In this document: positions 1 to 32,000 of the stretch, one piece after another
Position numbering within the stretch: the first letter of the stretch is position 1
Layout: every line of letters begins with the position of its first letter
Assembly: GCF_001412615.1 (NCBI RefSeq)
Contig: NZ_CP013011.1
Location: 750,001 to 782,000 of the forward strand
Direction: 5' to 3'
Source of the DNA: Pyrodictium delaneyi
GTDB lineage: Archaea; Thermoproteota; Thermoprotei_A; Sulfolobales; Pyrodictiaceae
DNA: 32,000 bases
The notes under the pieces: generated by a model
What the model was told of the DNA's origin: nothing
Databases searched by the model: none
Seen by the model: the letters and a program-made list of their open reading frames with translations, nothing else
Position numbers and translations under genes: made by a program

Positions 1-503
1 CGTGGAGCCTTAACCCGTGGTTTGACCCGCTACGGGGCGCCTTTAGCGACCTCGGCTCCCCCAGGGCGCATCTCCCCTGGGTGTTCAACCTGGGTATGAT
101 AGTTTCCGGGCTTCTGGTGATGCTACTGGGCCTCACAGTCTATCGTGTCTCGGTGTTGAGGCTTGAGGCGGCTGGAGCAGCTCTCCTATCGGAGGCGGGA
201 GTCTTCCTGGCTCTTGTAGGCATGTTCCCTGAGGGAACTAAGCCCCACAGCTTCGTAGCAGCGTGGTTCTTTCTCCAGCTATACACGTCCTACGTAGTGC
301 TGGGTATGGCGCTATACCGGAGGGGGCTGGAGAAGCGTGGCCGGGCTCTGGCGCTGATAGGCGTGCTAGCGCCCCTTCTCGCAGTGTTAGTCGAGTACAC
401 TATGGGGTGGCCTTCCATAGCAGTTCTCGAGACTTATGCAGTACTCGCTGCTGATGCTGGTGCAGCAGTTCTGGCAGCGGCTTACCGGTGCACGGTTGTA
501 TAG
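1..503 (+). CDS. Polytopic membrane protein, 5'-truncated by the window edge (DUF998-like, tentative)
   Basis: The frame is open from position 3 (WSLNPWFDPLRGAFSDLGSPRAHLPW precedes the GTG at 81), so the gene probably starts upstream of the window. It has about four hydrophobic helices. The family assignment is from memory only. Confidence 0.6.
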   Translation, partial: WSLNPWFDPLRGAFSDLGSPRAHLPWVFNLGMIVSGLLVMLLGLTVYRVSVLRLEAAGAALLSEAGVFLALVGMFPEGTKPHSFVAAWFFLQLYTSYVVLGMALYRRGLEKRGRALALIGVLAPLLAVLVEYTMGWPSIAVLETYAVLAADAGAAVLAAAYRCTVV

Positions 504-590
504 GTGCTCTTTCGCGGGCGGAGGAGAACATTAGAACGCCGGGCGCTAAGGCATCTGCTATGAGATTTGAGGAGCTGAGAAAGGGGGTGG

Positions 591-839
591 ATGGTAATGG
601 TGCGTGTCATAGACCTGCGAGGCGGTGATTACGGGTGCCGTACGAGTCCCATAGTACTACTAGTGGATCATATTTCGAGGATAAAGACGAGTGGTGAGCG
701 GGGCCAAGAGTACGAGTTCCTACTCGACAGCGACATGGCGCCGCGTAGCCTCGTCCTAGAGTACATCGAGCGTAGTGGTCTAGAAGTGGTAGAGGTACGG
801 GAGGAGGACAAGACGCTCCGGATAAGGGTCAAGTACTAG
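591..839 (+). CDS. Small TusA/SirA-fold-like protein with a degenerate active-site motif
   Basis: 82 aa. VIDLRGGDYGCRTSP resembles the TusA 'DxRGxxCPxP' N-terminus, but CPxP is replaced by CRTSP. A purine-rich AAGGGGGTGG precedes the ATG. It lies next to a canonical TusA gene. Confidence 0.5.
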   Translation: MVMVRVIDLRGGDYGCRTSPIVLLVDHISRIKTSGERGQEYEFLLDSDMAPRSLVLEYIERSGLEVVEVREEDKTLRIRVKY

Positions 840-936
840 CCCAGAAGCGGGGACACCATCACCTGGCCTGGGCGCCTCTACACCTAGAACCCCCAGTCAC
901 GTTTCTAGGCCAACGACGGTACTGGGGGAGCATCTG

Positions 937-1191
937 GTGGCGCAGCAGGGCGAAGTCGTGGACCTACGTGGCAAGATATGCCCGGAGCCCTACGTACGGG
1001 CCATGAAGCTCCTAGAGCAGGCTCCGAAGGGCTCGGTGCTAAGGATAGTAATGGACTCCTGGCGCCGCGTGATAATGCTTGTCTCAGCCGTTAAAGCGCT
1101 TGGTATGAAGGTGGATGTAGCTAAGCATGACGAGAAGAGCTTTCTAATAACGATAGAGAAGAGCGTTGAGGAGAAGAAGGAGAAGAGCTAG
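937..1191 (+). CDS. tusA: TusA/SirA-family sulfur carrier protein
   Basis: 84 aa with the canonical VVDLRGKICPEPYV (CPxP persulfide-carrying Cys motif). GTG start with GGGGGAG 6 nt upstream. Confidence 0.75.
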   Translation: MAQQGEVVDLRGKICPEPYVRAMKLLEQAPKGSVLRIVMDSWRRVIMLVSAVKALGMKVDVAKHDEKSFLITIEKSVEEKKEKS

Positions 1192-1218
1192 ATGCCTTCT
1201 AAGGCCCCGGTGCTAATG

Positions 1219-2505
1219 CTAAGGCGGGCAGCGTAGCCGGTTCCTGGGCGGCGAGTCGCGCTCGGGACGGTTGGTGACCCTCTTCTCTATCTCGCGGCGG
1301 AACTGCTCCACAATCTCCTCGAGCACGTGAGCCTGCCCGTTCACTGCGGCGCGGTGAGCGTAGACTATCATGGGGCGTAGCAGCTTCTTGACCAGGCTCT
1401 GGGCGAAGTCCCCCGTGGCCGTCAGCGCGGCGCCGTCGACGCCCAAGCCCCGTAGCCTGCCGTGTAGCTCCTGGAGCTCCTCCTCCACGACGCGGCCCGC
1501 ATACTCCATCATAACCGCTATGGCCTCGTCAGCGGCCCTCCTCATCCAGGCCTTCCGGAAGAGGGCGAGCTGCTCCTCTACTATCCTCTCCGCCTTTGGG
1601 ACCTCCTGGCGGCGACGCTCCAGGGTCTTTTGTATCACCTTCTCGAGGCCCTGGAGCCCTATGTAGCCGAGGTGGCTGGGCACCGGTAGCTCCACAGCCG
1701 AGGGGTTTGAGACGTCTACTACCAGTGCACCGTGCTTCATCCTCTCTAGCAGATCCCGGGTGAGTAGAGGCTTATCCACAGTAACAGCGACAAAGACGAC
1801 GTCGGCATACTCTAGGAGCTCTGGTAGCTTGTCGAGACTGTAGGCCTCCCCGCTTACCTTCTTTGCCAGCCTCTCTGCTCTCTCATAGGTACGGTTGACT
1901 ACCATTAGTCGGGCGCTGCTGCTCTTTTGCCGAATCAGGGTGGCTATTATTGAGCCAGCTTCACCCGCGCCTACGACTAGGACTCTTCTCCCATCGTAGC
2001 TCCCGAGAACCTTCTCGGCGGCATGCACGGCTGCTCCGGGCGCGCCCACGTTGCCGTAGGATATCATGGTCTTGCTACGTACTAGCTTACCAGTCTTAAC
2101 GGCGTAGTGGAAGAGGAGGGACATGTATTTGCCCGCATAGCCCCGGCTCCTAGCGGACTCGTAGGCCTTCGCCACCTGGCCGAGGATCTCGTTCTCTCCG
2201 AGGATAGCTGACTCGAGGCCGGCAGCGACACGGAATAGGTGACGAGCCGCGTCGAGCCCCCGGAGGACGACAGCGTACTTCGCGGCGTCGCCTAGTAGGC
2301 TCTCCGCCTCGATTAGGAGCCGGGGCGATTCAAGCGCGTAAACCTCGAAACGGTTACACGTAGCAAGGATGACGAGTTCATCGGTATAGGGGTAGAGGCG
2401 CTCATAGGCTTGCTCTACGAGATTTTCAAGCTTCCCAACTACTTTGAGCGGTGCACTACGGTGGTTGATGGTTATCAGTATTAGTTCGTCAAGAGTCCTT
2501 GCCAC
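1219..2505 (-). CDS. hemA: Glutamyl-tRNA reductase (first step of tetrapyrrole/haem synthesis)
   Basis: ILATCNRFEVY active-site motif, LFRVAAGLESAILGENEILGQV and VVGAGEAG Rossmann motif, collinear with archaeal GluTR. The longest ORF runs to 2625. The extra 40 aa look non-homologous, and a GTG at 2505 puts the start 8 aa before LILITINHRSAP, as in other GluTRs. The start is uncertain. Confidence 0.85.
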   Translation of the reverse strand: MARTLDELILITINHRSAPLKVVGKLENLVEQAYERLYPYTDELVILATCNRFEVYALESPRLLIEAESLLGDAAKYAVVLRGLDAARHLFRVAAGLESAILGENEILGQVAKAYESARSRGYAGKYMSLLFHYAVKTGKLVRSKTMISYGNVGAPGAAVHAAEKVLGSYDGRRVLVVGAGEAGSIIATLIRQKSSSARLMVVNRTYERAERLAKKVSGEAYSLDKLPELLEYADVVFVAVTVDKPLLTRDLLERMKHGALVVDVSNPSAVELPVPSHLGYIGLQGLEKVIQKTLERRRQEVPKAERIVEEQLALFRKAWMRRAADEAIAVMMEYAGRVVEEELQELHGRLRGLGVDGAALTATGDFAQSLVKKLLRPMIVYAHRAAVNGQAHVLEEIVEQFRREIEKRVTNRPERDSPPRNRLRCPP

Positions 2506-2774
2506 GGGTACCACCAGCGGCTCTCCGCGGAGCTTACAGAGACAGCGCTGGCTCCACCATGCGGAGGCTTGTCCGGGTATAGATTGATAACCACCTATCC
2601 CCATTAAATAGGTTAAACCAGTCATGGGCGTGCCGGAGATATGTAGTTCTCAAATCAATCCCCAGTATTACACGATTCATAAGTATTTCAAACAGCATAC
2701 TCGTATCCATCAATGGCCGTTATATCCATAAAGGGTTGCCCCCGAAAACTATCGGCGAGGAGGTAGGATAAGCC

Positions 2775-3572
2775 TTGCCAGCAGACCCGCTACTCGTCTT
2801 CGCTCTCCGCTATAGCAACGAAGGCCGCACGTGTATAGCACAAGAGCTTATACAAAAAGCCGAGCAACTATGCAACATGGGTAGTCTTGTAGGCTGCAAG
2901 CTGGGCGAGAGCGGCCGCGAGCTTCTACGCCCAGTTCTCGCTGCTAAGCTCCTCTATGCCTCTAACCATGAGGACAATCTAGAGGTTTGGCTCCGCGTTA
3001 GTGGCGAGCCGCAGGCCCTTCAGGCACTTGAGACTGTAATGAAAAGGGAGAAGGGTGTAAGCTTCCAAATAGTCAGCGAGAATAAGTACAGCATAATTGT
3101 ACGGCTCATACTCTCCAAGGATAGATGGTGTAGTAACTGCCAGTGGTGCCCCCTAGCCAGAGCCCCGCCTGGCAGTATGGTGAAGAGTGTCCTCATGACA
3201 AGCGACTTCATGCTAGTAGAGCTTGTAGTGGCTAAGACACAGGCATTGAAGGCGCTGGAGAGTCGTGGCTTCGAGATAGTCTATAGTGCTCGTGTAGAGG
3301 AGGTAGACTTCGCCCTTACCGCGAAGCAGGAGCTAGCCCTCGTGTTAGCCTACCTCTACGGCTACTACAGCCACCCCAGGAAGATAAGCATCAAGGAGCT
3401 AGCAGCTAAGCTTCGCATATCGAGCTCGGCACTAGCGGAGCTACTCCGCAAAGCAGAGCTAAAGGTGATAACACGCTACGTCATGGAGGAGCTGCCTCAC
3501 TACCTGATACACCAGGTTATGTATGCTATACCGGTGCCCCGAGAAGGTCGTTCTGGCAAGACACAGTCCTAG
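2775..3572 (+). CDS. HTH_10 (bacterio-opsin activator/Bat-type) transcriptional regulator with an N-terminal Cys-cluster domain
   Basis: C-terminal LTAKQELALVLAYLYGYYSHPRKISIKELAAKLRISSSALAELLRKAELKV matches the Bat-type HTH_10 consensus. WCSNCQWCP (CX2CX2C) lies at aa 118-125. TTG start with GAGGAGGTAGG 8 nt upstream. Confidence 0.7.
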   Translation: MPADPLLVFALRYSNEGRTCIAQELIQKAEQLCNMGSLVGCKLGESGRELLRPVLAAKLLYASNHEDNLEVWLRVSGEPQALQALETVMKREKGVSFQIVSENKYSIIVRLILSKDRWCSNCQWCPLARAPPGSMVKSVLMTSDFMLVELVVAKTQALKALESRGFEIVYSARVEEVDFALTAKQELALVLAYLYGYYSHPRKISIKELAAKLRISSSALAELLRKAELKVITRYVMEELPHYLIHQVMYAIPVPREGRSGKTQS

Positions 3573-3927
3573 TAGCTCTCCGTCGTGCAGCACCTTCACC
3601 TAGGTATCCACGTCTCACTGATTGCGGGTTTTAGGTATCATACATTGGCTCTGGTTGTTCCCCGCTCTAGTGCATCCTTTGTCCCATTATGCTCTAGAGA
3701 ATCGAGCATGCCTCGGGGCTGGTGGGTATACTGGTCGATACACTAGGGGGTATATCAGCCCACTTGTCAACTCTCTGTATCCCTAATAAGCTGGATGTTG
3801 CCTCGTTTCTAGCCTTGCTCTTTCTTTGGTAGTTTCGGGCAACCTTTAAGCCGGTAGCTCCTACTATTATCTAATACTAGTATAACTGGGGCTTCCAGAG
3901 AACCGGAGGCATGGGGGTGGATAACCC

Positions 3928-4413
3928 ATGCCGAGGAGGGGTATCAACTGGGCAGTTGAGGTCCTCCGGAGGATTAAGGGGCTAGAATTCCCAGTGACTA
4001 AGGAGCAGCTACGCGAGAAGCTCAGGGACTTCTACTACTACGGTATACCGGCGACCCGGATCCTCGACGAGGTAGAGAAGGAGAGCTTTGCTAGCCCGGC
4101 TGAACTCCTAAAGGAACTGGCAGAGGCTATACGGAGGCTTGAGGAGCGTGGAGAACTACCGGTGACTGCTAGGAGGGGCATTAACTGGGCTGCTGAGGTG
4201 CTGAAGAGGATACGCGGCTTAAGCTTCCCCGCATCCAAGGAGCAGGTGAAGGAGAGACTCGCTGGGCTGGCTTGGCACGGCGTTAACATTGAGAGAATCC
4301 TCGACGAGGTGGAGAGGGAGAGTTTCGCTAGCCCGGCTGAGCTCCTAAAGGAGCTAGCGGAGGCAATAAGGAGGCTTGAGGAGAGAGGCGAGCTGCAGGT
4401 AGCCCAACACTAG
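3928..4413 (+). CDS. Tandem two-domain protein (DUF2795-like repeats)
   Basis: 161 aa made of two 79-aa copies (RRGINWAxEVLxRIxGLxFPxxKEQ...ESFASPAELLKELAEAIRRLEERGEL). The FPxxKEQ...F.SP pattern resembles DUF2795 (from memory). Confidence 0.7.
   Translation: MPRRGINWAVEVLRRIKGLEFPVTKEQLREKLRDFYYYGIPATRILDEVEKESFASPAELLKELAEAIRRLEERGELPVTARRGINWAAEVLKRIRGLSFPASKEQVKERLAGLAWHGVNIERILDEVERESFASPAELLKELAEAIRRLEERGELQVAQH
3931..4404 (+). repeat. Intragenic tandem duplication, 2 x 237 nt
   Basis: Unit 1 is 3931-4167 and unit 2 is 4168-4404. The 3' third of each unit (GAGAG(C/T)TT(T/C)GCTAGCCCGGCTGA...GAGGCTTGAGGAG) is nearly identical at nucleotide level, while the 5' parts have diverged. Confidence 0.85.
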
Positions 4414-4471
4414 CACCGGTAGCTACCATAATCGGATCATTTTTGTATGTAGCATATGTAGCAACTGTGGA

Positions 4472-4840
4472 TCATTTCACTTGTTGATATTTTGGCCGCT
4501 CTGTTGGACAGGTTTTACCCATCAAACTGAGTAATTGACGACATATGGTACACATGTCTATGGGTTCCCCTTTGAGGAGACGCTGGGATATCCACTCTAC
4601 TAGCTCGCTGAAGCCTGACAACTTTTCTAGCTCGTCTAGTCCCTGAGGGCGTCGATGACCACGGAGTACATAGTTGAGAAGTGGTTGTTGTACTCCCGTG
4701 AGTTTGGCTGCTTTTAGCTGGGTAACGCCATGTTTCTTTACTAGGTGTATAGCGACGGCTATCCTAATGAGCCGGGAGTACCGGGTTACGTACTCTTCGC
4801 AAACAGATGGTGTTATCAGCGATTTATTTATAGTTGACAT
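4472..4840 (-). CDS. Small HTH-type transcriptional regulator (tentative)
   Basis: 122 aa. GVTQLKAAKLTGVQQPLLNYVLRG looks like an XRE-type helix-turn-helix. The C-terminus has CTIC...C cysteines. The family call is weak. Confidence 0.45.
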   Translation of the reverse strand: MSTINKSLITPSVCEEYVTRYSRLIRIAVAIHLVKKHGVTQLKAAKLTGVQQPLLNYVLRGHRRPQGLDELEKLSGFSELVEWISQRLLKGEPIDMCTICRQLLSLMGKTCPTERPKYQQVK

Positions 4841-4926
4841 GCTGTATCCCTTCTATCCTTAGCTCGGGGTACCCTTGACCCTATGCTATAGTTTGGGCTG
4901 CAATTCTGTCTACCGCTCTGTGGCGA

Positions 4927-6174
4927 TCAAGCCGTCTTCGTCAACTTTTCAAGGACCTTAGCGAGGCGGTCTATGTCTTCGGGTCCGTTGTATATGTAGA
5001 AGCTAGCCCGTACGGTGCCCCGCTCGAGGCCTAGGCTACGGTGCAGCGGCTCGGCACAGTGGAAGCCGGCGCGTACAGCTACCCCCTCCATGCCTAGAGC
5101 TAGCGCGACGGCGTGTGGCGCCTGGCCCTCGATGTTGAAGGCTACTATCCCTAGCCTGTCCTGGGTCTCCCAGCTCACTGGCTGGAAGCCCGGCACTTCC
5201 CTTAGCCTCTTCAGCGCATACTCTAGGAGGGTCTTCTCGTGCGCCTCTACCTTGTCCATGCCTATCTCTGCTAGGTACTTGGCGGCCTCGGCTAGACCGA
5301 CGGCTCCGGCTATGTGTGGTGTCCCGGGCTCGAACTTCCAAGGGGACTCCGCGAAATCGACCTTGAGCTCGCCGTCCTCGAGCCGGACACTCTTGACTAT
5401 GCCGCCGCCCTGGAATGCTGGCTCCATCTCCTCTAGATGGTCGCTCCGTATCCAGAGCACACCTATACCCGTGGGGCCGAGCATCTTGTGTCCACTGAAG
5501 AACAGCATGTCGGCCTCGAGGCTGTATACGTCTATCCTCATGTGGGGTGTACTCTGCGCCGCGTCGACCACCACTAGGGCGCCGTGACGGTGTGCCTCCC
5601 GGGCTATCTCCCGAACTGGATTAACGTAGCCCAGCACGTTGCTAGCATGTGTTAGAGTCACTACCGTTGTCTGGTCGTCGATCATACTGAGTAATACGTC
5701 TAGGTCTAGCCTCCCGTTCTCCTGGCGCACGGGAGCTAGCTCCAGGCGGGCCCCGGCGAGCCGGGCAACAGTCCTCCAGGGCAGTAGGTTGCTATGGTGC
5801 TCCATCACAGTGGCCACTATCTTGCTGCCCCTCCGGATCACGTTGTTGAGTAGCAGCATGTATGCGGCCATGTTGGCGGAGTCGCTCGCGTTGCGTGTGA
5901 ATATTATCTCGCCGGGGCTCCGGGCGCCTATGAACCTGGCTATGGTCTCGTGGGCCTCCTCGTAGAGCCGGGTAGCCTCTACAGCCAGCTCGTAGAGCCC
6001 CCGGGCTACGTTCGCATTGCTATGCCAGTAGAACCGGTCGACAGCCTCTATGACGCGGTGCGGCTTCTGTGTAGTAGCGGCGTTGTCGAGGTAGACTAGC
6101 CCCGGCTTCTCCTGGAATATGGGGAAGTCTGTGCGAATGCTCTCGTAGTCTAAGAGGAAACCTATACCTGGCAC
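4927..6174 (-). CDS. sufS: Cysteine desulfurase, SufS/CsdA-type (class V aminotransferase)
   Basis: FPIFQEKPGLVYLDNAATTQKP N-terminus, PLP-lysine motif FSGHKMLGPTGIGVLW, catalytic-Cys loop RAGFHCAEPL, and RASFYIYNGPEDIDRL C-terminus. GTG start. Confidence 0.9.
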   Translation of the reverse strand: MPGIGFLLDYESIRTDFPIFQEKPGLVYLDNAATTQKPHRVIEAVDRFYWHSNANVARGLYELAVEATRLYEEAHETIARFIGARSPGEIIFTRNASDSANMAAYMLLLNNVIRRGSKIVATVMEHHSNLLPWRTVARLAGARLELAPVRQENGRLDLDVLLSMIDDQTTVVTLTHASNVLGYVNPVREIAREAHRHGALVVVDAAQSTPHMRIDVYSLEADMLFFSGHKMLGPTGIGVLWIRSDHLEEMEPAFQGGGIVKSVRLEDGELKVDFAESPWKFEPGTPHIAGAVGLAEAAKYLAEIGMDKVEAHEKTLLEYALKRLREVPGFQPVSWETQDRLGIVAFNIEGQAPHAVALALGMEGVAVRAGFHCAEPLHRSLGLERGTVRASFYIYNGPEDIDRLAKVLEKLTKTA

Positions 6175-6226
6175 GGTTCAAGCACCCGTAGAGACAGCAG
6201 GCATGGATGAAGAGGGTGTGTAGAGC

Positions 6227-7438
6227 CTAGTTCCCAGCTGTGCTCTGGCTCTCGAAGTATTCGTTGAGCTGCTCCACGTATTTGAAGCCGTTGTCGGGGA
6301 AGACGAGGACGTAATCGCCTTCCTCCAGCTCTCCACGGTCCCTGAGCTTCATGAAGGCTGCTGCTACGGCGCCGCTGCTGAGGCCGGGTAGAATGCCGTC
6401 CCGGCGAGCCACAGTCAGTAGTGCTTCTATCGCCTCGCGTCTCGTGACCTCTACCACGGCGTCAGGTTTGACCCAGTGTATCCACTTCATGCCGGTCTCG
6501 ACCCTGCGTATACCGGGTATCACCTCGCCCTTGGCTGGCTGAACCATGTAGATCTTCGTGCCGCCGACCCGGTTCTTGAAGTAGAACGTTATCGCTGCCA
6601 TGTGGCCGGAGGTCCCTATGCCGCCCACTATGCCTCGGGGATTTACCCCGGCTGTGCGTAGCTGTAGCTCGAGCTCCTTAGCAGTATAGCGCAGGTGCAC
6701 CAAGAAGTTAGCATCGTTGCCGAACTGGTCGATGTGGAGAGCCCTGTCCCGGGCAGCGTCCCTCCGTACATCTTCGAGGAGGTCGACAGTGAGTGGTTTC
6801 TCGGTTCTTATCACCTCGGCGCCGAGAGCACGTAGCAGCGTGTCACTAGCCTTCTGTATAACGCGGGGGATGTACAGCCGTACCTTGAACCCATGTATAG
6901 CGGCCATGGCGGCTAGTGCCATACCCGTGTTAGTTGATGTAGCCTCGTACACTTTGTCGCCGCGCCAACCGTTCTCAAGGGCTTGCTTGACCATGTACCA
7001 GCCTATACGGTCCTTCACGCTCATGCTGTAGGGATTGTACCACTCCAGCTTAGCCCATACCCGGAACCCGTCCCCCGAGAGGCTACGCAGTCCTACTAGC
7101 GGCGTAGGCCAGCCCCGGTACAACAGCTCCATAGTGTCCCGGAAGACCCTCATCGGGGCGGGATCAATGTCGTCGTAGAACCCTAGATCCTCGAGCTTCA
7201 GCTCAATAGGTACCGTTTTGTCACGTGATGCTGGGATGCGACGAACGCCGAGCAGTCTCAGCGACCAGTAGATCCGTCGTGCTTCCTCGCCTAGCACTTT
7301 ACCGCTGCTATCAACGGGTATTGCAGAGGTCAGGCTGTTTTTCTGTAGAAGCTCGGCCATAACGCCTAGTAGCTCTTGGAGATTAGGCCGTGCTCCAGCG
7401 TCTAGCTCCTCTATGGGTACAAGTATGAATCCGGCCAC
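6227..7438 (-). CDS. Cysteine synthase family enzyme, O-phosphoserine sulfhydrylase-like, with a ~100-aa N-terminal extra domain
   Basis: KLEWYNPYSMSVKDRIG (PLP Lys), TSTNTGMALA and GGIGTSGHM motifs of the Trp-synthase-beta/CysK fold. The size and N-terminal extension resemble the Aeropyrum-type OPSS. GTG start. Confidence 0.85.
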   Translation of the reverse strand: MAGFILVPIEELDAGARPNLQELLGVMAELLQKNSLTSAIPVDSSGKVLGEEARRIYWSLRLLGVRRIPASRDKTVPIELKLEDLGFYDDIDPAPMRVFRDTMELLYRGWPTPLVGLRSLSGDGFRVWAKLEWYNPYSMSVKDRIGWYMVKQALENGWRGDKVYEATSTNTGMALAAMAAIHGFKVRLYIPRVIQKASDTLLRALGAEVIRTEKPLTVDLLEDVRRDAARDRALHIDQFGNDANFLVHLRYTAKELELQLRTAGVNPRGIVGGIGTSGHMAAITFYFKNRVGGTKIYMVQPAKGEVIPGIRRVETGMKWIHWVKPDAVVEVTRREAIEALLTVARRDGILPGLSSGAVAAAFMKLRDRGELEEGDYVLVFPDNGFKYVEQLNEYFESQSTAGN

Positions 7439-7498
7439 GGCCTGTTACACCACCTTTAGAACCACCTGCAGGATTAAACACCGTACGTCAAGTCTAGG

Positions 7499-7915
7499 CT
7501 AACTAAGGAGCACCTTGAGGGGGGTGTCTACTCGGGGTATCTCGAAGCAGACACGGTGCCGGCTTGTCTTAGGTGGGAGTAGCTTCTTCTCAAGTCCAGC
7601 CCTAACTACTAGGCTCTTGTCGACACTTATGTTGGGTCTCCACGAGCCGACCTCTACACAGGGCGAGTCGTACTCTACCAGTACTGCTGGTACATACTTC
7701 GCACCGAGCTGGCGCAGTGCTGCCACCCGGTGGTGTCCATCAAGTATAACCATGGTCTTGGCGTCTACCAGTACTGGGTATAGTAGGCGACTACGACGAC
7801 GGATATCTTCGGCTATCTTCTTGACGTGATCCTCTACTACCTCCTCATGTGGGCGCAGGGCGTCTATTGGGACTAGACTGATGCGGTAGGCTTGCCGGAG
7901 ACTTGCTCTCTGCAC
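7499..7915 (-). CDS. ParB/sulfiredoxin-fold protein (candidate free-serine kinase SerK/SbnI-like)
   Basis: 138 aa with LVPIDALRPHEE and VILDGHHRVAAL motifs typical of the ParB/Srx superfamily. It lies 60 nt upstream of, and co-directional with, the cysteine synthase gene. Confidence 0.6.
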   Translation of the reverse strand: MQRASLRQAYRISLVPIDALRPHEEVVEDHVKKIAEDIRRRSRLLYPVLVDAKTMVILDGHHRVAALRQLGAKYVPAVLVEYDSPCVEVGSWRPNISVDKSLVVRAGLEKKLLPPKTSRHRVCFEIPRVDTPLKVLLS

Positions 7916-8054
7916 TCCTACCCCAGCCTCCAGAACCCGCCTATAACAGTGTTATAGAGCTTATCAGTATTTCCCCATTAGTGTAAAAACTATCCATAAT
8001 AAACAGAACAAAAATGTAAATCTATTATGGCGACGCCCGAGAATCCAAGGAGCC

Positions 8055-8390
8055 CTAGAATCTGCCACCTCTCCCCCGGTCCGCAGCACGTTTCAGTATG
8101 CGCTTAACCGGCTCTGGATCACCTTTCTCAAGAGCATTAATCGCGTTTAAAACCTCAAGCGCAGAGCGGGAGAATCCTAGGAGCACACTCCGGAGAATAA
8201 CACGAGCCTTACGCGGATCCTTCTGGTAAGAGAGAAGAACCTTGTAGGCGGCAAGAGGATCACGAACTAGGAGGGTAGCAAAATCTACACGATAGGAAGC
8301 AAAAGCACGGTTGTCAAGTACCGCAAGGGCGCCCATGGCTACAGAGCGTAGACGTTCACGTACAAGCTGGATAACATTGCTATCCTGCAT
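8055..8390 (-). CDS. Hypothetical protein
   Basis: 111-aa ORF with an ATG start and a basic C-terminus (RAADRGRGGRF). I recognised no motif. It lies downstream of the KaiC-like gene on the same strand. Confidence 0.45.
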   Translation of the reverse strand: MQDSNVIQLVRERLRSVAMGALAVLDNRAFASYRVDFATLLVRDPLAAYKVLLSYQKDPRKARVILRSVLLGFSRSALEVLNAINALEKGDPEPVKRILKRAADRGRGGRF

Positions 8391-8744
8391 AAGCCCTTGG
8401 CACCTCTATATATGGAGCGGGTATAGACTTAGCAAGGCATCGATATGTGCACTTAGACCTATGAATAAGAGGCACTATTTGATGGGTCTTAATAATAGTA
8501 CGCACCTTTCCGGTCGTGGTGATCCGTGTATAACGACTCTCCAAGAATACGACATATGGTCTCTAAGAGGCGAGCATGGATGTTTTCACAATCCAGGTAA
8601 TAGGTAGTGTATGGTACCCTAACCCTATACGCTCTGTCGTTTCCGCTTTTGGGAAATGCCTGTGGCTGTACTGCAACAGCTCTCTAGGGAAAACTTGTAT
8701 CATTAATTATCATTAATTCTATTGTGTTCAAAAAGCGTGGAGTG

Positions 8745-10292
8745 CTAGCCGATGCAGTGGAGTTCTGCAAGCTTTTGCGTATCAACCGACATGTTAAAGT
8801 GTATATGGGCCAGCTGGTGATATACCTCTACACCCATGTCTAACGTTAAGCCGGAGTATCGTTTTTCATTGTAGTAGTCCGATAAACGCCCTGGACTCGT
8901 TTCTAGATACATACCCATATCGAACATTGCTGCAAGATCGAGTTCAGACATTGCTGAACGCATTGGTAGGGAGTAGAGATAGAACCCTGTTATACCGTTC
9001 CTCTTATTGCGGAGTAGCATGTTGTAAAGGTTGAACAAAAGCTCCCTCTCTTCAACCATTGCCTTGAGTATTTCTAGTCCTTCAAATATAGCTATTTCGG
9101 GACGTATTTTTTCCATAGCTAAATGCATTATATCATTTAGCTCATTTACAGTGTATGCGCTAGGGTTCAATGAAATGACATGAAGCTGGCGAAGCTTGCT
9201 TGCCGTATTTCTCCCCTTAGAACTCATATCGAGCATACAGCGCGCCATATTGGAAATCGCTTGGGGGCTTGATTTGAAACTTATCACCAATACACTAATT
9301 GGTTCGCTCATTATAAACGATGTTGCTAGCATAGAAGTTACAAGTCTACTATTAACAGTAGTTGACAAGCCTATTAGTACTTGGGCACCACGAGGAATTG
9401 ATAACACACGGCATATGGCGCGTAATGCTGCCTGGGTCTCCTGCTCGGAGCCGGGAGCAGTAATCCGTATAAGGTACCTATCGTTGACACGTAGCGAGCC
9501 TAGCAGCTTACAGAGATCATACGTTTTCGTTATGTCAAATGGAGGTACCTCCTCTGGTTCTTCGGGGAGGCTGATCTCGATTACCACCCCGGGCCTCATG
9601 TAGAAGGGTAGCTCGGCCTGGTGTATCGGAGCCCAGCGGGCCTTACGCAGCTCTAGGATGCGCTGCAGCTTGCCTTGCTCTATCTGGAACCGGAGTATGA
9701 ACACAGCATCAACGATGAACTCCTCTATACCGTAGCCTACTACCCGTGCTCCATAGGGATGCTCAGCTATGAGAATCGAGGTCACGCCCAGAGGTTTGAG
9801 TCCGTTTACGAAGAAGTTCTGCAACAATTCTCGTATTTTTGCTTTATCTCGTACTATCTGGAGCATTGCTGTTATGCTATCTATTACTATTCTCCGCGCC
9901 TTTACCTCGTCTACTAGCCTTAGGACCTCCTCTAGCTGGGAGATAAGGGCATCTTCGTCAACTATTGTAAGGGCTTCTACGTAGTGAAAGAGGCCATCCT
10001 TTTCTAGAGACTCAAAATCCATGCCAAGCATGGCCATGTGGTTGAGAAAGTCGTTACGTGGTTCAACAAAGTTAAGGTATATACCTGGTTCCTTGAATCG
10101 TCGTGCTCCTTCATAAAGGAATTTTGCGGCAAATGTAGACTTTCCGGTACCTGGATTGCCGGCAAGAAGTACGACGGCGCCGCGAGGAAACCCACCGTTT
10201 AACAAGCGGTCAAGCCCATAGATCCCAGATGGCACTATCTCGACGCGCCTAGTTATTCCACCTAATTCCTTCATCAAATCTTCCGCCTTCAT
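8745..10292 (-). CDS. Two-domain KaiC/RecA-like ATPase (active N-domain, degenerate C-domain)
   Basis: SGIYGLDRLLNGGFPRGAVVLLAGNPGTGKSTFAAKFLYEG (KaiC-type Walker A) and RRIVIDSITA (Walker B). The second half (aa ~270-515) keeps a KaiC-like layout but has no P-loop (GLSTTVNSRLV). Confidence 0.85.
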   Translation of the reverse strand: MKAEDLMKELGGITRRVEIVPSGIYGLDRLLNGGFPRGAVVLLAGNPGTGKSTFAAKFLYEGARRFKEPGIYLNFVEPRNDFLNHMAMLGMDFESLEKDGLFHYVEALTIVDEDALISQLEEVLRLVDEVKARRIVIDSITAMLQIVRDKAKIRELLQNFFVNGLKPLGVTSILIAEHPYGARVVGYGIEEFIVDAVFILRFQIEQGKLQRILELRKARWAPIHQAELPFYMRPGVVIEISLPEEPEEVPPFDITKTYDLCKLLGSLRVNDRYLIRITAPGSEQETQAALRAICRVLSIPRGAQVLIGLSTTVNSRLVTSMLATSFIMSEPISVLVISFKSSPQAISNMARCMLDMSSKGRNTASKLRQLHVISLNPSAYTVNELNDIMHLAMEKIRPEIAIFEGLEILKAMVEERELLFNLYNMLLRNKRNGITGFYLYSLPMRSAMSELDLAAMFDMGMYLETSPGRLSDYYNEKRYSGLTLDMGVEVYHQLAHIHFNMSVDTQKLAELHCIG

Positions 10293-10690
10293 GACTTCTA
10301 TCCCTCAGTCTCGCTATTATATGTCTTTGCGCTCTTGTAACAGACACGCCTCCGAAACTTCTGTTGCAAACTTCAAACTCACCATACTTTTATATATATC
10401 CTCCTACCCTAATAATGCATGCCACGGGTTTCCCTAACCAACCTTGGTCAAGTCTAGCACTGAAAGGGGTTAGTTGTATGCTATCCTATTAGCACATAGC
10501 ACAGAAAGCTTTAAGCAAACCATATGCGTAGCTCCACCTTAGCTTCGAACAAGACACGAACACAGTCTTCGTGTACTCCCCCGCTGCGCGGGGGTAGATA
10601 TGTGTTATACTTTACGCTCACTCGAGTCCGACTCGATATTTCGTGTATACATTTATATTATCGTGAGGTCAACTAAATAGATTAGTTAAG

Positions 10691-11587
10691 CTATCTAACT
10701 ATTGTGGGGGAGAGAAGATAGGCAGCCATACTGGCGAGAGTTAACAGGACAACATACTTTGAGGCAAGGAGTGTATAGTTGTGGACGACTTTTGCTATGA
10801 CAATAGCTGATGCCAATACTATTGTGTTCAATGAATAGAAATAGAGGCCAGCAAGTATGGCCGTATCGACTGCCCCGCCGAACCCGGGTATGCTGCTCAT
10901 GGCTGTTTTCTCCACTAATGCTTGGACTATGCCGGCTGCTACTGCGTAGGTGAGTGAGGCTAGCGAAACCACGAAGCTATACTCTGAGAGCCTGGACTGG
11001 GTCATTTTCATCAGTCTCCTGCTCTCTCTTGAGTGCGTGGCAGCAGCTGTGAGGACCTCGTGTATCATGCCGCCACTCTTTGAGGCAGTCACAATGCTTC
11101 GTGCTAGTAGTCTTATTCTGCGGGGTGCACGGCGGAATGCTTCCTCAAAAGCCTTGTCAAGGTCGCCGGTGGTGCGGTATATCCTGGCCATTCGCTCCAC
11201 GTAGAGAGCTAGGGGGGGTTTAAGCACTCGAGCAGCACGGAGCAACGCATCGGCAGTAGAGCCGCTGGAGGCGGCTAGTCCAGCGTACGTCGAGAGGAAC
11301 TCGGCAAGCTCTTCGTCGAGTATGTCTATTAGTCTTGCAGTGCGTCGCGCGTAGATGTAGACTGGTAGAGAGGCTGTGGCAAGAGCGCCTGCAAGCTGTA
11401 TCATAGTTCCCTTGTCGGTGACAACTGGAATCATGTAGAATAGTTTGAAGCTATGCCGGGGTATTAGCCAGTCGACGCCAAGTATGGTGGCTAGCCTTCC
11501 AGCTAACAAGGGGTAGGCTAGTAGCCAGGCAACGGCAGATGCTATGGCCAACAGTGCTACAGCAACCTTGGTAGCTGTCTCATCCAT
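10691..11587 (-). CDS. Type IV pilus platform protein, C-terminal half (TadC/FlaJ-like T2SSF domain)
   Basis: 298 aa. N-terminal TM helices, then a cytoplasmic helical domain (LDEELAEFLSTYAGLAASSGSTADALLRAA...), then C-terminal TM helices, as in T2SSF domains. It lies directly after the other half and the ATPase. Confidence 0.7.
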   Translation of the reverse strand: MDETATKVAVALLAIASAVAWLLAYPLLAGRLATILGVDWLIPRHSFKLFYMIPVVTDKGTMIQLAGALATASLPVYIYARRTARLIDILDEELAEFLSTYAGLAASSGSTADALLRAARVLKPPLALYVERMARIYRTTGDLDKAFEEAFRRAPRRIRLLARSIVTASKSGGMIHEVLTAAATHSRESRRLMKMTQSRLSEYSFVVSLASLTYAVAAGIVQALVEKTAMSSIPGFGGAVDTAILAGLYFYSLNTIVLASAIVIAKVVHNYTLLASKYVVLLTLASMAAYLLSPTIVR

Positions 11588-11599
11588 CGTGGCAGCCCC

Positions 11600-12454
11600 C
11601 TAGACTCTAATTCTCGACACCATGGAGTCAACTATTACTATCACAGCAGCGCTCATCATTGGGACAAGTATAAAAGTAGAGAGGAACAATAGGCTGTCGA
11701 AGCTCAGCCCCGGTATAGGCTGGAACACTAACAAGAGCCCAACGACGCCTATGGCTACGGGGAGCATTACACTAACCGCTACGAAGACCTCAAGTATAGC
11801 CCCCAGGCTACTGGAGAGCTTCTCTATCTCTACTTCTAAGCCGTAGAGGTACTCCGTTATAGACGATAAGACTATCTCATTGACGCCAGTTCCCGTCCGA
11901 GCAGCGGCAGAAAGCCCTGCTAGAAGTCTACGGAGACTATACACTGGAGTGATTCGCGCAGCCTCCTCGAGGACGGTTTCCACTGGCATCCCAGCCTTAA
12001 TACCGGAAGCTATGTACTCGAGCTCAATGCGGAACTCACGGAGCTCCTTCAGCTCCTTCTCGTAGAGTCTCATAAATGACTCGGCGAGCCCGGCACCTGC
12101 GAGAAGCTTCGTAGCCAGCGCCTCGGCGAAGAGCAGGAACCGAGGCTCTAGACGTCCTCCACGGTTTTTATACGCGACAACAGGTATAGCAATGTAGAGC
12201 GCCAACATCAATACAAATGATGCGAATGCGGCTCCTAAGGCGGCAATGCTTGCTATAACTGGCTGAACTCCGAGTCTTAGGTACAAGGCTATCCAGACAA
12301 TCATAGCAACAGAGGAAACAACGATGACCATGACTACTAGGTAGGCTAAGGTGTAACGTTCCAGACTGGATGAGAGCCCGGACCCTAGTACGTGGTAGCG
12401 TAGGTCGGGGTTAAACCTTTCTCCCAGCCTCTCGAGCGCCTCCACTAGACCCAC
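11600..12454 (-). CDS. Type IV pilus platform protein, N-terminal half (TadC/FlaJ-like T2SSF domain)
   Basis: TM helices plus a cytoplasmic domain (RFLLFAEALATKLLAGAGLAESFMRLYEKELKELREF...GMPVETVLEEAARITP). The longest ORF starts at 12538 inside the ATPase gene. GTG codons at 12454 or 12445 are more plausible starts. It ends with a TAG that is in frame with the next ORF. Confidence 0.65.
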   Translation of the reverse strand: MGLVEALERLGERFNPDLRYHVLGSGLSSSLERYTLAYLVVMVIVVSSVAMIVWIALYLRLGVQPVIASIAALGAAFASFVLMLALYIAIPVVAYKNRGGRLEPRFLLFAEALATKLLAGAGLAESFMRLYEKELKELREFRIELEYIASGIKAGMPVETVLEEAARITPVYSLRRLLAGLSAAARTGTGVNEIVLSSITEYLYGLEVEIEKLSSSLGAILEVFVAVSVMLPVAIGVVGLLLVFQPIPGLSFDSLLFLSTFILVPMMSAAVIVIVDSMVSRIRV

Positions 12455-14030
12455 CGTCGGCAGCCTCCGCCTGGGCGGGCTTGAACACGTAAGGGTCAGT
12501 CTCGCTGACGGCCTCCTGGTATACGGAGTCGGGGTCACGCATATACATACGTATAATCTCGTGCAGCTCTAGCATATCCATCTTCTTTATAGCTGCCCAG
12601 CGTAGCACTGTGGCCCTCATCTCGAGGTCACGCCACACATCCCGAGGAGTCGTGACTAGAAGCTCTGCTATAGATTCCACGAACTTGCTGCTGCGAGATA
12701 CGAGCATCCATGTATCGCCTCGGCTATCCCACTGGAACAACCTACCTAATGTGACTTCATCATGCTCAACATCGTATAGCCTCGTCTCGTCAACTCTCGT
12801 AATCTTACGGTACACCCTGCCACCCTTCTCGATGCGGAGGATATTCACGTAGAGCTTCGCGGCCGCTATGAGGCTCTTAGGTACATTCATCGGCGGCGAA
12901 GCGAGTCTACGTATGAGTACACCTGCGGACTCAGCATGGACCGTGGTTAGGCCGCCGTGGCCCGTGGCTAGTGCCTGGAAGAAGGCGAAAGCCTCCCGGC
13001 TGCGTATCTCACCGACAATTATAACGTCGGGTCTCATACGGAGCGCGCTCTCTACCTGCGCCTGGAGTGTGACGTTTTGTACACCTGGCATATCGGAGAG
13101 ACGAGTATGCATGGCAGTCCAGTTATCGTGGAATGGTATATAGATCTCTGGTGTATCCTCAATAGTCACTATCTTGTACTCAGGCGGAAGCAGCATAGCA
13201 AGTGCGTTCAGGAGCGTGGTCTTGCCAGAGCCCGTGGGTCCATAGATAACAACACCCTGCTTATACTGTATAGCTGCCCAGAGAAGAGCCGCAACACCCT
13301 CGTCAAGTGTCCCACGGTTAATCAACTCGACGATTGTGAAGGGCTCAGCCCTGAACTTACGCACAGTAAAGCTGTGGCCTCGCCGCGACACTATATCAAG
13401 TACAATATGGACACGGTAGCCTTCAGGACGCAGCACACCCTCCACGATAGGCCTAGCGAGGCTAGGCTCACGGCCAGCCCGTAGCGCGAGCTTCATAACA
13501 ACTCGCTCTAGCTCGACCGGATCGCTAAAGGTAAGCCCGCTAGTCAGCCACTCGAACTCAGTATGATAAACGAACACTGGAGTGTAGAGCCCGTTGCACG
13601 ATATGTCTTCGATATAGGGATCCCTTATCATAGGGTCAAGACGGCCATAGCCAACAAGGTCTCGCGCTATATAGTAAGCTACGCCTAGAGCCTCCTGCTC
13701 GGGGTCACGACCTAGCCTCCTTAGCCTCCCCTTCCACCGCTTAATAACACTGTGAGCAAGCTTGTATGCCTCGCGTAATCCTTCGCCGAGATCCTCAAGC
13801 TCGGAGAATCTACGGAGAAGGCGTAAGTCGTTCATTATGCGTGAGAGAATTATGCTATAGGCCTTCTTACCTATATCCGTAAGCTGGGGCTCTTCGACAT
13901 GGTAGAAACGTCGGCCGTCAACGTCCTCAACTATGCGAACAACTATTGATGGTTCATCAAGAACACTATATTCGCTAAGAGTTTCGACAGTTCTCCCATC
14001 GGCTTGTTTGTTCTCGGCCAACCTCTCCAC
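12411..14030 (-). CDS. Type II/IV secretion-family ATPase (FlaI/ArlI/TadA-like pilus assembly ATPase)
   Basis: Walker A VIYGPTGSGKTTLLNAL, Walker B/Asp box RPDVIIVGEIR, His box ATGHGGLTTVHAES, and an N-terminal YHVEEPQLT motif typical of archaeal FlaI-like ATPases. GTG start. Confidence 0.9.
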   Translation of the reverse strand: MERLAENKQADGRTVETLSEYSVLDEPSIVVRIVEDVDGRRFYHVEEPQLTDIGKKAYSIILSRIMNDLRLLRRFSELEDLGEGLREAYKLAHSVIKRWKGRLRRLGRDPEQEALGVAYYIARDLVGYGRLDPMIRDPYIEDISCNGLYTPVFVYHTEFEWLTSGLTFSDPVELERVVMKLALRAGREPSLARPIVEGVLRPEGYRVHIVLDIVSRRGHSFTVRKFRAEPFTIVELINRGTLDEGVAALLWAAIQYKQGVVIYGPTGSGKTTLLNALAMLLPPEYKIVTIEDTPEIYIPFHDNWTAMHTRLSDMPGVQNVTLQAQVESALRMRPDVIIVGEIRSREAFAFFQALATGHGGLTTVHAESAGVLIRRLASPPMNVPKSLIAAAKLYVNILRIEKGGRVYRKITRVDETRLYDVEHDEVTLGRLFQWDSRGDTWMLVSRSSKFVESIAELLVTTPRDVWRDLEMRATVLRWAAIKKMDMLELHEIIRMYMRDPDSVYQEAVSETDPYVFKPAQAEAADGGSSGGAREAGRKV

Positions 14031-14223
14031 CTAGCTCATAAATTACTTCGTCGTTCTACCTGTCTAGCGGTTCGGTCATCGCTCTATGTTATGTATTAGG
14101 TTATAACGGCTTCCCAATGTTGCCAGAACTCGTTAATTATATATTCAGCAGCTAGCTCGGTAAAAAAGATCTGCATAAGAAGTAGAAATTAATGTTGCAA
14201 CGCCGGCTCATGAATCAGTGGGG

Positions 14224-14628
14224 CTAGCCGGGTACTACTGCTATTGCTTCGACTCCGTTCTTTGTAACAACCTTTACTATGATAGTACCGCTGTCTGGTA
14301 TGGTTACTGCAATCTGGCCTATCTTGCCAGGGTCTATGGGTGTGTTGACCGATGTATTGCTGCTTACCACTTCGCCGGTTGTTTGATTGATCACGTATAC
14401 AGCGCTTATGGTGACCTGAACATCGCCTACGTTACGCACATATACTATGTCGTTGACTCTATCTACTCCATCGATTTTTATACGCTCCTGGAACCGTATG
14501 TCGTTCTGGGGAGCATTCTGTACTGTTCCGCTTATCCACAGGTATAGGAGAACGGCTGTTGCTATTGCTATGAGTACTAGTAGTGCTGTAGCTACTACAG
14601 GAGATATACCCCGTATCCCATACTGCAT
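14224..14628 (-). CDS. Archaeal type IV pilin-like protein (class III signal peptide)
   Basis: MQYGIRG|ISPVVATALLVLIAIATAVLLYLWISG is a 7-aa leader ending in RG followed by the hydrophobic pilin helix. The C-domain is beta-rich with N-X-S/T sequons. GGGTGA lies upstream of the ATG. Confidence 0.8.
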   Translation of the reverse strand: MQYGIRGISPVVATALLVLIAIATAVLLYLWISGTVQNAPQNDIRFQERIKIDGVDRVNDIVYVRNVGDVQVTISAVYVINQTTGEVVSSNTSVNTPIDPGKIGQIAVTIPDSGTIIVKVVTKNGVEAIAVVPG

Positions 14629-14746
14629 GGATATTCACCCTTACACGTGCTATGTTTTAGATTTGGTGAAACACATTCCCGCTATTAAACGGAATCAAGA
14701 TACGACACGGTGATAGCTGAGTGGTGGGGGAAACATCTTAGCTTTG

Positions 14747-15193
14747 TTACTTGAGTGGTACCATGTACGTAGCTTCAACACCATTTGTTGTCACTATCCT
14801 CACCAGGGCCGTGTTACCGGTAAAGCTCCCGGCGGGTATGTTCTCGAACACGTTGATGAGGGGCGTAACGTTGCCTGGCTTGATTTCAATATTTAACGTG
14901 TCGTTTACTTTTACGATGCTGTTAGTCTGGGGATCTACCAGGTATGCTGTCGACAGGGTAGCGTTTACATCGCCAACATTACGTACATATACTGTGAAGT
15001 TGTAGTGTGTAGTGTTGGACTGCACATCAACGGTATCTATCTTTATCCGTTCTTGTAGCTGATAACTTGTCTGAGGTGTTGTCTGGACTGTTCCACTCAC
15101 CCATAGATAGAGTATCACGGCTGTTGCTATTGCTATGAGTACGAGTAGTGCTGTAGCTACTACGGGGGATACGCCTCTAAGGACCTTGACCAT
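14747..15193 (-). CDS. Archaeal type IV pilin-like protein (class III signal peptide), paralogue of 14224-14628
   Basis: MVKVLRG|VSPVVATALLVLIAIATAVILYLWVSG. The ORF track starts at 15199, but GAGGTGA directly abuts that ATG. The ATG at 15193 has 6-nt spacing and gives the same 7-aa leader as the paralogue. Confidence 0.8.
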   Translation of the reverse strand: MVKVLRGVSPVVATALLVLIAIATAVILYLWVSGTVQTTPQTSYQLQERIKIDTVDVQSNTTHYNFTVYVRNVGDVNATLSTAYLVDPQTNSIVKVNDTLNIEIKPGNVTPLINVFENIPAGSFTGNTALVRIVTTNGVEATYMVPLK

Positions 15194-15256
15194 GATCATT
15201 CACCTCGGCCGGCTCTCAGACTCCTATCCACCAGTCGTATGTAACACTCGTAAATG

Positions 15257-15266
15257 TATTATTAAA
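15257..15266 (-). promoter_or_regulatory. Candidate TATA box for the pilin/pilus operon
   Basis: The minus strand reads TTTAATAATA about 65-70 nt upstream of the pilin start, in the divergent intergenic region. No other strong AT box lies closer. Confidence 0.3.
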
Positions 15267-15508
15267 GATTTTGCGGATGGGCAGGTATGAATAGTGTACA
15301 TGTGTGGTAATTCTGTCCTCCTAGATCGAAGCTATGAAGCTATGGAACAGTATAGGACTTCCTAATATATATGTCTATATGTCTAGATGATTCCTGCCTA
15401 GTCGAAAATGACTCATATTGGTTGCTACCACGTTATTACCCTGGCATGGTGTGTTACTGTCCCCGGAGGAGGTGCTGAGACATACCAAGAACCGCTATCC
15501 GTACACTA

Positions 15509-17263
15509 ATGGTGTCAATGTTCATTGTCATAGCAATACTAGTCTTACTCGAATACATTCCTATGGGAAATGAAGGATACATGTCAAGTACTGTAAAGAG
15601 TTCTCCAGAGCAATCTATGTATACGAATACGGATAACTCAACGAAGATTAATTCTGAAGGTAGTAGCAACAATACCGTGACGAGCTGGTCGTCGATTTCC
15701 AGTAACGAGATTGCTAGAACAATGGATGCCACAGAAAACGAAGATATAGAGACCAAGATGACTGGCGTTGTTACTGTCACTACTACTACCACTGTGTTAG
15801 AAGAAAACAAGTTAATGCAGGATAACTTCCAATGGGAGCCTCCAGTTGTCAAATGGAGTTGGAAATGGATAGAACTAGGATGGAGGGGTCTCGTTGATGT
15901 CGAGACGACTAAGTTGCTTTCGAAGGGCTGTAGGTTTGATCCCGGCGTGTTTAACGAGTCTGCTGTAAGGTGCAGCTTGCTCCAGGCGCCTGCATTTACA
16001 AGATTGGCTCGAGCTTTAGCAGAGAATTCTTCTAGTATACTTGAGACAGCTGCGCGAGTTGCTGTATGGACGGCACTACATACCAAGTATATACCAGACG
16101 GCGAAGGCGTCGAGTACGTGTATACACCAGCAGAGACTCTTACACGAGGTGGGGGTGACTGTGAGGACCGTGCTCTCCTTGAGGCTGCGCTCCTCATAGC
16201 AGCGGGGATAGATAATGTAGTGCTGGTATCCTTTGAGTTTAACGATACTGACATAGGACACGTAGAGGCCGGAGTAATAGTTAATGGTACCCTTTATCTT
16301 CTGCCGCCAGTTAATGTTTCACTGCCTCTTGAACTCGAAGACTATGCAGGCTACATGTCGTTGCAGGGCTATAGGTTAGCCAGTGTAAAAGTCTATAACG
16401 TCAAAGTCTCTAGAAATGATGGAGCACTAGTAATAAGAGTAGGTGCTGAAGAACTCAGACCTCCTATGCCTCCAACAGAGCCTTGGAGACCCCCAAGAGC
16501 TTATCTTGATGTACTCGAAACTGAAGTTTTGCAGCTAATAGAGGGCCTTTACGGGAAGCCTCCTTGTCCCGGGTTTGTGCAGAGAGTGGTAGACTGGATG
16601 GCCGGCTATCTGCCGGAGCAGGAGCCGCCAATGATTCCGGTTGGCTACTACATGTATGCAGTGCCAATTACATTGTATAAGTCAAAACCTCTCTCCTATG
16701 CCATTGTGGAGGCACGTATTTACCTCGCATCGATGTTGGCCCAGGGGTTAGACCATTGGCTACGGGAGGAGAATCACTGGTGTGTAGTTGTTCACGCCGA
16801 AGCAGAGAATGTTGAAATGCAGTTATTCCGTTATACGCCTGGTGGCGCTCTGAAGGCTTATACCGGCCTTGCGCCGGCTACGGTGCTCCACGTGTTTAGC
16901 GGGCCCTGGCTACCCTGGTTTACGGCGAACGTAACCCTTGAAGATGGTCGACTAGTAATATACTCGAAGAACAATATCACTTCAATACTTGTCTACGGTG
17001 CGGGTATTGGTGACGATCTTGTAGAGCTAGTTGGCGTAGCTAAGCCCGGGGCCTTCTACCCCGGCTTGGAGACTGTAGAGGCTCTCAACTGGACCACGGA
17101 ATATAATGGATCCCTGATAGTGATTGAATATAGTAAATTGCTTGGTGCTGTCGAAGAGAAGGCTTCTAGATTGGGTGTTGAGCCTCCATTTCTCCTAGTA
17201 GTTTGGTCGGGCGACCGGGAGTTATACGAGATGCTTCTTGTGCCCCGAGATAATGGGGGCTAA
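15509..17263 (+). CDS. Membrane-anchored exoprotein with a transglutaminase-like (Cys-protease fold) domain
   Basis: N-terminal TM (FIVIAILVLLEYI), an AT-rich S/T/N low-complexity linker (VVTVTTTTTV), a TGase-core motif TLTRGGGDCEDRALLEAALLIAAGI (Cys218) followed by DIGHVEAGV, and at least 10 N-X-S/T sequons. Confidence 0.7.
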   Translation: MVSMFIVIAILVLLEYIPMGNEGYMSSTVKSSPEQSMYTNTDNSTKINSEGSSNNTVTSWSSISSNEIARTMDATENEDIETKMTGVVTVTTTTTVLEENKLMQDNFQWEPPVVKWSWKWIELGWRGLVDVETTKLLSKGCRFDPGVFNESAVRCSLLQAPAFTRLARALAENSSSILETAARVAVWTALHTKYIPDGEGVEYVYTPAETLTRGGGDCEDRALLEAALLIAAGIDNVVLVSFEFNDTDIGHVEAGVIVNGTLYLLPPVNVSLPLELEDYAGYMSLQGYRLASVKVYNVKVSRNDGALVIRVGAEELRPPMPPTEPWRPPRAYLDVLETEVLQLIEGLYGKPPCPGFVQRVVDWMAGYLPEQEPPMIPVGYYMYAVPITLYKSKPLSYAIVEARIYLASMLAQGLDHWLREENHWCVVVHAEAENVEMQLFRYTPGGALKAYTGLAPATVLHVFSGPWLPWFTANVTLEDGRLVIYSKNNITSILVYGAGIGDDLVELVGVAKPGAFYPGLETVEALNWTTEYNGSLIVIEYSKLLGAVEEKASRLGVEPPFLLVVWSGDRELYEMLLVPRDNGG

Positions 17264-17562
17264 TGAGCGGACGTGTGGAGGGGCTAGGTATGACGAGCCG
17301 TGCTGTGGAGAAGGCCTCCAAGGTGCAAGCCCTGCTCCAGAGTAGCGGCTTCTACGTCTCTAGGCACGCCTCCAGCATGCTCGTCATGCACTCCGACAGG
17401 ATAGTCGCTACACTGCACGTCTACGACGAAGAGTGCCGTCTCCACGTCTACCGGCCCTGGATGTCCGAGAACCGGGAAGCCCTAGAACAGCTACGCACAC
17501 TGCTCGCCAGACTCTGCACCAGTCTCGTGGAGAAAACTATGCCAGGGGATGCAGGAGCTTGA
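17263..17562 (+). CDS. Hypothetical small protein
   Basis: 99 aa. Its ATG overlaps the upstream stop (TAATG at 17261-17265), suggesting translational coupling. I recognised no motif. Confidence 0.45.
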   Translation: MSGRVEGLGMTSRAVEKASKVQALLQSSGFYVSRHASSMLVMHSDRIVATLHVYDEECRLHVYRPWMSENREALEQLRTLLARLCTSLVEKTMPGDAGA

Positions 17563-18206
17563 CGCGCAGCAATACAGTTGGCCAGGAGCGGGGGCTCCCG
17601 GGCCCCCTTGGGAGGCTCGTGGAGAAATCCGGGCCTTGGAGCCTCCTCATAGTGGTTCTCGGGCTCTGGCTGCTCGAGGCAGTATACTACGCCGTCCTGG
17701 CCGCAGATGTACATGGGATAAGTCTCTCGGCTCGTGGCCTACTACTCTACCTCAAGTTGGCAGCTGCCGGGGCTCCATTGGCTGTGTTACGCTGGCTCTT
17801 CTACATGGGAGGACTCTGGCTATCAGCCTGGCTCTTCGGGGCACGGGGGCTAGACGGGAGACGTGCTCTCGTGGCAGCATCGTACACAGCGATAGCGCAT
17901 ACAGTCTCTGCGCTGGTGCTCGTAGTTCTCTACACTGTTCTCGGGCTAGAGCCTACGTCAACGCTGATAGCGTTGAGCTACTATGGCTCCATGATTGTGG
18001 CGTTTGCCCTCCTACTATGGGCTACCTGTAGCATGCTTGGATACAACGTCCGCGCCGTCCTAGCCGCTGTATTGGCGGTTCTCCTCGTGAACCTAACGCC
18101 CGCTGCTGCTCTCACACCCGGGTTCAATGCGTATGCAAGCCTCTCATACCTGATAGCTGGCAGCGGGGCGGGCGCGGCGAACACTACAACCGTGAGGCAG
18201 GGCTAG
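17559..18206 (+). CDS. Polytopic membrane protein (Yip1-like, tentative)
   Basis: About five TM helices (WSLLIVVLGLWLL..., LWLSAWLF..., HTVSALVLVVLYTVL..., MIVAFALLLWA..., AVLAAVLAVLLV). The longest ORF (from 17433) overlaps the 99-aa gene. A TTG at 17559 overlaps that gene's TGA (TTGA), and a GTG at 17619 is the alternative start. Confidence 0.5.
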   Translation: MTRSNTVGQERGLPGPLGRLVEKSGPWSLLIVVLGLWLLEAVYYAVLAADVHGISLSARGLLLYLKLAAAGAPLAVLRWLFYMGGLWLSAWLFGARGLDGRRALVAASYTAIAHTVSALVLVVLYTVLGLEPTSTLIALSYYGSMIVAFALLLWATCSMLGYNVRAVLAAVLAVLLVNLTPAAALTPGFNAYASLSYLIAGSGAGAANTTTVRQG

Positions 18207-18384
18207 ATACCAGCGGGATTGCTTGCTAGCAGCTCTTGATATGTAGCATTTTCTTGTATTTAACGAGAAAAACTGTGTAGTATTAATAAGGGAGAATGGA
18301 GGACGCTTGTCCTTCACGGGTCATAGTTATGGCTAACAATAACCATTAGAACCGTTTACTTCTCCTTCGGTAGCGTGGTAAGCC

Positions 18385-19569
18385 ATGATCAGGAGTTCTA
18401 TGAGGCTCGATATGAAGGGCTTTAGCCGTACTAAGCTAGCAGGAGCTATTGTAGTAGCGATTACGGCACTAGCAGCGTTAATAGTATTTGTATCAATAAT
18501 GGTTGATGTTGATGCGTCGAAAGTATATACAGAATTCCTCGAAGGCGGTTACACGATTACGAGTAGCAAGCTCTTCCAAGAAAAGGTTCTAGATACTGGC
18601 GGAGCCGTAGCTGTAATGTTCCGTTCAGACACGTGTCCGACATGTGAACGTATGTACCCGTACTGGAGGATGCTCGAGGAGAAGGCCTTGTCTCTAGGAT
18701 TTAAAGCCTATGATGTGAAACTCACACGGGACACTAGCACTATATTCAACAAGTACATGGTTCAAGATCTTCCTACATTTATAGTATTCTACGATGGCAA
18801 GCCCATAGCCAGGTACGTGGGTCCATTCACACCTGAGGACGGAAACGTGACCAGGGCGATGATAGACTGGGTGCTAGGTGCTCTCGAGGGCCGCAGTCTC
18901 GGGGCCGAGAAGGCTGAGTCGGCCACAGACCAGCAGACGTGGGCGGCGGGAGCGGCGTTAGCAGCCTCTGTAGCAGCTGCAGCGGCTGCCGGTGTTGTGT
19001 CGGCTTTCTCTCCTTGTGTCCTACCGCTGCTCATAACCAATAGTGTTGCTCTAGCTCGGCGTCGCAAGAATCCAGGTATAGCCGGCTGCTTAGTCTGCAG
19101 CCTCTCAGCCTTTGCCGGCATCATGGCTGTAGGTGTAGTGTTCCTATTAGCCTCCGGCCTCCTTGCCGGAGTACAAACAGTGCTCACGGGAATTGTAGCC
19201 GTGGCAGTGATGGCGGCAGGTATTTCATCACTGTTCGGCCTTCCTGCCGAGATACCAGTTACTCGCAGTATCCGCTCTGGCAGCCTAGCAGCATTTTGCG
19301 GACTTTACGGGTTCTTGGCTCTTCAGTGTAACCTTCCTCTAGTCGTCGGCGCGTTACTGCTAGTAGCGGGTAGTGGTGGCTTCACCCAGGGCTTGCTTGT
19401 GCTCCTTGCATTCTCGCTGGGTCTCTCCCTACCGCTTTCTGTAGCTGTCTACTTCGGCCCCCGTCTAGCTGTGCTAACGAGCCGAACGGGGGTACTCGAA
19501 AGACTAGGAGGCGCCGTGATGGTTCTCGCTGGAGCCGTGCTCCTAGCCTACAGCCTAGGCCTCATATAG
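18385..19569 (+). CDS. ccdA: Thioredoxin-domain/CcdA(DsbD-core) fusion: cytochrome c maturation thiol-reduction protein
   Basis: N-terminal TM, then an extracytoplasmic Trx fold with FRSDTCPTCERMYPYW (CxxC at nt 18634-18645). A 6-TM CcdA core follows, with both conserved Cys motifs (SAFSPCVLPLL and ALQCNLPLVVG). Confidence 0.85.
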   Translation: MIRSSMRLDMKGFSRTKLAGAIVVAITALAALIVFVSIMVDVDASKVYTEFLEGGYTITSSKLFQEKVLDTGGAVAVMFRSDTCPTCERMYPYWRMLEEKALSLGFKAYDVKLTRDTSTIFNKYMVQDLPTFIVFYDGKPIARYVGPFTPEDGNVTRAMIDWVLGALEGRSLGAEKAESATDQQTWAAGAALAASVAAAAAAGVVSAFSPCVLPLLITNSVALARRRKNPGIAGCLVCSLSAFAGIMAVGVVFLLASGLLAGVQTVLTGIVAVAVMAAGISSLFGLPAEIPVTRSIRSGSLAAFCGLYGFLALQCNLPLVVGALLLVAGSGGFTQGLLVLLAFSLGLSLPLSVAVYFGPRLAVLTSRTGVLERLGGAVMVLAGAVLLAYSLGLI

Positions 19570-19600
19570 CACAATTACGTATGAGAGGTGGTGCATTGTA

Positions 19601-22588
19601 ATGGCTATACATTATACGGGTATAGTCCCTGCGGCAGCTGCACTCGTCTACGTAGCGGCACTAGCTTACATGCTTCTCCGCCGCGATATTGAGATATCTG
19701 CTAAACTTGTAAAGAGGGCTGCTATACTCACTATAGTAGGCTGGCTAATATACTGGATACCATTTGCGATACTAGATTATAGTCTCCGCGAAGTATTCTG
19801 GAATACTAGTCCAGGGCTCCCTCTATGGATGAGGCTTGCCTCGGCCTGGGCGGGTGGAGGAGGAAGCCTATACCTATTCGCAACAATATCGGCCATAGCA
19901 ACACTCTATGTAATCCGTAGCCTAGCAGAAGCTAAGAAGCAGGATATTCTGGTAATGGGTACTGCTGCTGTAACGCTGGCAGCCATAGTTAGCGCATTCG
20001 CTAACGGCGCCTTCAGCGTGATGGAGGAACGCCCGGCTAGCGGTGCTGGGCTTAACCCGCTGCTTAAGAGTCCGTGGCTCTACCCGCACCCCCTCAGTAC
20101 CTTCGGCGGCTACGCGCTACTCGCGGTAGGCATGCTAGCACTGCTCGCGGGGCTACGCCGCCGCGGCTTCCTAGTCTACGAGCTTGGCTGGGCTCTCCTA
20201 ACCCTCGGCATCATGATTGGCGGCTACTGGAGCTACGAGACCTTCGGCTGGGGAGGCTACTGGGCATGGGACCCCGTAGAGACAAGCGAACTAATGGTAT
20301 GGCTTGCAGCCACGCTGCTACCTCACGCTATGGTGGCCGTGCCGAGCCTAGTCGCGTTCACCGAGTACCTAACGCTTTCTAGCGTATTCCTCGGCATGTA
20401 CGTGACGCGTAGCGGGCTCAGCCCTCTCCACAGCTTCGCCGCAGCCAACATAGGTGTGCTAGTACTCCTCGCCGTAGCCCTTGTTACACTCTTCCTCGCA
20501 TTCCGCCGGCTAGGCGAGTTCCGCCTCCCAAGCCTAGAGAATGTGCGAAGGAGCCCCTTCCAGGCAGGCATGCTGATAGCCACCATAGCCCTCTTCGCAG
20601 CGACCGTATTTGTCTACGCGACACTGCTTCTCCCCTCAGTACTCACTGCCGCCGGGTACGAGGCTAGTGTTCCTCAGATGCAGAGTGGTGTACGCTACTT
20701 CCACCCCGTACTCTACCCGCTACTAGTAGCGATGCTAGCAGCAATCCCGCTAGCATTCACAGGAGACAAACTAGGATGGAAAGGATACACAGCACTACTC
20801 CTAACAACAACAATAGTGTCGATACTAGCTGGGCTTGCGGCGTTTCAAGGCTCTCTTGTGCTTGCGCCACTCAGCAGCAGAGAGACAAATGCATTGATGG
20901 CCTTTGGGCTTCCCTGGGCTGGGCTTGCAGCTGCTGCAACGATACTCTACATAGCTCTGCGGCTACGTAACCGCGGCGGTAGACTCGCATGGGAGCGCAT
21001 GACGGGGATCAGTCTGCTACACCTGGGTCTAGCTGTTGTCGTCATCGGTGTCTTGCTCAGCGGTACATACTCGTTCAACGAGGCCTATTTCATCGATGCT
21101 AGTCTGAAGCCCGGCGAGCCTCTCGTACTCCCGAATGGTGTGAAAATAGAGCTTGTTGATTATCGGTTCGAGCTAAGCAACTCCATGGTAGACATTTATA
21201 CAGGCTATGCAGGGAGAGCGACTAGCTATCTTCTCGCCTGGAATACTTTGGCGATGTTGGCCTCAGACTACGGCCAGAAGGTTAAGCAAGCGCTTGAGGC
21301 TGAGAAGCTGCTTGAGGCAAACGAAACACTACGTACCCTTGTTGAGCTGGCTGTAAAGGCTCATATCTCCGCAACACGCGGCAACATCACTATAACAGGC
21401 GCCGCTAATGTGACAGGTATAGACCTATTCACGGGAGCCAAGACACCTATAGCAGAAAACATAAACATAACAATAGAACTCGTGAATCCAAGAGTTATGG
21501 CGGCCCTAGAGCCTCTACGGGACAATCTAGGCAGGGTAAAAGCCGCCAAACTCCGCATATACATTAGTGCTGATGAAGCCATTGTGGCGGGGCTACTGGG
21601 CGGCAACATTACAGCCCGCACGGTACTCGATATAGGGTTCGCGGATCCGGTAAAACTAGTGCTTGGGAATACATCGTTTGAGATAAGTCAATTGTACCTC
21701 TTAGCGACAGGCCATACCGGTCACCCAGCAGTAGAACATCGAGGCAATACCTTCACCTATAAGCCCGTAGTGGTTATCCCGAGCGGCCGTGTAGAGGTAG
21801 GAGGATACCATATCGCTAATCCGCTAGACGTGCCAGCGAGCCTCGCAGCTTACATAGAGAGTCGCCGGGATCCCTTCCTACAGAGACTTCTCAACAGCGG
21901 CCTAGCTGAGATACTGAGCAGCGATGCTGTAGTGAAAGCTCTGAACCCTCCAGGCTGTGAACCAGTAGCAGAGACACCTCACGGAGGTTGCTTCGGCTAC
22001 GTGGATGTACCTCGCACGGTTCCCGAGACTGCATGGCTAATTCTAGACCTACGTATTGAACGTGGTGATAAGGTACGTGAGGAGACTGTTGGACTCCGGT
22101 TCGAGTCGTACGGAGAAGTACAGGGTATACACGGCCTAGTAACTAAGGTTGTACATCCCCGGGTAGGACTCACAGACGTCTACATAGCGATACATGCGCC
22201 AGTGGTTACTCCAGAGTGGGGGGTCGCCGGGTACCATGAACTATTGGTCTACTATCTACACGCGGTGTACCAGTCGATGAACCTGACGCCTGCCCAGCGT
22301 ATAGCCCTAGCAGCACTCATGGCTTCAGGCTACATGATGGATACAGCTCTCTCGATAAACGATCCAGCTCAGCGCGGCCGCTTCCTCGAGCAAGCAGCGC
22401 TCGAACTCTACTTGCTGGCAGAGAGCTTCAATCCTCAGAACACCACCATAGTTCGGCAGGGACTCCCTATCCAGGTCAAACTGGTCCCGGGTGTAGCGCT
22501 AGTATGGTATGGTACAGTGATCATGGCGGCTTCAGCAGTCTATACAGCTATCATTGCAGCATATACTGCGAGGAAGGGACGCGCATAA
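19601..22588 (+). CDS. ccmF: CcmF-type cytochrome c haem lyase (System I) with a greatly expanded extracytoplasmic domain
   Basis: Collinear with E. coli CcmF (from memory): WMRLASAWAGGGGSLYLF; GLNPLLKSPWLYPHPLSTFGGY (P-His1); WWD motif WGGYWAWDPVETSELMVWL (nt 20249-20284); LLPHAM (TM-His1); YVTRSGLSPLHSFA (P-His2); LLHLGLAVVVIGV (TM-His2). It is 995 aa against roughly 650 for typical CcmF. Confidence 0.9.
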   Translation: MAIHYTGIVPAAAALVYVAALAYMLLRRDIEISAKLVKRAAILTIVGWLIYWIPFAILDYSLREVFWNTSPGLPLWMRLASAWAGGGGSLYLFATISAIATLYVIRSLAEAKKQDILVMGTAAVTLAAIVSAFANGAFSVMEERPASGAGLNPLLKSPWLYPHPLSTFGGYALLAVGMLALLAGLRRRGFLVYELGWALLTLGIMIGGYWSYETFGWGGYWAWDPVETSELMVWLAATLLPHAMVAVPSLVAFTEYLTLSSVFLGMYVTRSGLSPLHSFAAANIGVLVLLAVALVTLFLAFRRLGEFRLPSLENVRRSPFQAGMLIATIALFAATVFVYATLLLPSVLTAAGYEASVPQMQSGVRYFHPVLYPLLVAMLAAIPLAFTGDKLGWKGYTALLLTTTIVSILAGLAAFQGSLVLAPLSSRETNALMAFGLPWAGLAAAATILYIALRLRNRGGRLAWERMTGISLLHLGLAVVVIGVLLSGTYSFNEAYFIDASLKPGEPLVLPNGVKIELVDYRFELSNSMVDIYTGYAGRATSYLLAWNTLAMLASDYGQKVKQALEAEKLLEANETLRTLVELAVKAHISATRGNITITGAANVTGIDLFTGAKTPIAENINITIELVNPRVMAALEPLRDNLGRVKAAKLRIYISADEAIVAGLLGGNITARTVLDIGFADPVKLVLGNTSFEISQLYLLATGHTGHPAVEHRGNTFTYKPVVVIPSGRVEVGGYHIANPLDVPASLAAYIESRRDPFLQRLLNSGLAEILSSDAVVKALNPPGCEPVAETPHGGCFGYVDVPRTVPETAWLILDLRIERGDKVREETVGLRFESYGEVQGIHGLVTKVVHPRVGLTDVYIAIHAPVVTPEWGVAGYHELLVYYLHAVYQSMNLTPAQRIALAALMASGYMMDTALSINDPAQRGRFLEQAALELYLLAESFNPQNTTIVRQGLPIQVKLVPGVALVWYGTVIMAASAVYTAIIAAYTARKGRA

Positions 22589-22625
22589 GGGAGTGAGGGC
22601 TATCCTGCTTACTCCATTTGACTAA

Positions 22626-22656
22626 TTTTCTCTCAATTGTATTTTTCTTTTGTTTC
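22626..22656 (+). terminator. T-rich tract after ccmF (possible archaeal oligo-T terminator)
   Basis: AATTTTCTCTCAATTGTATTTTTCTTTTGTTT begins about 40 nt after the stop and includes a T5 run. Confidence 0.35.
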
Positions 22657-22729
22657 GGAGCCACCGATATTAAGTACTTCTAAACAGAGAGCTACACGAT
22701 AAGCGGCGAGTGTAGCGAGGAATCCGGCG

Positions 22730-23713
22730 TTGGAGCGCACGAGCCTCGTAATTCTGGTGCTACTTGTAGCTCTGGCAGCCTCGAATGCTGCCTGGGTGAC
22801 GCTCTACAGCCATAGCAAGTACAATACGGAGAACCTACTTGAGGAGAATCAGAGGCTGAGTCGGCAGCTAGAACTACTTGCCAACAAGGTTAAGGAATTA
22901 GATGAGAATAATACGAGACTTTTGCTCCAGCTCCGTGACATCAGTACTCGCTATCAGCGGCTCCTCGGTCTACTACAGCAAGCTAATAGCACTATAGCTA
23001 ATGCAGCTGTAGTGGCAAGGCTAATCGAAAACCTCAACACAAGCCTAACAACACTCTACACCTACACGAATACACATGCCTACTACACTCCGCGCGTGCG
23101 CAGCCTCTTCACACCAGGCTCTGTAGCAGACCTAGTAATGGCGATAACAGGGCACCCAGTTTACACCCAAGGCTCAGCACTCCAGGATATGGAGAAGCTC
23201 TACGACTGGGTCCAGGAGAACATACAAGACGCGCCGGACCATAACTTCGTTGCCGTGAAGGACCCGGAGTACGTGGAGATAGGTGGCTCCAAGTACATCT
23301 ACAGCTTCCAGATAGACATAGTAGACAACTATATACAGTCACCGTCAGAGACCCTACAACGCATGGCCGGTGACTGCGAGGACCAGTCGATACTGCTAGC
23401 GTCCATGTATAAGATCTACTTAGGAGACGTTGGTGATGCATGGGTTCTCTGCATGTTCTCGGATAAGTACGACCACTGCGTAGCAATAGCGTGGATCGGG
23501 CCTGAGAAGACCTTCATACTTGCAGATCCCACGCTAGACTACTACGGCAAAGCTGAGAGCCTACGTAGTGTTCTCGATGACTGGCTAGGATACGTGGGCA
23601 TGTCCATGGAACAGGTACGCAGGATGGTGGCGTTCAACAACAAGGAGTACATCGAGGATGTACCTTACAATGTCATTCACACAATTGAGGAGAAGACCCT
23701 TGGTCAAGGCTAG
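22730..23713 (+). CDS. Membrane-anchored coiled-coil exoprotein with a transglutaminase-like domain
   Basis: N-terminal TM (LVILVLLVALAASNAAW), a heptad-like region (LLEENQRLSRQLELLANKVKELDENNTRLLLQL), and a TGase triad candidate: MAGDCEDQSILLASMY (Cys216), YDHCVAIAW (His), FILADPT (Asp). TTG start. Confidence 0.7.
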   Translation: MERTSLVILVLLVALAASNAAWVTLYSHSKYNTENLLEENQRLSRQLELLANKVKELDENNTRLLLQLRDISTRYQRLLGLLQQANSTIANAAVVARLIENLNTSLTTLYTYTNTHAYYTPRVRSLFTPGSVADLVMAITGHPVYTQGSALQDMEKLYDWVQENIQDAPDHNFVAVKDPEYVEIGGSKYIYSFQIDIVDNYIQSPSETLQRMAGDCEDQSILLASMYKIYLGDVGDAWVLCMFSDKYDHCVAIAWIGPEKTFILADPTLDYYGKAESLRSVLDDWLGYVGMSMEQVRRMVAFNNKEYIEDVPYNVIHTIEEKTLGQG

Positions 23714-23732
23714 ATGTCCAAGGTGATAATCC

Positions 23733-24464
23733 ATGCATCGCGTAGCTGCAGTCCTAGCCCTACTACTTATAGCAAAACTAGCTGTAATCGCGCCAGCACA
23801 GGCCGCGGAAAGACTGGAAGTCAAGATATATCATGCAGAGCTAGGCCCCTTCATACAGACACTCGCAGACGGCCGCCGGATAATGGTGAAGATAGACGTC
23901 TACTTCCCCGACACGCTTGTCTACCGTGGCCCCGAGGAGGGTCTTGGCACAGTAAACTTCACAATAACTACTAACTGGACTGGTCCCTGGGACGGCATAG
24001 TAACGGTACAAGTAGTCGACCCAGGCTACCACATTGATCCAACTACGTTCAAGCCCGTCGAGTCGGTGAATGCGTGGGCTGAGGGCGGCGACACGGTTGG
24101 TACTGGGGCGCTCCACATAGCTAGTGGCGCCTATACGGGCAGCGTCAAGAACATGACCGTGGTGTTGAGGCCCCACGAGCGCTACTTTACTGCTCCTAGT
24201 GGCGAGTACACGGCACAATACTTCTTCAAAGCCCGGCTAGCATTCTTCAAGCCTGATGGCAGCAAAGTGCTGGGAGGCGATGTGAACATCTACACGGATA
24301 GCGAAACAGCACCAATGATCAAACTGATAGTAGTCAAGGAACCCGAAGCTGGGGGCGACAATAGGCTGGCAGGCTCTATAGCACTAAATGCTGGTATAGC
24401 AGCGGCAGTAGTAGCTGTAGGCTACGCTGTAGTAGAGTATCTTGTGAGGCGTAAACGAGGCTAG
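23733..24464 (+). CDS. Secreted, C-terminally membrane-anchored beta-rich protein of unknown function
   Basis: Signal peptide MHRVAAVLALLLIAKLAVIAPAQA|AE, three N-X-T sequons, and a C-terminal TM plus basic tail (AAVVAVGYAVVEYLVRRKRG). AAGGTGA lies 6 nt before the ATG. Confidence 0.6.
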   Translation: MHRVAAVLALLLIAKLAVIAPAQAAERLEVKIYHAELGPFIQTLADGRRIMVKIDVYFPDTLVYRGPEEGLGTVNFTITTNWTGPWDGIVTVQVVDPGYHIDPTTFKPVESVNAWAEGGDTVGTGALHIASGAYTGSVKNMTVVLRPHERYFTAPSGEYTAQYFFKARLAFFKPDGSKVLGGDVNIYTDSETAPMIKLIVVKEPEAGGDNRLAGSIALNAGIAAAVVAVGYAVVEYLVRRKRG

Positions 24465-24473
24465 ACCCCGGTC

Positions 24474-24478
24474 TTTTT
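24474..24478 (+). terminator. Oligo-T tract after 23733-24464
   Basis: CCCCGGTCTTTTTGA lies 10 nt after the stop and is followed by a 374-nt non-coding spacer. Confidence 0.35.
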
Positions 24479-24764
24479 GACAACCAGTCGTACATAATGC
24501 CTGGGTATGTCCTTGGTTTCTCGGCCACAATATTCCATTGTAAAGCCTCCAGAATCCTACCATGCCCTTGTAGTCTTTGTCGCTGCTATGTCTCCCTCGG
24601 AGCCCCTAGTGTGCTCTAAACTGGGCTATCACTGCATTGTGTAGCATCATTTAATCTTTGTAAACTTATTCTAAGCTATTCTAGGGTTTTCATGTGTTAA
24701 AATGACTGCTCAGTACCAGGACGGAGACAAACTTTTATTGATGCATCAAATATCTCGCTCAACG

Positions 24765-24791
24765 TAAAAATAATAAATTAAATTTAAATAA
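24765..24791 (+). promoter_or_regulatory. AT-only block (TATA/BRE candidate) upstream of the octahaem cytochrome gene
   Basis: 27 consecutive A/T (TAAAAATAATAAATTAAATTTAAATAA) end 48 nt before the ATG. AAGGTGGGAGG immediately precedes the ATG at 24839. Confidence 0.45.
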
Positions 24792-24838
24792 CATGTAGAA
24801 CTCACATTGAAGCTGGACAAGCAGTGTAAGGTGGGAGG

Positions 24839-26827
24839 ATGCAAAAACCCTTAGCCAAGATTGTAGTCTTTTGGGTAATAGCACTCTTCCTCCTTCCCAG
24901 CATAGCACCCCTAGCAAGAGCAGCAACCTACAGCTGGGGCGAAGAGATCAGCCTCTCAGGTGTACAGCTAACAACAGAGTCTAAGGACTGTGTAGAGTGC
25001 CACATGCGTGCTACACCCTTCATAGTATACGACTGGTATAAGAGCAAGCACCGCATGGTCGGCGTAGGCTGCTACGAGTGTCACAGTGCTAAGCCCGGAA
25101 CAAGGCCCGACGTCTACGAGCACTACGGCTACTACATAACAACCCTAGTGACGCCCAAGCAGTGTGGCCGCTGCCACCCCGCAATAGCCGAGGAGTTCCA
25201 GAAGAGCGTCCACGCGTTCGCCGGAGTACACGCCTACGTGCTGAAGGAGGAGCCAGCCTACTGGATGATCCTAGCGAAGCAGTTTGGCTGGGACGAGCAC
25301 TTCAAGGTGCCAGCCGAGTATATCGAGACGGAGTGGGTACCTAAGATAGTGCGTGACTTCGTCGGCGATCAGAATTACGGTAAAGTCGTGCTAGAAGAGG
25401 ATCCAACCAACGCTATAATCCCGTACAACCCGCTTGGCCTAAGTATTGACAACTACGTTGCCCAGAAGGCCCTCTACATCTGGGGTATACGCGGCTGTCT
25501 AGGATGCCACGGCGTACGTATGGACGTCAAGGACGCGTTTGCCTTCCCGAGTCTAGACGAGCTAATGCAGTACATGAAGGAGGGCAAGGCTCCCGAGAAG
25601 GTAGTGTATGACCCGGCGTTCATGCACAACCACGGTATCGGCCGCGTGAACCCTGACGGCAGTCTAGGCAGCTGTGAGGCATGCCACCCGTATCACGGCT
25701 TCAGCGTAAAGATAGCCAGGAAGGGCGCCTACCAGGCATGTGGCCGCTGCCACACGGGACCAGACCATCCGAACGACGAGCAGTGGAGTAAGAGCGTACA
25801 CGGCGCCATATTCTGGGGCGAGGCCGAGGACTGGGACTGGGACAAGCCTGTCAACAACTGGATGCCAGGCCGCGACTACAGGGCACCCACATGTGTAACC
25901 TGCCACATGGCTGCAGTGTTCAACGAGCGTGGCGAGGTCAAGTATGCTAGCAGCCACGACGTAGCCATAATCAGCAAGTTCAAGCTAGGCAAGTGGGTAT
26001 ACACTCTACCGCGTGTAGCTGGCCTGCCAGATTTCGCAATACCGACAGCCACAGCGACCCAGGCACCTGTATTCAAGAGCCCGACAACAGGCGACACGAT
26101 AACACTAGTCTACCCAGAGCCCGACTGGAAGGCACGCAGACAGAGAGCAATTGACATGTGTGCCCAGTGCCACACCAAGGAGTACGCGGCGGCATGGTTG
26201 AAGACCTACGACTGGATGATCATACTAGTAGACTACATGAGAGACGAGTACGTACTAACCGTAGCCAACATGCTGAAGGCAAAGGGTCTATTCACACCAA
26301 TGGACGAGTGGATGGTGAGAAACCTAGGTGCTATGGCCAATAGGCCCACTAAGATGTCTGCAGCACACTTCGGCCCCGACTTCACCTGGTGGGAGGGCAT
26401 AATGCACTTCGCTGAGAAGATAGAGGAGTGGCTAATCGATGTATACGAGAGGCCTGCTGTAGCCAAGAAGGCGCCAGAGATACGCGAGAAGATCGAAGAG
26501 ATACTGCCATGGTTCAAGGAGCAGTGGGAGGGCGAGGGCAGCACTGGCACAGTACACAGCCTTGCAGAGGTGAAGACAGCTATCGCTAAGGCCGTCGAGG
26601 CGCCGAGCATAGAGGCCTATGCTCAGAAGGTAGAGACCCTAGAACCGCCAGCAAAGCCGCTAGTAGCCAAGGCGCCGGTGAAGACCCTAGGTGAGGTCAG
26701 CGAGTTCAGCCTAACACTGCCAGGCAGCGATGCTAGCCGCGAGGTGCCGGTAGCAGTATTCGCGGTGTTCCCGGCAGCACCTCTACTACTAGTCTTCGTA
26801 TCCAGAAAGCGCGCTGTAGCAGCATAA
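24839..26827 (+). CDS. Octahaem c-type cytochrome of the hydroxylamine oxidoreductase (HAO) family, membrane-anchored
   Basis: Eight CXXCH motifs (CVECH, CYECH, CGRCH, CLGCH, CEACH, CGRCH, CVTCH, CAQCH). Several blocks are collinear with Nitrosomonas HAO (see findings). It has a signal peptide (...LARA|AT) and a C-terminal stalk plus TM anchor ([21 protein letters not shown]). Confidence 0.9.
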   Translation: [662 protein letters not shown]

Positions 26828-26862
26828 GCTGGGCAAGGGGGAGAGACTAGACCACCCGGTGA

Positions 26863-26867
26863 TTTTT
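26863..26867 (+). terminator. Oligo-T tract after the octahaem gene
   Basis: GGTGATTTTTCTTCTCC lies about 35 nt after the stop. An imperfect hairpin (TTCCGG...CCGGAA) follows. Confidence 0.3.
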
Positions 26868-26999
26868 CTTCTCCTCCAAGACCTCTTTGAATCCCTCCTT
26901 CTCGTTTCCGGCTCTTTCGCTCCGCCGGAAGATAACGTACCTAACTTTATCAAGGAGCTGTATGGCTTTGGAGACTAATATGGGGTTAGGGGAGACCAG

Positions 27000-28898
27000 T
27001 TGTACTGGGAGCCAGCACTTTACCTAGCTCTCTCGGCTGAGGCGATCGCAGCAGCCTACGCGGTAGGTAGGGGGATGCGAGAGGGGTATGATAGACCCTT
27101 CGAGACTGGACCGGTATACCGTGTAGGCCTCGTGCTTACGGCGGTTTCTTTCCTGCTCGCGCTACGCTTCGACGTAATGGTGACTGTGCCTAGTCTCATG
27201 CTGCTCGCGTCTAGTCTAGCAGTCCTCGCGGGAGCCCGGCTACGGTTGAGAATGAGTCCAGTTGAAGCACTAGCCTCCACCATAGCCTTTTACTCGTTCG
27301 CTCTAGCATCGCTCGCTGCCCGTGCAGCAGTGCTCGACCTGGATCCACGTGGTGAAGCACTACTTCCGTGGGTTCTGTTAACGCTGGCGGCTGGCTGGGG
27401 CCTACTAGCGGCATTGGTAACCATGAGCGAACCCCAGAGGAGCATTGCTGCAGTCATGGGTCTACTTGGCGGTGTAGGACTGGCGGCTCTAGGTTTCTGG
27501 CTGCTCTTCAATACTAGGATCGGATCGCCGCTTTACGGGGACGCACTCAGTATGGCTCTGCTCGCGCTGCTAGTAACTGGTGCTGCCATTGCTTCAAGGT
27601 TATCCCCATACCTGGTGCTGGCATCCGGCGTGATTGCGGCTCTCCTCGCGGGCCGCTCGCTTCTCGCGGGTGGTGTCCCCTACATAGCTTGCACAGGTAG
27701 CTGCGGCTCCCTGGCCACGGCATGGCTCATATTCGTCATAGTCGTGGCCGCGCCTCGGCTATACCTCGAAGCCGAGACGGTACGTGGAAGGATGCGTGCT
27801 GCTGGGCTGGAGACAGTGTTCTCGCCCTCCACACTTGCCTCGGCTTCGGTGCTGCTGGCGGGACTAGCTGCATGGGCTTCACTTCAAGGCTCGTTGAGCA
27901 TAGGTACCGTAGCTGCTGTGAGCGTATTAGTGGCCTCAGCTGCTGCTGGCGGGGGCTCTGCTTCGGCGCTTGTGCTATTCCTAGGCGCTATAGCTGCTAT
28001 CTACAGTCCCGCACTAGGCATAGTGGTTTCTGCTATAGCGGCTGTTGCGGTTCCAGCACTGCTACGGAACCAGCGACTAGGTCCATTAAATCCCCCTAAG
28101 GGCCTCGTGTACGGGCTATTGCTGGTGGTCATTGGGCTTGCTGCAGGAGGCTACATAGCAGCTACGCTTGGTCACAGTATGCAAGCTGAAGCCTCGATAA
28201 CAGTAGCTGGGCTTGGGCCCGCTAAGCTAGTGCAGCCGCCAAGCGACGAGGTGACGCACGCCTTCTTCCAGCTCTATCTCGGCGTCAAGAACGAGACATT
28301 GCTATACGCGCTACTCGCGCCGAAGCTGGGCAAAGATGAGGCACTAAAAATGGTTGAGTTTGCTCATGCCGTCCGCTTGGCAGCTGAAAAGCGTGGGATA
28401 AACGACCCCTATAACATAACCGAGCTTGATATACCTCGTAAAATGCCTAGCCTCGAGACCAGGATCGAAACCAATGGCGTATCAGCGACAGTGAATGTAC
28501 CGGCTTCAAGTATACTCTACGGCCATCCATACACTAGCGGTGTCGAGAGGGCCGGGCTTGACCTCGTATCCGTCACGCTGCCTAGCAATGTCACTAAGGC
28601 ATTGACTGATATCTACCTCCGCTTAGTCTCTGATCCAAAGCTAGCTGGTGATGATGCTCTTCGCTACACGATATTTGCCGCAATGGCTGTAAGCTGGAGA
28701 GAAACGGGCACCCTGAATATGACGGCGCAGCTGATCTTCGATTCGTTGCTCGGTAACAATACTGTGGCTAACCACGTGTCTTCGGAGGTTAGCGTCGCAA
28801 GAGCCTCGTTAGGCGTTATTGCCCTAGTTGTCTACATGGGGTGCCTGGTTGCTGCTCCTGTCGCACCACTTCTGGTCAATGTTCGTAGAAGCGGCTAG
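27000..28898 (+). CDS. Large polytopic membrane protein with a C-terminal extracytoplasmic domain and terminal TM; unknown function
   Basis: 632 aa. About 12 Ala/Leu/Gly-rich TM helices (aa 1-400), a ~200-aa soluble domain with five N-X-S/T sequons, and a final TM (LGVIALVVYMGCLVAAPVAPLLV). TTG start with AGGGGAG 7 nt upstream. No CXXCH motif. Confidence 0.6.
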   Translation: MYWEPALYLALSAEAIAAAYAVGRGMREGYDRPFETGPVYRVGLVLTAVSFLLALRFDVMVTVPSLMLLASSLAVLAGARLRLRMSPVEALASTIAFYSFALASLAARAAVLDLDPRGEALLPWVLLTLAAGWGLLAALVTMSEPQRSIAAVMGLLGGVGLAALGFWLLFNTRIGSPLYGDALSMALLALLVTGAAIASRLSPYLVLASGVIAALLAGRSLLAGGVPYIACTGSCGSLATAWLIFVIVVAAPRLYLEAETVRGRMRAAGLETVFSPSTLASASVLLAGLAAWASLQGSLSIGTVAAVSVLVASAAAGGGSASALVLFLGAIAAIYSPALGIVVSAIAAVAVPALLRNQRLGPLNPPKGLVYGLLLVVIGLAAGGYIAATLGHSMQAEASITVAGLGPAKLVQPPSDEVTHAFFQLYLGVKNETLLYALLAPKLGKDEALKMVEFAHAVRLAAEKRGINDPYNITELDIPRKMPSLETRIETNGVSATVNVPASSILYGHPYTSGVERAGLDLVSVTLPSNVTKALTDIYLRLVSDPKLAGDDALRYTIFAAMAVSWRETGTLNMTAQLIFDSLLGNNTVANHVSSEVSVARASLGVIALVVYMGCLVAAPVAPLLVNVRRSG

Positions 28899-28928
28899 AT
28901 AATTAATTGTTTAGGTTGAATGTATCGA

Positions 28929-28935
28929 TTTTTTT
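28929..28935 (+). promoter_or_regulatory. T7/TTTTTTTAAG element: TATA-like box for the 13-haem gene (or terminator of the upstream gene)
   Basis: CGATTTTTTTAAGAC is centred about 29 nt upstream of the ATG at 28962. No SD-like sequence intervenes, which fits a leaderless transcript. The same T7 run lies 31 nt after the upstream stop. Confidence 0.35.
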
Positions 28936-28961
28936 AAGACAAAGGCTAAAAGCTATTGTAA

Positions 28962-30272
28962 ATGCTCTTTCCTATAAAACTGGTGGAGGGAGGCGAGGCT
29001 ACAGTGGACACCACGAAAGCCGCCAGGACGCTGATAATAGTAGCGGTATTTCTAGTAGCACTCTTTGCTTACTGGCAGCTGACAGTGCCAGGATACTTTA
29101 AGGGCGTAGAGTTATGTGGCAAAGGCTGCCACGTGACCAGCGTCCTCGACTACGAGAAGATAAACCACCCCTTCTGGTGTATAGGCTGCCACGGGTTCGG
29201 CGTAAAGAGCGAGATCCTGCCCGGGATCCCGCTCTACCGGGACCACGAGCTAGAGATGCTAGTGGAGGAGCACGGCGAGTGCCTAATGTGCCATCGTGTA
29301 CCCGGAGAGTTCCACTGGAAGCACATTAACGCAACTGAGGAAGACCTAGCCAAGCTAGAGCTAATGCGCCCGGTACAGTGTACAGATTGTCACACCACAG
29401 CCTACCATGGAGGTCACAAGGACAGGCCAAAGGATGACGTATGTCTAAAATGTCACGATGCCGAGAAGCTTCATCCAGATATGAATAAAAAATTGGTCGC
29501 AGCTTGCACCAAGTGCCACTCTGAGGAGCCTGCTGTAGACTGGGCGATTTTCAAGAAGGGTCAGATAGGCTACGGGTTTGTAGCTGACGCAGGCCTAGCA
29601 CTTGCAGCAGACCTCGGCGTAGTGAAAACAACGGCCCCGGGCTGTCTCCTTTGCCACAATATACCGGAGACACAGGGTCACCTAAAACACATGGGCAAAG
29701 AATACAATGGTAAACGGGTAGAGTGTCTAGATTGTCACAAGAATGATATACCCCATGGCGAGAAGATAGGAACGAACGTATGTCTCGACTGTCATAATCC
29801 CAAGGAGACTAAATGCCATGACAAGGGCTTTGAGGAGTTCCTACTAGACTGTTACCGGTGCCATGGCGGCTTCGCGCTGGCTAATGAGACGCTCTACCTG
29901 GCCGGCAAAGGCTGTGAAGGCTGTCACGGCGACACTCTCGAGAAGGTTGTAGGCATAGGGCTACACTCTAGCCACATACCCTACTATGCGTGCAGCAAAT
30001 GCCATGACGTTGAATCGGGAAGCCATAGCCGATTCGTAGAGTCTGCAAGCGATCCAGAGAAGTGCCTCGACTGCCACACGAAGGCCGCAGGAGTCAAGTC
30101 TGAGGCGCTTCAGGGACTGAGAACTAGTACAGCCCTATCATTCAGCGAAGACATTAGACATGTAGAGCTAGTGGAGAAGGCTAAAGGCAATTGCCTCAAG
30201 TGCCACGACGAGTGGCATGTGGCAGGCAAGCCTAGGATAATCTACGGCAAGAGTAAAGGGGAGGGAAGCTAG
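28962..30272 (+). CDS. Membrane-anchored multihaem c-type cytochrome (13 CXXCH + 1 CX3CH)
   Basis: N-terminal TM anchor (TLIIVAVFLVALFAYWQLTV). Motifs in order: CGKGCH (CX3CH), CIGCH, CLMCH, CTDCH, CLKCH, CTKCH, CLLCH, CLDCH, CLDCH, CYRCH, CEGCH, CSKCH, CLDCH, CLKCH, in 436 aa. Many extra His residues are available as distal ligands. Confidence 0.9.
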   Translation: MLFPIKLVEGGEATVDTTKAARTLIIVAVFLVALFAYWQLTVPGYFKGVELCGKGCHVTSVLDYEKINHPFWCIGCHGFGVKSEILPGIPLYRDHELEMLVEEHGECLMCHRVPGEFHWKHINATEEDLAKLELMRPVQCTDCHTTAYHGGHKDRPKDDVCLKCHDAEKLHPDMNKKLVAACTKCHSEEPAVDWAIFKKGQIGYGFVADAGLALAADLGVVKTTAPGCLLCHNIPETQGHLKHMGKEYNGKRVECLDCHKNDIPHGEKIGTNVCLDCHNPKETKCHDKGFEEFLLDCYRCHGGFALANETLYLAGKGCEGCHGDTLEKVVGIGLHSSHIPYYACSKCHDVESGSHSRFVESASDPEKCLDCHTKAAGVKSEALQGLRTSTALSFSEDIRHVELVEKAKGNCLKCHDEWHVAGKPRIIYGKSKGEGS

Positions 30273-30326
30273 TCATGTACATTCTCATTCCTCTTAGAAG
30301 TGTGGATAGGAGGTGGCATGTAAACC

Positions 30327-31073
30327 TTGAGTGTTGTCAGGGCTGAGGCTGAAGGGGGACGGGCCCCTAGCTGGCTAGAGGAACACATGTGGCGCCGCTT
30401 ACGCGCACTATTCGACTTGGTACTTCAGCTCAGCGTTCTCAGACGTCGCCGCGACCTAGGTGAGTGGCTTGTAGCGTGGCTGACTTACCTAGGTCTTGTT
30501 GGCGCTATACTTACAGCAATAATAACAGCAGCCACCCGTGGTGTAGTGCTTGCAGCTAATACGGTCCTAAGGCCTCATGCACTTCCTATAATCAGCCCAG
30601 CGCTCGAGAAACTGTTCATAAGCTGGCCACAGCTAGCAATAGGTATGGGTTATCATGCGCATATAATCACAGCGCTATACTTTGCAGCACCAGCCTATAC
30701 AGCAGCTCTAGTAGCAGCCTTCCTGCTAAAGGACGAATGGCTGCGCAGCTTCCTATTCCCGCGAGGAATTAACGCTAGGGACGTCTCCGACCACTTGTTG
30801 CTAGTGCTAAGCTTCCTCACAGCCTGGGCTGCGGCAGTAATAGCGCCACAGATGGCGGCTGAGGGTGCACTGGTGCCCGGGCTACAAGCACTTGCACCAC
30901 ACATCGCTATAGGAACCTTCTGGATAATCTACTCGCTAGCGATACGCGGACTAGCCTACCGTGTAGTAGGCACAGCGCTGACACTGCTATACGTGGTTGT
31001 ATTCAATCGCTACCCGGAAAGAGTGTTCAGAGATATCTTTGAAGAAGATCCATGGGTAAGCCTACTACGCTAA
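30327..31073 (+). CDS. Integral membrane protein, candidate b-type cytochrome/quinol-interacting subunit (speculative)
   Basis: 248 aa with 5-6 TM helices. His residues lie in or next to the helices (RPHALP, GYHAHIITALYF, DHLLLVLSF, APHIAIGTFW). TTG start 11 nt after GGAGGTG. It starts 54 nt after the 13-haem gene with no T-tract between them. Confidence 0.45.
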   Translation: MSVVRAEAEGGRAPSWLEEHMWRRLRALFDLVLQLSVLRRRRDLGEWLVAWLTYLGLVGAILTAIITAATRGVVLAANTVLRPHALPIISPALEKLFISWPQLAIGMGYHAHIITALYFAAPAYTAALVAAFLLKDEWLRSFLFPRGINARDVSDHLLLVLSFLTAWAAAVIAPQMAAEGALVPGLQALAPHIAIGTFWIIYSLAIRGLAYRVVGTALTLLYVVVFNRYPERVFRDIFEEDPWVSLLR

Positions 31074-31094
31074 TAATACTCCACAAAACCATAG

Positions 31095-31100
31095 TTTTTT
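31095..31100 (+). terminator. Oligo-T tract ending the cytochrome cluster
   Basis: CCATAGTTTTTTGAC lies 22 nt after the stop at 31073 and is followed by about 300 nt of non-coding sequence. Confidence 0.4.
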
Positions 31101-31396
31101 GACATCATATTCGGCATTATAATAGACTCTGTGCTAATTCCGCTTCTTTCTCACTCCATAACCTGTACCTTACCCCAGAGCCTGCCTACTCGCTCAGTAT
31201 AAGGACTATGGATGCCCGAGACATTATGGAGCGTTTGTTGCCGCTGTAACCCGCCGTCTTGGGCTAGTATACGGTCTTGTAGCTGTAATGACCGCCTCTA
31301 GGCTATAAACCTACAGTAGCGGCATTAGCTCCTCTTCTCCTGGGATGAAGGCTCCGGGCTGGCTAGCGTCTAGCGCCGAGGAAGGGCTGCTGGGCT

Positions 31397-32000
31397 ATGC
31401 TCTGGTTCGTGTTGACAACTGGGGCTTGCAACTTGCGCTGCCAGTACTGTGGCGGGGGGTTTCCCCCAGAATACTCGCCCCCTCGTCCAGTATATGGGGC
31501 CGAGAAGCTCGTAGAGTCCATCAGACGGCTAGACCCGGATCCGGTGATCTTCTTCTACGGCGGAGAGCCACTAGTTAACCCGAAGCTGATAATGGAGGTT
31601 ATGGATCTCCTGCCGGAGGCCCGTTACGGGATACAGACCAACGGGCTACTCTACCGCCAGCTCCCCGAGGAGTACTGGGCCCGGTTCCACCGCGTCCTGC
31701 TCAGCATAGACGGCGTCGAGGAGATCACTGACCGGTGGAGGGGCCGCGGCGTCTACCGCCGCGTACTGAAGGCCCTAAGGTTCCTCAGAGAGCTGCAGAG
31801 GCGCCGAGGAGGCCCCGGGGCTGTCATAGCCAGGATGGCGGTGACCCATGACACGGTTATCGACAGAGATGTGCTGCACCTCCTCCTGGACCTTGGTTTC
31901 GACAAGGCTCACTGGCAGCTTGACGCGGTCTGGAGCCCGCCGTGGCCCATAGGCCGCTGGGCTAGGGAGAGTTACCTCCCGGGGCTAAGGAGGCTCGCAA
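31397..32000 (+). CDS. Radical SAM domain protein, 3'-truncated by the window edge (not in the supplied ORF track)
   Basis: My own translation of the frame starting at ATG 31397 gives MLWFVLTTGACNLRCQYCGGGFPPEYSPPRPVYGAEKLVESIRRLDPDPVIFFYGGEPLVNPKLIMEVMDLLPEARYGIQTNGLL...SIDGVEEITDRWRGRGVYRRVLKAL..., open to 32000. It has a CX3CX2C cluster motif (31427-31450) and FYGGEPL and QTNG motifs. Confidence 0.8.
   Translation, partial: MLWFVLTTGACNLRCQYCGGGFPPEYSPPRPVYGAEKLVESIRRLDPDPVIFFYGGEPLVNPKLIMEVMDLLPEARYGIQTNGLLYRQLPEEYWARFHRVLLSIDGVEEITDRWRGRGVYRRVLKALRFLRELQRRRGGPGAVIARMAVTHDTVIDRDVLHLLLDLGFDKAHWQLDAVWSPPWPIGRWARESYLPGLRRLA

What the first reader, a model, noticed from the sequence alone, without database searches (positions are those of the whole stretch)
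15509..31073. 15.5-kb co-directional cluster joining cytochrome c maturation to a membrane-anchored multihaem module in an archaeal context
Eleven consecutive plus-strand genes have short gaps or overlapping stop/start codons (TAATG at 17261-17265, TTGA at 17559-17562). In order they are a TGase-like exoprotein, a 99-aa protein, a Yip1-like membrane protein, a Trx-CcdA fusion, a giant CcmF, a second TGase-like exoprotein, an anchored beta-rich protein, an HAO-family octahaem, a 632-aa polytopic membrane protein, a 13+1-haem cytochrome and a His-rich membrane protein. Together the cluster carries 21-22 covalent haem sites, and hemA sits in the same window. Every soluble part is predicted to be tethered to the outer face of the membrane. 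The order octahaem - membrane protein - cytochrome(s) mirrors by position the bacterial haoA-haoB-cycA-cycB arrangement, but the partners are different proteins. Multihaem c-cytochrome respiratory modules are uncommon in Crenarchaeota, and I know of none with this composition. Candidate roles are nitrite or hydroxylamine reduction to ammonium, reduction of S-oxyanions, or outward electron transfer to Fe(III) or other extracellular acceptors.
Basis: partly seen in the sequence, partly recalled or inferred. Interest (0 to 1): 0.85.

Follow-up and report, generated by a model that had tools for sequence, protein, structure and literature searches.

The report
Pyrodictium multihaem cytochrome respiratory gene cluster
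This is the membrane-anchored multihaem cytochrome cluster of the hyperthermophilic archaeon Pyrodictium delaneyi, already published in 2021 as an iron-oxide-induced "Mcc" respiratory complex; the additions here are that its octahaem belongs to the hydroxylamine-oxidoreductase family and that the conserved unit is six genes, not eleven.

Summary
Eleven plus-strand genes lie at 15509-31073. They include an octahaem (8 CXXCH), a 13 CXXCH + 1 CX3CH cytochrome, a Trx-CcdA fusion and a 995-aa CcmF.

The window is Pyrodictium delaneyi Su06; the octahaem is Pyrde_0784. Kashyap & Holden 2021 (PMC8105010) described Pyrde_0784-0787 as a novel membrane cytochrome complex, "Mcc". Pyrde_0784 was haem-stained and about 60-fold more abundant on ferrihydrite than on nitrate. 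The core finding is therefore already known.

New here:
- The conserved unit is six genes, F-G-H-I-J-K, intact in Pyrolobus fumarii, P. abyssi and several MAGs. The ccm genes D-E are frequent but dispensable neighbours. A-C show no conserved linkage.
- H has its own TATA-like element, conserved in five species, so the cluster is several transcription units.
- H is an HAO-family octahaem. It keeps the HAO Asp-His dyad and has no conserved Tyr where the P460 cross-link would lie, which points to a reductive type. The 2021 paper does not mention HAO.
- I and K are lineage-restricted orphans.

Most likely function: an outward-facing quinol-to-acceptor electron-transfer module used in Fe(III) oxide respiration. 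An N-oxide reductase role is the main rival.

The parts
15509..17263 (+). A: N-terminally anchored exoprotein with a Ser/Thr/Asn-rich stalk and a transglutaminase-like (DUF553) domain. Peripheral; not shown to belong to the module.
   Evidence: Pfam PF04473 3.3e-14; GDCED at residue 216; no conserved linkage to the module in other loci.
17263..17562 (+). B: 99-aa soluble protein with no family assignment. Its start overlaps the stop of A.
17559..18206 (+). C: membrane protein of about 215 aa with 4-5 TM helices and no family assignment. 'Yip1-like' is not supported.
   Evidence: No Pfam/NCBIfam hit; TTGA overlap; a 31%-identical relative lies 5 kb upstream of F in L003.
18385..19569 (+). D (Pyrde_0780): TM anchor, extracytoplasmic thioredoxin domain (CPTC) and a CcdA/DsbD-beta-like 6-TM domain (SPCVLP, LQCNLP). 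It would supply thiol reductant for apocytochrome CXXCH motifs.
   Evidence: Pfam Thioredoxin 3e-09; NCBIfam DsbD/TsoB weak, 3.8e-06; motifs; detected in the proteome, log2FC 2.43, adjP 0.033.
19601..22588 (+). E (Pyrde_0781): CcmF/NrfE-type haem lyase with a complete core. It has the WWD motif WGGYWAWDP at residue 217 and His residues in YPHP, LLPHAM, SPLHSF and SLLHLG. A roughly 470-aa extracytoplasmic extension and a final TM helix follow. It is the second ccmF of the genome.
   Evidence: Pfam PF01578 2.9e-18; TIGR00353 2.1e-37, below its cutoff; motifs and TM map; two ccmF genes in strain Hulk; abundant and unregulated.
22730..23713 (+). F (Pyrde_0782): TM anchor, coiled coil and a transglutaminase/cysteine-protease-like domain with a Cys-His-Asp triad. 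First gene of the conserved six-gene module.
   Evidence: Weak Pfam DUF553 match, 0.01; triad conserved in 6 of 7 orthologues; synteny; detected in the proteome.
23733..24464 (+). G: secreted protein without cysteine, carrying a signal peptide and a C-terminal TM anchor. No family assignment. Always found between F and H.
   Evidence: synteny.
24777..24791 (+). AT-rich TATA-like element (…ATTAAATTTAAATAA…) about 50 nt upstream of the H start codon. Candidate archaeal promoter of H.
   Evidence: TTTAAATAA-type box conserved in P. delaneyi, its MAG, P. abyssi, the Hyperthermus MAG and Pyrolobus. An oligo-T tract at 24474 lies just after the G stop.
24839..26827 (+). H (Pyrde_0784): HAO-family octahaem cytochrome c with a signal peptide and 8 CXXCH motifs. 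It has the Asp309-His310 dyad and an extension of about 100 aa ending in a C-terminal TM anchor.
   Evidence: Haem-stained and about 60-fold up on ferrihydrite.
27000..28898 (+). I (Pyrde_0785): polytopic membrane protein with about 12 poorly conserved TM helices, a conserved extracytoplasmic domain (about residues 400-590) and a C-terminal TM helix. Orphan family.
   Evidence: No Pfam/NCBIfam hit; only 4 close homologues; alignment; AF2 model failed, pLDDT 35.
28962..30272 (+). J (Pyrde_0786): N-terminal TM helix, an invariant PGYF motif, then CX3CH and 13 CXXCH (14 haem sites). There are 13 invariant non-motif His residues. It looks like a c3/c7/HmcA-type haem wire.
   Evidence: Pfam Cytochrome_C7 and c3_2; TIGR03508 DmsE-family 7.6e-12, below its cutoff.
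30327..31073 (+). K (Pyrde_0787): membrane protein with 4-5 TM helices and five invariant His residues (84, 110, 112, 156, 192). Orphan family confined to this lineage. Always follows J, and overlaps it in Pyrolobus.
   Evidence: AF2 pLDDT 64 and no Foldseek match.
31095..31100 (+). Oligo-T tract 22 nt after the K stop codon. Likely archaeal terminator at the end of the cluster.

Best explanation
The functional unit is the six-gene module F-G-H-I-J-K, not all eleven genes. It is specific to Pyrodictiaceae and related Desulfurococcales.

Proposed mechanism (inferred unless marked otherwise):
- It encodes an outward-facing, membrane-tethered multihaem cytochrome c system that takes electrons from the (methyl)menaquinol pool and delivers them to an acceptor outside the cytoplasmic membrane.
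- Entry point: the J-K pair. J has a TM helix with its first haem (CX3CH) immediately at the membrane surface, 14 haem sites but only 13 conserved distal His. K is a His-rich membrane partner that is translationally coupled to J in Pyrolobus.
- Transfer: electrons run along J's haem wire to H.
- H is a reductive-type HAO-fold octahaem, presumably trimeric, held on a roughly 100-aa C-terminal tether. It would have seven bis-His haems and one open catalytic haem under an Asp-His dyad.
- Shown by others in P. delaneyi: H is switched on for ferrihydrite respiration.
- Inferred role of H: terminal or penultimate Fe(III) reductase, comparable to the NrfA-like surface cytochrome OcwA of Thermincola.
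- I, F (a transglutaminase/protease-like protein) and G are accessory scaffold, assembly or anchoring factors.

D-E are a second, cluster-linked CcdA-thioredoxin/CcmF pair. They provide haem-attachment capacity for these 22 haem sites. They are optional neighbours of the module, not part of its core. A-C are probably bystanders.
For: - Identity with Pyrde_0784.
- Published haem stain plus MS, and about 60-fold induction on ferrihydrite versus nitrate. D, I and K trend about 5-fold up; E, F and J were detected.
- F-K synteny in P. abyssi, Pyrolobus fumarii, a Hyperthermus MAG and further MAGs. The haem counts are the same (8 and 13+1).
- H aligns to the HAO family across all haem motifs: 4QO5 5.6e-68, 6H5L 2e-28, 1FGJ 2e-20. 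NeHAO Asp267-His268 corresponds to the invariant D309-H310.
- H has exactly 8 invariant non-motif His residues, which fits 7 distal ligands plus the dyad His. No Tyr is invariant downstream of haem 8.
- In J, the CX3CH motif and PGYF just after the TM helix are invariant, and 13 non-motif His are invariant for 14 sites.
- J and K are adjacent everywhere, and their genes overlap in Pyrolobus.
- E has the full CcmF signature. ccm genes sit next to the module in the window, P. abyssi, L004 and L005.
Against: - No experiment shows that H, I, J and K form a complex. J could not be quantified, and I and K were not significantly regulated.
- Kashyap & Holden assign the terminal Fe(III) step to molybdopterin enzymes, not to Mcc.
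- J's N-terminus does not match NapC/NrfH models, and K matches nothing, so the quinol-oxidation site is pure inference.
- Structure models of K and I were unusable.
- The retained catalytic Asp-His pocket, and an ammonium-transporter gene inside the module in L006/L035, point towards small N-oxide substrates rather than minerals.
- Pyrolobus fumarii carries the module, yet no held paper describes it as an iron reducer.
Confidence: 0.5

Rival explanations
1. H is primarily an N-oxide reductase that reduces nitrite, hydroxylamine or NO to ammonium (or nitrite to NO). J-K would feed it from the quinol pool, as NrfH feeds NrfA. On this view the module is the missing nitrite-reducing system of Pyrodictiaceae, and the ferrihydrite induction is indirect.
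For: - H is an HAO-family member with the canonical Asp-His dyad and no conserved cross-link Tyr.
- Non-cross-linked HAO relatives reduce N-oxides: IhOCC is described as an octahaem nitrite reductase, and Kuenenia HAOr reduces nitrite to NO (PMC9250108). Epsilon-Hao reduces nitrite to ammonium in vitro (PMC9213671).
- An ammonium-transporter gene lies between G and H in L006, with a remnant in L035. Amt genes also lie near bacterial hao-like genes in L043, L045 and L068.
- The module is intact in Pyrolobus fumarii, which from my own knowledge reduces nitrate to ammonium.
- The P. delaneyi strain Hulk genome has no obvious nitrite reductase, and this gene was named as the closest candidate (PMC5556600).
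Against: - H is about 60-fold LOWER in nitrate-grown than in ferrihydrite-grown P. delaneyi.
- Strain Hulk does not use nitrite.
- P. abyssi also carries the module.
- No activity data exist for this protein.
Confidence: 0.25
2. The module reduces a sulfur compound (sulfite, thiosulfate, polysulfide or tetrathionate). This is what has been hypothesised for uncharacterised HAO clade I/II proteins of hydrothermal Desulfobacterota.
For: - Speth et al. 2022 proposed sulfur reduction for HAO-family proteins outside the nitrogen cycle (PMC9213671).
- The octahaem relatives MccA and OTR act on S-oxyanions.
- The homologue IhOCC is abundant in Ignicoccus hospitalis, for which elemental sulfur is, from my memory of Parey et al. 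2016, the only known acceptor.
- The closest bacterial relatives of H come from hydrothermal taxa.
Against: - P. delaneyi Su06 is the one Pyrodictiaceae member stated not to grow by sulfur reduction (PMC8105010), yet it keeps and expresses the module.
- No copper site or CX15CH motif of the MccA type is present.
- There is no direct evidence.
Confidence: 0.1
3. The module is a general quinol:cytochrome c hub with no terminal activity of its own. It would act as a bc1/CymA substitute that only relays electrons to separate terminal enzymes: the molybdopterin 'Frc' complexes, Nap and Nor. This is the published Kashyap & Holden model.
For: - It is the proposed model in PMC8105010.
- The carriers have diverse respiratory physiologies and share no single acceptor.
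- The two molybdopterin complexes are induced 50- to 3000-fold on ferrihydrite.
Against: - A hub should be needed on nitrate as well, yet H is almost absent there.
- H keeps a catalytic-type open-haem pocket with Asp-His and only 7 candidate distal His residues. A pure relay would not need this.
Confidence: 0.15

Closest known systems
'Mcc' putative multihaem cytochrome c respiratory complex of Pyrodictium delaneyi, Pyrde_0784-0787 (Kashyap & Holden 2021, PMC8105010)
   Same: It is the same locus. H is 100% identical to Pyrde_0784 and I is 100% identical to Pyrde_0785. The octahaem plus 13-haem composition is the same, as is the proposal of a membrane quinol-oxidising complex linked to ferrihydrite respiration.
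   Different: - The paper treats four genes. It does not include F-G or the ccm pair D-E.
- It does not recognise the octahaem as HAO-family: 'hydroxylamine' occurs 0 times in the text.
- It reports the Pyrolobus homologues as 11- and 6-haem proteins. I count 8 and 13+1 motifs in the Pyrolobus genes.
IhOCC (Igni_0955) of Ignicoccus hospitalis, PDB 4QO5
   Same: It is the closest solved structure (profile E 5.6e-68). It is an archaeal, membrane-associated octahaem in the HAO clade without a P460 cross-link.
   Different: - Sequence similarity is only moderate, 164 bits. That is weaker than to bacterial Caldithrix/Aquificales-type proteins at about 330 bits.
- IhOCC has Asp-Val where H and the HAOs have Asp-His.
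- IhOCC (521 residues in the solved chain) has no equivalent of the roughly 100-aa C-terminal tether of H in the alignment.
- Its gene neighbours were not examined.
Reductive HAO-like proteins: Kuenenia Kustc0458 (PDB 6H5L), HAOr, and epsilonproteobacterial epsilon-Hao
   Same: They share the eight-haem HAO core and the Asp-His dyad (6H5L: GPDHP, identical to H). They lack the cross-linking Tyr, and their chemistry is reductive.
   Different: They are bacterial and soluble periplasmic or anammoxosomal proteins, with different redox partners. None of F, G, I, J or K lies next to any bacterial hao-like gene.
haoA-haoB-cycA-cycB cluster of ammonia oxidisers
   Same: The gene order is octahaem, membrane protein, multihaem cytochrome(s), with electrons exchanged with the quinone pool.
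   Different: - The direction is opposite: that system is oxidative and uses the P460 Tyr cross-link, which is absent here.
- J is not c554 or cM552-like by Pfam/NCBIfam.
- No detectable relative of I was found next to bacterial hao-like genes. HaoB itself was not compared directly.
OcwA / OmhA surface multihaem terminal reductases of thermophilic Gram-positive iron reducers
   Same: They are members of the NrfA/HAO-superfamily fold with open-coordination haems, and are described as cell-surface MHCs. This is a functional analogy for H. That they act as terminal Fe(III) reductases is from my own knowledge.
   Different: They belong to a different clade (clade 3 versus clade 1), have 9 to 11 haems and two penta-coordinated haems, and are bacterial.
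System I cytochrome c maturation: CcmF/NrfE haem lyase and CcdA/DsbD with a thioredoxin partner
   Same: E has the WWD motif and the four conserved His contexts. D has a CPTC thioredoxin domain and two PC..P-type membrane cysteines.
   Different: - E carries a roughly 470-aa extracytoplasmic extension in place of the usual C-terminal part. It scores below the NCBIfam cutoffs.
- It is a second copy beside the main ccm cluster.
- D fuses the thioredoxin and CcdA domains in one polypeptide.

Membership tests
HAO / octahaem cytochrome c family (HAO-HDH-IhOCC clade) | Eight CXXCH motifs in the HAO order, with significant similarity to solved members | tested here: met
   H has 8 CXXCH motifs. Profile against PDB: 4QO5 5.6e-68, 6H5L 2e-28, 6HIF 5e-22, 1FGJ 2e-20, with alignments covering haem motifs 1-3 and 4-8. 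Pfam PF13447 4.3e-18.
HAO / octahaem cytochrome c family (HAO-HDH-IhOCC clade) | Catalytic Asp-His dyad after the haem-6 motif (NeHAO Asp267-His268) | tested here: met
   1FGJ residues 259-268 (CATCHSGVDH) align to H C301-H310 (CGRCHTGPDH). D309 and H310 are invariant in 12 sequences.
HAO / octahaem cytochrome c family (HAO-HDH-IhOCC clade) | One penta-coordinated haem and seven bis-His haems | tested here: inconclusive
   There are exactly 8 invariant non-motif His residues (H71, 95, 125, 286, 310, 321, 373, 510). This fits 7 distal ligands plus the dyad His. It is a count only; no structure or spectroscopy was available.
Oxidative HAO/HDH subclade (P460 enzymes) | Cross-linking tyrosine C-terminal to haem 8 (NeHAO Tyr467, about 105 residues after the haem-8 motif) | tested here: not met
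   No Tyr is invariant anywhere after C441 in alignment A1. The candidate positions are Phe515 in the window protein and Tyr/Ala/Ile at position 542. The region cannot be aligned to 1FGJ.
CcmF/NrfE haem lyase (System I) | WWD motif, two periplasmic His and two TM His, and a match to the family models | tested here: met
   WGGYWAWDP at residue 217. His residues lie in YPHP (159), LLPHAM (239), SPLHSF (274) and SLLHLG (471). PF01578 2.9e-18. TIGR00353 2.1e-37, but 129 bits against a 569-bit cutoff. Assignment of the His residues to P-His and TM-His is by recalled E. coli motifs.
CcdA / DsbD-beta thiol-disulfide transporter | Polytopic domain with two conserved membrane cysteines, and a family model match | tested here: inconclusive
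   SPCVLP (209) and LQCNLP (313) lie in TM segments. Only weak NCBIfam DsbD/TsoB hits were found (3.8e-06, far below cutoff), and there was no Pfam DsbD hit. UniProt names it Thioredoxin/Cytochrome C biogenesis protein.
NapC/NirT/NrfH quinol dehydrogenase family (for J) | N-terminal TM helix followed by a tetrahaem module matching PF03264 / TIGR03153 | tested here: not met
   No PF03264 hit was found. TIGR03153 matches only residues 343-418, at E 0.0022. Only the general layout is shared: a TM helix followed by the first haem motif 14 residues later.
Di-haem cytochrome b quinol oxidases (NarI/FdnI/cyt b type) (for K) | Match to a known family or fold, with paired His residues on TM helices | tested here: not met
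   No Pfam, NCBIfam or PDB-profile hit. Only 4 clusters were found among 1.84 billion representatives. AF2 pLDDT was 64 and Foldseek found nothing below E 1. Five invariant His residues exist, but not in a 13-14-residue paired spacing.
haoA-haoB-cycA-cycB gene cluster | HaoB-, c554- and cM552-homologous partners downstream of the octahaem | tested here: not met
   J has no Cytochrome_C554 hit. I and K have no tblastn hit next to any of 72 bacterial hao-like loci, even at E 5. HaoB was not available for a direct comparison.
Transglutaminase-like / papain-like cysteine protease fold (A and F) | Cys-His-Asp triad in a TGase-core domain | tested here: met
   A: PF04473 3.3e-14. F: PF04473 0.01. 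In F, GDCED / (D/Q/A/E)HC / (A/L)DP are conserved in 6 of 7 orthologues. A cross-hits F orthologues by tblastn.

The most novel reading that the evidence does not exclude
The ferrihydrite-induced cytochrome of P. delaneyi is a reductive-type HAO-family octahaem. Together with three orphan membrane or exo-proteins (I, K, G), a transglutaminase-like protein (F) and a 14-haem wire (J), it forms a previously unclassified archaeal quinol-to-mineral electron conduit. This would be the first HAO-clade protein with a physiological role in extracellular Fe(III) respiration, and an EET architecture unrelated to the Mtr/Omc/OmcS systems.
Probability: 0.3. Interest if true: 0.7.

Novelty: already known. 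Interest (0 to 1): 0.4.

Why it matters
How hyperthermophilic Crenarchaeota respire insoluble Fe(III) oxides is unresolved. This locus is one of the few experimentally flagged candidates.

Recognising its octahaem as a reductive-type HAO-family enzyme links two literatures that have not been connected. One is archaeal iron respiration. The other is the large set of HAO clade I/II proteins of unknown function; a 2022 survey noted that no HAO-family protein had a suggested role outside the nitrogen cycle.

The analysis also corrects the unit to test, which is the six genes F-K. It points to Pyrolobus fumarii and P. abyssi as natural comparison organisms. The basic discovery, however, is published, so the gain is refinement rather than novelty.

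Tried and rejected
- AlphaFold2 of K (13-sequence alignment) gave pLDDT 64 and pTM 0.43. Foldseek against PDB found nothing below E 1, so no fold could be assigned.
- AlphaFold2 of I (4 sequences) gave pLDDT 35 and was unusable. No Foldseek search was run on it.
- A profile of K against PDB sequences gave 0 hits at E 10. An exhaustive HMMER search of 1.84 billion representatives found only 4 clusters, so no distant annotated relatives could be used.
- The homologue search for I found only 4 close proteins.
- 'Yip1-like' for C was rejected: there is no Pfam or NCBIfam hit at E up to 1.
- J as a NapC/NrfH member was rejected.
- I as a HaoB analogue, and any bacterial conservation of F, G, I or K, was rejected.
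- hemA as part of the cluster was rejected: it is 13 kb away, on the opposite strand, with unrelated genes between.
- The sigma-70 promoter and intrinsic-terminator scan does not apply to an archaeon. It was replaced by a TATA/oligo-T inspection and a cross-species alignment.
- Rfam and tRNA scans of the window found nothing.
- A direct alignment to the NeHAO Tyr467 region was not possible, because HMMER alignments stop shortly after haem 8. The absence of any invariant Tyr downstream of haem 8 was used instead.

Full report
**Identity of the window.** The octahaem ORF (24839-26827) is 100% identical to 'hypothetical protein Pyrde_0784 [Pyrodictium delaneyi]'. ORF I is 100% identical to Pyrde_0785. 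Upstream genes fit an archaeon: type IV pilins, a FlaI-like ATPase, KaiC, SufS and glutamyl-tRNA reductase.

**Observation.**
- All eleven plus-strand ORFs are present.
- The overlaps TAATG (17261-17265) and TTGA (17559-17562) are exact.
- H has 8 CXXCH motifs. J has 13 CXXCH plus CGKGCH.
- Family searches support A as DUF553/TGase-like, D as thioredoxin plus a weak DsbD/CcdA match, E as Cytochrom_C_asm and CcmF/NrfE, and H as an HAO-type multihaem.
- C has no family match, so 'Yip1-like' is not supported.
- Gaps are not uniformly short. G-H is 374 bp, C-D 178, H-I 172 and E-F 141.

**Prior literature.**
- Kashyap & Holden 2021 (PMC8105010) already describe Pyrde_0784-0787 (H-I-J-K) as a putative multihaem cytochrome c respiratory complex, 'Mcc', unique to Pyrodictiaceae.
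- In that study Pyrde_0784 was identified by MS in a haem-stained 140-kDa band seen only in ferrihydrite-grown cells. It was about 60-fold more abundant on ferrihydrite than on nitrate (log2FC 5.93, adjP 0.002).
- The supplementary tables give: D (Pyrde_0780) log2FC 2.43; E (0781) abundant and unchanged; I (0785) 2.39 and K (0787) 2.26, both not significant; F (0782) and J (0786) detected but not quantified.
- Their model is hydrogenase to methylmenaquinone to Mcc to molybdopterin 'Frc' enzymes to ferrihydrite.
- The strain Hulk genome paper (PMC5556600) lists two ccmF genes. One (Pdsh_01745) lies beside these cytochromes. The other lies in the main ccmABC/CcdA cluster beside a second octahaem. 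That paper also notes that the octahaem here is the closest thing to a nitrite reductase in the genome, and that Hulk does not use nitrite.

**What the unit really is.**
- A scan of 185,579 species genomes with an H-family profile returned 80 loci. tblastn of all eleven proteins against them shows F-G-H-(I)-J-K in the archaeal loci only: L001, L003, L004, L005, L006, L013 and L035.
- Look-ups of K orthologues gave complete-genome contexts. Pyrolobus fumarii 1A has F-G-H-I-J-K (325, 249, 666, 576, 423 and 245 aa), preceded by fibrillarin and an M28 peptidase, with no ccm gene. Pyrodictium abyssi has E-F-G-H-I-J-K.
- Haem counts in the orthologues are 8 and 13+1. One MAG has 19+1 in J. This differs from the '11- and 6-heme' statement for Pyrolobus in the 2021 paper.
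- ccm genes are frequent neighbours. They occur in the window and in P. abyssi. In L004 there are a CcmF C-terminus, a CcmC-like gene and a 184-aa protein. In L005, D-E sit on the opposite strand. They are absent in Pyrolobus and in L003.
- A and B have no conserved linkage. A C-like gene lies 5 kb upstream of F in L003.

**Transcription.**
- An oligo-T tract follows G (24474), E (22642), H (26863) and K (31095). The I-J gap holds a T7 run.
- An AT-rich TATA-like box at 24777-24791, about 50 nt upstream of the H start codon, is conserved in five species even where the flanking sequence has diverged.
- Together with the unequal protein regulation, this argues for several transcription units rather than one operon.

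**The octahaem H.**
- The best solved relative is IhOCC of Ignicoccus hospitalis (4QO5; 3.3e-47 with the single sequence, 5.6e-68 with the profile). Next come Kuenenia Kustc0458 (6H5L), HDH and Nitrosomonas HAO.
- All haem motifs align. NeHAO residues 259-268 (CATCHSGVDH) align with H 301-310 (CGRCHTGPDH), so the catalytic Asp267-His268 corresponds to D309-H310. These two residues are invariant in the 12-sequence alignment. IhOCC has Asp-Val at this position.
- The alignment has exactly eight invariant non-motif His residues. This fits seven distal ligands plus the dyad His.
- No Tyr is invariant downstream of haem 8, where the P460 cross-linking Tyr of oxidative HAOs lies.
- H is therefore a reductive-type HAO-family protein. 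The literature links loss of the cross-link to reductive chemistry (PMC9250108).
- The nearest non-Pyrodictiaceae sequences are bacterial: Caldithrix, Aquificales and Thermodesulfobacteriota MAGs at 35-38% identity and about 330 bits. These are closer than IhOCC.
- Those bacterial genes are followed by an unrelated protein of about 190 aa with one TM helix, not by I, J or K.
- H differs from them by a C-terminal extension of about 100 aa that ends in a hydrophobic anchor.

**Partners.**
- J has an N-terminal TM helix, an invariant PGYF motif, an invariant C-x-x-G-C-H motif 14 residues after the helix, and 13 CXXCH motifs. It has 13 invariant non-motif His for 14 sites. Its only similarities are to c3/c7-type wires: HmcA 2.8e-06, and weaker matches to ActA and 6R2Q chain A (from memory the MtrCAB complex), plus the DmsE family below its cutoff. 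It does not match NapC/NrfH.
- K has five invariant His residues and no detectable relative outside this lineage: 12 proteins in the word-indexed search and 4 clusters among 1.84 billion representatives. Its model was of low confidence, with no fold match.
- I has about 12 poorly conserved TM helices and a conserved extracytoplasmic C-terminal domain. Its model failed.
- F keeps a Cys-His-Asp triad. G has no cysteine and no cofactor motif.

**Maturation genes.**
- E has the WWD motif and His residues in the four contexts expected of CcmF. After the last of these comes an extracytoplasmic extension of about 470 aa and one TM helix.
- D has an anchor, a CPTC thioredoxin domain and a 6-TM domain with two PC..P-type cysteines.
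- Both proteins were detected in the proteome.

**Function.**
- The best-supported reading is an outward-facing module that carries electrons from quinol to an external acceptor. It is induced for Fe(III) oxide respiration, with H as the terminal or penultimate reductase.
- Shown: the sequence features, the synteny, expression, haem c in H, and induction on ferrihydrite.
- Inferred: complex formation, the site of quinol oxidation, and the acceptor.
- The main rival is N-oxide reduction. It is supported by the intact HAO pocket, by an ammonium-transporter gene inserted between G and H in L006 (with a remnant in L035), by Amt genes near some bacterial hao-like genes, and by the module's presence in Pyrolobus fumarii. 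It is contradicted by the near absence of H in nitrate-grown P. delaneyi.
- A role in sulfur-compound reduction (PMC9213671) and a pure relay role (the published model) remain possible.

**Verdict.** The increments made here are the six-gene definition of the module, the internal promoter, the reductive-type HAO assignment, the orphan status of I and K, and the corrected haem counts for Pyrolobus.

Noticed in passing
L006:8192-9433 (between G at 7106-7879 and H at 9947-11908); L035:9203-9421: An ammonium transporter gene (Pfam Ammonium_transp, 6.5e-125) sits inside the module in a Thermoproteota MAG, on the same strand. A 74%-identical fragment lies at the same place in a Desulfurococcales MAG. 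Amt genes also lie 1-8 kb upstream of bacterial hao-like genes in L043, L045 and L068.
   Followed up: partly
window 31397-32000 (runs off the end); L083:11002-12084: A radical SAM/SPASM gene follows K directly in the window (CNLRCQYC motif). Its 360-aa P. abyssi counterpart matches TIGR04084 (AF0577 family) at 1.7e-124. Pyrolobus instead has an unrelated B12-binding radical SAM gene (TIGR04013) on the opposite strand. A role in protein or cofactor maturation for the module is conceivable but untested.
   Followed up: partly
window 26540-26827 (H residues ~568-662) and alignment A1: The C-terminal tail of H ends in a hydrophobic stretch with a conserved P-A-A, followed by Arg/Glu-rich residues. 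In the second Pyrodictiaceae clade the stretch is very short (…ALFVIPAALVEGRREE), which is short for a TM helix. It could be a sorting or processing signal rather than a simple anchor. The adjacent TGase/protease-like F would be a candidate processing enzyme.
   Followed up: no
L010, L011, L012, L014, L015 (immediately downstream of the hao-like gene): The closest bacterial relatives of H (Aquificales, Thermodesulfobacteriota and unclassified MAGs) are each followed by a conserved protein of about 185-197 aa with one TM helix and no Pfam family. In L011 and L014 a CLC-type channel gene lies divergently upstream.
   Followed up: partly
window 10691-15199, minus strand: A type IV pilus-like locus lies directly upstream of the cluster. 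It has two pilin genes with class III signal peptides (14224-14628 and 14747-15199), a FlaI/T2SSE ATPase (12411-14030) and two polytopic TadC/FlaJ-like ORFs. This may be relevant to the direct-contact requirement for ferrihydrite reduction, but no link was tested.
   Followed up: no
L002 (2.8-kb contig of the same P. delaneyi MAG as L001): A second G-H fragment occurs in the same MAG, with G only 75% and H 94% identical to the window. This is either strain heterogeneity in the bin or a diverged second copy.
   Followed up: no
L081:4730-10001 (Pyrolobus fumarii 1A): The Pyrolobus orthologues carry 8 and 13+1 haem motifs. The published comparison (PMC8105010) states 11 and 6.
   Followed up: yes
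window 15454-16254, minus strand: A 266-aa antisense ORF overlaps the 5' part of gene A. It is low-complexity and Ser-rich, and is most likely a spurious shadow ORF.
   Followed up: no

Follow-up and report, generated by a model that had tools for sequence, protein, structure and literature searches.

A second ccmF copy beside multihaem cytochrome genes

The window analysed is a stretch of 32,000 nucleotides of Pyrodictium delaneyi DNA, in which a ccmF paralogue of 995 aa is encoded at 19601..22588 on the + strand, the strand of all features given below. To judge from its place beside Pdsh_01720/01730, and not from annotation, this open reading frame is probably Pdsh_01745 of P. delaneyi strain Hulk, the genome of which (contig NCQP01000001) has been reported (PMC5556600). 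The gene is a second ccmF copy that adjoins multihaem cytochrome genes and lies outside the main ccmABC(E)F cluster, and its module, which holds a cytochrome with 8 CXXCH motifs and another with 13, is kept in P. abyssi. An extra ccmF copy beside cytochrome genes is also the arrangement of NrfE and ANME CcmF2, CcmF paralogues dedicated to particular cytochromes (PMC9012536). Unlike in those systems, the cytochromes adjoining the P. delaneyi gene carry ordinary CXXCH motifs only, not CXXCK, and the big ectodomain described here is not particular to the 19601..22588 paralogue.

The upstream partner gene (18385..19569) encodes 394 aa: an N-terminal transmembrane (TM) segment, a thioredoxin domain (Pfam PF00085), whose CPTC motif lies at aa 84, and a membrane domain resembling CcdA/DsbD, for which aa 173-365 matched DsbD and TsoB weakly. 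The same gene immediately precedes both long ccmF copies of P. abyssi and the long ccmF of A. pernix, and in I. hospitalis it lies close by. In bacteria, the thiol-reducing chemistry is supplied by CcmH/CcmG; judging from its domains, the CcmG-like thioredoxin-CcdA fusion can supply thiol chemistry.

Sequence and model identify the product as a System I haem lyase

The transmembrane haem-lyase core comprises aa 1-493 (19601..21079). By sequence, aa 33-493 align with T. thermophilus CcmF (6ZMQ), and hhalign aligned aa 35-522 with residues 40-534 of E. coli CcmF at a probability of 99.9. The WWD motif, WGGYWAWDP at aa 217-225, aligns with E. coli WGGWWFWDP; across 112 homologues, G216-W217, G219-W221 and W223-E227 do not vary, and G218 and A222 reach at least 90% conservation. 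Four histidines, H163, H242, H277 and H474, are invariant in the same homologues and align with E. coli H173, H261, H303 and H491, of which H173 and H303 are periplasmic and H261 and H491 transmembrane. The alignments bear out the first-pass annotation, which had described this core as intact from its four His and WWD motif. The full-length AlphaFold2 model (pLDDT 93.0, pTM 0.89; above 90 throughout the core except for the WWD loop, aa 218-221) matched 6ZMQ with an E of 2.1e-9, a probability of 1.00 and a target-normalised TM of 0.64, and Foldseek gave no other PDB fold match at E<0.1. Pfam PF01578 matched aa 89-271 at 66.7 bits, passing its cut-off of 29.9, and NCBIfam TIGR00353 missed its cut-off (129.3 bits vs 569) with a match that spans aa 54-506 only. 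This NCBIfam score marks a divergent subfamily of CcmF/NrfE. Taken together, sequence and predicted structure identify the product as a true CcmF, the haem lyase of System I.

Two insertions enlarge the last extracytoplasmic domain

The last extracytoplasmic domain extends over aa 494-962, and its 469 aa amount to about four times the bacterial size. Hydropathy analysis revealed no transmembrane segment at aa 494-957 and one last TM helix thereafter, whereas the equivalent TM helices of E. coli CcmF are separated by ~97 residues. The initial estimate for positions 21068-22475 (aa 490-959, that is, this ectodomain), ~450 residues where E. coli has ~100, was close to these figures. A comparison of archaeal and bacterial lengths, proposed at the outset, agreed: the post-core length is 502 aa in P. 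delaneyi CcmF versus 120-175 aa in 62 of 80 comparator CcmFs from bacteria and Bathyarchaeia, a set that reused bacterial CcmF loci from a full-protein contig scan dominated by the WGGYWAWD pattern and held no close relatives.

When aa 537-805 and aa 869-949 were excised, the remainder was colinear with a bacterial periplasmic-domain profile of 62 sequences (hhalign 118.4, probability 99.5, 156 columns). Control excisions, in which arbitrary segments were kept or the middle piece was missing, reached 101.9-104.3, and a single-insertion model, with everything from aa 537 to ~930 taken as new, was rejected at 104.3. These alignments resolve the extra sequence into two insertions in a bacterial-type beta 'cap' domain, which interrupt the C-terminal periplasmic beta-domain of CcmF/NrfE and leave it and the final TM helix present. 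The extra length first noticed in the last ectodomain therefore stands, and the single insertion of ~350 residues gives way to two. The C-terminal match with E. coli CcmF also held in part. Its last strand and TM helix align with E. coli 601-635, but the anchor GLTDVYIAIH ~ ITRDLYAALG ('DVY ~ DLY') is weak alone (hhalign E 0.0012, probability 19%). On the uncut sequence hhalign favours a pairing in which the archaeal 'DLYLLA' helix matches the bacterial DLY, and the anchor is cleanly colinear after excision of both insertions. The protein thus shares with bacterial CcmF (E. coli; T. thermophilus 6ZMQ) the membrane core, the WWD motif, the four His ligands and the order of its end (periplasmic beta-domain, last strand, C-terminal TM), whereas its cap has 469 aa instead of ~100, its two insertions are without bacterial counterpart and it has no CcmH partner.

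The domain opens with the cap N-terminal strands (aa 494-536; 21080..21208), modelled at aa 498-502, 515-525 and 529-531, for which hhalign indicates homology with the beginning of the bacterial periplasmic domain. Insertion 1 (aa 537-805, ~269 aa; 21209..22015) contains in the model, in this order, three helices, ~12 long antiparallel strands, four short helices and a loop with C786 and C797. It is poorly conserved (column identity ~0.24-0.37) and varies in length, being shorter in Pyrobaculum. C786 and C797 are the only cysteines of the ectodomain, and this CX10C pair occurs in ~60% of homologues. The cap core (aa 806-868; 22016..22204), a beta-hairpin with the signature 'IRFEANGExQGIHGLVxKV...DxY', is the best-conserved part of the ectodomain, with R833, G838, E839, G842, G845 and Y861 invariant in 119 sequences, and after excision of the insertions it aligns with the bacterial strands holding the DLY motif. 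Insertion 2 (aa 869-949, ~81 aa; 22205..22447) is a helical block, mainly of four longer helices (the region is modelled as helical at aa 880-892, 897-911, 913-918, 922-941 and 949-953), with the motifs YHELLxYYLH, RLALAALMAAGY and DLYLLA; Y885 is retained in all 119 sequences, and H879 in 95%. The last cap strand (aa 955-963), with an invariant K960 and a 98% conserved P963, and the final TM helix (aa 965-994) complete the protein (22448..22585). Invariant residues cluster in the bacterial-type cap core and at the start of insertion 2, not in insertion 1.

The ectodomain is rich in sequons and has a predicted fold of its own

All eight sequons listed at first pass were found, at aa 574, 595, 603, 622, 669, 690, 894 and 947, six of them in insertion 1. 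Composition-preserving shuffles gave 2.0 +/- 1.2, so that the observed number represents an enrichment of about fourfold; the family mean is 9.1 versus 2.5 in shuffles (mean z 4.6). The protein is probably N-glycosylated.

AlphaFold2 modelled the ectodomain alone with a pLDDT of 94.1 and a pTM of 0.89, and the scores of the full-length model indicate that the ectodomain has a definite predicted placement relative to the membrane core. Foldseek searches with the ectodomain yielded nothing at E<0.001 in the PDB (best E 0.047, TM<=0.1) and a best E of 0.006 in BFVD (query TM<=0.16). OmpA/Ail-type barrels and phage tail-tube proteins were considered as the fold and discarded as sub-threshold (target TM at most ~0.36, query TM <=0.16). 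No Pfam family matched aa 494-995 at E<=1, no NCBIfam family matched the ectodomain, and an insertion 1 profile found no match among PDB sequences. According to the model, the ectodomain has its own fold, one that matches no solved structure. It is also confined to CcmF: 49 cluster representatives of 1.84 billion match it, nearly all of them CcmFs of 850-1065 aa or fragments. A word-index search of a 5.8-billion-protein collection with the insertion 1 profile returned nothing, family members being missed likewise. Two further candidates were rejected. A 3015-aa protein that matched the first helix of insertion 1 in 16 stretches is a PKD/REJ repeat protein, in which a short motif is multiplied by repeats, and an internal duplication within the beta-rich insertion 1 obtained an hhalign probability of 4%.

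Long CcmFs are found throughout the Thermoprotei

Independent genomes and metagenomes of Desulfurococcales and Acidilobaceae supplied 111 colinear homologues, 930-1072 aa in length. Shorter forms, of 851-881 aa, are carried by Pyrobaculum and Thermoproteus (Thermoproteales), and the CcmFs of Bathyarchaeia are short (~650 aa). Sequence comparison indicates that the long CcmF is universal within the class Thermoprotei and not in archaea generally. The suspicion that the insertion might be universal and already described in archaeal CcmF therefore holds for its universality within Thermoprotei only: no description of the long ectodomain was found in the literature that could be searched, and it appears undescribed.

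Expanded CcmF ectodomains at the same cap loops, smaller in size, are found in Holophagales (~240 aa), Ignavibacteria (~223 aa) and Solirubrobacterales (~177 aa). In the Solirubrobacterales proteins the last strand is directly preceded by a helical insert, which occupies the site of insertion 2 and is non-homologous to it. Profiles of insertions 1 and 2 revealed no homology in the expanded bacterial CcmFs, and on this comparison the bacterial expansions are independent events.

Candidate roles of the enlarged cap

The best explanation, to which we assign a probability of roughly 0.55, is that, across the class, two lineage-specific insertions have enlarged the cap over the haem-attachment site of a System I lyase and that glycans cover this cap. 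In bacterial CcmF the periplasmic beta-cap is located above the haem (PMC10663686), and ~350 confidently foldable, unclassifiable residues occupy the spot that covers the haem-attachment site there. The favoured analogy is a chamber over the active site, as in CcsB/CcsBA of System II, which also has a large beta-rich extracytoplasmic domain over a WWD-type haem site (PMC10663686). That domain differs in its position in the polypeptide and is not detectably similar in sequence or fold to the CcmF ectodomain, for which no ResB was found in Pfam and no CcsBA chain among the Foldseek matches. In this reading the active site would lie beneath a rigid vestibule, formed by the enlarged cap and shielded by glycans, in a lyase that would face the exterior behind an S-layer only, at 85-110 C. 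A pure 'exposed surface' argument is weakened by Ignicoccus, in which the long form persists despite an outer membrane. The conserved cap core and the surface of insertion 2 might contact the substrate, CcmE or the thioredoxin partner, while the fast-evolving, sequon-rich insertion 1 would be mainly a scaffold or shield; thiol-reducing chemistry would come from the upstream thioredoxin-CcdA fusion, not from the ectodomain. The hosts produce multihaem cytochromes, with which they respire iron and nitrate at close to 100 C. Should the ectodomain handle substrate or CcmE, it would constitute a third cytochrome c synthase architecture besides CcmFH(I) and CcsBA, and should it be a glycan shield, it would illustrate the adaptation of a membrane enzyme to exposure in hyperthermophilic archaea, most of which have no outer membrane. 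Whichever reading holds, it is a well-defined target for structure determination.

To our knowledge, Methanosarcina is the only archaeal system that has been studied genetically. Archaeal System I is without CcmH, as the first-pass annotation stated, and also without CcmI and CcmD (PMC9084895; PMC4429474), and haem attachment in their absence is an acknowledged open question (PMC9084895). One answer would be that the ectodomain is a built-in replacement for CcmH/CcmI that binds unfolded apocytochrome c and presents CXXCH to the active site. Its confident placement on the lyase core in the model agrees with such a role, as do the invariant polar or aromatic residues R833, E839, Y861, Y885 and K960, and the greater divergence of the ectodomain between the Pyrodictium paralogues (identity 36-39% vs 49-50% for the whole protein) could reflect substrate specialisation. 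We nevertheless regard this role as unlikely. The likeness to CcmH/CcmI would lie in hypothetical apocytochrome handling beside CcmF only: the ectodomain showed no Pfam PF03918, no CXXC and no CcmH entry in the Foldseek PDB top 50, and neither a TPR in Pfam nor a TPR structure among the Foldseek matches as a sign of CcmI or NrfG, so that the suggested fold search for CcmH/CcmI or chaperone likeness turned up no PDB match. In Methanosarcina CcmABCEF are sufficient without CcmH, and CcmF is split in two with no such domain reported (PMC9084895); archaea that lack both CcmH and the insertion therefore mature cytochromes, which speaks against the initial idea that the ectodomain supplies the CcmH function, as do the short CcmFs of Bathyarchaeia and the conserved thioredoxin-CcdA neighbour. 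In addition, the bulk of the extra residues belongs to insertion 1, whose weak conservation and probable glycan cover would be unusual for a substrate-binding surface. The boldest form of the idea, in which an unrecognised fold makes a closed, glycan-shielded chamber that captures apocytochrome, docks CcmE and replaces CcmH/CcmI, turning CcmF into a self-contained cytochrome c synthase, is doubtful; if true, it would explain how at least one archaeal class manages without CcmH/CcmI.

The insertions could also be purely structural or environmental, stabilising or spacing CcmF in the glycosylated envelope of a hyperthermophile with no role in substrate or haem handling. The weak conservation, variable length and dense sequons of insertion 1 are what this predicts, every named host genus is known as hyperthermophilic, and the independent bacterial expansions imply that the site tolerates insertions. 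However, the strongly conserved motifs of insertion 2, with Y885 and H879, fit it poorly, and retention of the 469-aa architecture across orders suggests more than neutral decoration. We hold an exclusively structural role to be improbable.

That the lyase is adapted to very large multihaem substrates of 8-14 haems, a possibility raised at first pass, is highly improbable, even though the 8- and 13-CXXCH cytochromes of the module are conserved in P. abyssi and NrfE and ANME CcmF2 set a precedent for cytochrome-dedicated paralogues. A. pernix has the same long form (999 aa), and the only cytochrome c identified there is monohaem (PMC4429474). The long ectodomain is found in both Pyrodictium paralogues, including the copy of the main ccm cluster, and the neighbouring cytochromes carry ordinary CXXCH, so any substrate dedication would be a property of the paralogue and not of the insertion. 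An assembly or annotation artefact, with a neighbouring gene fused in frame, has a negligible chance in view of more than 110 colinear full-length homologues, a final strand and TM helix homologous to the bacterial CcmF C-terminus and a single-chain model with a pTM of 0.89.

As a separate observation, the database names 'CcsA' and 'cytochrome c assembly protein' conceal this distinct CcmF subfamily.

A conserved lyase core carries an enlarged last ectodomain

The ccmF gene (19601..22588, plus strand) encodes a protein of 995 aa and contains the whole feature. Pfam matched one region only (aa 89-271), as a cytochrome c assembly domain. Thermus thermophilus CcmF (6ZMQ), the only related solved structure, aligned over aa 33-493, and was also the sole significant PDB fold match (E 2e-9) of the full-length AlphaFold2 model (pLDDT 93.0, pTM 0.89). 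When a profile of 112 homologues was used, aa 35-522 aligned with residues 40-534 of E. coli CcmF with a probability of 99.9. H163, H242, H277 and H474 match E. coli H173, H261, H303 and H491, the WGGYWAWDP motif matches the E. coli WWD motif, and none of these varies among the 112 homologues. The lyase core is thus intact, as proposed in the first-pass annotation.

Hydropathy analysis revealed that aa 494-957 lack a membrane segment and are followed by one final helix; the interval originally delimited, 21068-22475, corresponds to aa 490-959. Since only ~97 residues separate the equivalent helices in E. coli CcmF, the length comparison with the bacterial protein confirmed that the ectodomain is far longer. 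Among 80 CcmF genes from a genome scan, mostly bacterial but including three from Bathyarchaeia, the stretch beyond the conserved core measured 120-175 aa in 62, compared to 502 aa in the P. delaneyi protein. The enlargement therefore stands, but the single insertion of ~350 residues is better modelled as two, of ~269 and ~81 aa. All eight N-X-S/T sequons named initially were found in the ectodomain, and shuffling of its sequence (8 observed, 2.0 +/- 1.2 expected) ruled out a composition effect. The mean across the 112 homologues was 9.1 sequons compared to 2.5 expected (mean z 4.6), 7.5 of which fall in the first insertion.

The ectodomain probably consists of a bacterial-type cap with two insertions

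Modelled alone, the ectodomain gave a pLDDT of 94.1 and a pTM of 0.89. Its predicted secondary structure comprises three strands (aa 498-531), three helices (aa 541-586), about twelve long antiparallel strands (aa 588-745), four short helices (aa 746-781), a loop with C786 and C797 (aa ~782-805), a long hairpin with further strands (aa 806-864), a helical block (aa 880-953) and a final strand (aa 955-963) that continues into the last TM helix.

As a bacterial reference we used a periplasmic-domain profile built from 62 ordinary CcmFs. With the uncut archaeal alignment, the ends alone aligned: at one, the TM helix before the domain and the first strands; at the other, the last strand and the final TM helix. 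Alignment of this C-terminal end bears out its suggested homology to bacterial CcmF. When aa 537-805 (ins1) and 869-949 (ins2) were excised, 156 columns became colinear with a probability of 99.5 and a score of 118.4. In contrast, control constructs whose middle position held arbitrary beta segments, or that lacked the middle piece, scored 101.9-104.3. The middle piece is a probable, not certain, counterpart of the bacterial cap strands, because by itself it reaches only E 0.0012. This assignment is supported by a short Pyrodictiaceae CcmF and by the Solirubrobacterales CcmFs, in which a D-x-Y strand, a helical insert of variable length and the last strand follow in the same order. These alignments suggest that the conserved cap probably bears ins1 (~269 aa) and ins2 (~81 aa) as grafts. 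Column identity within ins1 is 24-37%, the cap core being the most conserved part of the ectodomain. R833, G838, E839, G842, G845, Y861, Y885 and K960 are identical in 119 of 119 sequences, and all sit in the cap core, at the beginning of ins2 or in the final strand, a pattern that follows the division into core and insertions.

The long form is a Thermoprotei trait

A search of 5.8 billion proteins recovered colinear homologues of 930-1072 aa in Pyrodictium abyssi, P. delaneyi, P. occultum, Hyperthermus, Pyrofollis, Pyrolobus, three Ignicoccus species, Aeropyrum pernix and many Desulfurococcales MAGs, which rules out a frame-fused neighbour or assembly error. One Korarchaeota MAG encoded a partial protein of 897 aa. 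Searching 1.84 billion cluster representatives with the ectodomain alone matched just 49 proteins, nearly all CcmFs of 850-1065 aa or fragments thereof; the more distant ones came from Acidilobaceae (1060 aa), Aeropyrum, Thermoproteus (851 aa) and Pyrobaculum ferrireducens (881 aa), the last being colinear throughout with a shorter ins1. Judging from this host range, the long form belongs to Thermoprotei and not to archaea at large, since Bathyarchaeia CcmFs have ~650 aa and the Methanosarcina CcmF is split across two genes (PMC9084895). A Pyrodictiaceae MAG contig (WAQK01000046.1, ORF start near 477) encodes a short CcmF of at most 642 aa with an ectodomain of ~130 aa and only ~30% identity to the P. 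delaneyi protein studied here; it is either a second, bacterial-size CcmF type of this family or a binning contaminant.

Databases have long listed these CcmFs under names as generic as 'cytochrome c biogenesis protein CcsA'. We found no paper describing the enlarged ectodomain in the searchable literature, and it is not mentioned in the passages searched of an archaeal cytochrome c survey (PMC4429474), the Methanosarcina study (PMC9084895), an ANME comparative study (PMC9012536) and the strain Hulk genome paper (PMC5556600). The enzyme and the insertion-tolerant site are already known; the predicted ectodomain fold matches no classified fold searched.

A putative vestibule over the haem-attachment site

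Foldseek returned no significant match of the ectodomain in the PDB (best E 0.047, TM<=0.1) or among viral predicted structures. No family matched it in Pfam at E<=1 or in NCBIfam, the ins1 profile matched no PDB sequence, and the ectodomain has no CXXC motif. Its sole cysteines, a CX10C pair kept in ~60% of homologues, would most simply form a structural disulfide. Because fold, family and CXXC matches were lacking, by the tests applied here the ectodomain is not CcmH (redox CXXC), CcmI (TPR) or CcsB-like, contrary to the possible CcmH/CcmI resemblance raised earlier. The same domain is enlarged in CcmFs of Holophagales (~240 aa), Ignavibacteria (~223 aa) and Solirubrobacterales (~177 aa), with no homology to ins1 or ins2. 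An alphaproteobacterial MAG (locus L047, ORF from 9808) encodes a CcmF whose normal-size cap is followed by an extra TM helix and then by a thioredoxin (WCAPC) at the C-terminus; this CcmF-CcmG fusion builds the thiol-reducing partner into the lyase, but places it after the last helix and is unrelated to ins1 or ins2.

According to a published structural analysis, the periplasmic side of bacterial CcmF carries a beta-stranded domain, proposed to lie directly above the haem and possibly to gate access of CXXCH substrates (PMC10663686). The archaeal protein retains this cap and builds upon it. We favour, with a probability of about 0.55 that applies mostly to the structural part, a class-wide cap enlargement forming a rigid vestibule, putatively covered in glycans, above the haem-attachment site. 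Any contact with partners or substrates would be made through the conserved core and the ins2 surface, and ins1 would act as a glycosylated scaffold or shield. That the ectodomain serves as a holdase is unlikely, and a purely structural role is equally so. Adaptation to substrates with 8-14 haems, raised in the first-pass annotation, fares poorly: the ectodomain is present in both Pyrodictium paralogues, and A. pernix keeps a 999-aa CcmF while the only cytochrome c identified there is monohaem (PMC4429474). Replacement of CcmH fares poorly too, given that CcmABCEF suffice in CcmH-less Methanosarcina (PMC9084895), that short CcmFs occur in other archaea, and that a thioredoxin-CcdA-like fusion encoded upstream is an obvious source of CcmG-like thiol chemistry.

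Gene neighbourhood of the long ccmF

This fusion gene (18385..19569), immediately upstream of ccmF, combines a thioredoxin (CPTC) with a CcdA/DsbD-like membrane domain; CPTC is also the motif of E. coli CcmG. Such a gene directly precedes long ccmF in A. pernix and at each of the two P. abyssi loci; in I. hospitalis it lies nearby. The ccmF studied here is a second paralogue, probably Pdsh_01745, the main copy (Pdsh_09015) being located elsewhere in the genome with ccmA/B/C. An eight-gene module (18385-31073) is kept gene-for-gene in P. abyssi (locus L086, 8765-21573), in the order thioredoxin-CcdA fusion, CcmF, 327-aa protein, 243-aa protein, 8-haem cytochrome (662 aa), 632-aa protein, 13-CXXCH cytochrome (436 aa) and 248-aa protein. 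The module resembles a cassette that pairs cytochromes with dedicated maturation genes, with parallels in NrfE and in the ANME CcmF2 adjoining MHC-B.

Two transglutaminase-like (DUF553) membrane proteins, of 584 aa (15509-17263, plus strand; E 3e-14) and 327 aa (22730-23713, plus strand; E 0.01), bracket the thioredoxin-ccmF pair; P. abyssi has an ORF of similar size (313 aa) in the downstream slot. Three conserved plus-strand ORFs among the multihaem cytochrome genes, of 243 (23733-24464), 632 (27000-28898) and 248 aa (30327-31073), had no Pfam match and are candidate cytochrome partners, for example in a surface electron conduit. The 243-aa protein combines a signal-like N-terminus and three sequons with a C-terminal anchor.

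A 173-aa ORF (12188-12709) that follows ccmC in the main P. abyssi ccm cluster (locus L083) has no Pfam match, an N-terminal membrane anchor and the ending EGCHESYQ, the CxxxY motif of archaeal-type CcmE. Because of this motif, the absence of an identified CcmE reported in the strain Hulk genome paper (PMC5556600) probably reflects an annotation gap. Upstream of the cassette, genes for a KaiC-like ATPase, two T2SS-F-like membrane proteins and a T2SS-E-like ATPase (8745-14030, minus strand), syntenic in P. abyssi (L086), form a set predicted to assemble a type IV pilus or an archaellum-like structure. The gene for glutamyl-tRNA reductase (HemA; 1219-2625, minus strand), the first step of haem synthesis, shares the 32-kb window with the cytochrome and ccmF cassette.

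Follow-up and report, generated by a model that had tools for sequence, protein, structure and literature searches.

Genes at the locus

The window analyzed here (the whole stretch of DNA, 32 kb) contains Pyrde_0784, which encodes an octahaem c-type cytochrome, together with genes for cytochrome maturation and for several exported and membrane proteins (Table 1). The Pyrde_0784 open reading frame starts with ATG and encodes 662 amino acids; the top entry in a homologue search with its product is 100% identical and comes from Pyrodictium delaneyi. Two minus-strand ORFs within the gene (25664-25957 and 26233-26610) were regarded as spurious because they are antisense to a conserved coding gene. 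An Rfam scan of the 32-kb window gave no match.

Cytochrome c maturation genes (Pyrde_0780 and Pyrde_0781) lie upstream. A gene resembling Pyrde_0782 adjoins the OCC gene (Pyrde_0784 or its homologue) in every examined archaeal locus that reaches far enough upstream, and one resembling Pyrde_0783 is directly 5' of it in all archaeal loci examined. The modelled fold of Pyrde_0783 is a generic beta-sandwich whose Foldseek matches (TMEM106B luminal domain, arrestins) are uninformative as to function. Downstream, Pyrde_0786 is a candidate electron donor to Pyrde_0784, and Pyrde_0787, in which the transmembrane histidines are invariant (motifs RPHALP, GxHxHIIT and DH), is a candidate haem-b/quinol-interacting subunit. 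Synteny of the cluster is kept in P. abyssi, a Hyperthermus MAG and other uncultured Hyperthermus/Pyrodictiaceae; homologues of Pyrde_0785-Pyrde_0787 are not adjacent to the OCC gene in every locus. Neither nap, nir or nor genes nor genes of sulfur metabolism were found within the window.

Table 1. Features of the Pyrde_0784 locus. Positions are nucleotides of the window; residue numbers (aa) are those of Pyrde_0784.
Feature	Position	Strand	Evidence
Pyrde_0780, thioredoxin-CcdA/DsbD-like fusion, and Pyrde_0781, 995-aa CcmF/NrfE-family haem lyase	18385..22588	+	domain searches
Pyrde_0782, N-terminally anchored coiled-coil transglutaminase/Cys-protease-like protein (AGDCEDQAIL core)	22730..23713	+	domain search, synteny
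Pyrde_0783, exported beta-sandwich protein with C-terminal TM anchor	23733..24464	+	topology, model, synteny
Pyrde_0784, octahaem c-type cytochrome, HAO family (cross-link-less branch)	24839..26827	+	ORF, motif, Pfam, PDB and homologue searches
Signal peptide, aa 1-28 (cleavage site inferred)	24839..24922	+	hydrophobic segment 1-29; N-terminus conserved among orthologues
Haem 1 motif CVECH, aa 51-55	24989..25003	+	motif scan; invariant in 120 homologues
Haem 2 motif CYECH, aa 78-82	25070..25084	+	motif scan; homologue alignment
Haem 3 motif CGRCH, aa 109-113	25163..25177	+	motif scan; homologue alignment
Clade-specific 3->4 insertion, about aa 134-214 (helical insertion of ~55-65 aa)	25238..25480	+	spacings, alignments, model
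Haem 4 motif CLGCH, aa 220-224	25496..25510	+	aligns with IhOCC CLACH (C167) and NeHAO CTMCH (C229)
Extra segment 3' of haem 4, about aa 229-254	25523..25600	+	spacings, alignments, model
Haem 5 motif CEACH, aa 279-283	25673..25687	+	motif scan; homologue alignment
Haem 6 motif CGRCH, aa 301-305	25739..25753	+	motif scan; homologue alignment
Asp309-His310, equivalent to NeHAO Asp267-His268, active-site acid/base pair	25763..25768	+	alignments
Haem 7 motif CVTCH, aa 352-356	25892..25906	+	motif scan; homologue alignment
Haem 8 motif CAQCH, aa 441-445	26159..26173	+	motif scan; homologue alignment
C-terminal helical region, aa 447-564	26177..26530	+	DSSP of model
W517-W518 at position of NeHAO cross-linking Tyr467	26387..26392	+	sequence, alignments
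Stalk, aa 565-633	26531..26737	+	composition, alignment, model
C-terminal TM anchor, aa 634-657, and basic tail RKRAVAA	26738..26824	+	hydrophobic segment; model
Pyrde_0785, ~11-TM membrane protein, sequon-rich extracytoplasmic domain, P-x-A-P-L-L in C-terminal anchor	27000..28898	+	topology, synteny
Pyrde_0786, N-terminally anchored 13-CxxCH multihaem cytochrome (weak DmsE/HmcA-like)	28962..30272	+	motif, profile searches
Pyrde_0787, 5-TM protein	30327..31073	+	topology, alignment

Haem motifs and family assignment

All 16 cysteines of Pyrde_0784 sit inside eight CxxCH motifs (first Cys at residues 51, 78, 109, 220, 279, 301, 352 and 441), a number of motifs far above chance, and a scan of the full protein found no CxxCK or CxnCH variants. 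The eight motifs are invariant among 120 homologues, in the order and register of the HAO family, and CLGCH and CEACH begin at nt 25496 and 25673, as the original prediction had placed them. By alignment, CLGCH (haem 4) occupies the position of the catalytic, five-coordinate haem. As defined in PMC8042395, the HAO family has seven bis-His haems and one five-coordinate, His-ligated catalytic haem 4.

The initial call of an HAO-family octahaem cytochrome is borne out by Pfam PF13447 (66 bits against a cut-off of 21.9; E 4e-18), with which profile and Foldseek matches agree. Taken together, the searches show Pyrde_0784 to be, at the level of sequence, a bona fide member of the cross-link-less ('reductive') branch of this family. 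A phmmer search of the PDB returned 4qo5 (3e-47), 6h5l (7e-23) and NeHAO (4e-12), and the family profile gave IhOCC (4qo5) at 7e-108 over its full length, Kuenenia HAOr (6h5l) at 1e-47 and NeHAO (1fgj) at 8e-46. Pyrde_0784 scores far under the cut-off of every NCBIfam equivalog (HDH, NrfA, DmsE and others; for example, 62 bits against 900 for the HDH model).

Judged by these matches, the nearest solved and characterized relative is IhOCC, not NeHAO, which had served as the first standard of comparison; the spacer norms of the 120 homologues also differ from those of NeHAO. The blocks originally quoted as matching NeHAO are indeed present in the PDB 1fgj/4fas sequence, including CTQCHSERFARSYL. 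The described lineage closest to Pyrde_0784 in a rough NJ tree is the IhOCC group, and the homologues and this tree place a bacterial Caldithrix/Aquificota group (37% identity) closer to Pyrde_0784 than IhOCC (~34% over aligned blocks). The long form of OCC was found only in Pyrodictiaceae/Desulfurococcales among the homologues examined. Gene context in the bacterial sister group is not a decisive functional clue: one lineage has a Porin_5 gene directly upstream of the OCC gene, a Caldithrix MAG has a similar-sized ORF with a signal peptide upstream, other loci encode a small exported protein downstream, and no nap or nrf linkage was seen in the loci examined.

Pyrde_0784 was published as a ferrihydrite-induced 'novel' 8-haem cytochrome without known homology, and it or its orthologue in strain Hulk has been labelled 'cytochrome c7/NrfH-domain' or described as lacking homology to known cytochromes. 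The HAO identity is therefore new at the annotation level.

Spacing between haems and clade-specific insertions

Counted from first Cys to first Cys, spacings 1->2 to 7->8 are 27/31/111/59/22/51/89 in Pyrde_0784 and 66/27/57/10/20/51/50 in NeHAO. The original description of the spacers is correct relative to NeHAO (59 rather than about 10 for 4->5, longer 3->4 and 7->8, short 1->2) and fails as a claim of peculiarity. A 1->2 spacing of 27 is the norm among the 120 homologues, and 1->2, 2->3, 5->6 and 6->7 all agree with the HAO family. The '59-residue insertion' at the catalytic haem, which had been singled out as special, lies inside the 38-72 range of 4->5 spacings among the same homologues. 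Such a length is thus usual in the cross-link-less branch, an already described subclade, and the 10 of NeHAO is the exception.

The alignments identify the clade-specific elements as a helical 3->4 insertion and a long C-terminal tail (stalk and anchor), with 221 residues past haem 8. The 3->4 spacer is 111-126 in the Pyrde_0784 clade and 92-117 in the bacterial sister group. In the predicted structure (DSSP) the insertion is a compact subdomain of six short helices (pLDDT 86-98). It is without counterpart in the bulk of epsilon-Hao-like proteins, in IhOCC and in NeHAO, and is partly present in the Caldithrix/Aquificota sister group; W142, W151, Y161, D188, T190 and W215, in or beside it, are clade-invariant. 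Beyond haem 4, the 4->5 length is 59, whereas the sister group has 42, IhOCC 48 and typical epsilon-Hao 38. The extra segment amounts to about 17-21 residues when set against the sister group and typical epsilon-Hao, and to 11 against IhOCC. Within this segment, residues 231-236 are predicted as a low-confidence loop.

Export, anchoring and predicted fold

Three long C-terminal helices (447-481, 487-508 and 513-536; pLDDT >90) in the predicted structure are consistent with the three oligomerization helices known from published descriptions of the HAO/NrfA family. The A/P/K/E-rich stalk ahead of a TM anchor, as first proposed, is evident: these residues make up 45% of positions 565-633, compared to 32% of the whole protein, and the hydrophobic segment 634-657 is followed by RKR. 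The stalk, found only in the Pyrodictiaceae clade, is modelled with low confidence as flexible with two short helices. Pyrde_0784, Pyrde_0785 and the orthologues have in common a P-x-A-P-L-L / VPxxxP-like motif at the C-terminal anchor. An archaeosortase-type sorting signal was considered but found no support, as no NCBIfam model matches the C-terminus of Pyrde_0784 even at E<=10.

Pyrde_0784 does lack N-X-S/T sequons, as had been noticed, but the significance attached to this does not hold. Only 1.08 are expected from composition (P(<=0)=0.31), so depletion was discarded as a signal; orthologues have 0-2. Nor are all neighbours sequon-rich, given that the 13-haem protein has 2 (0.84 expected) and a 248-aa protein has 0.

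The AlphaFold (AF2) model (pLDDT 80.8, pTM 0.79), from which haems are absent, has 4qo5 (4e-17) and 6h5l (8e-9) as its sole significant Foldseek matches, with TM 0.24-0.34 and rmsd of about 20 Å. It superposes poorly on 4qo5 (TM 0.27/0.34).

Active site and haem ligands

Of the putative acid/base pair, which follows the haem 6 motif and would sit above catalytic haem 4, D309 is invariant in the 120 homologues; H310 does not vary across the clade and the sister group and is replaced by Val in IhOCC. The cross-linking tyrosine makes the P460 cofactor in hydroxylamine/hydrazine oxidizers by bonding to the catalytic haem of the adjacent subunit. In Pyrde_0784, residues 472-535 (the cross-link region) contain no Tyr, and W517/W518 stand in place of the Tyr467 equivalent. 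Pyrde_0784 thus has no P460 cross-link and is a reductive-type member, not an HAO/HDH/HOX-type oxidase.

Seven candidate distal ligands can be proposed from the sequence: H71, H95, H125, H286, H321, H373 and H510. Among the 120 homologues H71, H286, H321 and H373 are invariant and H95 and H125 near-invariant; H510, at the position of NeHAO H459, is conserved in the clade. The clade alignment revealed no clade-invariant His, Met, Lys or Cys in the insertions able to cap haem 4, and the idea that a sixth ligand from the insertions shuts this site, making the protein a pure electron carrier, is not supported for lack of such a residue. The second-sphere position of NeHAO Tyr334 is Gly384 in Pyrde_0784, with Lys residues on either side, and Arg in the bulk of epsilon-Hao. 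An intact Asp-His pair without a sixth-ligand candidate fits a small-molecule reductase better than a pure carrier, which counts against the Fe(III)-respiration reading below.

Comparison with characterized cytochromes

IhOCC (Igni_0955 of Ignicoccus hospitalis, 4QO5) is an archaeal membrane-associated octahaem nitrite/hydroxylamine reductase, placed with HAO/HDH by haem-core architecture, and is the best sequence, profile and fold match to Pyrde_0784. Both proteins come from Crenarchaeota, carry eight haems ordered as in HAO and lack the cross-link Tyr; a 2->3 spacing of 31, a 6->7 spacing of 49-51 and His265 (NHG motif) are also common to them. They differ in spacers 1->2 (56 in IhOCC, 27 in Pyrde_0784), 3->4 (57 and 111) and 7->8 (123 and 89). 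IhOCC also has Asp-Val rather than Asp-His and non-His residues at the H71 and H125 positions, and its solved chain lacks the A/P/K/E stalk and C-terminal TM anchor, both of which Pyrde_0784 has. Compared with IhOCC, Pyrde_0784 is more canonical in its haem ligands and active site, with the addition of the 3->4 helical insertion and the membrane tether; the signatures of the IhOCC subfamily (long 1->2 insert, Asp-Val, altered axial ligands) are absent from it.

The epsilon-Hao types of Caldithrix abyssi (Cabys_2556) and Nautilia profundicola, and Kuenenia HAOr (Kustc0458, 6H5L; the second-best PDB and Foldseek match), are cross-link-less with Asp-His, like Pyrde_0784, and share with it 1->2 of 27, 5->6 of about 20 and 6->7 of about 50. 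Typical epsilon-Hao proteins (27/30/44/38/20/50/47) are soluble and ~440-490 aa long, and their genes are often beside nap. In contrast, Pyrde_0784 has 111/59 around haem 4, is 662 aa long and anchored, has no nap in the window, and is induced by iron, not nitrate. The oxidative HAO/HOX/HDH enzymes (NeHAO 1FGJ/4FAS; Kuenenia HOX 4N4J and HDH 6HIF) are of the same family and haem order. NeHAO shares with Pyrde_0784 the quoted blocks, Asp267-His268 (D309-H310) and His459 (H510), and differs in Tyr467 (W517/W518), in 4->5 (10 versus 59) and in 1->2 (66 versus 27); the similarity in sequence is weak, with E about 4e-12.

OcwA (Thermincola potens, 6I5B) and OmhA (Carboxydothermus ferrireducens) are cell-surface iron reductases built from NrfA/c554-like modules. 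These Fe(III)-oxide reductases of thermophiles, from the broad NrfA/HAO superfamily, have penta-coordinate haems and keep nitrite reductase activity in vitro. The likeness to Pyrde_0784 is one of functional analogy only: they belong to another clade, are nona-/undecahaem proteins with two penta-coordinate haems from Gram-positive bacteria, and do not appear among the phmmer, profile or Foldseek matches of Pyrde_0784.

Possible function

According to published proteomics, the abundance of Pyrde_0784 is ~60-fold higher in cells grown on ferrihydrite than in those grown on nitrate (log2FC 5.93, adjusted P 0.002), and induction of Pyrde_0785-Pyrde_0787 on ferrihydrite was not significant. The protein is membrane-associated and was identified by MS in a haem-stained band from ferrihydrite-grown cells only. 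A published model of archaeal iron respiration is centred on it as a 'novel' complex; Kashyap & Holden proposed molybdopterin enzymes, not Pyrde_0784, as terminal ferric reductases.

We lean towards a role for Pyrde_0784 in Fe(III) respiration, in which it would distribute electrons on the extracytoplasmic side, act as a terminal reductase, or both, on a nitrite-reductase scaffold. It would be exported via Sec and tethered outside the cytoplasmic membrane by the flexible ~70-aa stalk and the C-terminal TM helix, and, by analogy with family members, may trimerize via the three long helices near its C-terminus to form an array of 24 haems. Methylmenaquinol would supply electrons via the His-rich 5-TM Pyrde_0787 and/or the polytopic Pyrde_0785; from there they would probably pass to the 13-haem Pyrde_0786 and then to octahaem Pyrde_0784. 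A nitrite-reductase scaffold would thus have been taken over for metal respiration, as with the NrfA-like OcwA of Thermincola. The active site looks intact, and therefore reduction of nitrite, hydroxylamine and NO is expected in vitro.

Rather unlikely, in our estimation, is that an HAO-fold enzyme, built on the scaffold used in hydroxylamine, hydrazine and nitrite chemistry, was recruited in hyperthermophilic Pyrodictiaceae specifically as an outward-facing ferric-oxide reductase, or as the last electron hub before it. If true, the helical insertion before haem 4 and the stalk and anchor would be adaptations for contact with a partner or mineral. The abundant IhOCC-type cytochromes of sulfur-respiring Crenarchaeota, organisms with no known nitrogen metabolism, would then be electron-transfer proteins and not nitrogen-cycle enzymes.

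An HAO-family, IhOCC-related identity with an intact site changes which experiments on Pyrde_0784 are worth doing. A trimer with 24 haems is to be expected, as are a high-spin haem and a measurable capacity to reduce nitrite, hydroxylamine and NO, and 4QO5 and 6H5L become usable as solved templates. The induction by iron oxide supplies physiological data for this HAO branch in Archaea. After OcwA/OmhA, Pyrde_0784 may be the second example of a cytochrome scaffold from the nitrogen cycle put to use in metal respiration by a thermophile.

Alternatively, Pyrde_0784 may be primarily a nitrogen-oxide reductase that converts nitrite to NO, or nitrite/hydroxylamine to ammonium, and so fills a gap in denitrification or detoxifies NO/hydroxylamine. 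Characterized members of the cross-link-less branch reduce nitrite (Kuenenia HAOr to NO; IhOCC and epsilon-Hao, which also use hydroxylamine, to ammonium), and the Asp-His pair is invariant in the Pyrde_0784 clade. Reduction of nitrate as far as N2 has been reported for type strain Su06, and the P. delaneyi proteomics detected Nap and NO reductase with no mention of a nitrite reductase. In strain Hulk, the genome paper reports no obvious nitrite reductase, the Pyrde_0784 orthologue being the closest candidate named there; if this is the missing enzyme, the denitrification pathway of P. delaneyi would be closed. However, strain Hulk carries the orthologue yet does not use nitrite, the abundance of Pyrde_0784 is ~60-fold lower in nitrate-grown than in ferrihydrite-grown cells, and the 32-kb window has no nap, nir or nor genes, unlike the surroundings of epsilon-Hao genes, which lie next to nap. 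We consider this role a less likely but serious rival.

The original prediction was of a divergent HAO whose substrate pocket could be reshaped by an insertion next to the catalytic haem, giving a novel small-molecule specificity. Extra segments do flank haem 4 in sequence (about 80 residues N-terminal to it and about 17-21 C-terminal), the first being confidently folded in the model and bearing clade-invariant aromatics, and Gly384 with its flanking Lys residues occupies the second-sphere position of NeHAO Tyr334. Yet the 4->5 length is ordinary for the branch, the 3->4 insertion is partly common to bacterial relatives, the poor Foldseek superposition leaves the insertion unplaced relative to haem 4, and gene context points to no substrate, making this reading quite improbable.

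The P. abyssi orthologue is 94% identical and we found no documented iron respiration for this organism in the literature examined; therefore, the module may be a general respiratory component. Least probable is a general periplasm-side electron hub or sulfite/polysulfide/thiosulfate reductase of Pyrodictiaceae that is not iron-specific: the whole cluster is kept in P. abyssi and uncultured relatives, and c-type cytochromes were detected biochemically in H2:sulfur oxidoreductase complexes from both P. abyssi and P. brockii, but abundance is strongly ferrihydrite-dependent, Su06 does not reduce sulfur, the window lacks sulfur-metabolism genes and the Pyrolobus fumarii orthologue is split by a frameshift.

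The Pyrde_0784 haem protein (76 kDa) is reported to migrate at 140 kDa. Speculatively, this migration could reflect covalent linking of the cytochrome by its constant genomic neighbour, the transglutaminase-like protein.

Pyrde_0784 is an HAO-family cytochrome

The octahaem protein in the window is 100% identical to Pyrde_0784 of Pyrodictium delaneyi, which is annotated as hypothetical. It is an exported, C-terminally tethered, reductive-type octahaem cytochrome of the HAO family that is strongly induced on Fe(III) oxide. The gene has an ATG start and encodes 662 aa at the position originally predicted (see table). All 16 cysteines (16/16) are in the eight CxxCH motifs (residues 51, 78, 109, 220, 279, 301, 352 and 441), of which the fourth (CLGCH) and fifth (CEACH) lie where they had been placed. 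The N-terminus is a hydrophobic signal segment. The proposed stalk and C-terminal anchor were both identified: A, P, K and E make up 45% of residues 565-633 (32% of the protein overall), and a hydrophobic segment (634-657) is followed by RKR. Pyrde_0784 indeed lacks N-X-S/T sequons, but this is not significant (1.08 expected, P=0.31) and is weak as an argument because so Asn-poor a protein gives none about one-third of the time. The neighbouring exported proteins had all been described as sequon-rich; several are about 3-fold enriched, but not every one.

The C-terminal anchors of Pyrde_0784 and Pyrde_0785 (AAPVAPLLVNVRRSG) have a P-x-A-P-L-L motif in common, and those of their orthologues have the form V/I-P-x-x-x-P. 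Comparison of the two anchors with curated sorting-signal models in NCBIfam gave no match. At one locus from another genome (L001), a rhomboid protease gene comes after the cluster.

Membership in the HAO family is secure. Pyrde_0784 matches the Pfam family Multi-haem_cyto (PF13447, 4e-18), and a phmmer search of the PDB returned 4qo5 (3e-47), the reducing HAO-like protein of Kuenenia (6h5l, 7e-23) and, further down, HOX, HDH and Nitrosomonas europaea HAO (NeHAO) at ~1e-12. All matches were HAO-family except a marginal one to cytochrome c554 (E 0.24). A profile built from 120 homologues matched 4qo5 over the full length (7e-108). This structure is the octahaem nitrite reductase of Ignicoccus hospitalis (IhOCC), whose haem-core architecture groups it with HAO and HDH. 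When an AlphaFold2 model (pLDDT 80.8, pTM 0.79) was compared with the PDB using Foldseek, only 4qo5 (4e-17) and 6h5l (8e-9) were found, yet with TM-scores of just 0.24-0.34; the fold comparison backs homology but does not amount to a verified superposition. The original assignment to the HAO family is thus borne out, and the NeHAO blocks that it cited are genuine, being contained in PDB entries 1fgj and 4fas (e.g., CTQCHSERFARSYL).

NeHAO Tyr467, which forms the P460 cross-link of the oxidative enzymes (HAO, HOX and HDH), aligns with W517/W518 in Pyrde_0784, and residues 472-535 contain no tyrosine. The lack of Tyr at this position places Pyrde_0784 in the cross-link-less, reductive branch. 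D309 and H310 correspond to the NeHAO pair D267-H268; D309 is invariant in 120 sequences and H310 does not vary within the clade, but in IhOCC the pair is Asp-Val. Outside the haem motifs, H71, H286, H321 and H373 are invariant, H95 and H125 nearly so, and H510 occupies the NeHAO H459 position in the Pyrodictiaceae clade and its sister group. Together, these make seven histidines that could act as distal ligands, enough for seven bis-His haems. A search of the insertions for a clade-invariant His, Met, Lys or Cys able to cap haem 4 found none. Judged from sequence, the catalytic site looks intact.

Genomic context

The genes upstream of Pyrde_0784 include one for a thioredoxin-CcdA-like fusion and one for a haem lyase of the CcmF/NrfE family (995 aa). 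Homologues of Pyrde_0782 and Pyrde_0783 are directly 5' of the octahaem gene in every examined archaeal locus that extends far enough (the window plus L001, L002, L006-L009, L014, L085 and L086). The published 'Mcc' partners Pyrde_0785-0787 are less tightly linked to the octahaem gene than these two, adjoining in some genomes and lying 2-7 kb away in others. In the published P. delaneyi proteome, Pyrde_0783 was not detected and Pyrde_0782 was detected, not quantified. The gap between Pyrde_0783 and the octahaem gene (375 nt, compared with 20 nt between Pyrde_0782 and Pyrde_0783) suggests that the latter has its own promoter, in agreement with its far stronger induction than that of its neighbours. 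An Rfam scan of this gap gave no match.

Pyrde_0787 contains the motifs RPHALP, FISWPQ, GxHxHIIT and DH, which are invariant across five orthologues. The protein has no match in Pfam or NCBIfam and is a candidate novel haem-b/quinol-binding subunit. In the bacterial sister group, the arrangement at two loci (L003 and L004) is a porin-cytochrome pair.

Coordinates of the octahaem gene and of other features in the window and at loci from other genomes
Feature	Location	Strand	Description
HemA	window 1219-2625	-	Glutamyl-tRNA reductase, first step of haem synthesis
Assembly cluster	window 8745-10292 and 10691-14030	-	Two T2SSF-like genes, T2SSE-like ATPase and KaiC-like ATPase; type-IV-pilus/archaellum-type
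Pyrde_0782	window 22730-24464 (with Pyrde_0783)	+	Membrane-anchored transglutaminase/cysteine-protease-like protein, AGDCEDQAIL core
Pyrde_0783	window 22730-24464 (with Pyrde_0782)	+	Exported beta-sandwich protein, C-terminal anchor
Intergenic gap	window 24465-24838		Between Pyrde_0783 and Pyrde_0784
Pyrde_0784	window 24839-26827	+	Octahaem cytochrome
Fourth haem motif	window 25496 (start)	+	CLGCH
Fifth haem motif	window 25673 (start)	+	CEACH
Pyrde_0784 anchor motif	window 26770-26809		P-x-A-P-L-L
Pyrde_0785	downstream of Pyrde_0784		~11-TM protein
Pyrde_0785 anchor motif	window 28850-28895		P-x-A-P-L-L
Pyrde_0786	downstream of Pyrde_0784		N-terminally anchored 13-haem cytochrome
Pyrde_0787	window 30327-31073	+	Downstream; 5-TM protein, invariant His motifs
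Radical-SAM-like ORF	window ~31400-32000	+	ORF start, CNLRCQYC motif; runs past window end
Bacterial sister group	L003 6910-9602; L004 2419-5111		Octahaem gene 15 bp downstream of Porin_5 (PF16930) gene
Caldithrix-like locus	L010 843-3424		348-aa signal-peptide ORF 30 bp upstream of octahaem gene
Pyrolobus fumarii orthologue	L085 10014-12013		Split octahaem gene (Logan SRR064176)

The HemA gene shares the 32-kb window with the genes for cytochrome maturation and multihaem proteins. The GC content of the pilus/archaellum-type cluster is 0.45-0.50, compared with ~0.55 elsewhere. Radical SAM genes also flank the octahaem cluster in L002, L085 and L086.

Published record and proposed role

Mass spectrometry detected Pyrde_0784 in a haem-stained band of 140 kDa that was seen in ferrihydrite-grown cells only, and its abundance was ~60-fold higher on ferrihydrite than on nitrate (log2FC 5.93, adjusted P 0.002; supplementary replicate values of 0, 3.5, 10.9 and 31.9 on nitrate and 138, 201, 275 and 170 on ferrihydrite) (Kashyap & Holden, 2021). 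These authors proposed that Pyrde_0784-0787 form a novel 'Mcc' complex that passes methylmenaquinol electrons to molybdopterin enzymes; they do not mention hydroxylamine or HAO. Our literature search for the locus tag found no other paper that cites it. The orthologue in strain Hulk (8 haems, 76.8 kDa) appears in the genome paper on that strain, which describes it as the nearest candidate for a nitrite reductase and as 'a cytochrome c7 protein containing an NrfH domain', and states that none of the strain's cytochromes is homologous to known c-type cytochromes. The HAO/IhOCC identity is thus new at the level of annotation, although the protein itself is known. Pyrde_0784 is a membrane-anchored, insertion-bearing, IhOCC-related HAO-family protein with known proteomics and overlooked family membership. 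This identity changes how the published model of iron respiration in archaea is to be read and leads to specific predictions that can be tested; the present evidence demonstrates no new chemistry.

We lean towards a role in iron respiration. Pyrde_0784 would form a trimer via three long C-terminal helices (447-536), electrons would pass from quinol through the His-rich Pyrde_0787 and/or Pyrde_0785 to the 13-haem Pyrde_0786, and Pyrde_0784 may serve as an extracytoplasmic electron distributor or terminal reductase. OcwA offers a precedent: this iron-oxide reductase belongs to the same superfamily and retains nitrite reduction in vitro. As the main alternative, Pyrde_0784 could be the missing nitrite reductase of P. 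delaneyi, forming NO or NH4+. This fits the chemistry of the family. The Hulk genome paper notes that strain Hulk does not use nitrite, whereas nitrate reduction to N2 is reported for the type strain. The expression pattern and the inability of strain Hulk to use nitrite argue against this function, which we consider unlikely.

The computed mass of mature Pyrde_0784 with eight haems is ~76 kDa, compared with 140 kDa for the published band. As the cross-link Tyr is absent, the difference points either to an oligomer that is stable in SDS or to a covalent link of another kind, for which the conserved transglutaminase-like neighbour Pyrde_0782 is a speculative candidate agent.

Haem spacing, insertions and distribution

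Counted between the first cysteines of successive haem motifs, the spacings are 27/31/111/59/22/51/89 in Pyrde_0784, 66/27/57/10/20/51/50 in NeHAO and 56/31/57/48/20/49/123 in IhOCC. The original prediction described the differences from NeHAO correctly (4->5 of 59 rather than 10, longer 3->4 and 7->8, shorter 1->2). However, the 4->5 spacer, which it stressed, is ordinary for this branch: it varies from 38 to 72 across the top 120 homologues, and the outlier is the 10 of NeHAO. For this spacer, the result is one that the original prediction had itself named as refuting. Other spacings are near-constant in these homologues (1->2, 27; 2->3, 30-31; 5->6, 20-22; 6->7, 49-52).

Specific to the clade are the 3->4 spacer (111-126, where most of the family has 44-66, and IhOCC and NeHAO have 57) and the tail past haem 8 (204-246 residues, compared with about 120-185 in other members). 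In the predicted structure, the 3->4 insertion forms six short helices packed into a compact bundle (pLDDT 86-98), and it has clade-invariant aromatic residues (W142, W151, Y161 and W215). Reshaping of the substrate pocket by an insertion, as first suggested for the 4->5 spacer, could apply to the 3->4 insertion, but is improbable. This insertion is partly common to ~500-540-aa bacterial proteins of Caldithrix and Aquificota (3->4 of 92-117), and W151, P189 and P198 are invariant in both groups. In a rough NJ tree (no bootstraps), the Pyrodictiaceae clade is sister to these bacterial proteins, and the two together adjoin the IhOCC group, away from the main body of epsilon-Hao-like proteins.

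The family comprises 1130 representatives (50% clustering, E<=1e-3), only one of which is a full-length long form. Among species-representative genomes, the long form is confined to Pyrodictiaceae/Desulfurococcales: P. delaneyi, a Hyperthermus sp. MAG (74% identity), a Pyrodictiaceae MAG (68%), Pyrodictium sp. (51%) and two further MAGs (46-48%). The P. abyssi copy is 94% identical and lies within an identical cluster. In Pyrolobus fumarii, a frameshift near residue ~403 splits the orthologue into two ORFs, one of 418 aa (7 CxxCH, 81% identical) and one of 231 aa that starts at haem motif 8; the true frame runs on past the break. Either the gene is a pseudogene, or the split is programmed or a sequencing error. 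This orthologue is probably the '6-heme' protein cited for Pyrfu_0785-0788.

Follow-up and report, generated by a model that had tools for sequence, protein, structure and literature searches.

Known multihaem cytochromes and the putative Mcc complex

The cytochromes NrfH, NapC and CymA have a single N-terminal membrane helix, a first haem no more than about 10 residues from the membrane and membrane-proximal haem(s) without a conserved distal histidine, and they donate electrons to multihaem enzymes of the NrfA/HAO superfamily. Haem 1 is high-spin in NrfH and CymA, and in NrfH its motif is CXXCHXM. The multihaem cytochrome of Pyrodictium delaneyi analyzed here shares the membrane-proximal features of this group, and donation to an enzyme of the same superfamily is proposed for it. 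However, it has 14 predicted haems instead of four, its first motif is CX3CH, and it has two obligatory membrane-protein neighbours.

Other described systems are similar in single respects. Long chains that arose by tandem duplication of a small multihaem unit are known from the dodecahaem GSU1996 and the 16-haem HmcA, and the Pyrodictium cytochrome appears to be built in the same way. Both of these are wires of repeated c7/c3-like units. Unlike the Pyrodictium cytochrome, which combines a distinct tetrahaem module with an anchor and a head, GSU1996 and HmcA are soluble, periplasmic and composed of tri- or tetrahaem c7/c3 domains. In alternative complex III (ActA) and in the HAO-c554-cM552 chain, an anchored multihaem cytochrome together with polytopic subunits links quinol to extracytoplasmic acceptors, and the latter chain also resembles the Pyrodictium system in using an HAO-family octahaem cytochrome as redox partner. 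In contrast to alternative complex III, the Pyrodictium cassette contains no NrfD-like or FeS subunit, and its membrane subunits belong to orphan families. ImcH (GSU3259) of Geobacter sulfurreducens is a quinol-linked inner-membrane cytochrome whose first motif is CXXXCH (PMC4251993). Compared by description, both proteins are multihaem cytochromes of the cytoplasmic membrane, with a role in extracellular electron transfer for ImcH and a putative one for the Pyrodictium protein, and the Pyrodictium cytochrome also starts with CX3CH, whereas ImcH has up to three transmembrane (TM) helices, seven haems and a NapC/NirT-like region that is absent from the Pyrodictium cytochrome.

Pyrodictium and other hyperthermophilic Crenarchaeota make direct contact with Fe(III) minerals to reduce them. 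For the electron path from the quinone pool to the cell exterior in these organisms, the cassette studied here is the leading published candidate. In P. delaneyi strain Hulk the cytochrome gene is Pdsh_01720 / Pyrde_0786, and its product is reported as a subunit of a putative "Mcc" complex with 12 or 13 haems (Kashyap & Holden 2021, PMC8105010; Demey et al. 2017, PMC5556600). The complex, encoded by the four genes Pyrde_0784-0787, was proposed to take electrons from methylmenaquinol, on a route from methylmenaquinol through Mcc to terminal reductases, and the 14-haem cytochrome protein was reported to be detected by mass spectrometry in P. delaneyi (PMC8105010). The haem counts published for the P. 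fumarii homologues are 11 and 6; our direct motif count for the cytochrome and the octahaem is 13+1 and 8 in both species (P. delaneyi and P. fumarii). According to one survey, Pyrolobus and Hyperthermus lack genes for cytochrome b and Rieske proteins (PMC4429474).

When the main texts of PMC8105010 and PMC5556600 were searched by term, no mention of the CX3CH site came up; nor was any description seen there of the head with its three repeats, of the absence of distal ligands at haems 1-2, of invariant histidines in the 248-aa protein, of the six-gene cassette or of the octahaem as an IhOCC. New here are the dihaem head with three repeats, the distribution of distal histidines, the fixed gene trio and the IhOCC/HAO type of the octahaem.

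Gene cassette and candidate partner proteins

The window, i.e., the whole 32,000-nucleotide stretch of P. delaneyi DNA that was analyzed, contains a six-gene cassette with the following genes and reading frames.

22730..24464, + strand: two exported proteins opening the cassette, one of 327 aa (weakly transglutaminase-like/DUF553) and one of 243 aa (signal peptide and C-terminal TM anchor)
24839..26827, + strand: octahaem c-type cytochrome of the IhOCC / HAO family, with 8 CXXCH, a signal peptide and a C-terminal TM anchor
27000..28898, + strand: 632-aa membrane protein of an orphan family; it is polytopic (10 or more TM helices), has an extracytoplasmic domain of ~200 aa and closes with a C-terminal TM helix
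28962..30272, + strand: longest open reading frame of the 14-haem cytochrome, 436 aa, no internal stops
29004..30272, + strand: probable coding sequence of the 14-haem cytochrome, 422 aa, with a GTG start as in the annotated type-strain protein
30327..31073, + strand: orphan-family membrane protein of 248 aa (4-5 TM helices), directly following the cytochrome in 9 loci

The initial annotation had grouped the cytochrome, the octahaem and the 248-aa membrane protein as one complex to be modelled; the three are indeed co-encoded, an arrangement kept in 9 loci. The 632-aa gene lies immediately upstream of the cytochrome gene in every locus examined, and the position of the 248-aa gene relative to the cytochrome gene ranges from a 1-nt overlap to a 54-nt gap. 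The trio of 632-aa protein, cytochrome and 248-aa protein is kept in the 9 loci, where identity ranges over 36-93% and the spacers are very short. The octahaem gene is usually found upstream of the trio, which is intact even where a 5-kb insertion separates the octahaem from it. In L001, L005 and L009 the octahaem follows the genes for the 327-aa and 243-aa proteins; in L003 this holds in part.

The mean column identity of the 248-aa protein is 66%, versus 40% for the cytochrome, and its invariant histidines, four on the predicted outer face (84, 110, 112, 192) and one on the predicted inner face (H156), are kept in the most divergent loci. It had no Pfam, PDB or fold match: its AlphaFold2 model (pLDDT 64) was too weak for an interface, and the Foldseek matches were only noise (E>0.6). 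The TM region of the 632-aa protein is poorly conserved, and this protein also had no family or structure match. Neither membrane protein resembles known quinol-binding subunits. We regard the 248-aa protein as a candidate membrane/quinol partner of the cytochrome.

The octahaem is assigned to the IhOCC/HAO type, with E = 3e-47 to PDB 4QO5 (Ignicoccus IhOCC), 1e-12 to 1e-23 to HAO/HDH and 66 bits to Pfam PF13447. PMC9250108 describes IhOCC as a nitrite reductase with eight haems that belongs to the HAO clade. The octahaem is a probable terminal redox enzyme of the complex.

Haem sites and architecture of the cytochrome

The open reading frame at 28962-30272 encodes a real multihaem c-type cytochrome. 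The following features were assigned within it.

29025..29087, + strand: N-terminal hydrophobic segment (aa 22-42), candidate signal-anchor TM helix; hydropathy 2.4 over 19 aa, with K19/R22 before the segment
29088..29261, + strand: family-specific dihaem head (aa 43-100), with invariant PGY, CX3CH (haem 1) and WCxGCHGFG (haem 2)
29115..29132, + strand: CX3CH motif CGKGCH (aa 52-57; C52, C56, H57), proposed 14th, membrane-proximal haem site
29274..29519, + strand: tetrahaem repeat unit 1 (aa 105-186; haems 3-6), with invariant distal His 118, 121, 152 and 171 and invariant M109
29637..29864, + strand: tetrahaem repeat unit 2 (aa 226-301; haems 7-10), with invariant distal His 240, 243, 265 and 286
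29907..30206, + strand: tetrahaem repeat unit 3 (aa 316-415; haems 11-14), with invariant distal His 335, 338, 355 and 400

A regular-expression count gave 13 CXXCH and one CX3CH, making 14 sites. This agrees with the initial annotation, which had listed 13 CXXCH motifs plus CGKGCH at nt 29115-29132; its haem-site density of one per 31 residues (14 sites in 436 aa) and its count of only two sequons (N-X-S/T at exactly N123 and N308) are also correct. The first cysteines of the CXXCH motifs are at aa 73, 107, 140, 161, 182, 228, 255, 274, 297, 318, 344, 368 and 411. By comparison, composition-preserving shuffles of the protein contained a mean of 0.13 and a maximum of 3 CXXCH motifs. Two generic Pfam models of c-type multihaem proteins scored above their gathering thresholds, PF14522 with 41.4 bits (cut-off 24.8) and PF14537 with 41.5 bits (cut-off 25), and the best stretches to the Pfam c7 and c3_2 models were aa 136-187 and 295-373.

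At the CX3CH site, which has the family consensus C-x-x-[G/A]-C-H, C52, C56 and H57 are invariant in 17 of 17 family clusters at 36-72% identity, and a 14th haem at this site is therefore likely. The probability that a CX3CH motif occurs by chance among the residues outside the 13 CXXCH blocks is 8e-4. Calculated intact masses are 56,067 Da with 13 haems and 56,682 Da with 14 for the 436-aa form, and 54,612 Da and 55,227 Da for the 422-aa form. Haem attachment to CXXXCH by an archaeal Ccm system has been demonstrated by mass spectrometry for MmcA (PMC11024163), whose CX3CH maturation is that of the general archaeal Ccm system. We also considered the adjacent second CcmF paralogue together with Trx-CcdA as a dedicated CX3CH lyase, an assignment without synteny support, as no ccmF was called beside the cassette in those other loci whose upstream sequence was long enough.

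Haem motifs hold 28 of the 29 cysteines of the cytochrome. The remaining one, C285, stands just before the invariant H286 but is itself unconserved, being restricted to P. delaneyi strain Hulk/Su06 and the P. abyssi genome protein (P0023). For this reason, and because H286 is the in-register distal histidine of repeat unit 2, C285-H286 was not accepted as a 15th haem site with a single cysteine.

The hydropathy scan found the one strongly hydrophobic N-terminal segment (~aa 22-42) that had been noted ahead of the first motif, and such a segment is present in 4 of 4 orthologues scanned (window, L001, L003, L005). AlphaFold2 predicted a helix over aa 17-56. The cytochrome is probably membrane-anchored by this N-terminal helix.

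The dihaem head, whose invariant columns were taken from alignments A1/A3, has no invariant non-motif histidine in the 17-cluster alignment. By hhalign it is dissimilar to the repeat units (probability 5-22%), and no relatives were found in PDB, Pfam or NCBIfam. Among the matches listed in an exhaustive search, no best-matching stretch starts before profile position ~87; a word-indexed search with the N-terminal profile A3 gave no match, but it missed the family's own members too and does not count as evidence of absence.

The three repeats are related to one another. Unit 1 and unit 2 were aligned with an hhalign probability of 98.7% (E = 3e-16), and unit 2 and unit 3 with 96.7% (E = 3e-10), the four CXXCH and four histidines all being in register. 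The module follows the pattern CxxCH-x6-12-H-x2-H...CxxCH-x5-6-H...CxxCH-x7-27-H...CxxCH. All 12 invariant distal histidines are located in the repeats (3x4), and haems 1-2 of the head are without any. With four invariant distal histidines of its own, each repeat would therefore be a self-contained bis-His unit. The number of haems varies among family members (14, 16 or 20), and giant multihaem cytochromes elsewhere match mainly profile positions ~210-370, which correspond to unit 2 and much of unit 3. Distant relatives of ~410 aa, for example P0081 and P0098, lack the CX3CH head.

The predicted architecture of the cytochrome is thus a hydrophobic segment followed by a unique dihaem head and three tandem tetrahaem repeats, and not a tetrahaem enzyme fused to extra haems, as had been suggested from its size. 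The size itself does suit an electron wire, a 14-haem cytochrome being judged long enough. The AlphaFold2 model from the 17-sequence alignment had a pLDDT of 65, with values below 50 in the head and at the unit 2/3 junction, and a Foldseek search of PDB with this model returned nothing. Apo-models of multihaem proteins are unreliable, and therefore no structural inference was drawn from it.

Start codon and promoter

Two sequence elements near the 5' end of the gene bear on its start and expression.

28929..28939, + strand: T-rich, TATA-like box tttttttaaga, candidate promoter and possibly also terminator of the upstream gene (function inferred)
28985..28993, + strand: Shine-Dalgarno-like GGAGGGAGG, 10 nt upstream of GTG 29004

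The N-termini of the cytochrome orthologues align to aa 12-15 of the 436-aa reading frame, and the orthologues and the annotated type-strain protein begin at the equivalent of GTG 29004 (422 aa). Because homology favours this codon, which is preceded by GGAGGGAGG, the gene is probably leadered with its start at GTG 29004. In most orthologous loci (L005, L007, L008, L009, L014) a GGAGG-like motif precedes the start by 5-25 nt. A leaderless start at ATG 28962 is disfavoured by the homology and the Shine-Dalgarno motif.

The spacer between the 632-aa gene and the cytochrome gene is 63-105 nt long and contains the TATA-like box, and AT-rich, TATA-like spacers with a length of ~95-130 nt occur upstream of the cytochrome in all orthologous loci. 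Of the leaderless promoter that the initial annotation had given the gene, a promoter of its own is plausible in view of these spacers, while the leaderless part is unlikely. The 54-nt spacer before the next membrane-protein gene contains no T-tract, as had been stated.

Comparison with known cytochrome families

The resemblance to NapC and NrfH is only positional. Members of the NapC/NirT/NrfH family have exactly four CXXCH haems, and the Pyrodictium cytochrome has 14 sites; its predicted helix (hydrophobic aa 22-42) followed by a first motif at aa 52 does match the family's order of an N-terminal helix and then haem 1. The NapC/NirT model PF03264 gave no match to the cytochrome even at E<=10, and the NrfH model TIGR03153 reached 18 bits, versus a cut-off of 134, only at aa 343-418. 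No NrfH/NapC match to the N-terminal 159 aa was found in Pfam or NCBIfam at E<=10, and the N-terminal profile A3 matched no NrfH chain in PDB. The NrfH-like matches that did occur (TIGR03153 at aa 343-418; PDB 2J7A at profile positions 261-368) were taken as generic CXXCH similarity and not as a sign of kinship: both are weak and fall in the C-terminal half, and their two registers are inconsistent. The cytochrome contains no CXXCHXM motif, with no Met at +2 of the motif. The part of the proposed NapC/NrfH likeness that concerns the N-terminal hydrophobic segment and the position of haem 1 stands, and the kinship, for which Pfam, NCBIfam and PDB gave no N-terminal match, does not.

The HmcA model NF045713, for a protein of 16 haems, gave 30.7 bits versus a cut-off of 400, and the family profile matched the Hmc chains in PDB weakly (E ~1e-6). 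The DmsE/MtrA decahaem model TIGR03508 gave 45.2 bits, below its cut-off of 192.2, and the match of ActA to the cytochrome profile was insignificant (E = 0.014, PDB). No OmcS-, OmcE- or OmcZ-named or other recognisable filament cytochrome was present among the PDB sequence matches at E<=10. As the initial annotation had implied, the cytochrome is not a routine member of a characterised family. Its own family is restricted to Pyrodictiaceae and close relatives; the members occur in organisms that differ in how they respire, for instance Pyrolobus fumarii and P. abyssi, a point against the wire reading favoured below.

Proposed mechanism and alternative explanations

On balance, we favour the reading that the cytochrome is the electron-wire subunit of the Pyrodictiaceae respiratory complex (Mcc), conducting electrons from the membrane to the outward-facing octahaem. 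The N-terminal helix would keep the dihaem head on the outer side of the cytoplasmic membrane, where the head, without a distal histidine of its own, would be reduced by (methyl)menaquinol at a site built jointly with the 248-aa protein. The four outer-face invariant histidines of the latter may bind haem b or complete the coordination of haems 1-2. From there the 12 bis-His haems would lead electrons into the pseudo-periplasm, to the octahaem with its C-terminal anchor and perhaps to further extracytoplasmic reductases, for Fe(III) and/or N-oxide respiration. A more far-reaching version, which we consider doubtful, is that the trio constitutes a new archaeal quinol:cytochrome-c oxidoreductase with a menaquinol site across two subunits (head haems plus the outer-face histidines or haem b of the 248-aa protein). 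If true, the trio would correspond in function to CymA, ImcH, alternative complex III or bc1.

The same N-terminal features would fit an autonomous quinol dehydrogenase of the NapC/NrfH/CymA type that was extended by fusion and does not need its membrane neighbours for quinol oxidation. The first haem motif follows a single N-terminal hydrophobic helix by no more than 10 residues, haems 1-2 have no conserved distal histidine, so that one of them could be high-spin like haem 1 of NrfH and CymA, and the NapC-like, quinol-linked ImcH also starts with CXXXCH. We nevertheless consider this quite unlikely, given that neither PF03264 nor TIGR03153 matched the N-terminal region at E<=10 and its profile found no NrfH chain in PDB, that the weak NrfH matches fall at aa ~270-420 in different registers with CXXCHXM missing, and that a head with three repeats is not a tetrahaem core with additions. 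The 248-aa His-rich protein, moreover, is strictly linked and highly conserved, which argues for an essential role. Another explanation concerns the anchor: a Sec signal peptide may be cleaved, leaving a soluble or peripheral shuttle or wire in the pseudo-periplasm, similar to Hmc or GSU1996. Cleavage could occur after the conserved small residue A35 (A/G in the family), a possible signal-peptidase site before a conserved aromatic pair; signal peptides are predicted for all five cytochromes in the strain Hulk genome paper (PMC5556600), and the soluble 16-haem Hmc cytochromes are its closest sequence relatives in PDB, albeit weak ones. However, the hydrophobic stretch of ~20 residues is long for a signal h-region and lacks an A-x-A site, the aromatic aa 37 and the invariant PGY 43-45 are strongly conserved, as expected of a membrane-interface element, and the gene lies between two integral membrane proteins in every genome examined, leaving a cleaved signal peptide with a small chance of being correct.

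It is possible, though somewhat unlikely, that the wire serves nitrogen-oxide metabolism, as a quinol-linked donor to an IhOCC-type nitrite/hydroxylamine reductase comparable to NrfH-NrfA or c554/cM552-HAO. The octahaem is an IhOCC homologue of the HAO clade, a clade with a five-coordinate catalytic haem, and the cytochrome family is present in Pyrolobus fumarii, a nitrate-reducing chemolithoautotroph. The strain Hulk paper also named the octahaem as the closest candidate for the missing nitrite reductase, but reported that the strain does not use nitrite (PMC5556600), and in P. delaneyi the octahaem was reported to be 60-fold more abundant on ferrihydrite than on nitrate, the two membrane proteins being unchanged (PMC8105010). 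This explanation touches the terminal acceptor only and is compatible with the proposed wire mechanism. Polymerisation of the cytochrome into an extracellular filament (nanowire), as in OmcS/OmcE/OmcZ or the archaeal tetrahaem filaments, is highly improbable. What speaks for it is the high haem density together with the organism's need for direct mineral contact; against it are the lack of filament cytochromes among the PDB sequence matches at E<=10, the empty fold search, the N-terminal membrane segment and the fixed membrane-protein neighbours. In addition, since 12 of 12 repeat haems have predicted intramolecular bis-His ligands, inter-subunit ligation would be unneeded in the wire part.

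Implications for Pyrodictiaceae respiration

Our analysis sharpens the published "13-haem subunit" to a cytochrome with a likely 14th haem on a conserved CX3CH motif, a dihaem head lacking distal ligands and a linked, His-rich 248-aa orphan protein. If the proposed electron wire from the quinone pool to the octahaem is not correct, the cytochrome would still represent a clean case of multihaem wire growth by tandem tetrahaem duplication. If it is correct, the Pyrodictium cassette would contain a quinol-oxidising module without relation to NapC/NrfH, NrfD or cytochrome b, and would be an independent archaeal answer to a task that falls to CymA and ImcH in bacteria.

Haem motifs and published identity

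The reading frame at 28962-30272 (+ strand) is open throughout and translates to 436 aa. A regular-expression count gave 13 CXXCH motifs and one CX3CH motif, exactly the set claimed in the initial annotation. There are two N-X-S/T sequons, where that annotation gave two N-X-T, and the N-terminal helix it saw is a single strongly hydrophobic segment (aa ~22-42) that directly precedes the first haem motif. Haem motifs hold 28 of the 29 cysteines. The shuffled protein had a mean of 0.13 CXXCH (maximum 3), and a CX3CH arose by chance in shuffled residues outside the 13 CXXCH blocks with p = 8e-4. The haem-motif set is real and far exceeds chance. The lone Cys-His dipeptide C285-H286 (window 29814-29819) lies in no CXnCH motif and was rejected as an additional haem site, since its Cys, which apart from P. 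delaneyi strain Hulk/Su06 occurs in just one protein, P0023 of the P. abyssi genome, is not conserved, and since the invariant H286 is the distal ligand position of repeat U2 (see table).

The cytochrome is Pdsh_01720 of P. delaneyi strain Hulk, tabulated with "12 heme motifs" (PMC5556600), and Pyrde_0786 of the type strain. Kashyap & Holden (PMC8105010) assigned Pyrde_0786, as a subunit with 13 haems, to "Mcc" (Pyrde_0784-0787), a putative membrane cytochrome complex that they called unique to Pyrodictiaceae, and detected its protein by mass spectrometry. P. fumarii homologues were published as '11- and 6-heme'. These counts (12, 13; 11 + 6) disagree with the direct counts of 13 CXXCH plus one CX3CH for the cytochrome and eight CXXCH for the neighbouring octahaem protein, the same in both species (window 28962-30272 and related locus L001, 10001-11272 / 6046-8046). 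In the main texts of PMC5556600 and PMC8105010, searched by term, the CX3CH motif did not turn up. The family is already published yet uncharacterised, and lineage-restricted. What this analysis adds is the conservation of a 14th site (CX3CH), the architecture of a head and three tetrahaem repeats, the ligand-less head and an obligate His-rich membrane partner.

The 14th site was located by regular expression:
29115-29132, + strand, CX3CH motif CGKGCH, aa 52-57

This position is the one initially annotated. In an alignment of 17 family sequences, C52, C56 and H57 are invariant and the motif always reads C-x-x-[G/A]-C-H; since identity among these sequences falls as low as 36%, this conservation indicates function. 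An archaeal Ccm system attaches haem to CXXXCH in Methanosarcina MmcA, where peptide mass shifts by 615.17 Da (PMC11024163). Given this precedent and the conservation, the CX3CH site very probably carries a 14th covalently bound haem.

A dihaem head and three tetrahaem repeats

Profile-profile comparison of sub-alignments identified one tetrahaem unit in three tandem copies (U1-U3), preceded by a dihaem head.

Domain architecture of the cytochrome
Unit; residues; haems; invariant non-motif His
Head; aa 43-100; 1-2; none
U1; aa ~105-186; 3-6; 118, 121, 152, 171
U2; aa ~226-301; 7-10; 240, 243, 265, 286
U3; aa ~316-415; 11-14; 335, 338, 355, 400

U1 matched U2 with a probability of 98.7% (E = 3e-16) and U2 matched U3 with 96.7% (E = 3e-10), the repeats being in register at all four CXXCH motifs and four non-motif His. 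The family's 12 invariant non-motif His are exactly three sets of four in U1-U3, and each unit can, judging from sequence, form a self-contained bis-His module. The head, whose conserved elements are an invariant PGY, the CX3CH and WCxGCHGFG, showed no similarity to U1-U3 (profile-profile probability 5-22%) and no relatives in Pfam, NCBIfam or PDB even at E<=10; a word-indexed search with its profile returned zero matches of any kind and is hence uninformative. M109, the sole nearby candidate ligand, is invariant but lies in U1 only. Because the head is without an invariant His, Lys or Met of its own, the two membrane-proximal haems are either five-coordinate or ligated in some unusual way, unless another subunit completes their coordination. 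AF2 models of the cytochrome and the 248-aa membrane protein encoded downstream were of low confidence, and fold searches with them were empty.

The initial annotation saw a resemblance to NapC/NrfH-type quinol dehydrogenases. The likeness is positional only, helix then haem, and every sequence-based test of membership failed; weak NrfH matches in the C-terminal half had inconsistent registers, and kinship was rejected. By its sequence, the cytochrome is not a member of NapC/NrfH. A better functional analogue may be ImcH of Geobacter, which likewise begins with a CXXXCH haem motif (PMC4251993); by description, ImcH has a NapC-like region and differs in its TM and haem numbers.

Transcription and gene context

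The spacing of one upstream element to the ATG at 28962 would, alone, fit a leaderless mRNA:
28929-28939, + strand, T-rich TATA-like box, ~26 nt ahead of ATG 28962

However, orthologue starts align with aa 12-15 of the cytochrome, the type-strain annotation begins at GTG 29004, and GGAGGGAGG precedes this GTG with a spacing of 10 nt. In most orthologous loci a GGAGG-like element lies 5-25 nt ahead of the start, with TATA-like elements farther upstream. A promoter of its own, as first proposed, is plausible for the gene, whereas the leaderless transcript proposed with it is not favoured. No T-tract separates the cytochrome gene from the 248-aa gene, as had been claimed, which is consistent with co-transcription; the latter gene has a GGAGGTG motif before its TTG 30327. 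Sizeable AT-rich spacers lie ahead of the octahaem, 632-aa and cytochrome genes. Growth on ferrihydrite rather than nitrate raised the abundance of the octahaem Pyrde_0784 60-fold, and both membrane proteins flanking Pyrde_0786 were unchanged (PMC8105010); this regulated octahaem beside constant membrane proteins fits separate promoters within the cassette.

Synteny was compared between the window and nine loci of cytochrome relatives (L001, L003, L005, L007, L008, L009, L012, L014 and, partly, L010). In every locus examined, a ~580-630-aa polytopic membrane protein precedes the cytochrome gene and a ~240-270-aa membrane protein follows it, at spacings from a 1-nt overlap to a 54-nt gap. The full six-gene cassette occurs in four genomes (window, L001, L005, L009): genes for an exported transglutaminase-like protein and a ~245-aa protein with a C-terminal anchor come first, then the octahaem gene and this trio. 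A Desulfurococcales-type MAG (L003 2988-8146) has ~5 kb of small ORFs, a PIN-domain gene, a PaREP1 gene and an MFS transporter inserted between the octahaem and an intact 584-aa / cytochrome / 243-aa trio. Transglutaminase-like (DUF553) exported proteins recur beside the cassette, at 15509-17263 (+, 584 aa), at 22730-23713 (+, 327 aa, weaker) and at L003 1-87.

The octahaem (24839-26827) shows clear homology to IhOCC of Ignicoccus, in the HAO clade (PDB 4QO5, E = 3e-47); IhOCC has been described as a nitrite reductase with eight haems, the catalytic one five-coordinate (PMC9250108). Searches of Pfam, NCBIfam, PDB sequences and folds matched neither the 632-aa nor the 248-aa protein, and both are orphans. 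Within the cassette set, conservation is highest for the 248-aa protein (66% mean column identity), whose five invariant His persist in the loci of greatest divergence. The N-terminal segment of this protein carries a strong positive charge and is expected in the cytoplasm; together with the sequence and AF2 helices, this places H84, H110, H112 and H192, by prediction, on the outer side of the membrane and H156 on its inner side. Three cassette proteins (24839-26827, 23733-24464, 27000-28898) end in a hydrophobic helix and a short basic tail (…SRKRAVAA, …RRKRG, …NVRRSG), which suggests a shared C-terminal membrane-anchoring mode for exported components.

Directly upstream of the cassette lies a putative maturation pair:
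18385-22588, + strand, thioredoxin(CPTC)-CcdA fusion (394 aa) and CcmF-like haem lyase (995 aa)

The lyase has a canonical WGGYWAWDPVE and 13 TM helices, carries an additional extracytoplasmic domain of ~450 aa and ends in a TM helix; it is Pdsh_01745, a second ccmF beside Pdsh_09015 of the main ccm cluster (PMC5556600). The pair might be dedicated to the cytochrome operon, which is still speculation since the second CcmF is not syntenic with the cassette in other genomes. Elsewhere the window encodes glutamyl-tRNA reductase (hemA, haem synthesis step one; 1219-2625, -), an archaellum/pilus-type set (8745-14030, -) of a KaiC-like ATPase, two T2SS-F-like membrane proteins and a T2SS-E-like ATPase, and an ORF of at least 211 codons that continues past the 3' end (31367-32000, +).

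Distribution and variants of the family

Only 17 clusters (90% identity) of full-length relatives were found in a 5.8-billion-protein collection, those named being all Pyrodictium, Pyrolobus, Pyrodictiaceae or Thermoproteota. Genome scanning added loci from Hyperthermus-like and Desulfurococcales MAGs, and when 1.8 billion representatives were searched exhaustively by HMM, the matches listed included only four full-length ones at the 50% level. The MAG 'Pyrodictium delaneyi SZUA-1523' (L010, L011) has two copies on separate contigs, with 93% and 72% identity to the window protein; either they are true paralogues or two Pyrodictium species are mixed in this bin.

Larger variants grew by inserted repeat material. 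The 547-aa forms, P0015 (L007 3389-5032) and that of L014 (5932-7575), have 20 sites, namely 18 CXXCH, the CX3CH and one SxxCH; in P0015 the first Cys of haem 3 is replaced by Ser, which gives a single-thioether site. P0016 and P0017 (443-448 aa; L008 930-2276) have 16 haems, two further CXXCH having been gained between haems 9 and 10. Giant multihaem cytochromes (1,000-4,000 aa) matched best mainly at profile ~210-370, that is, U2 and much of U3, and some relatives of ~410 aa have the C-terminal half in common with the family, yet their first motif is a plain CXXCH.

Proposed role

That two subunits form a new kind of quinol-oxidising site is an unlikely reading. The motif set, repeat structure, ligand distribution, synteny and octahaem homology found here, with the published protein expression, iron-induced octahaem abundance and presence of methylmenaquinone in the family (PMC8105010), best support a membrane-attached electron wire. 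From these we infer its topology, quinol entry site, flow direction and acceptor: electrons from methylmenaquinol would enter at the membrane-held dihaem head and run along the 12 bis-His haems until they reach the IhOCC-type octahaem, anchored at its C-terminus, and perhaps further extracytoplasmic reductases as well.
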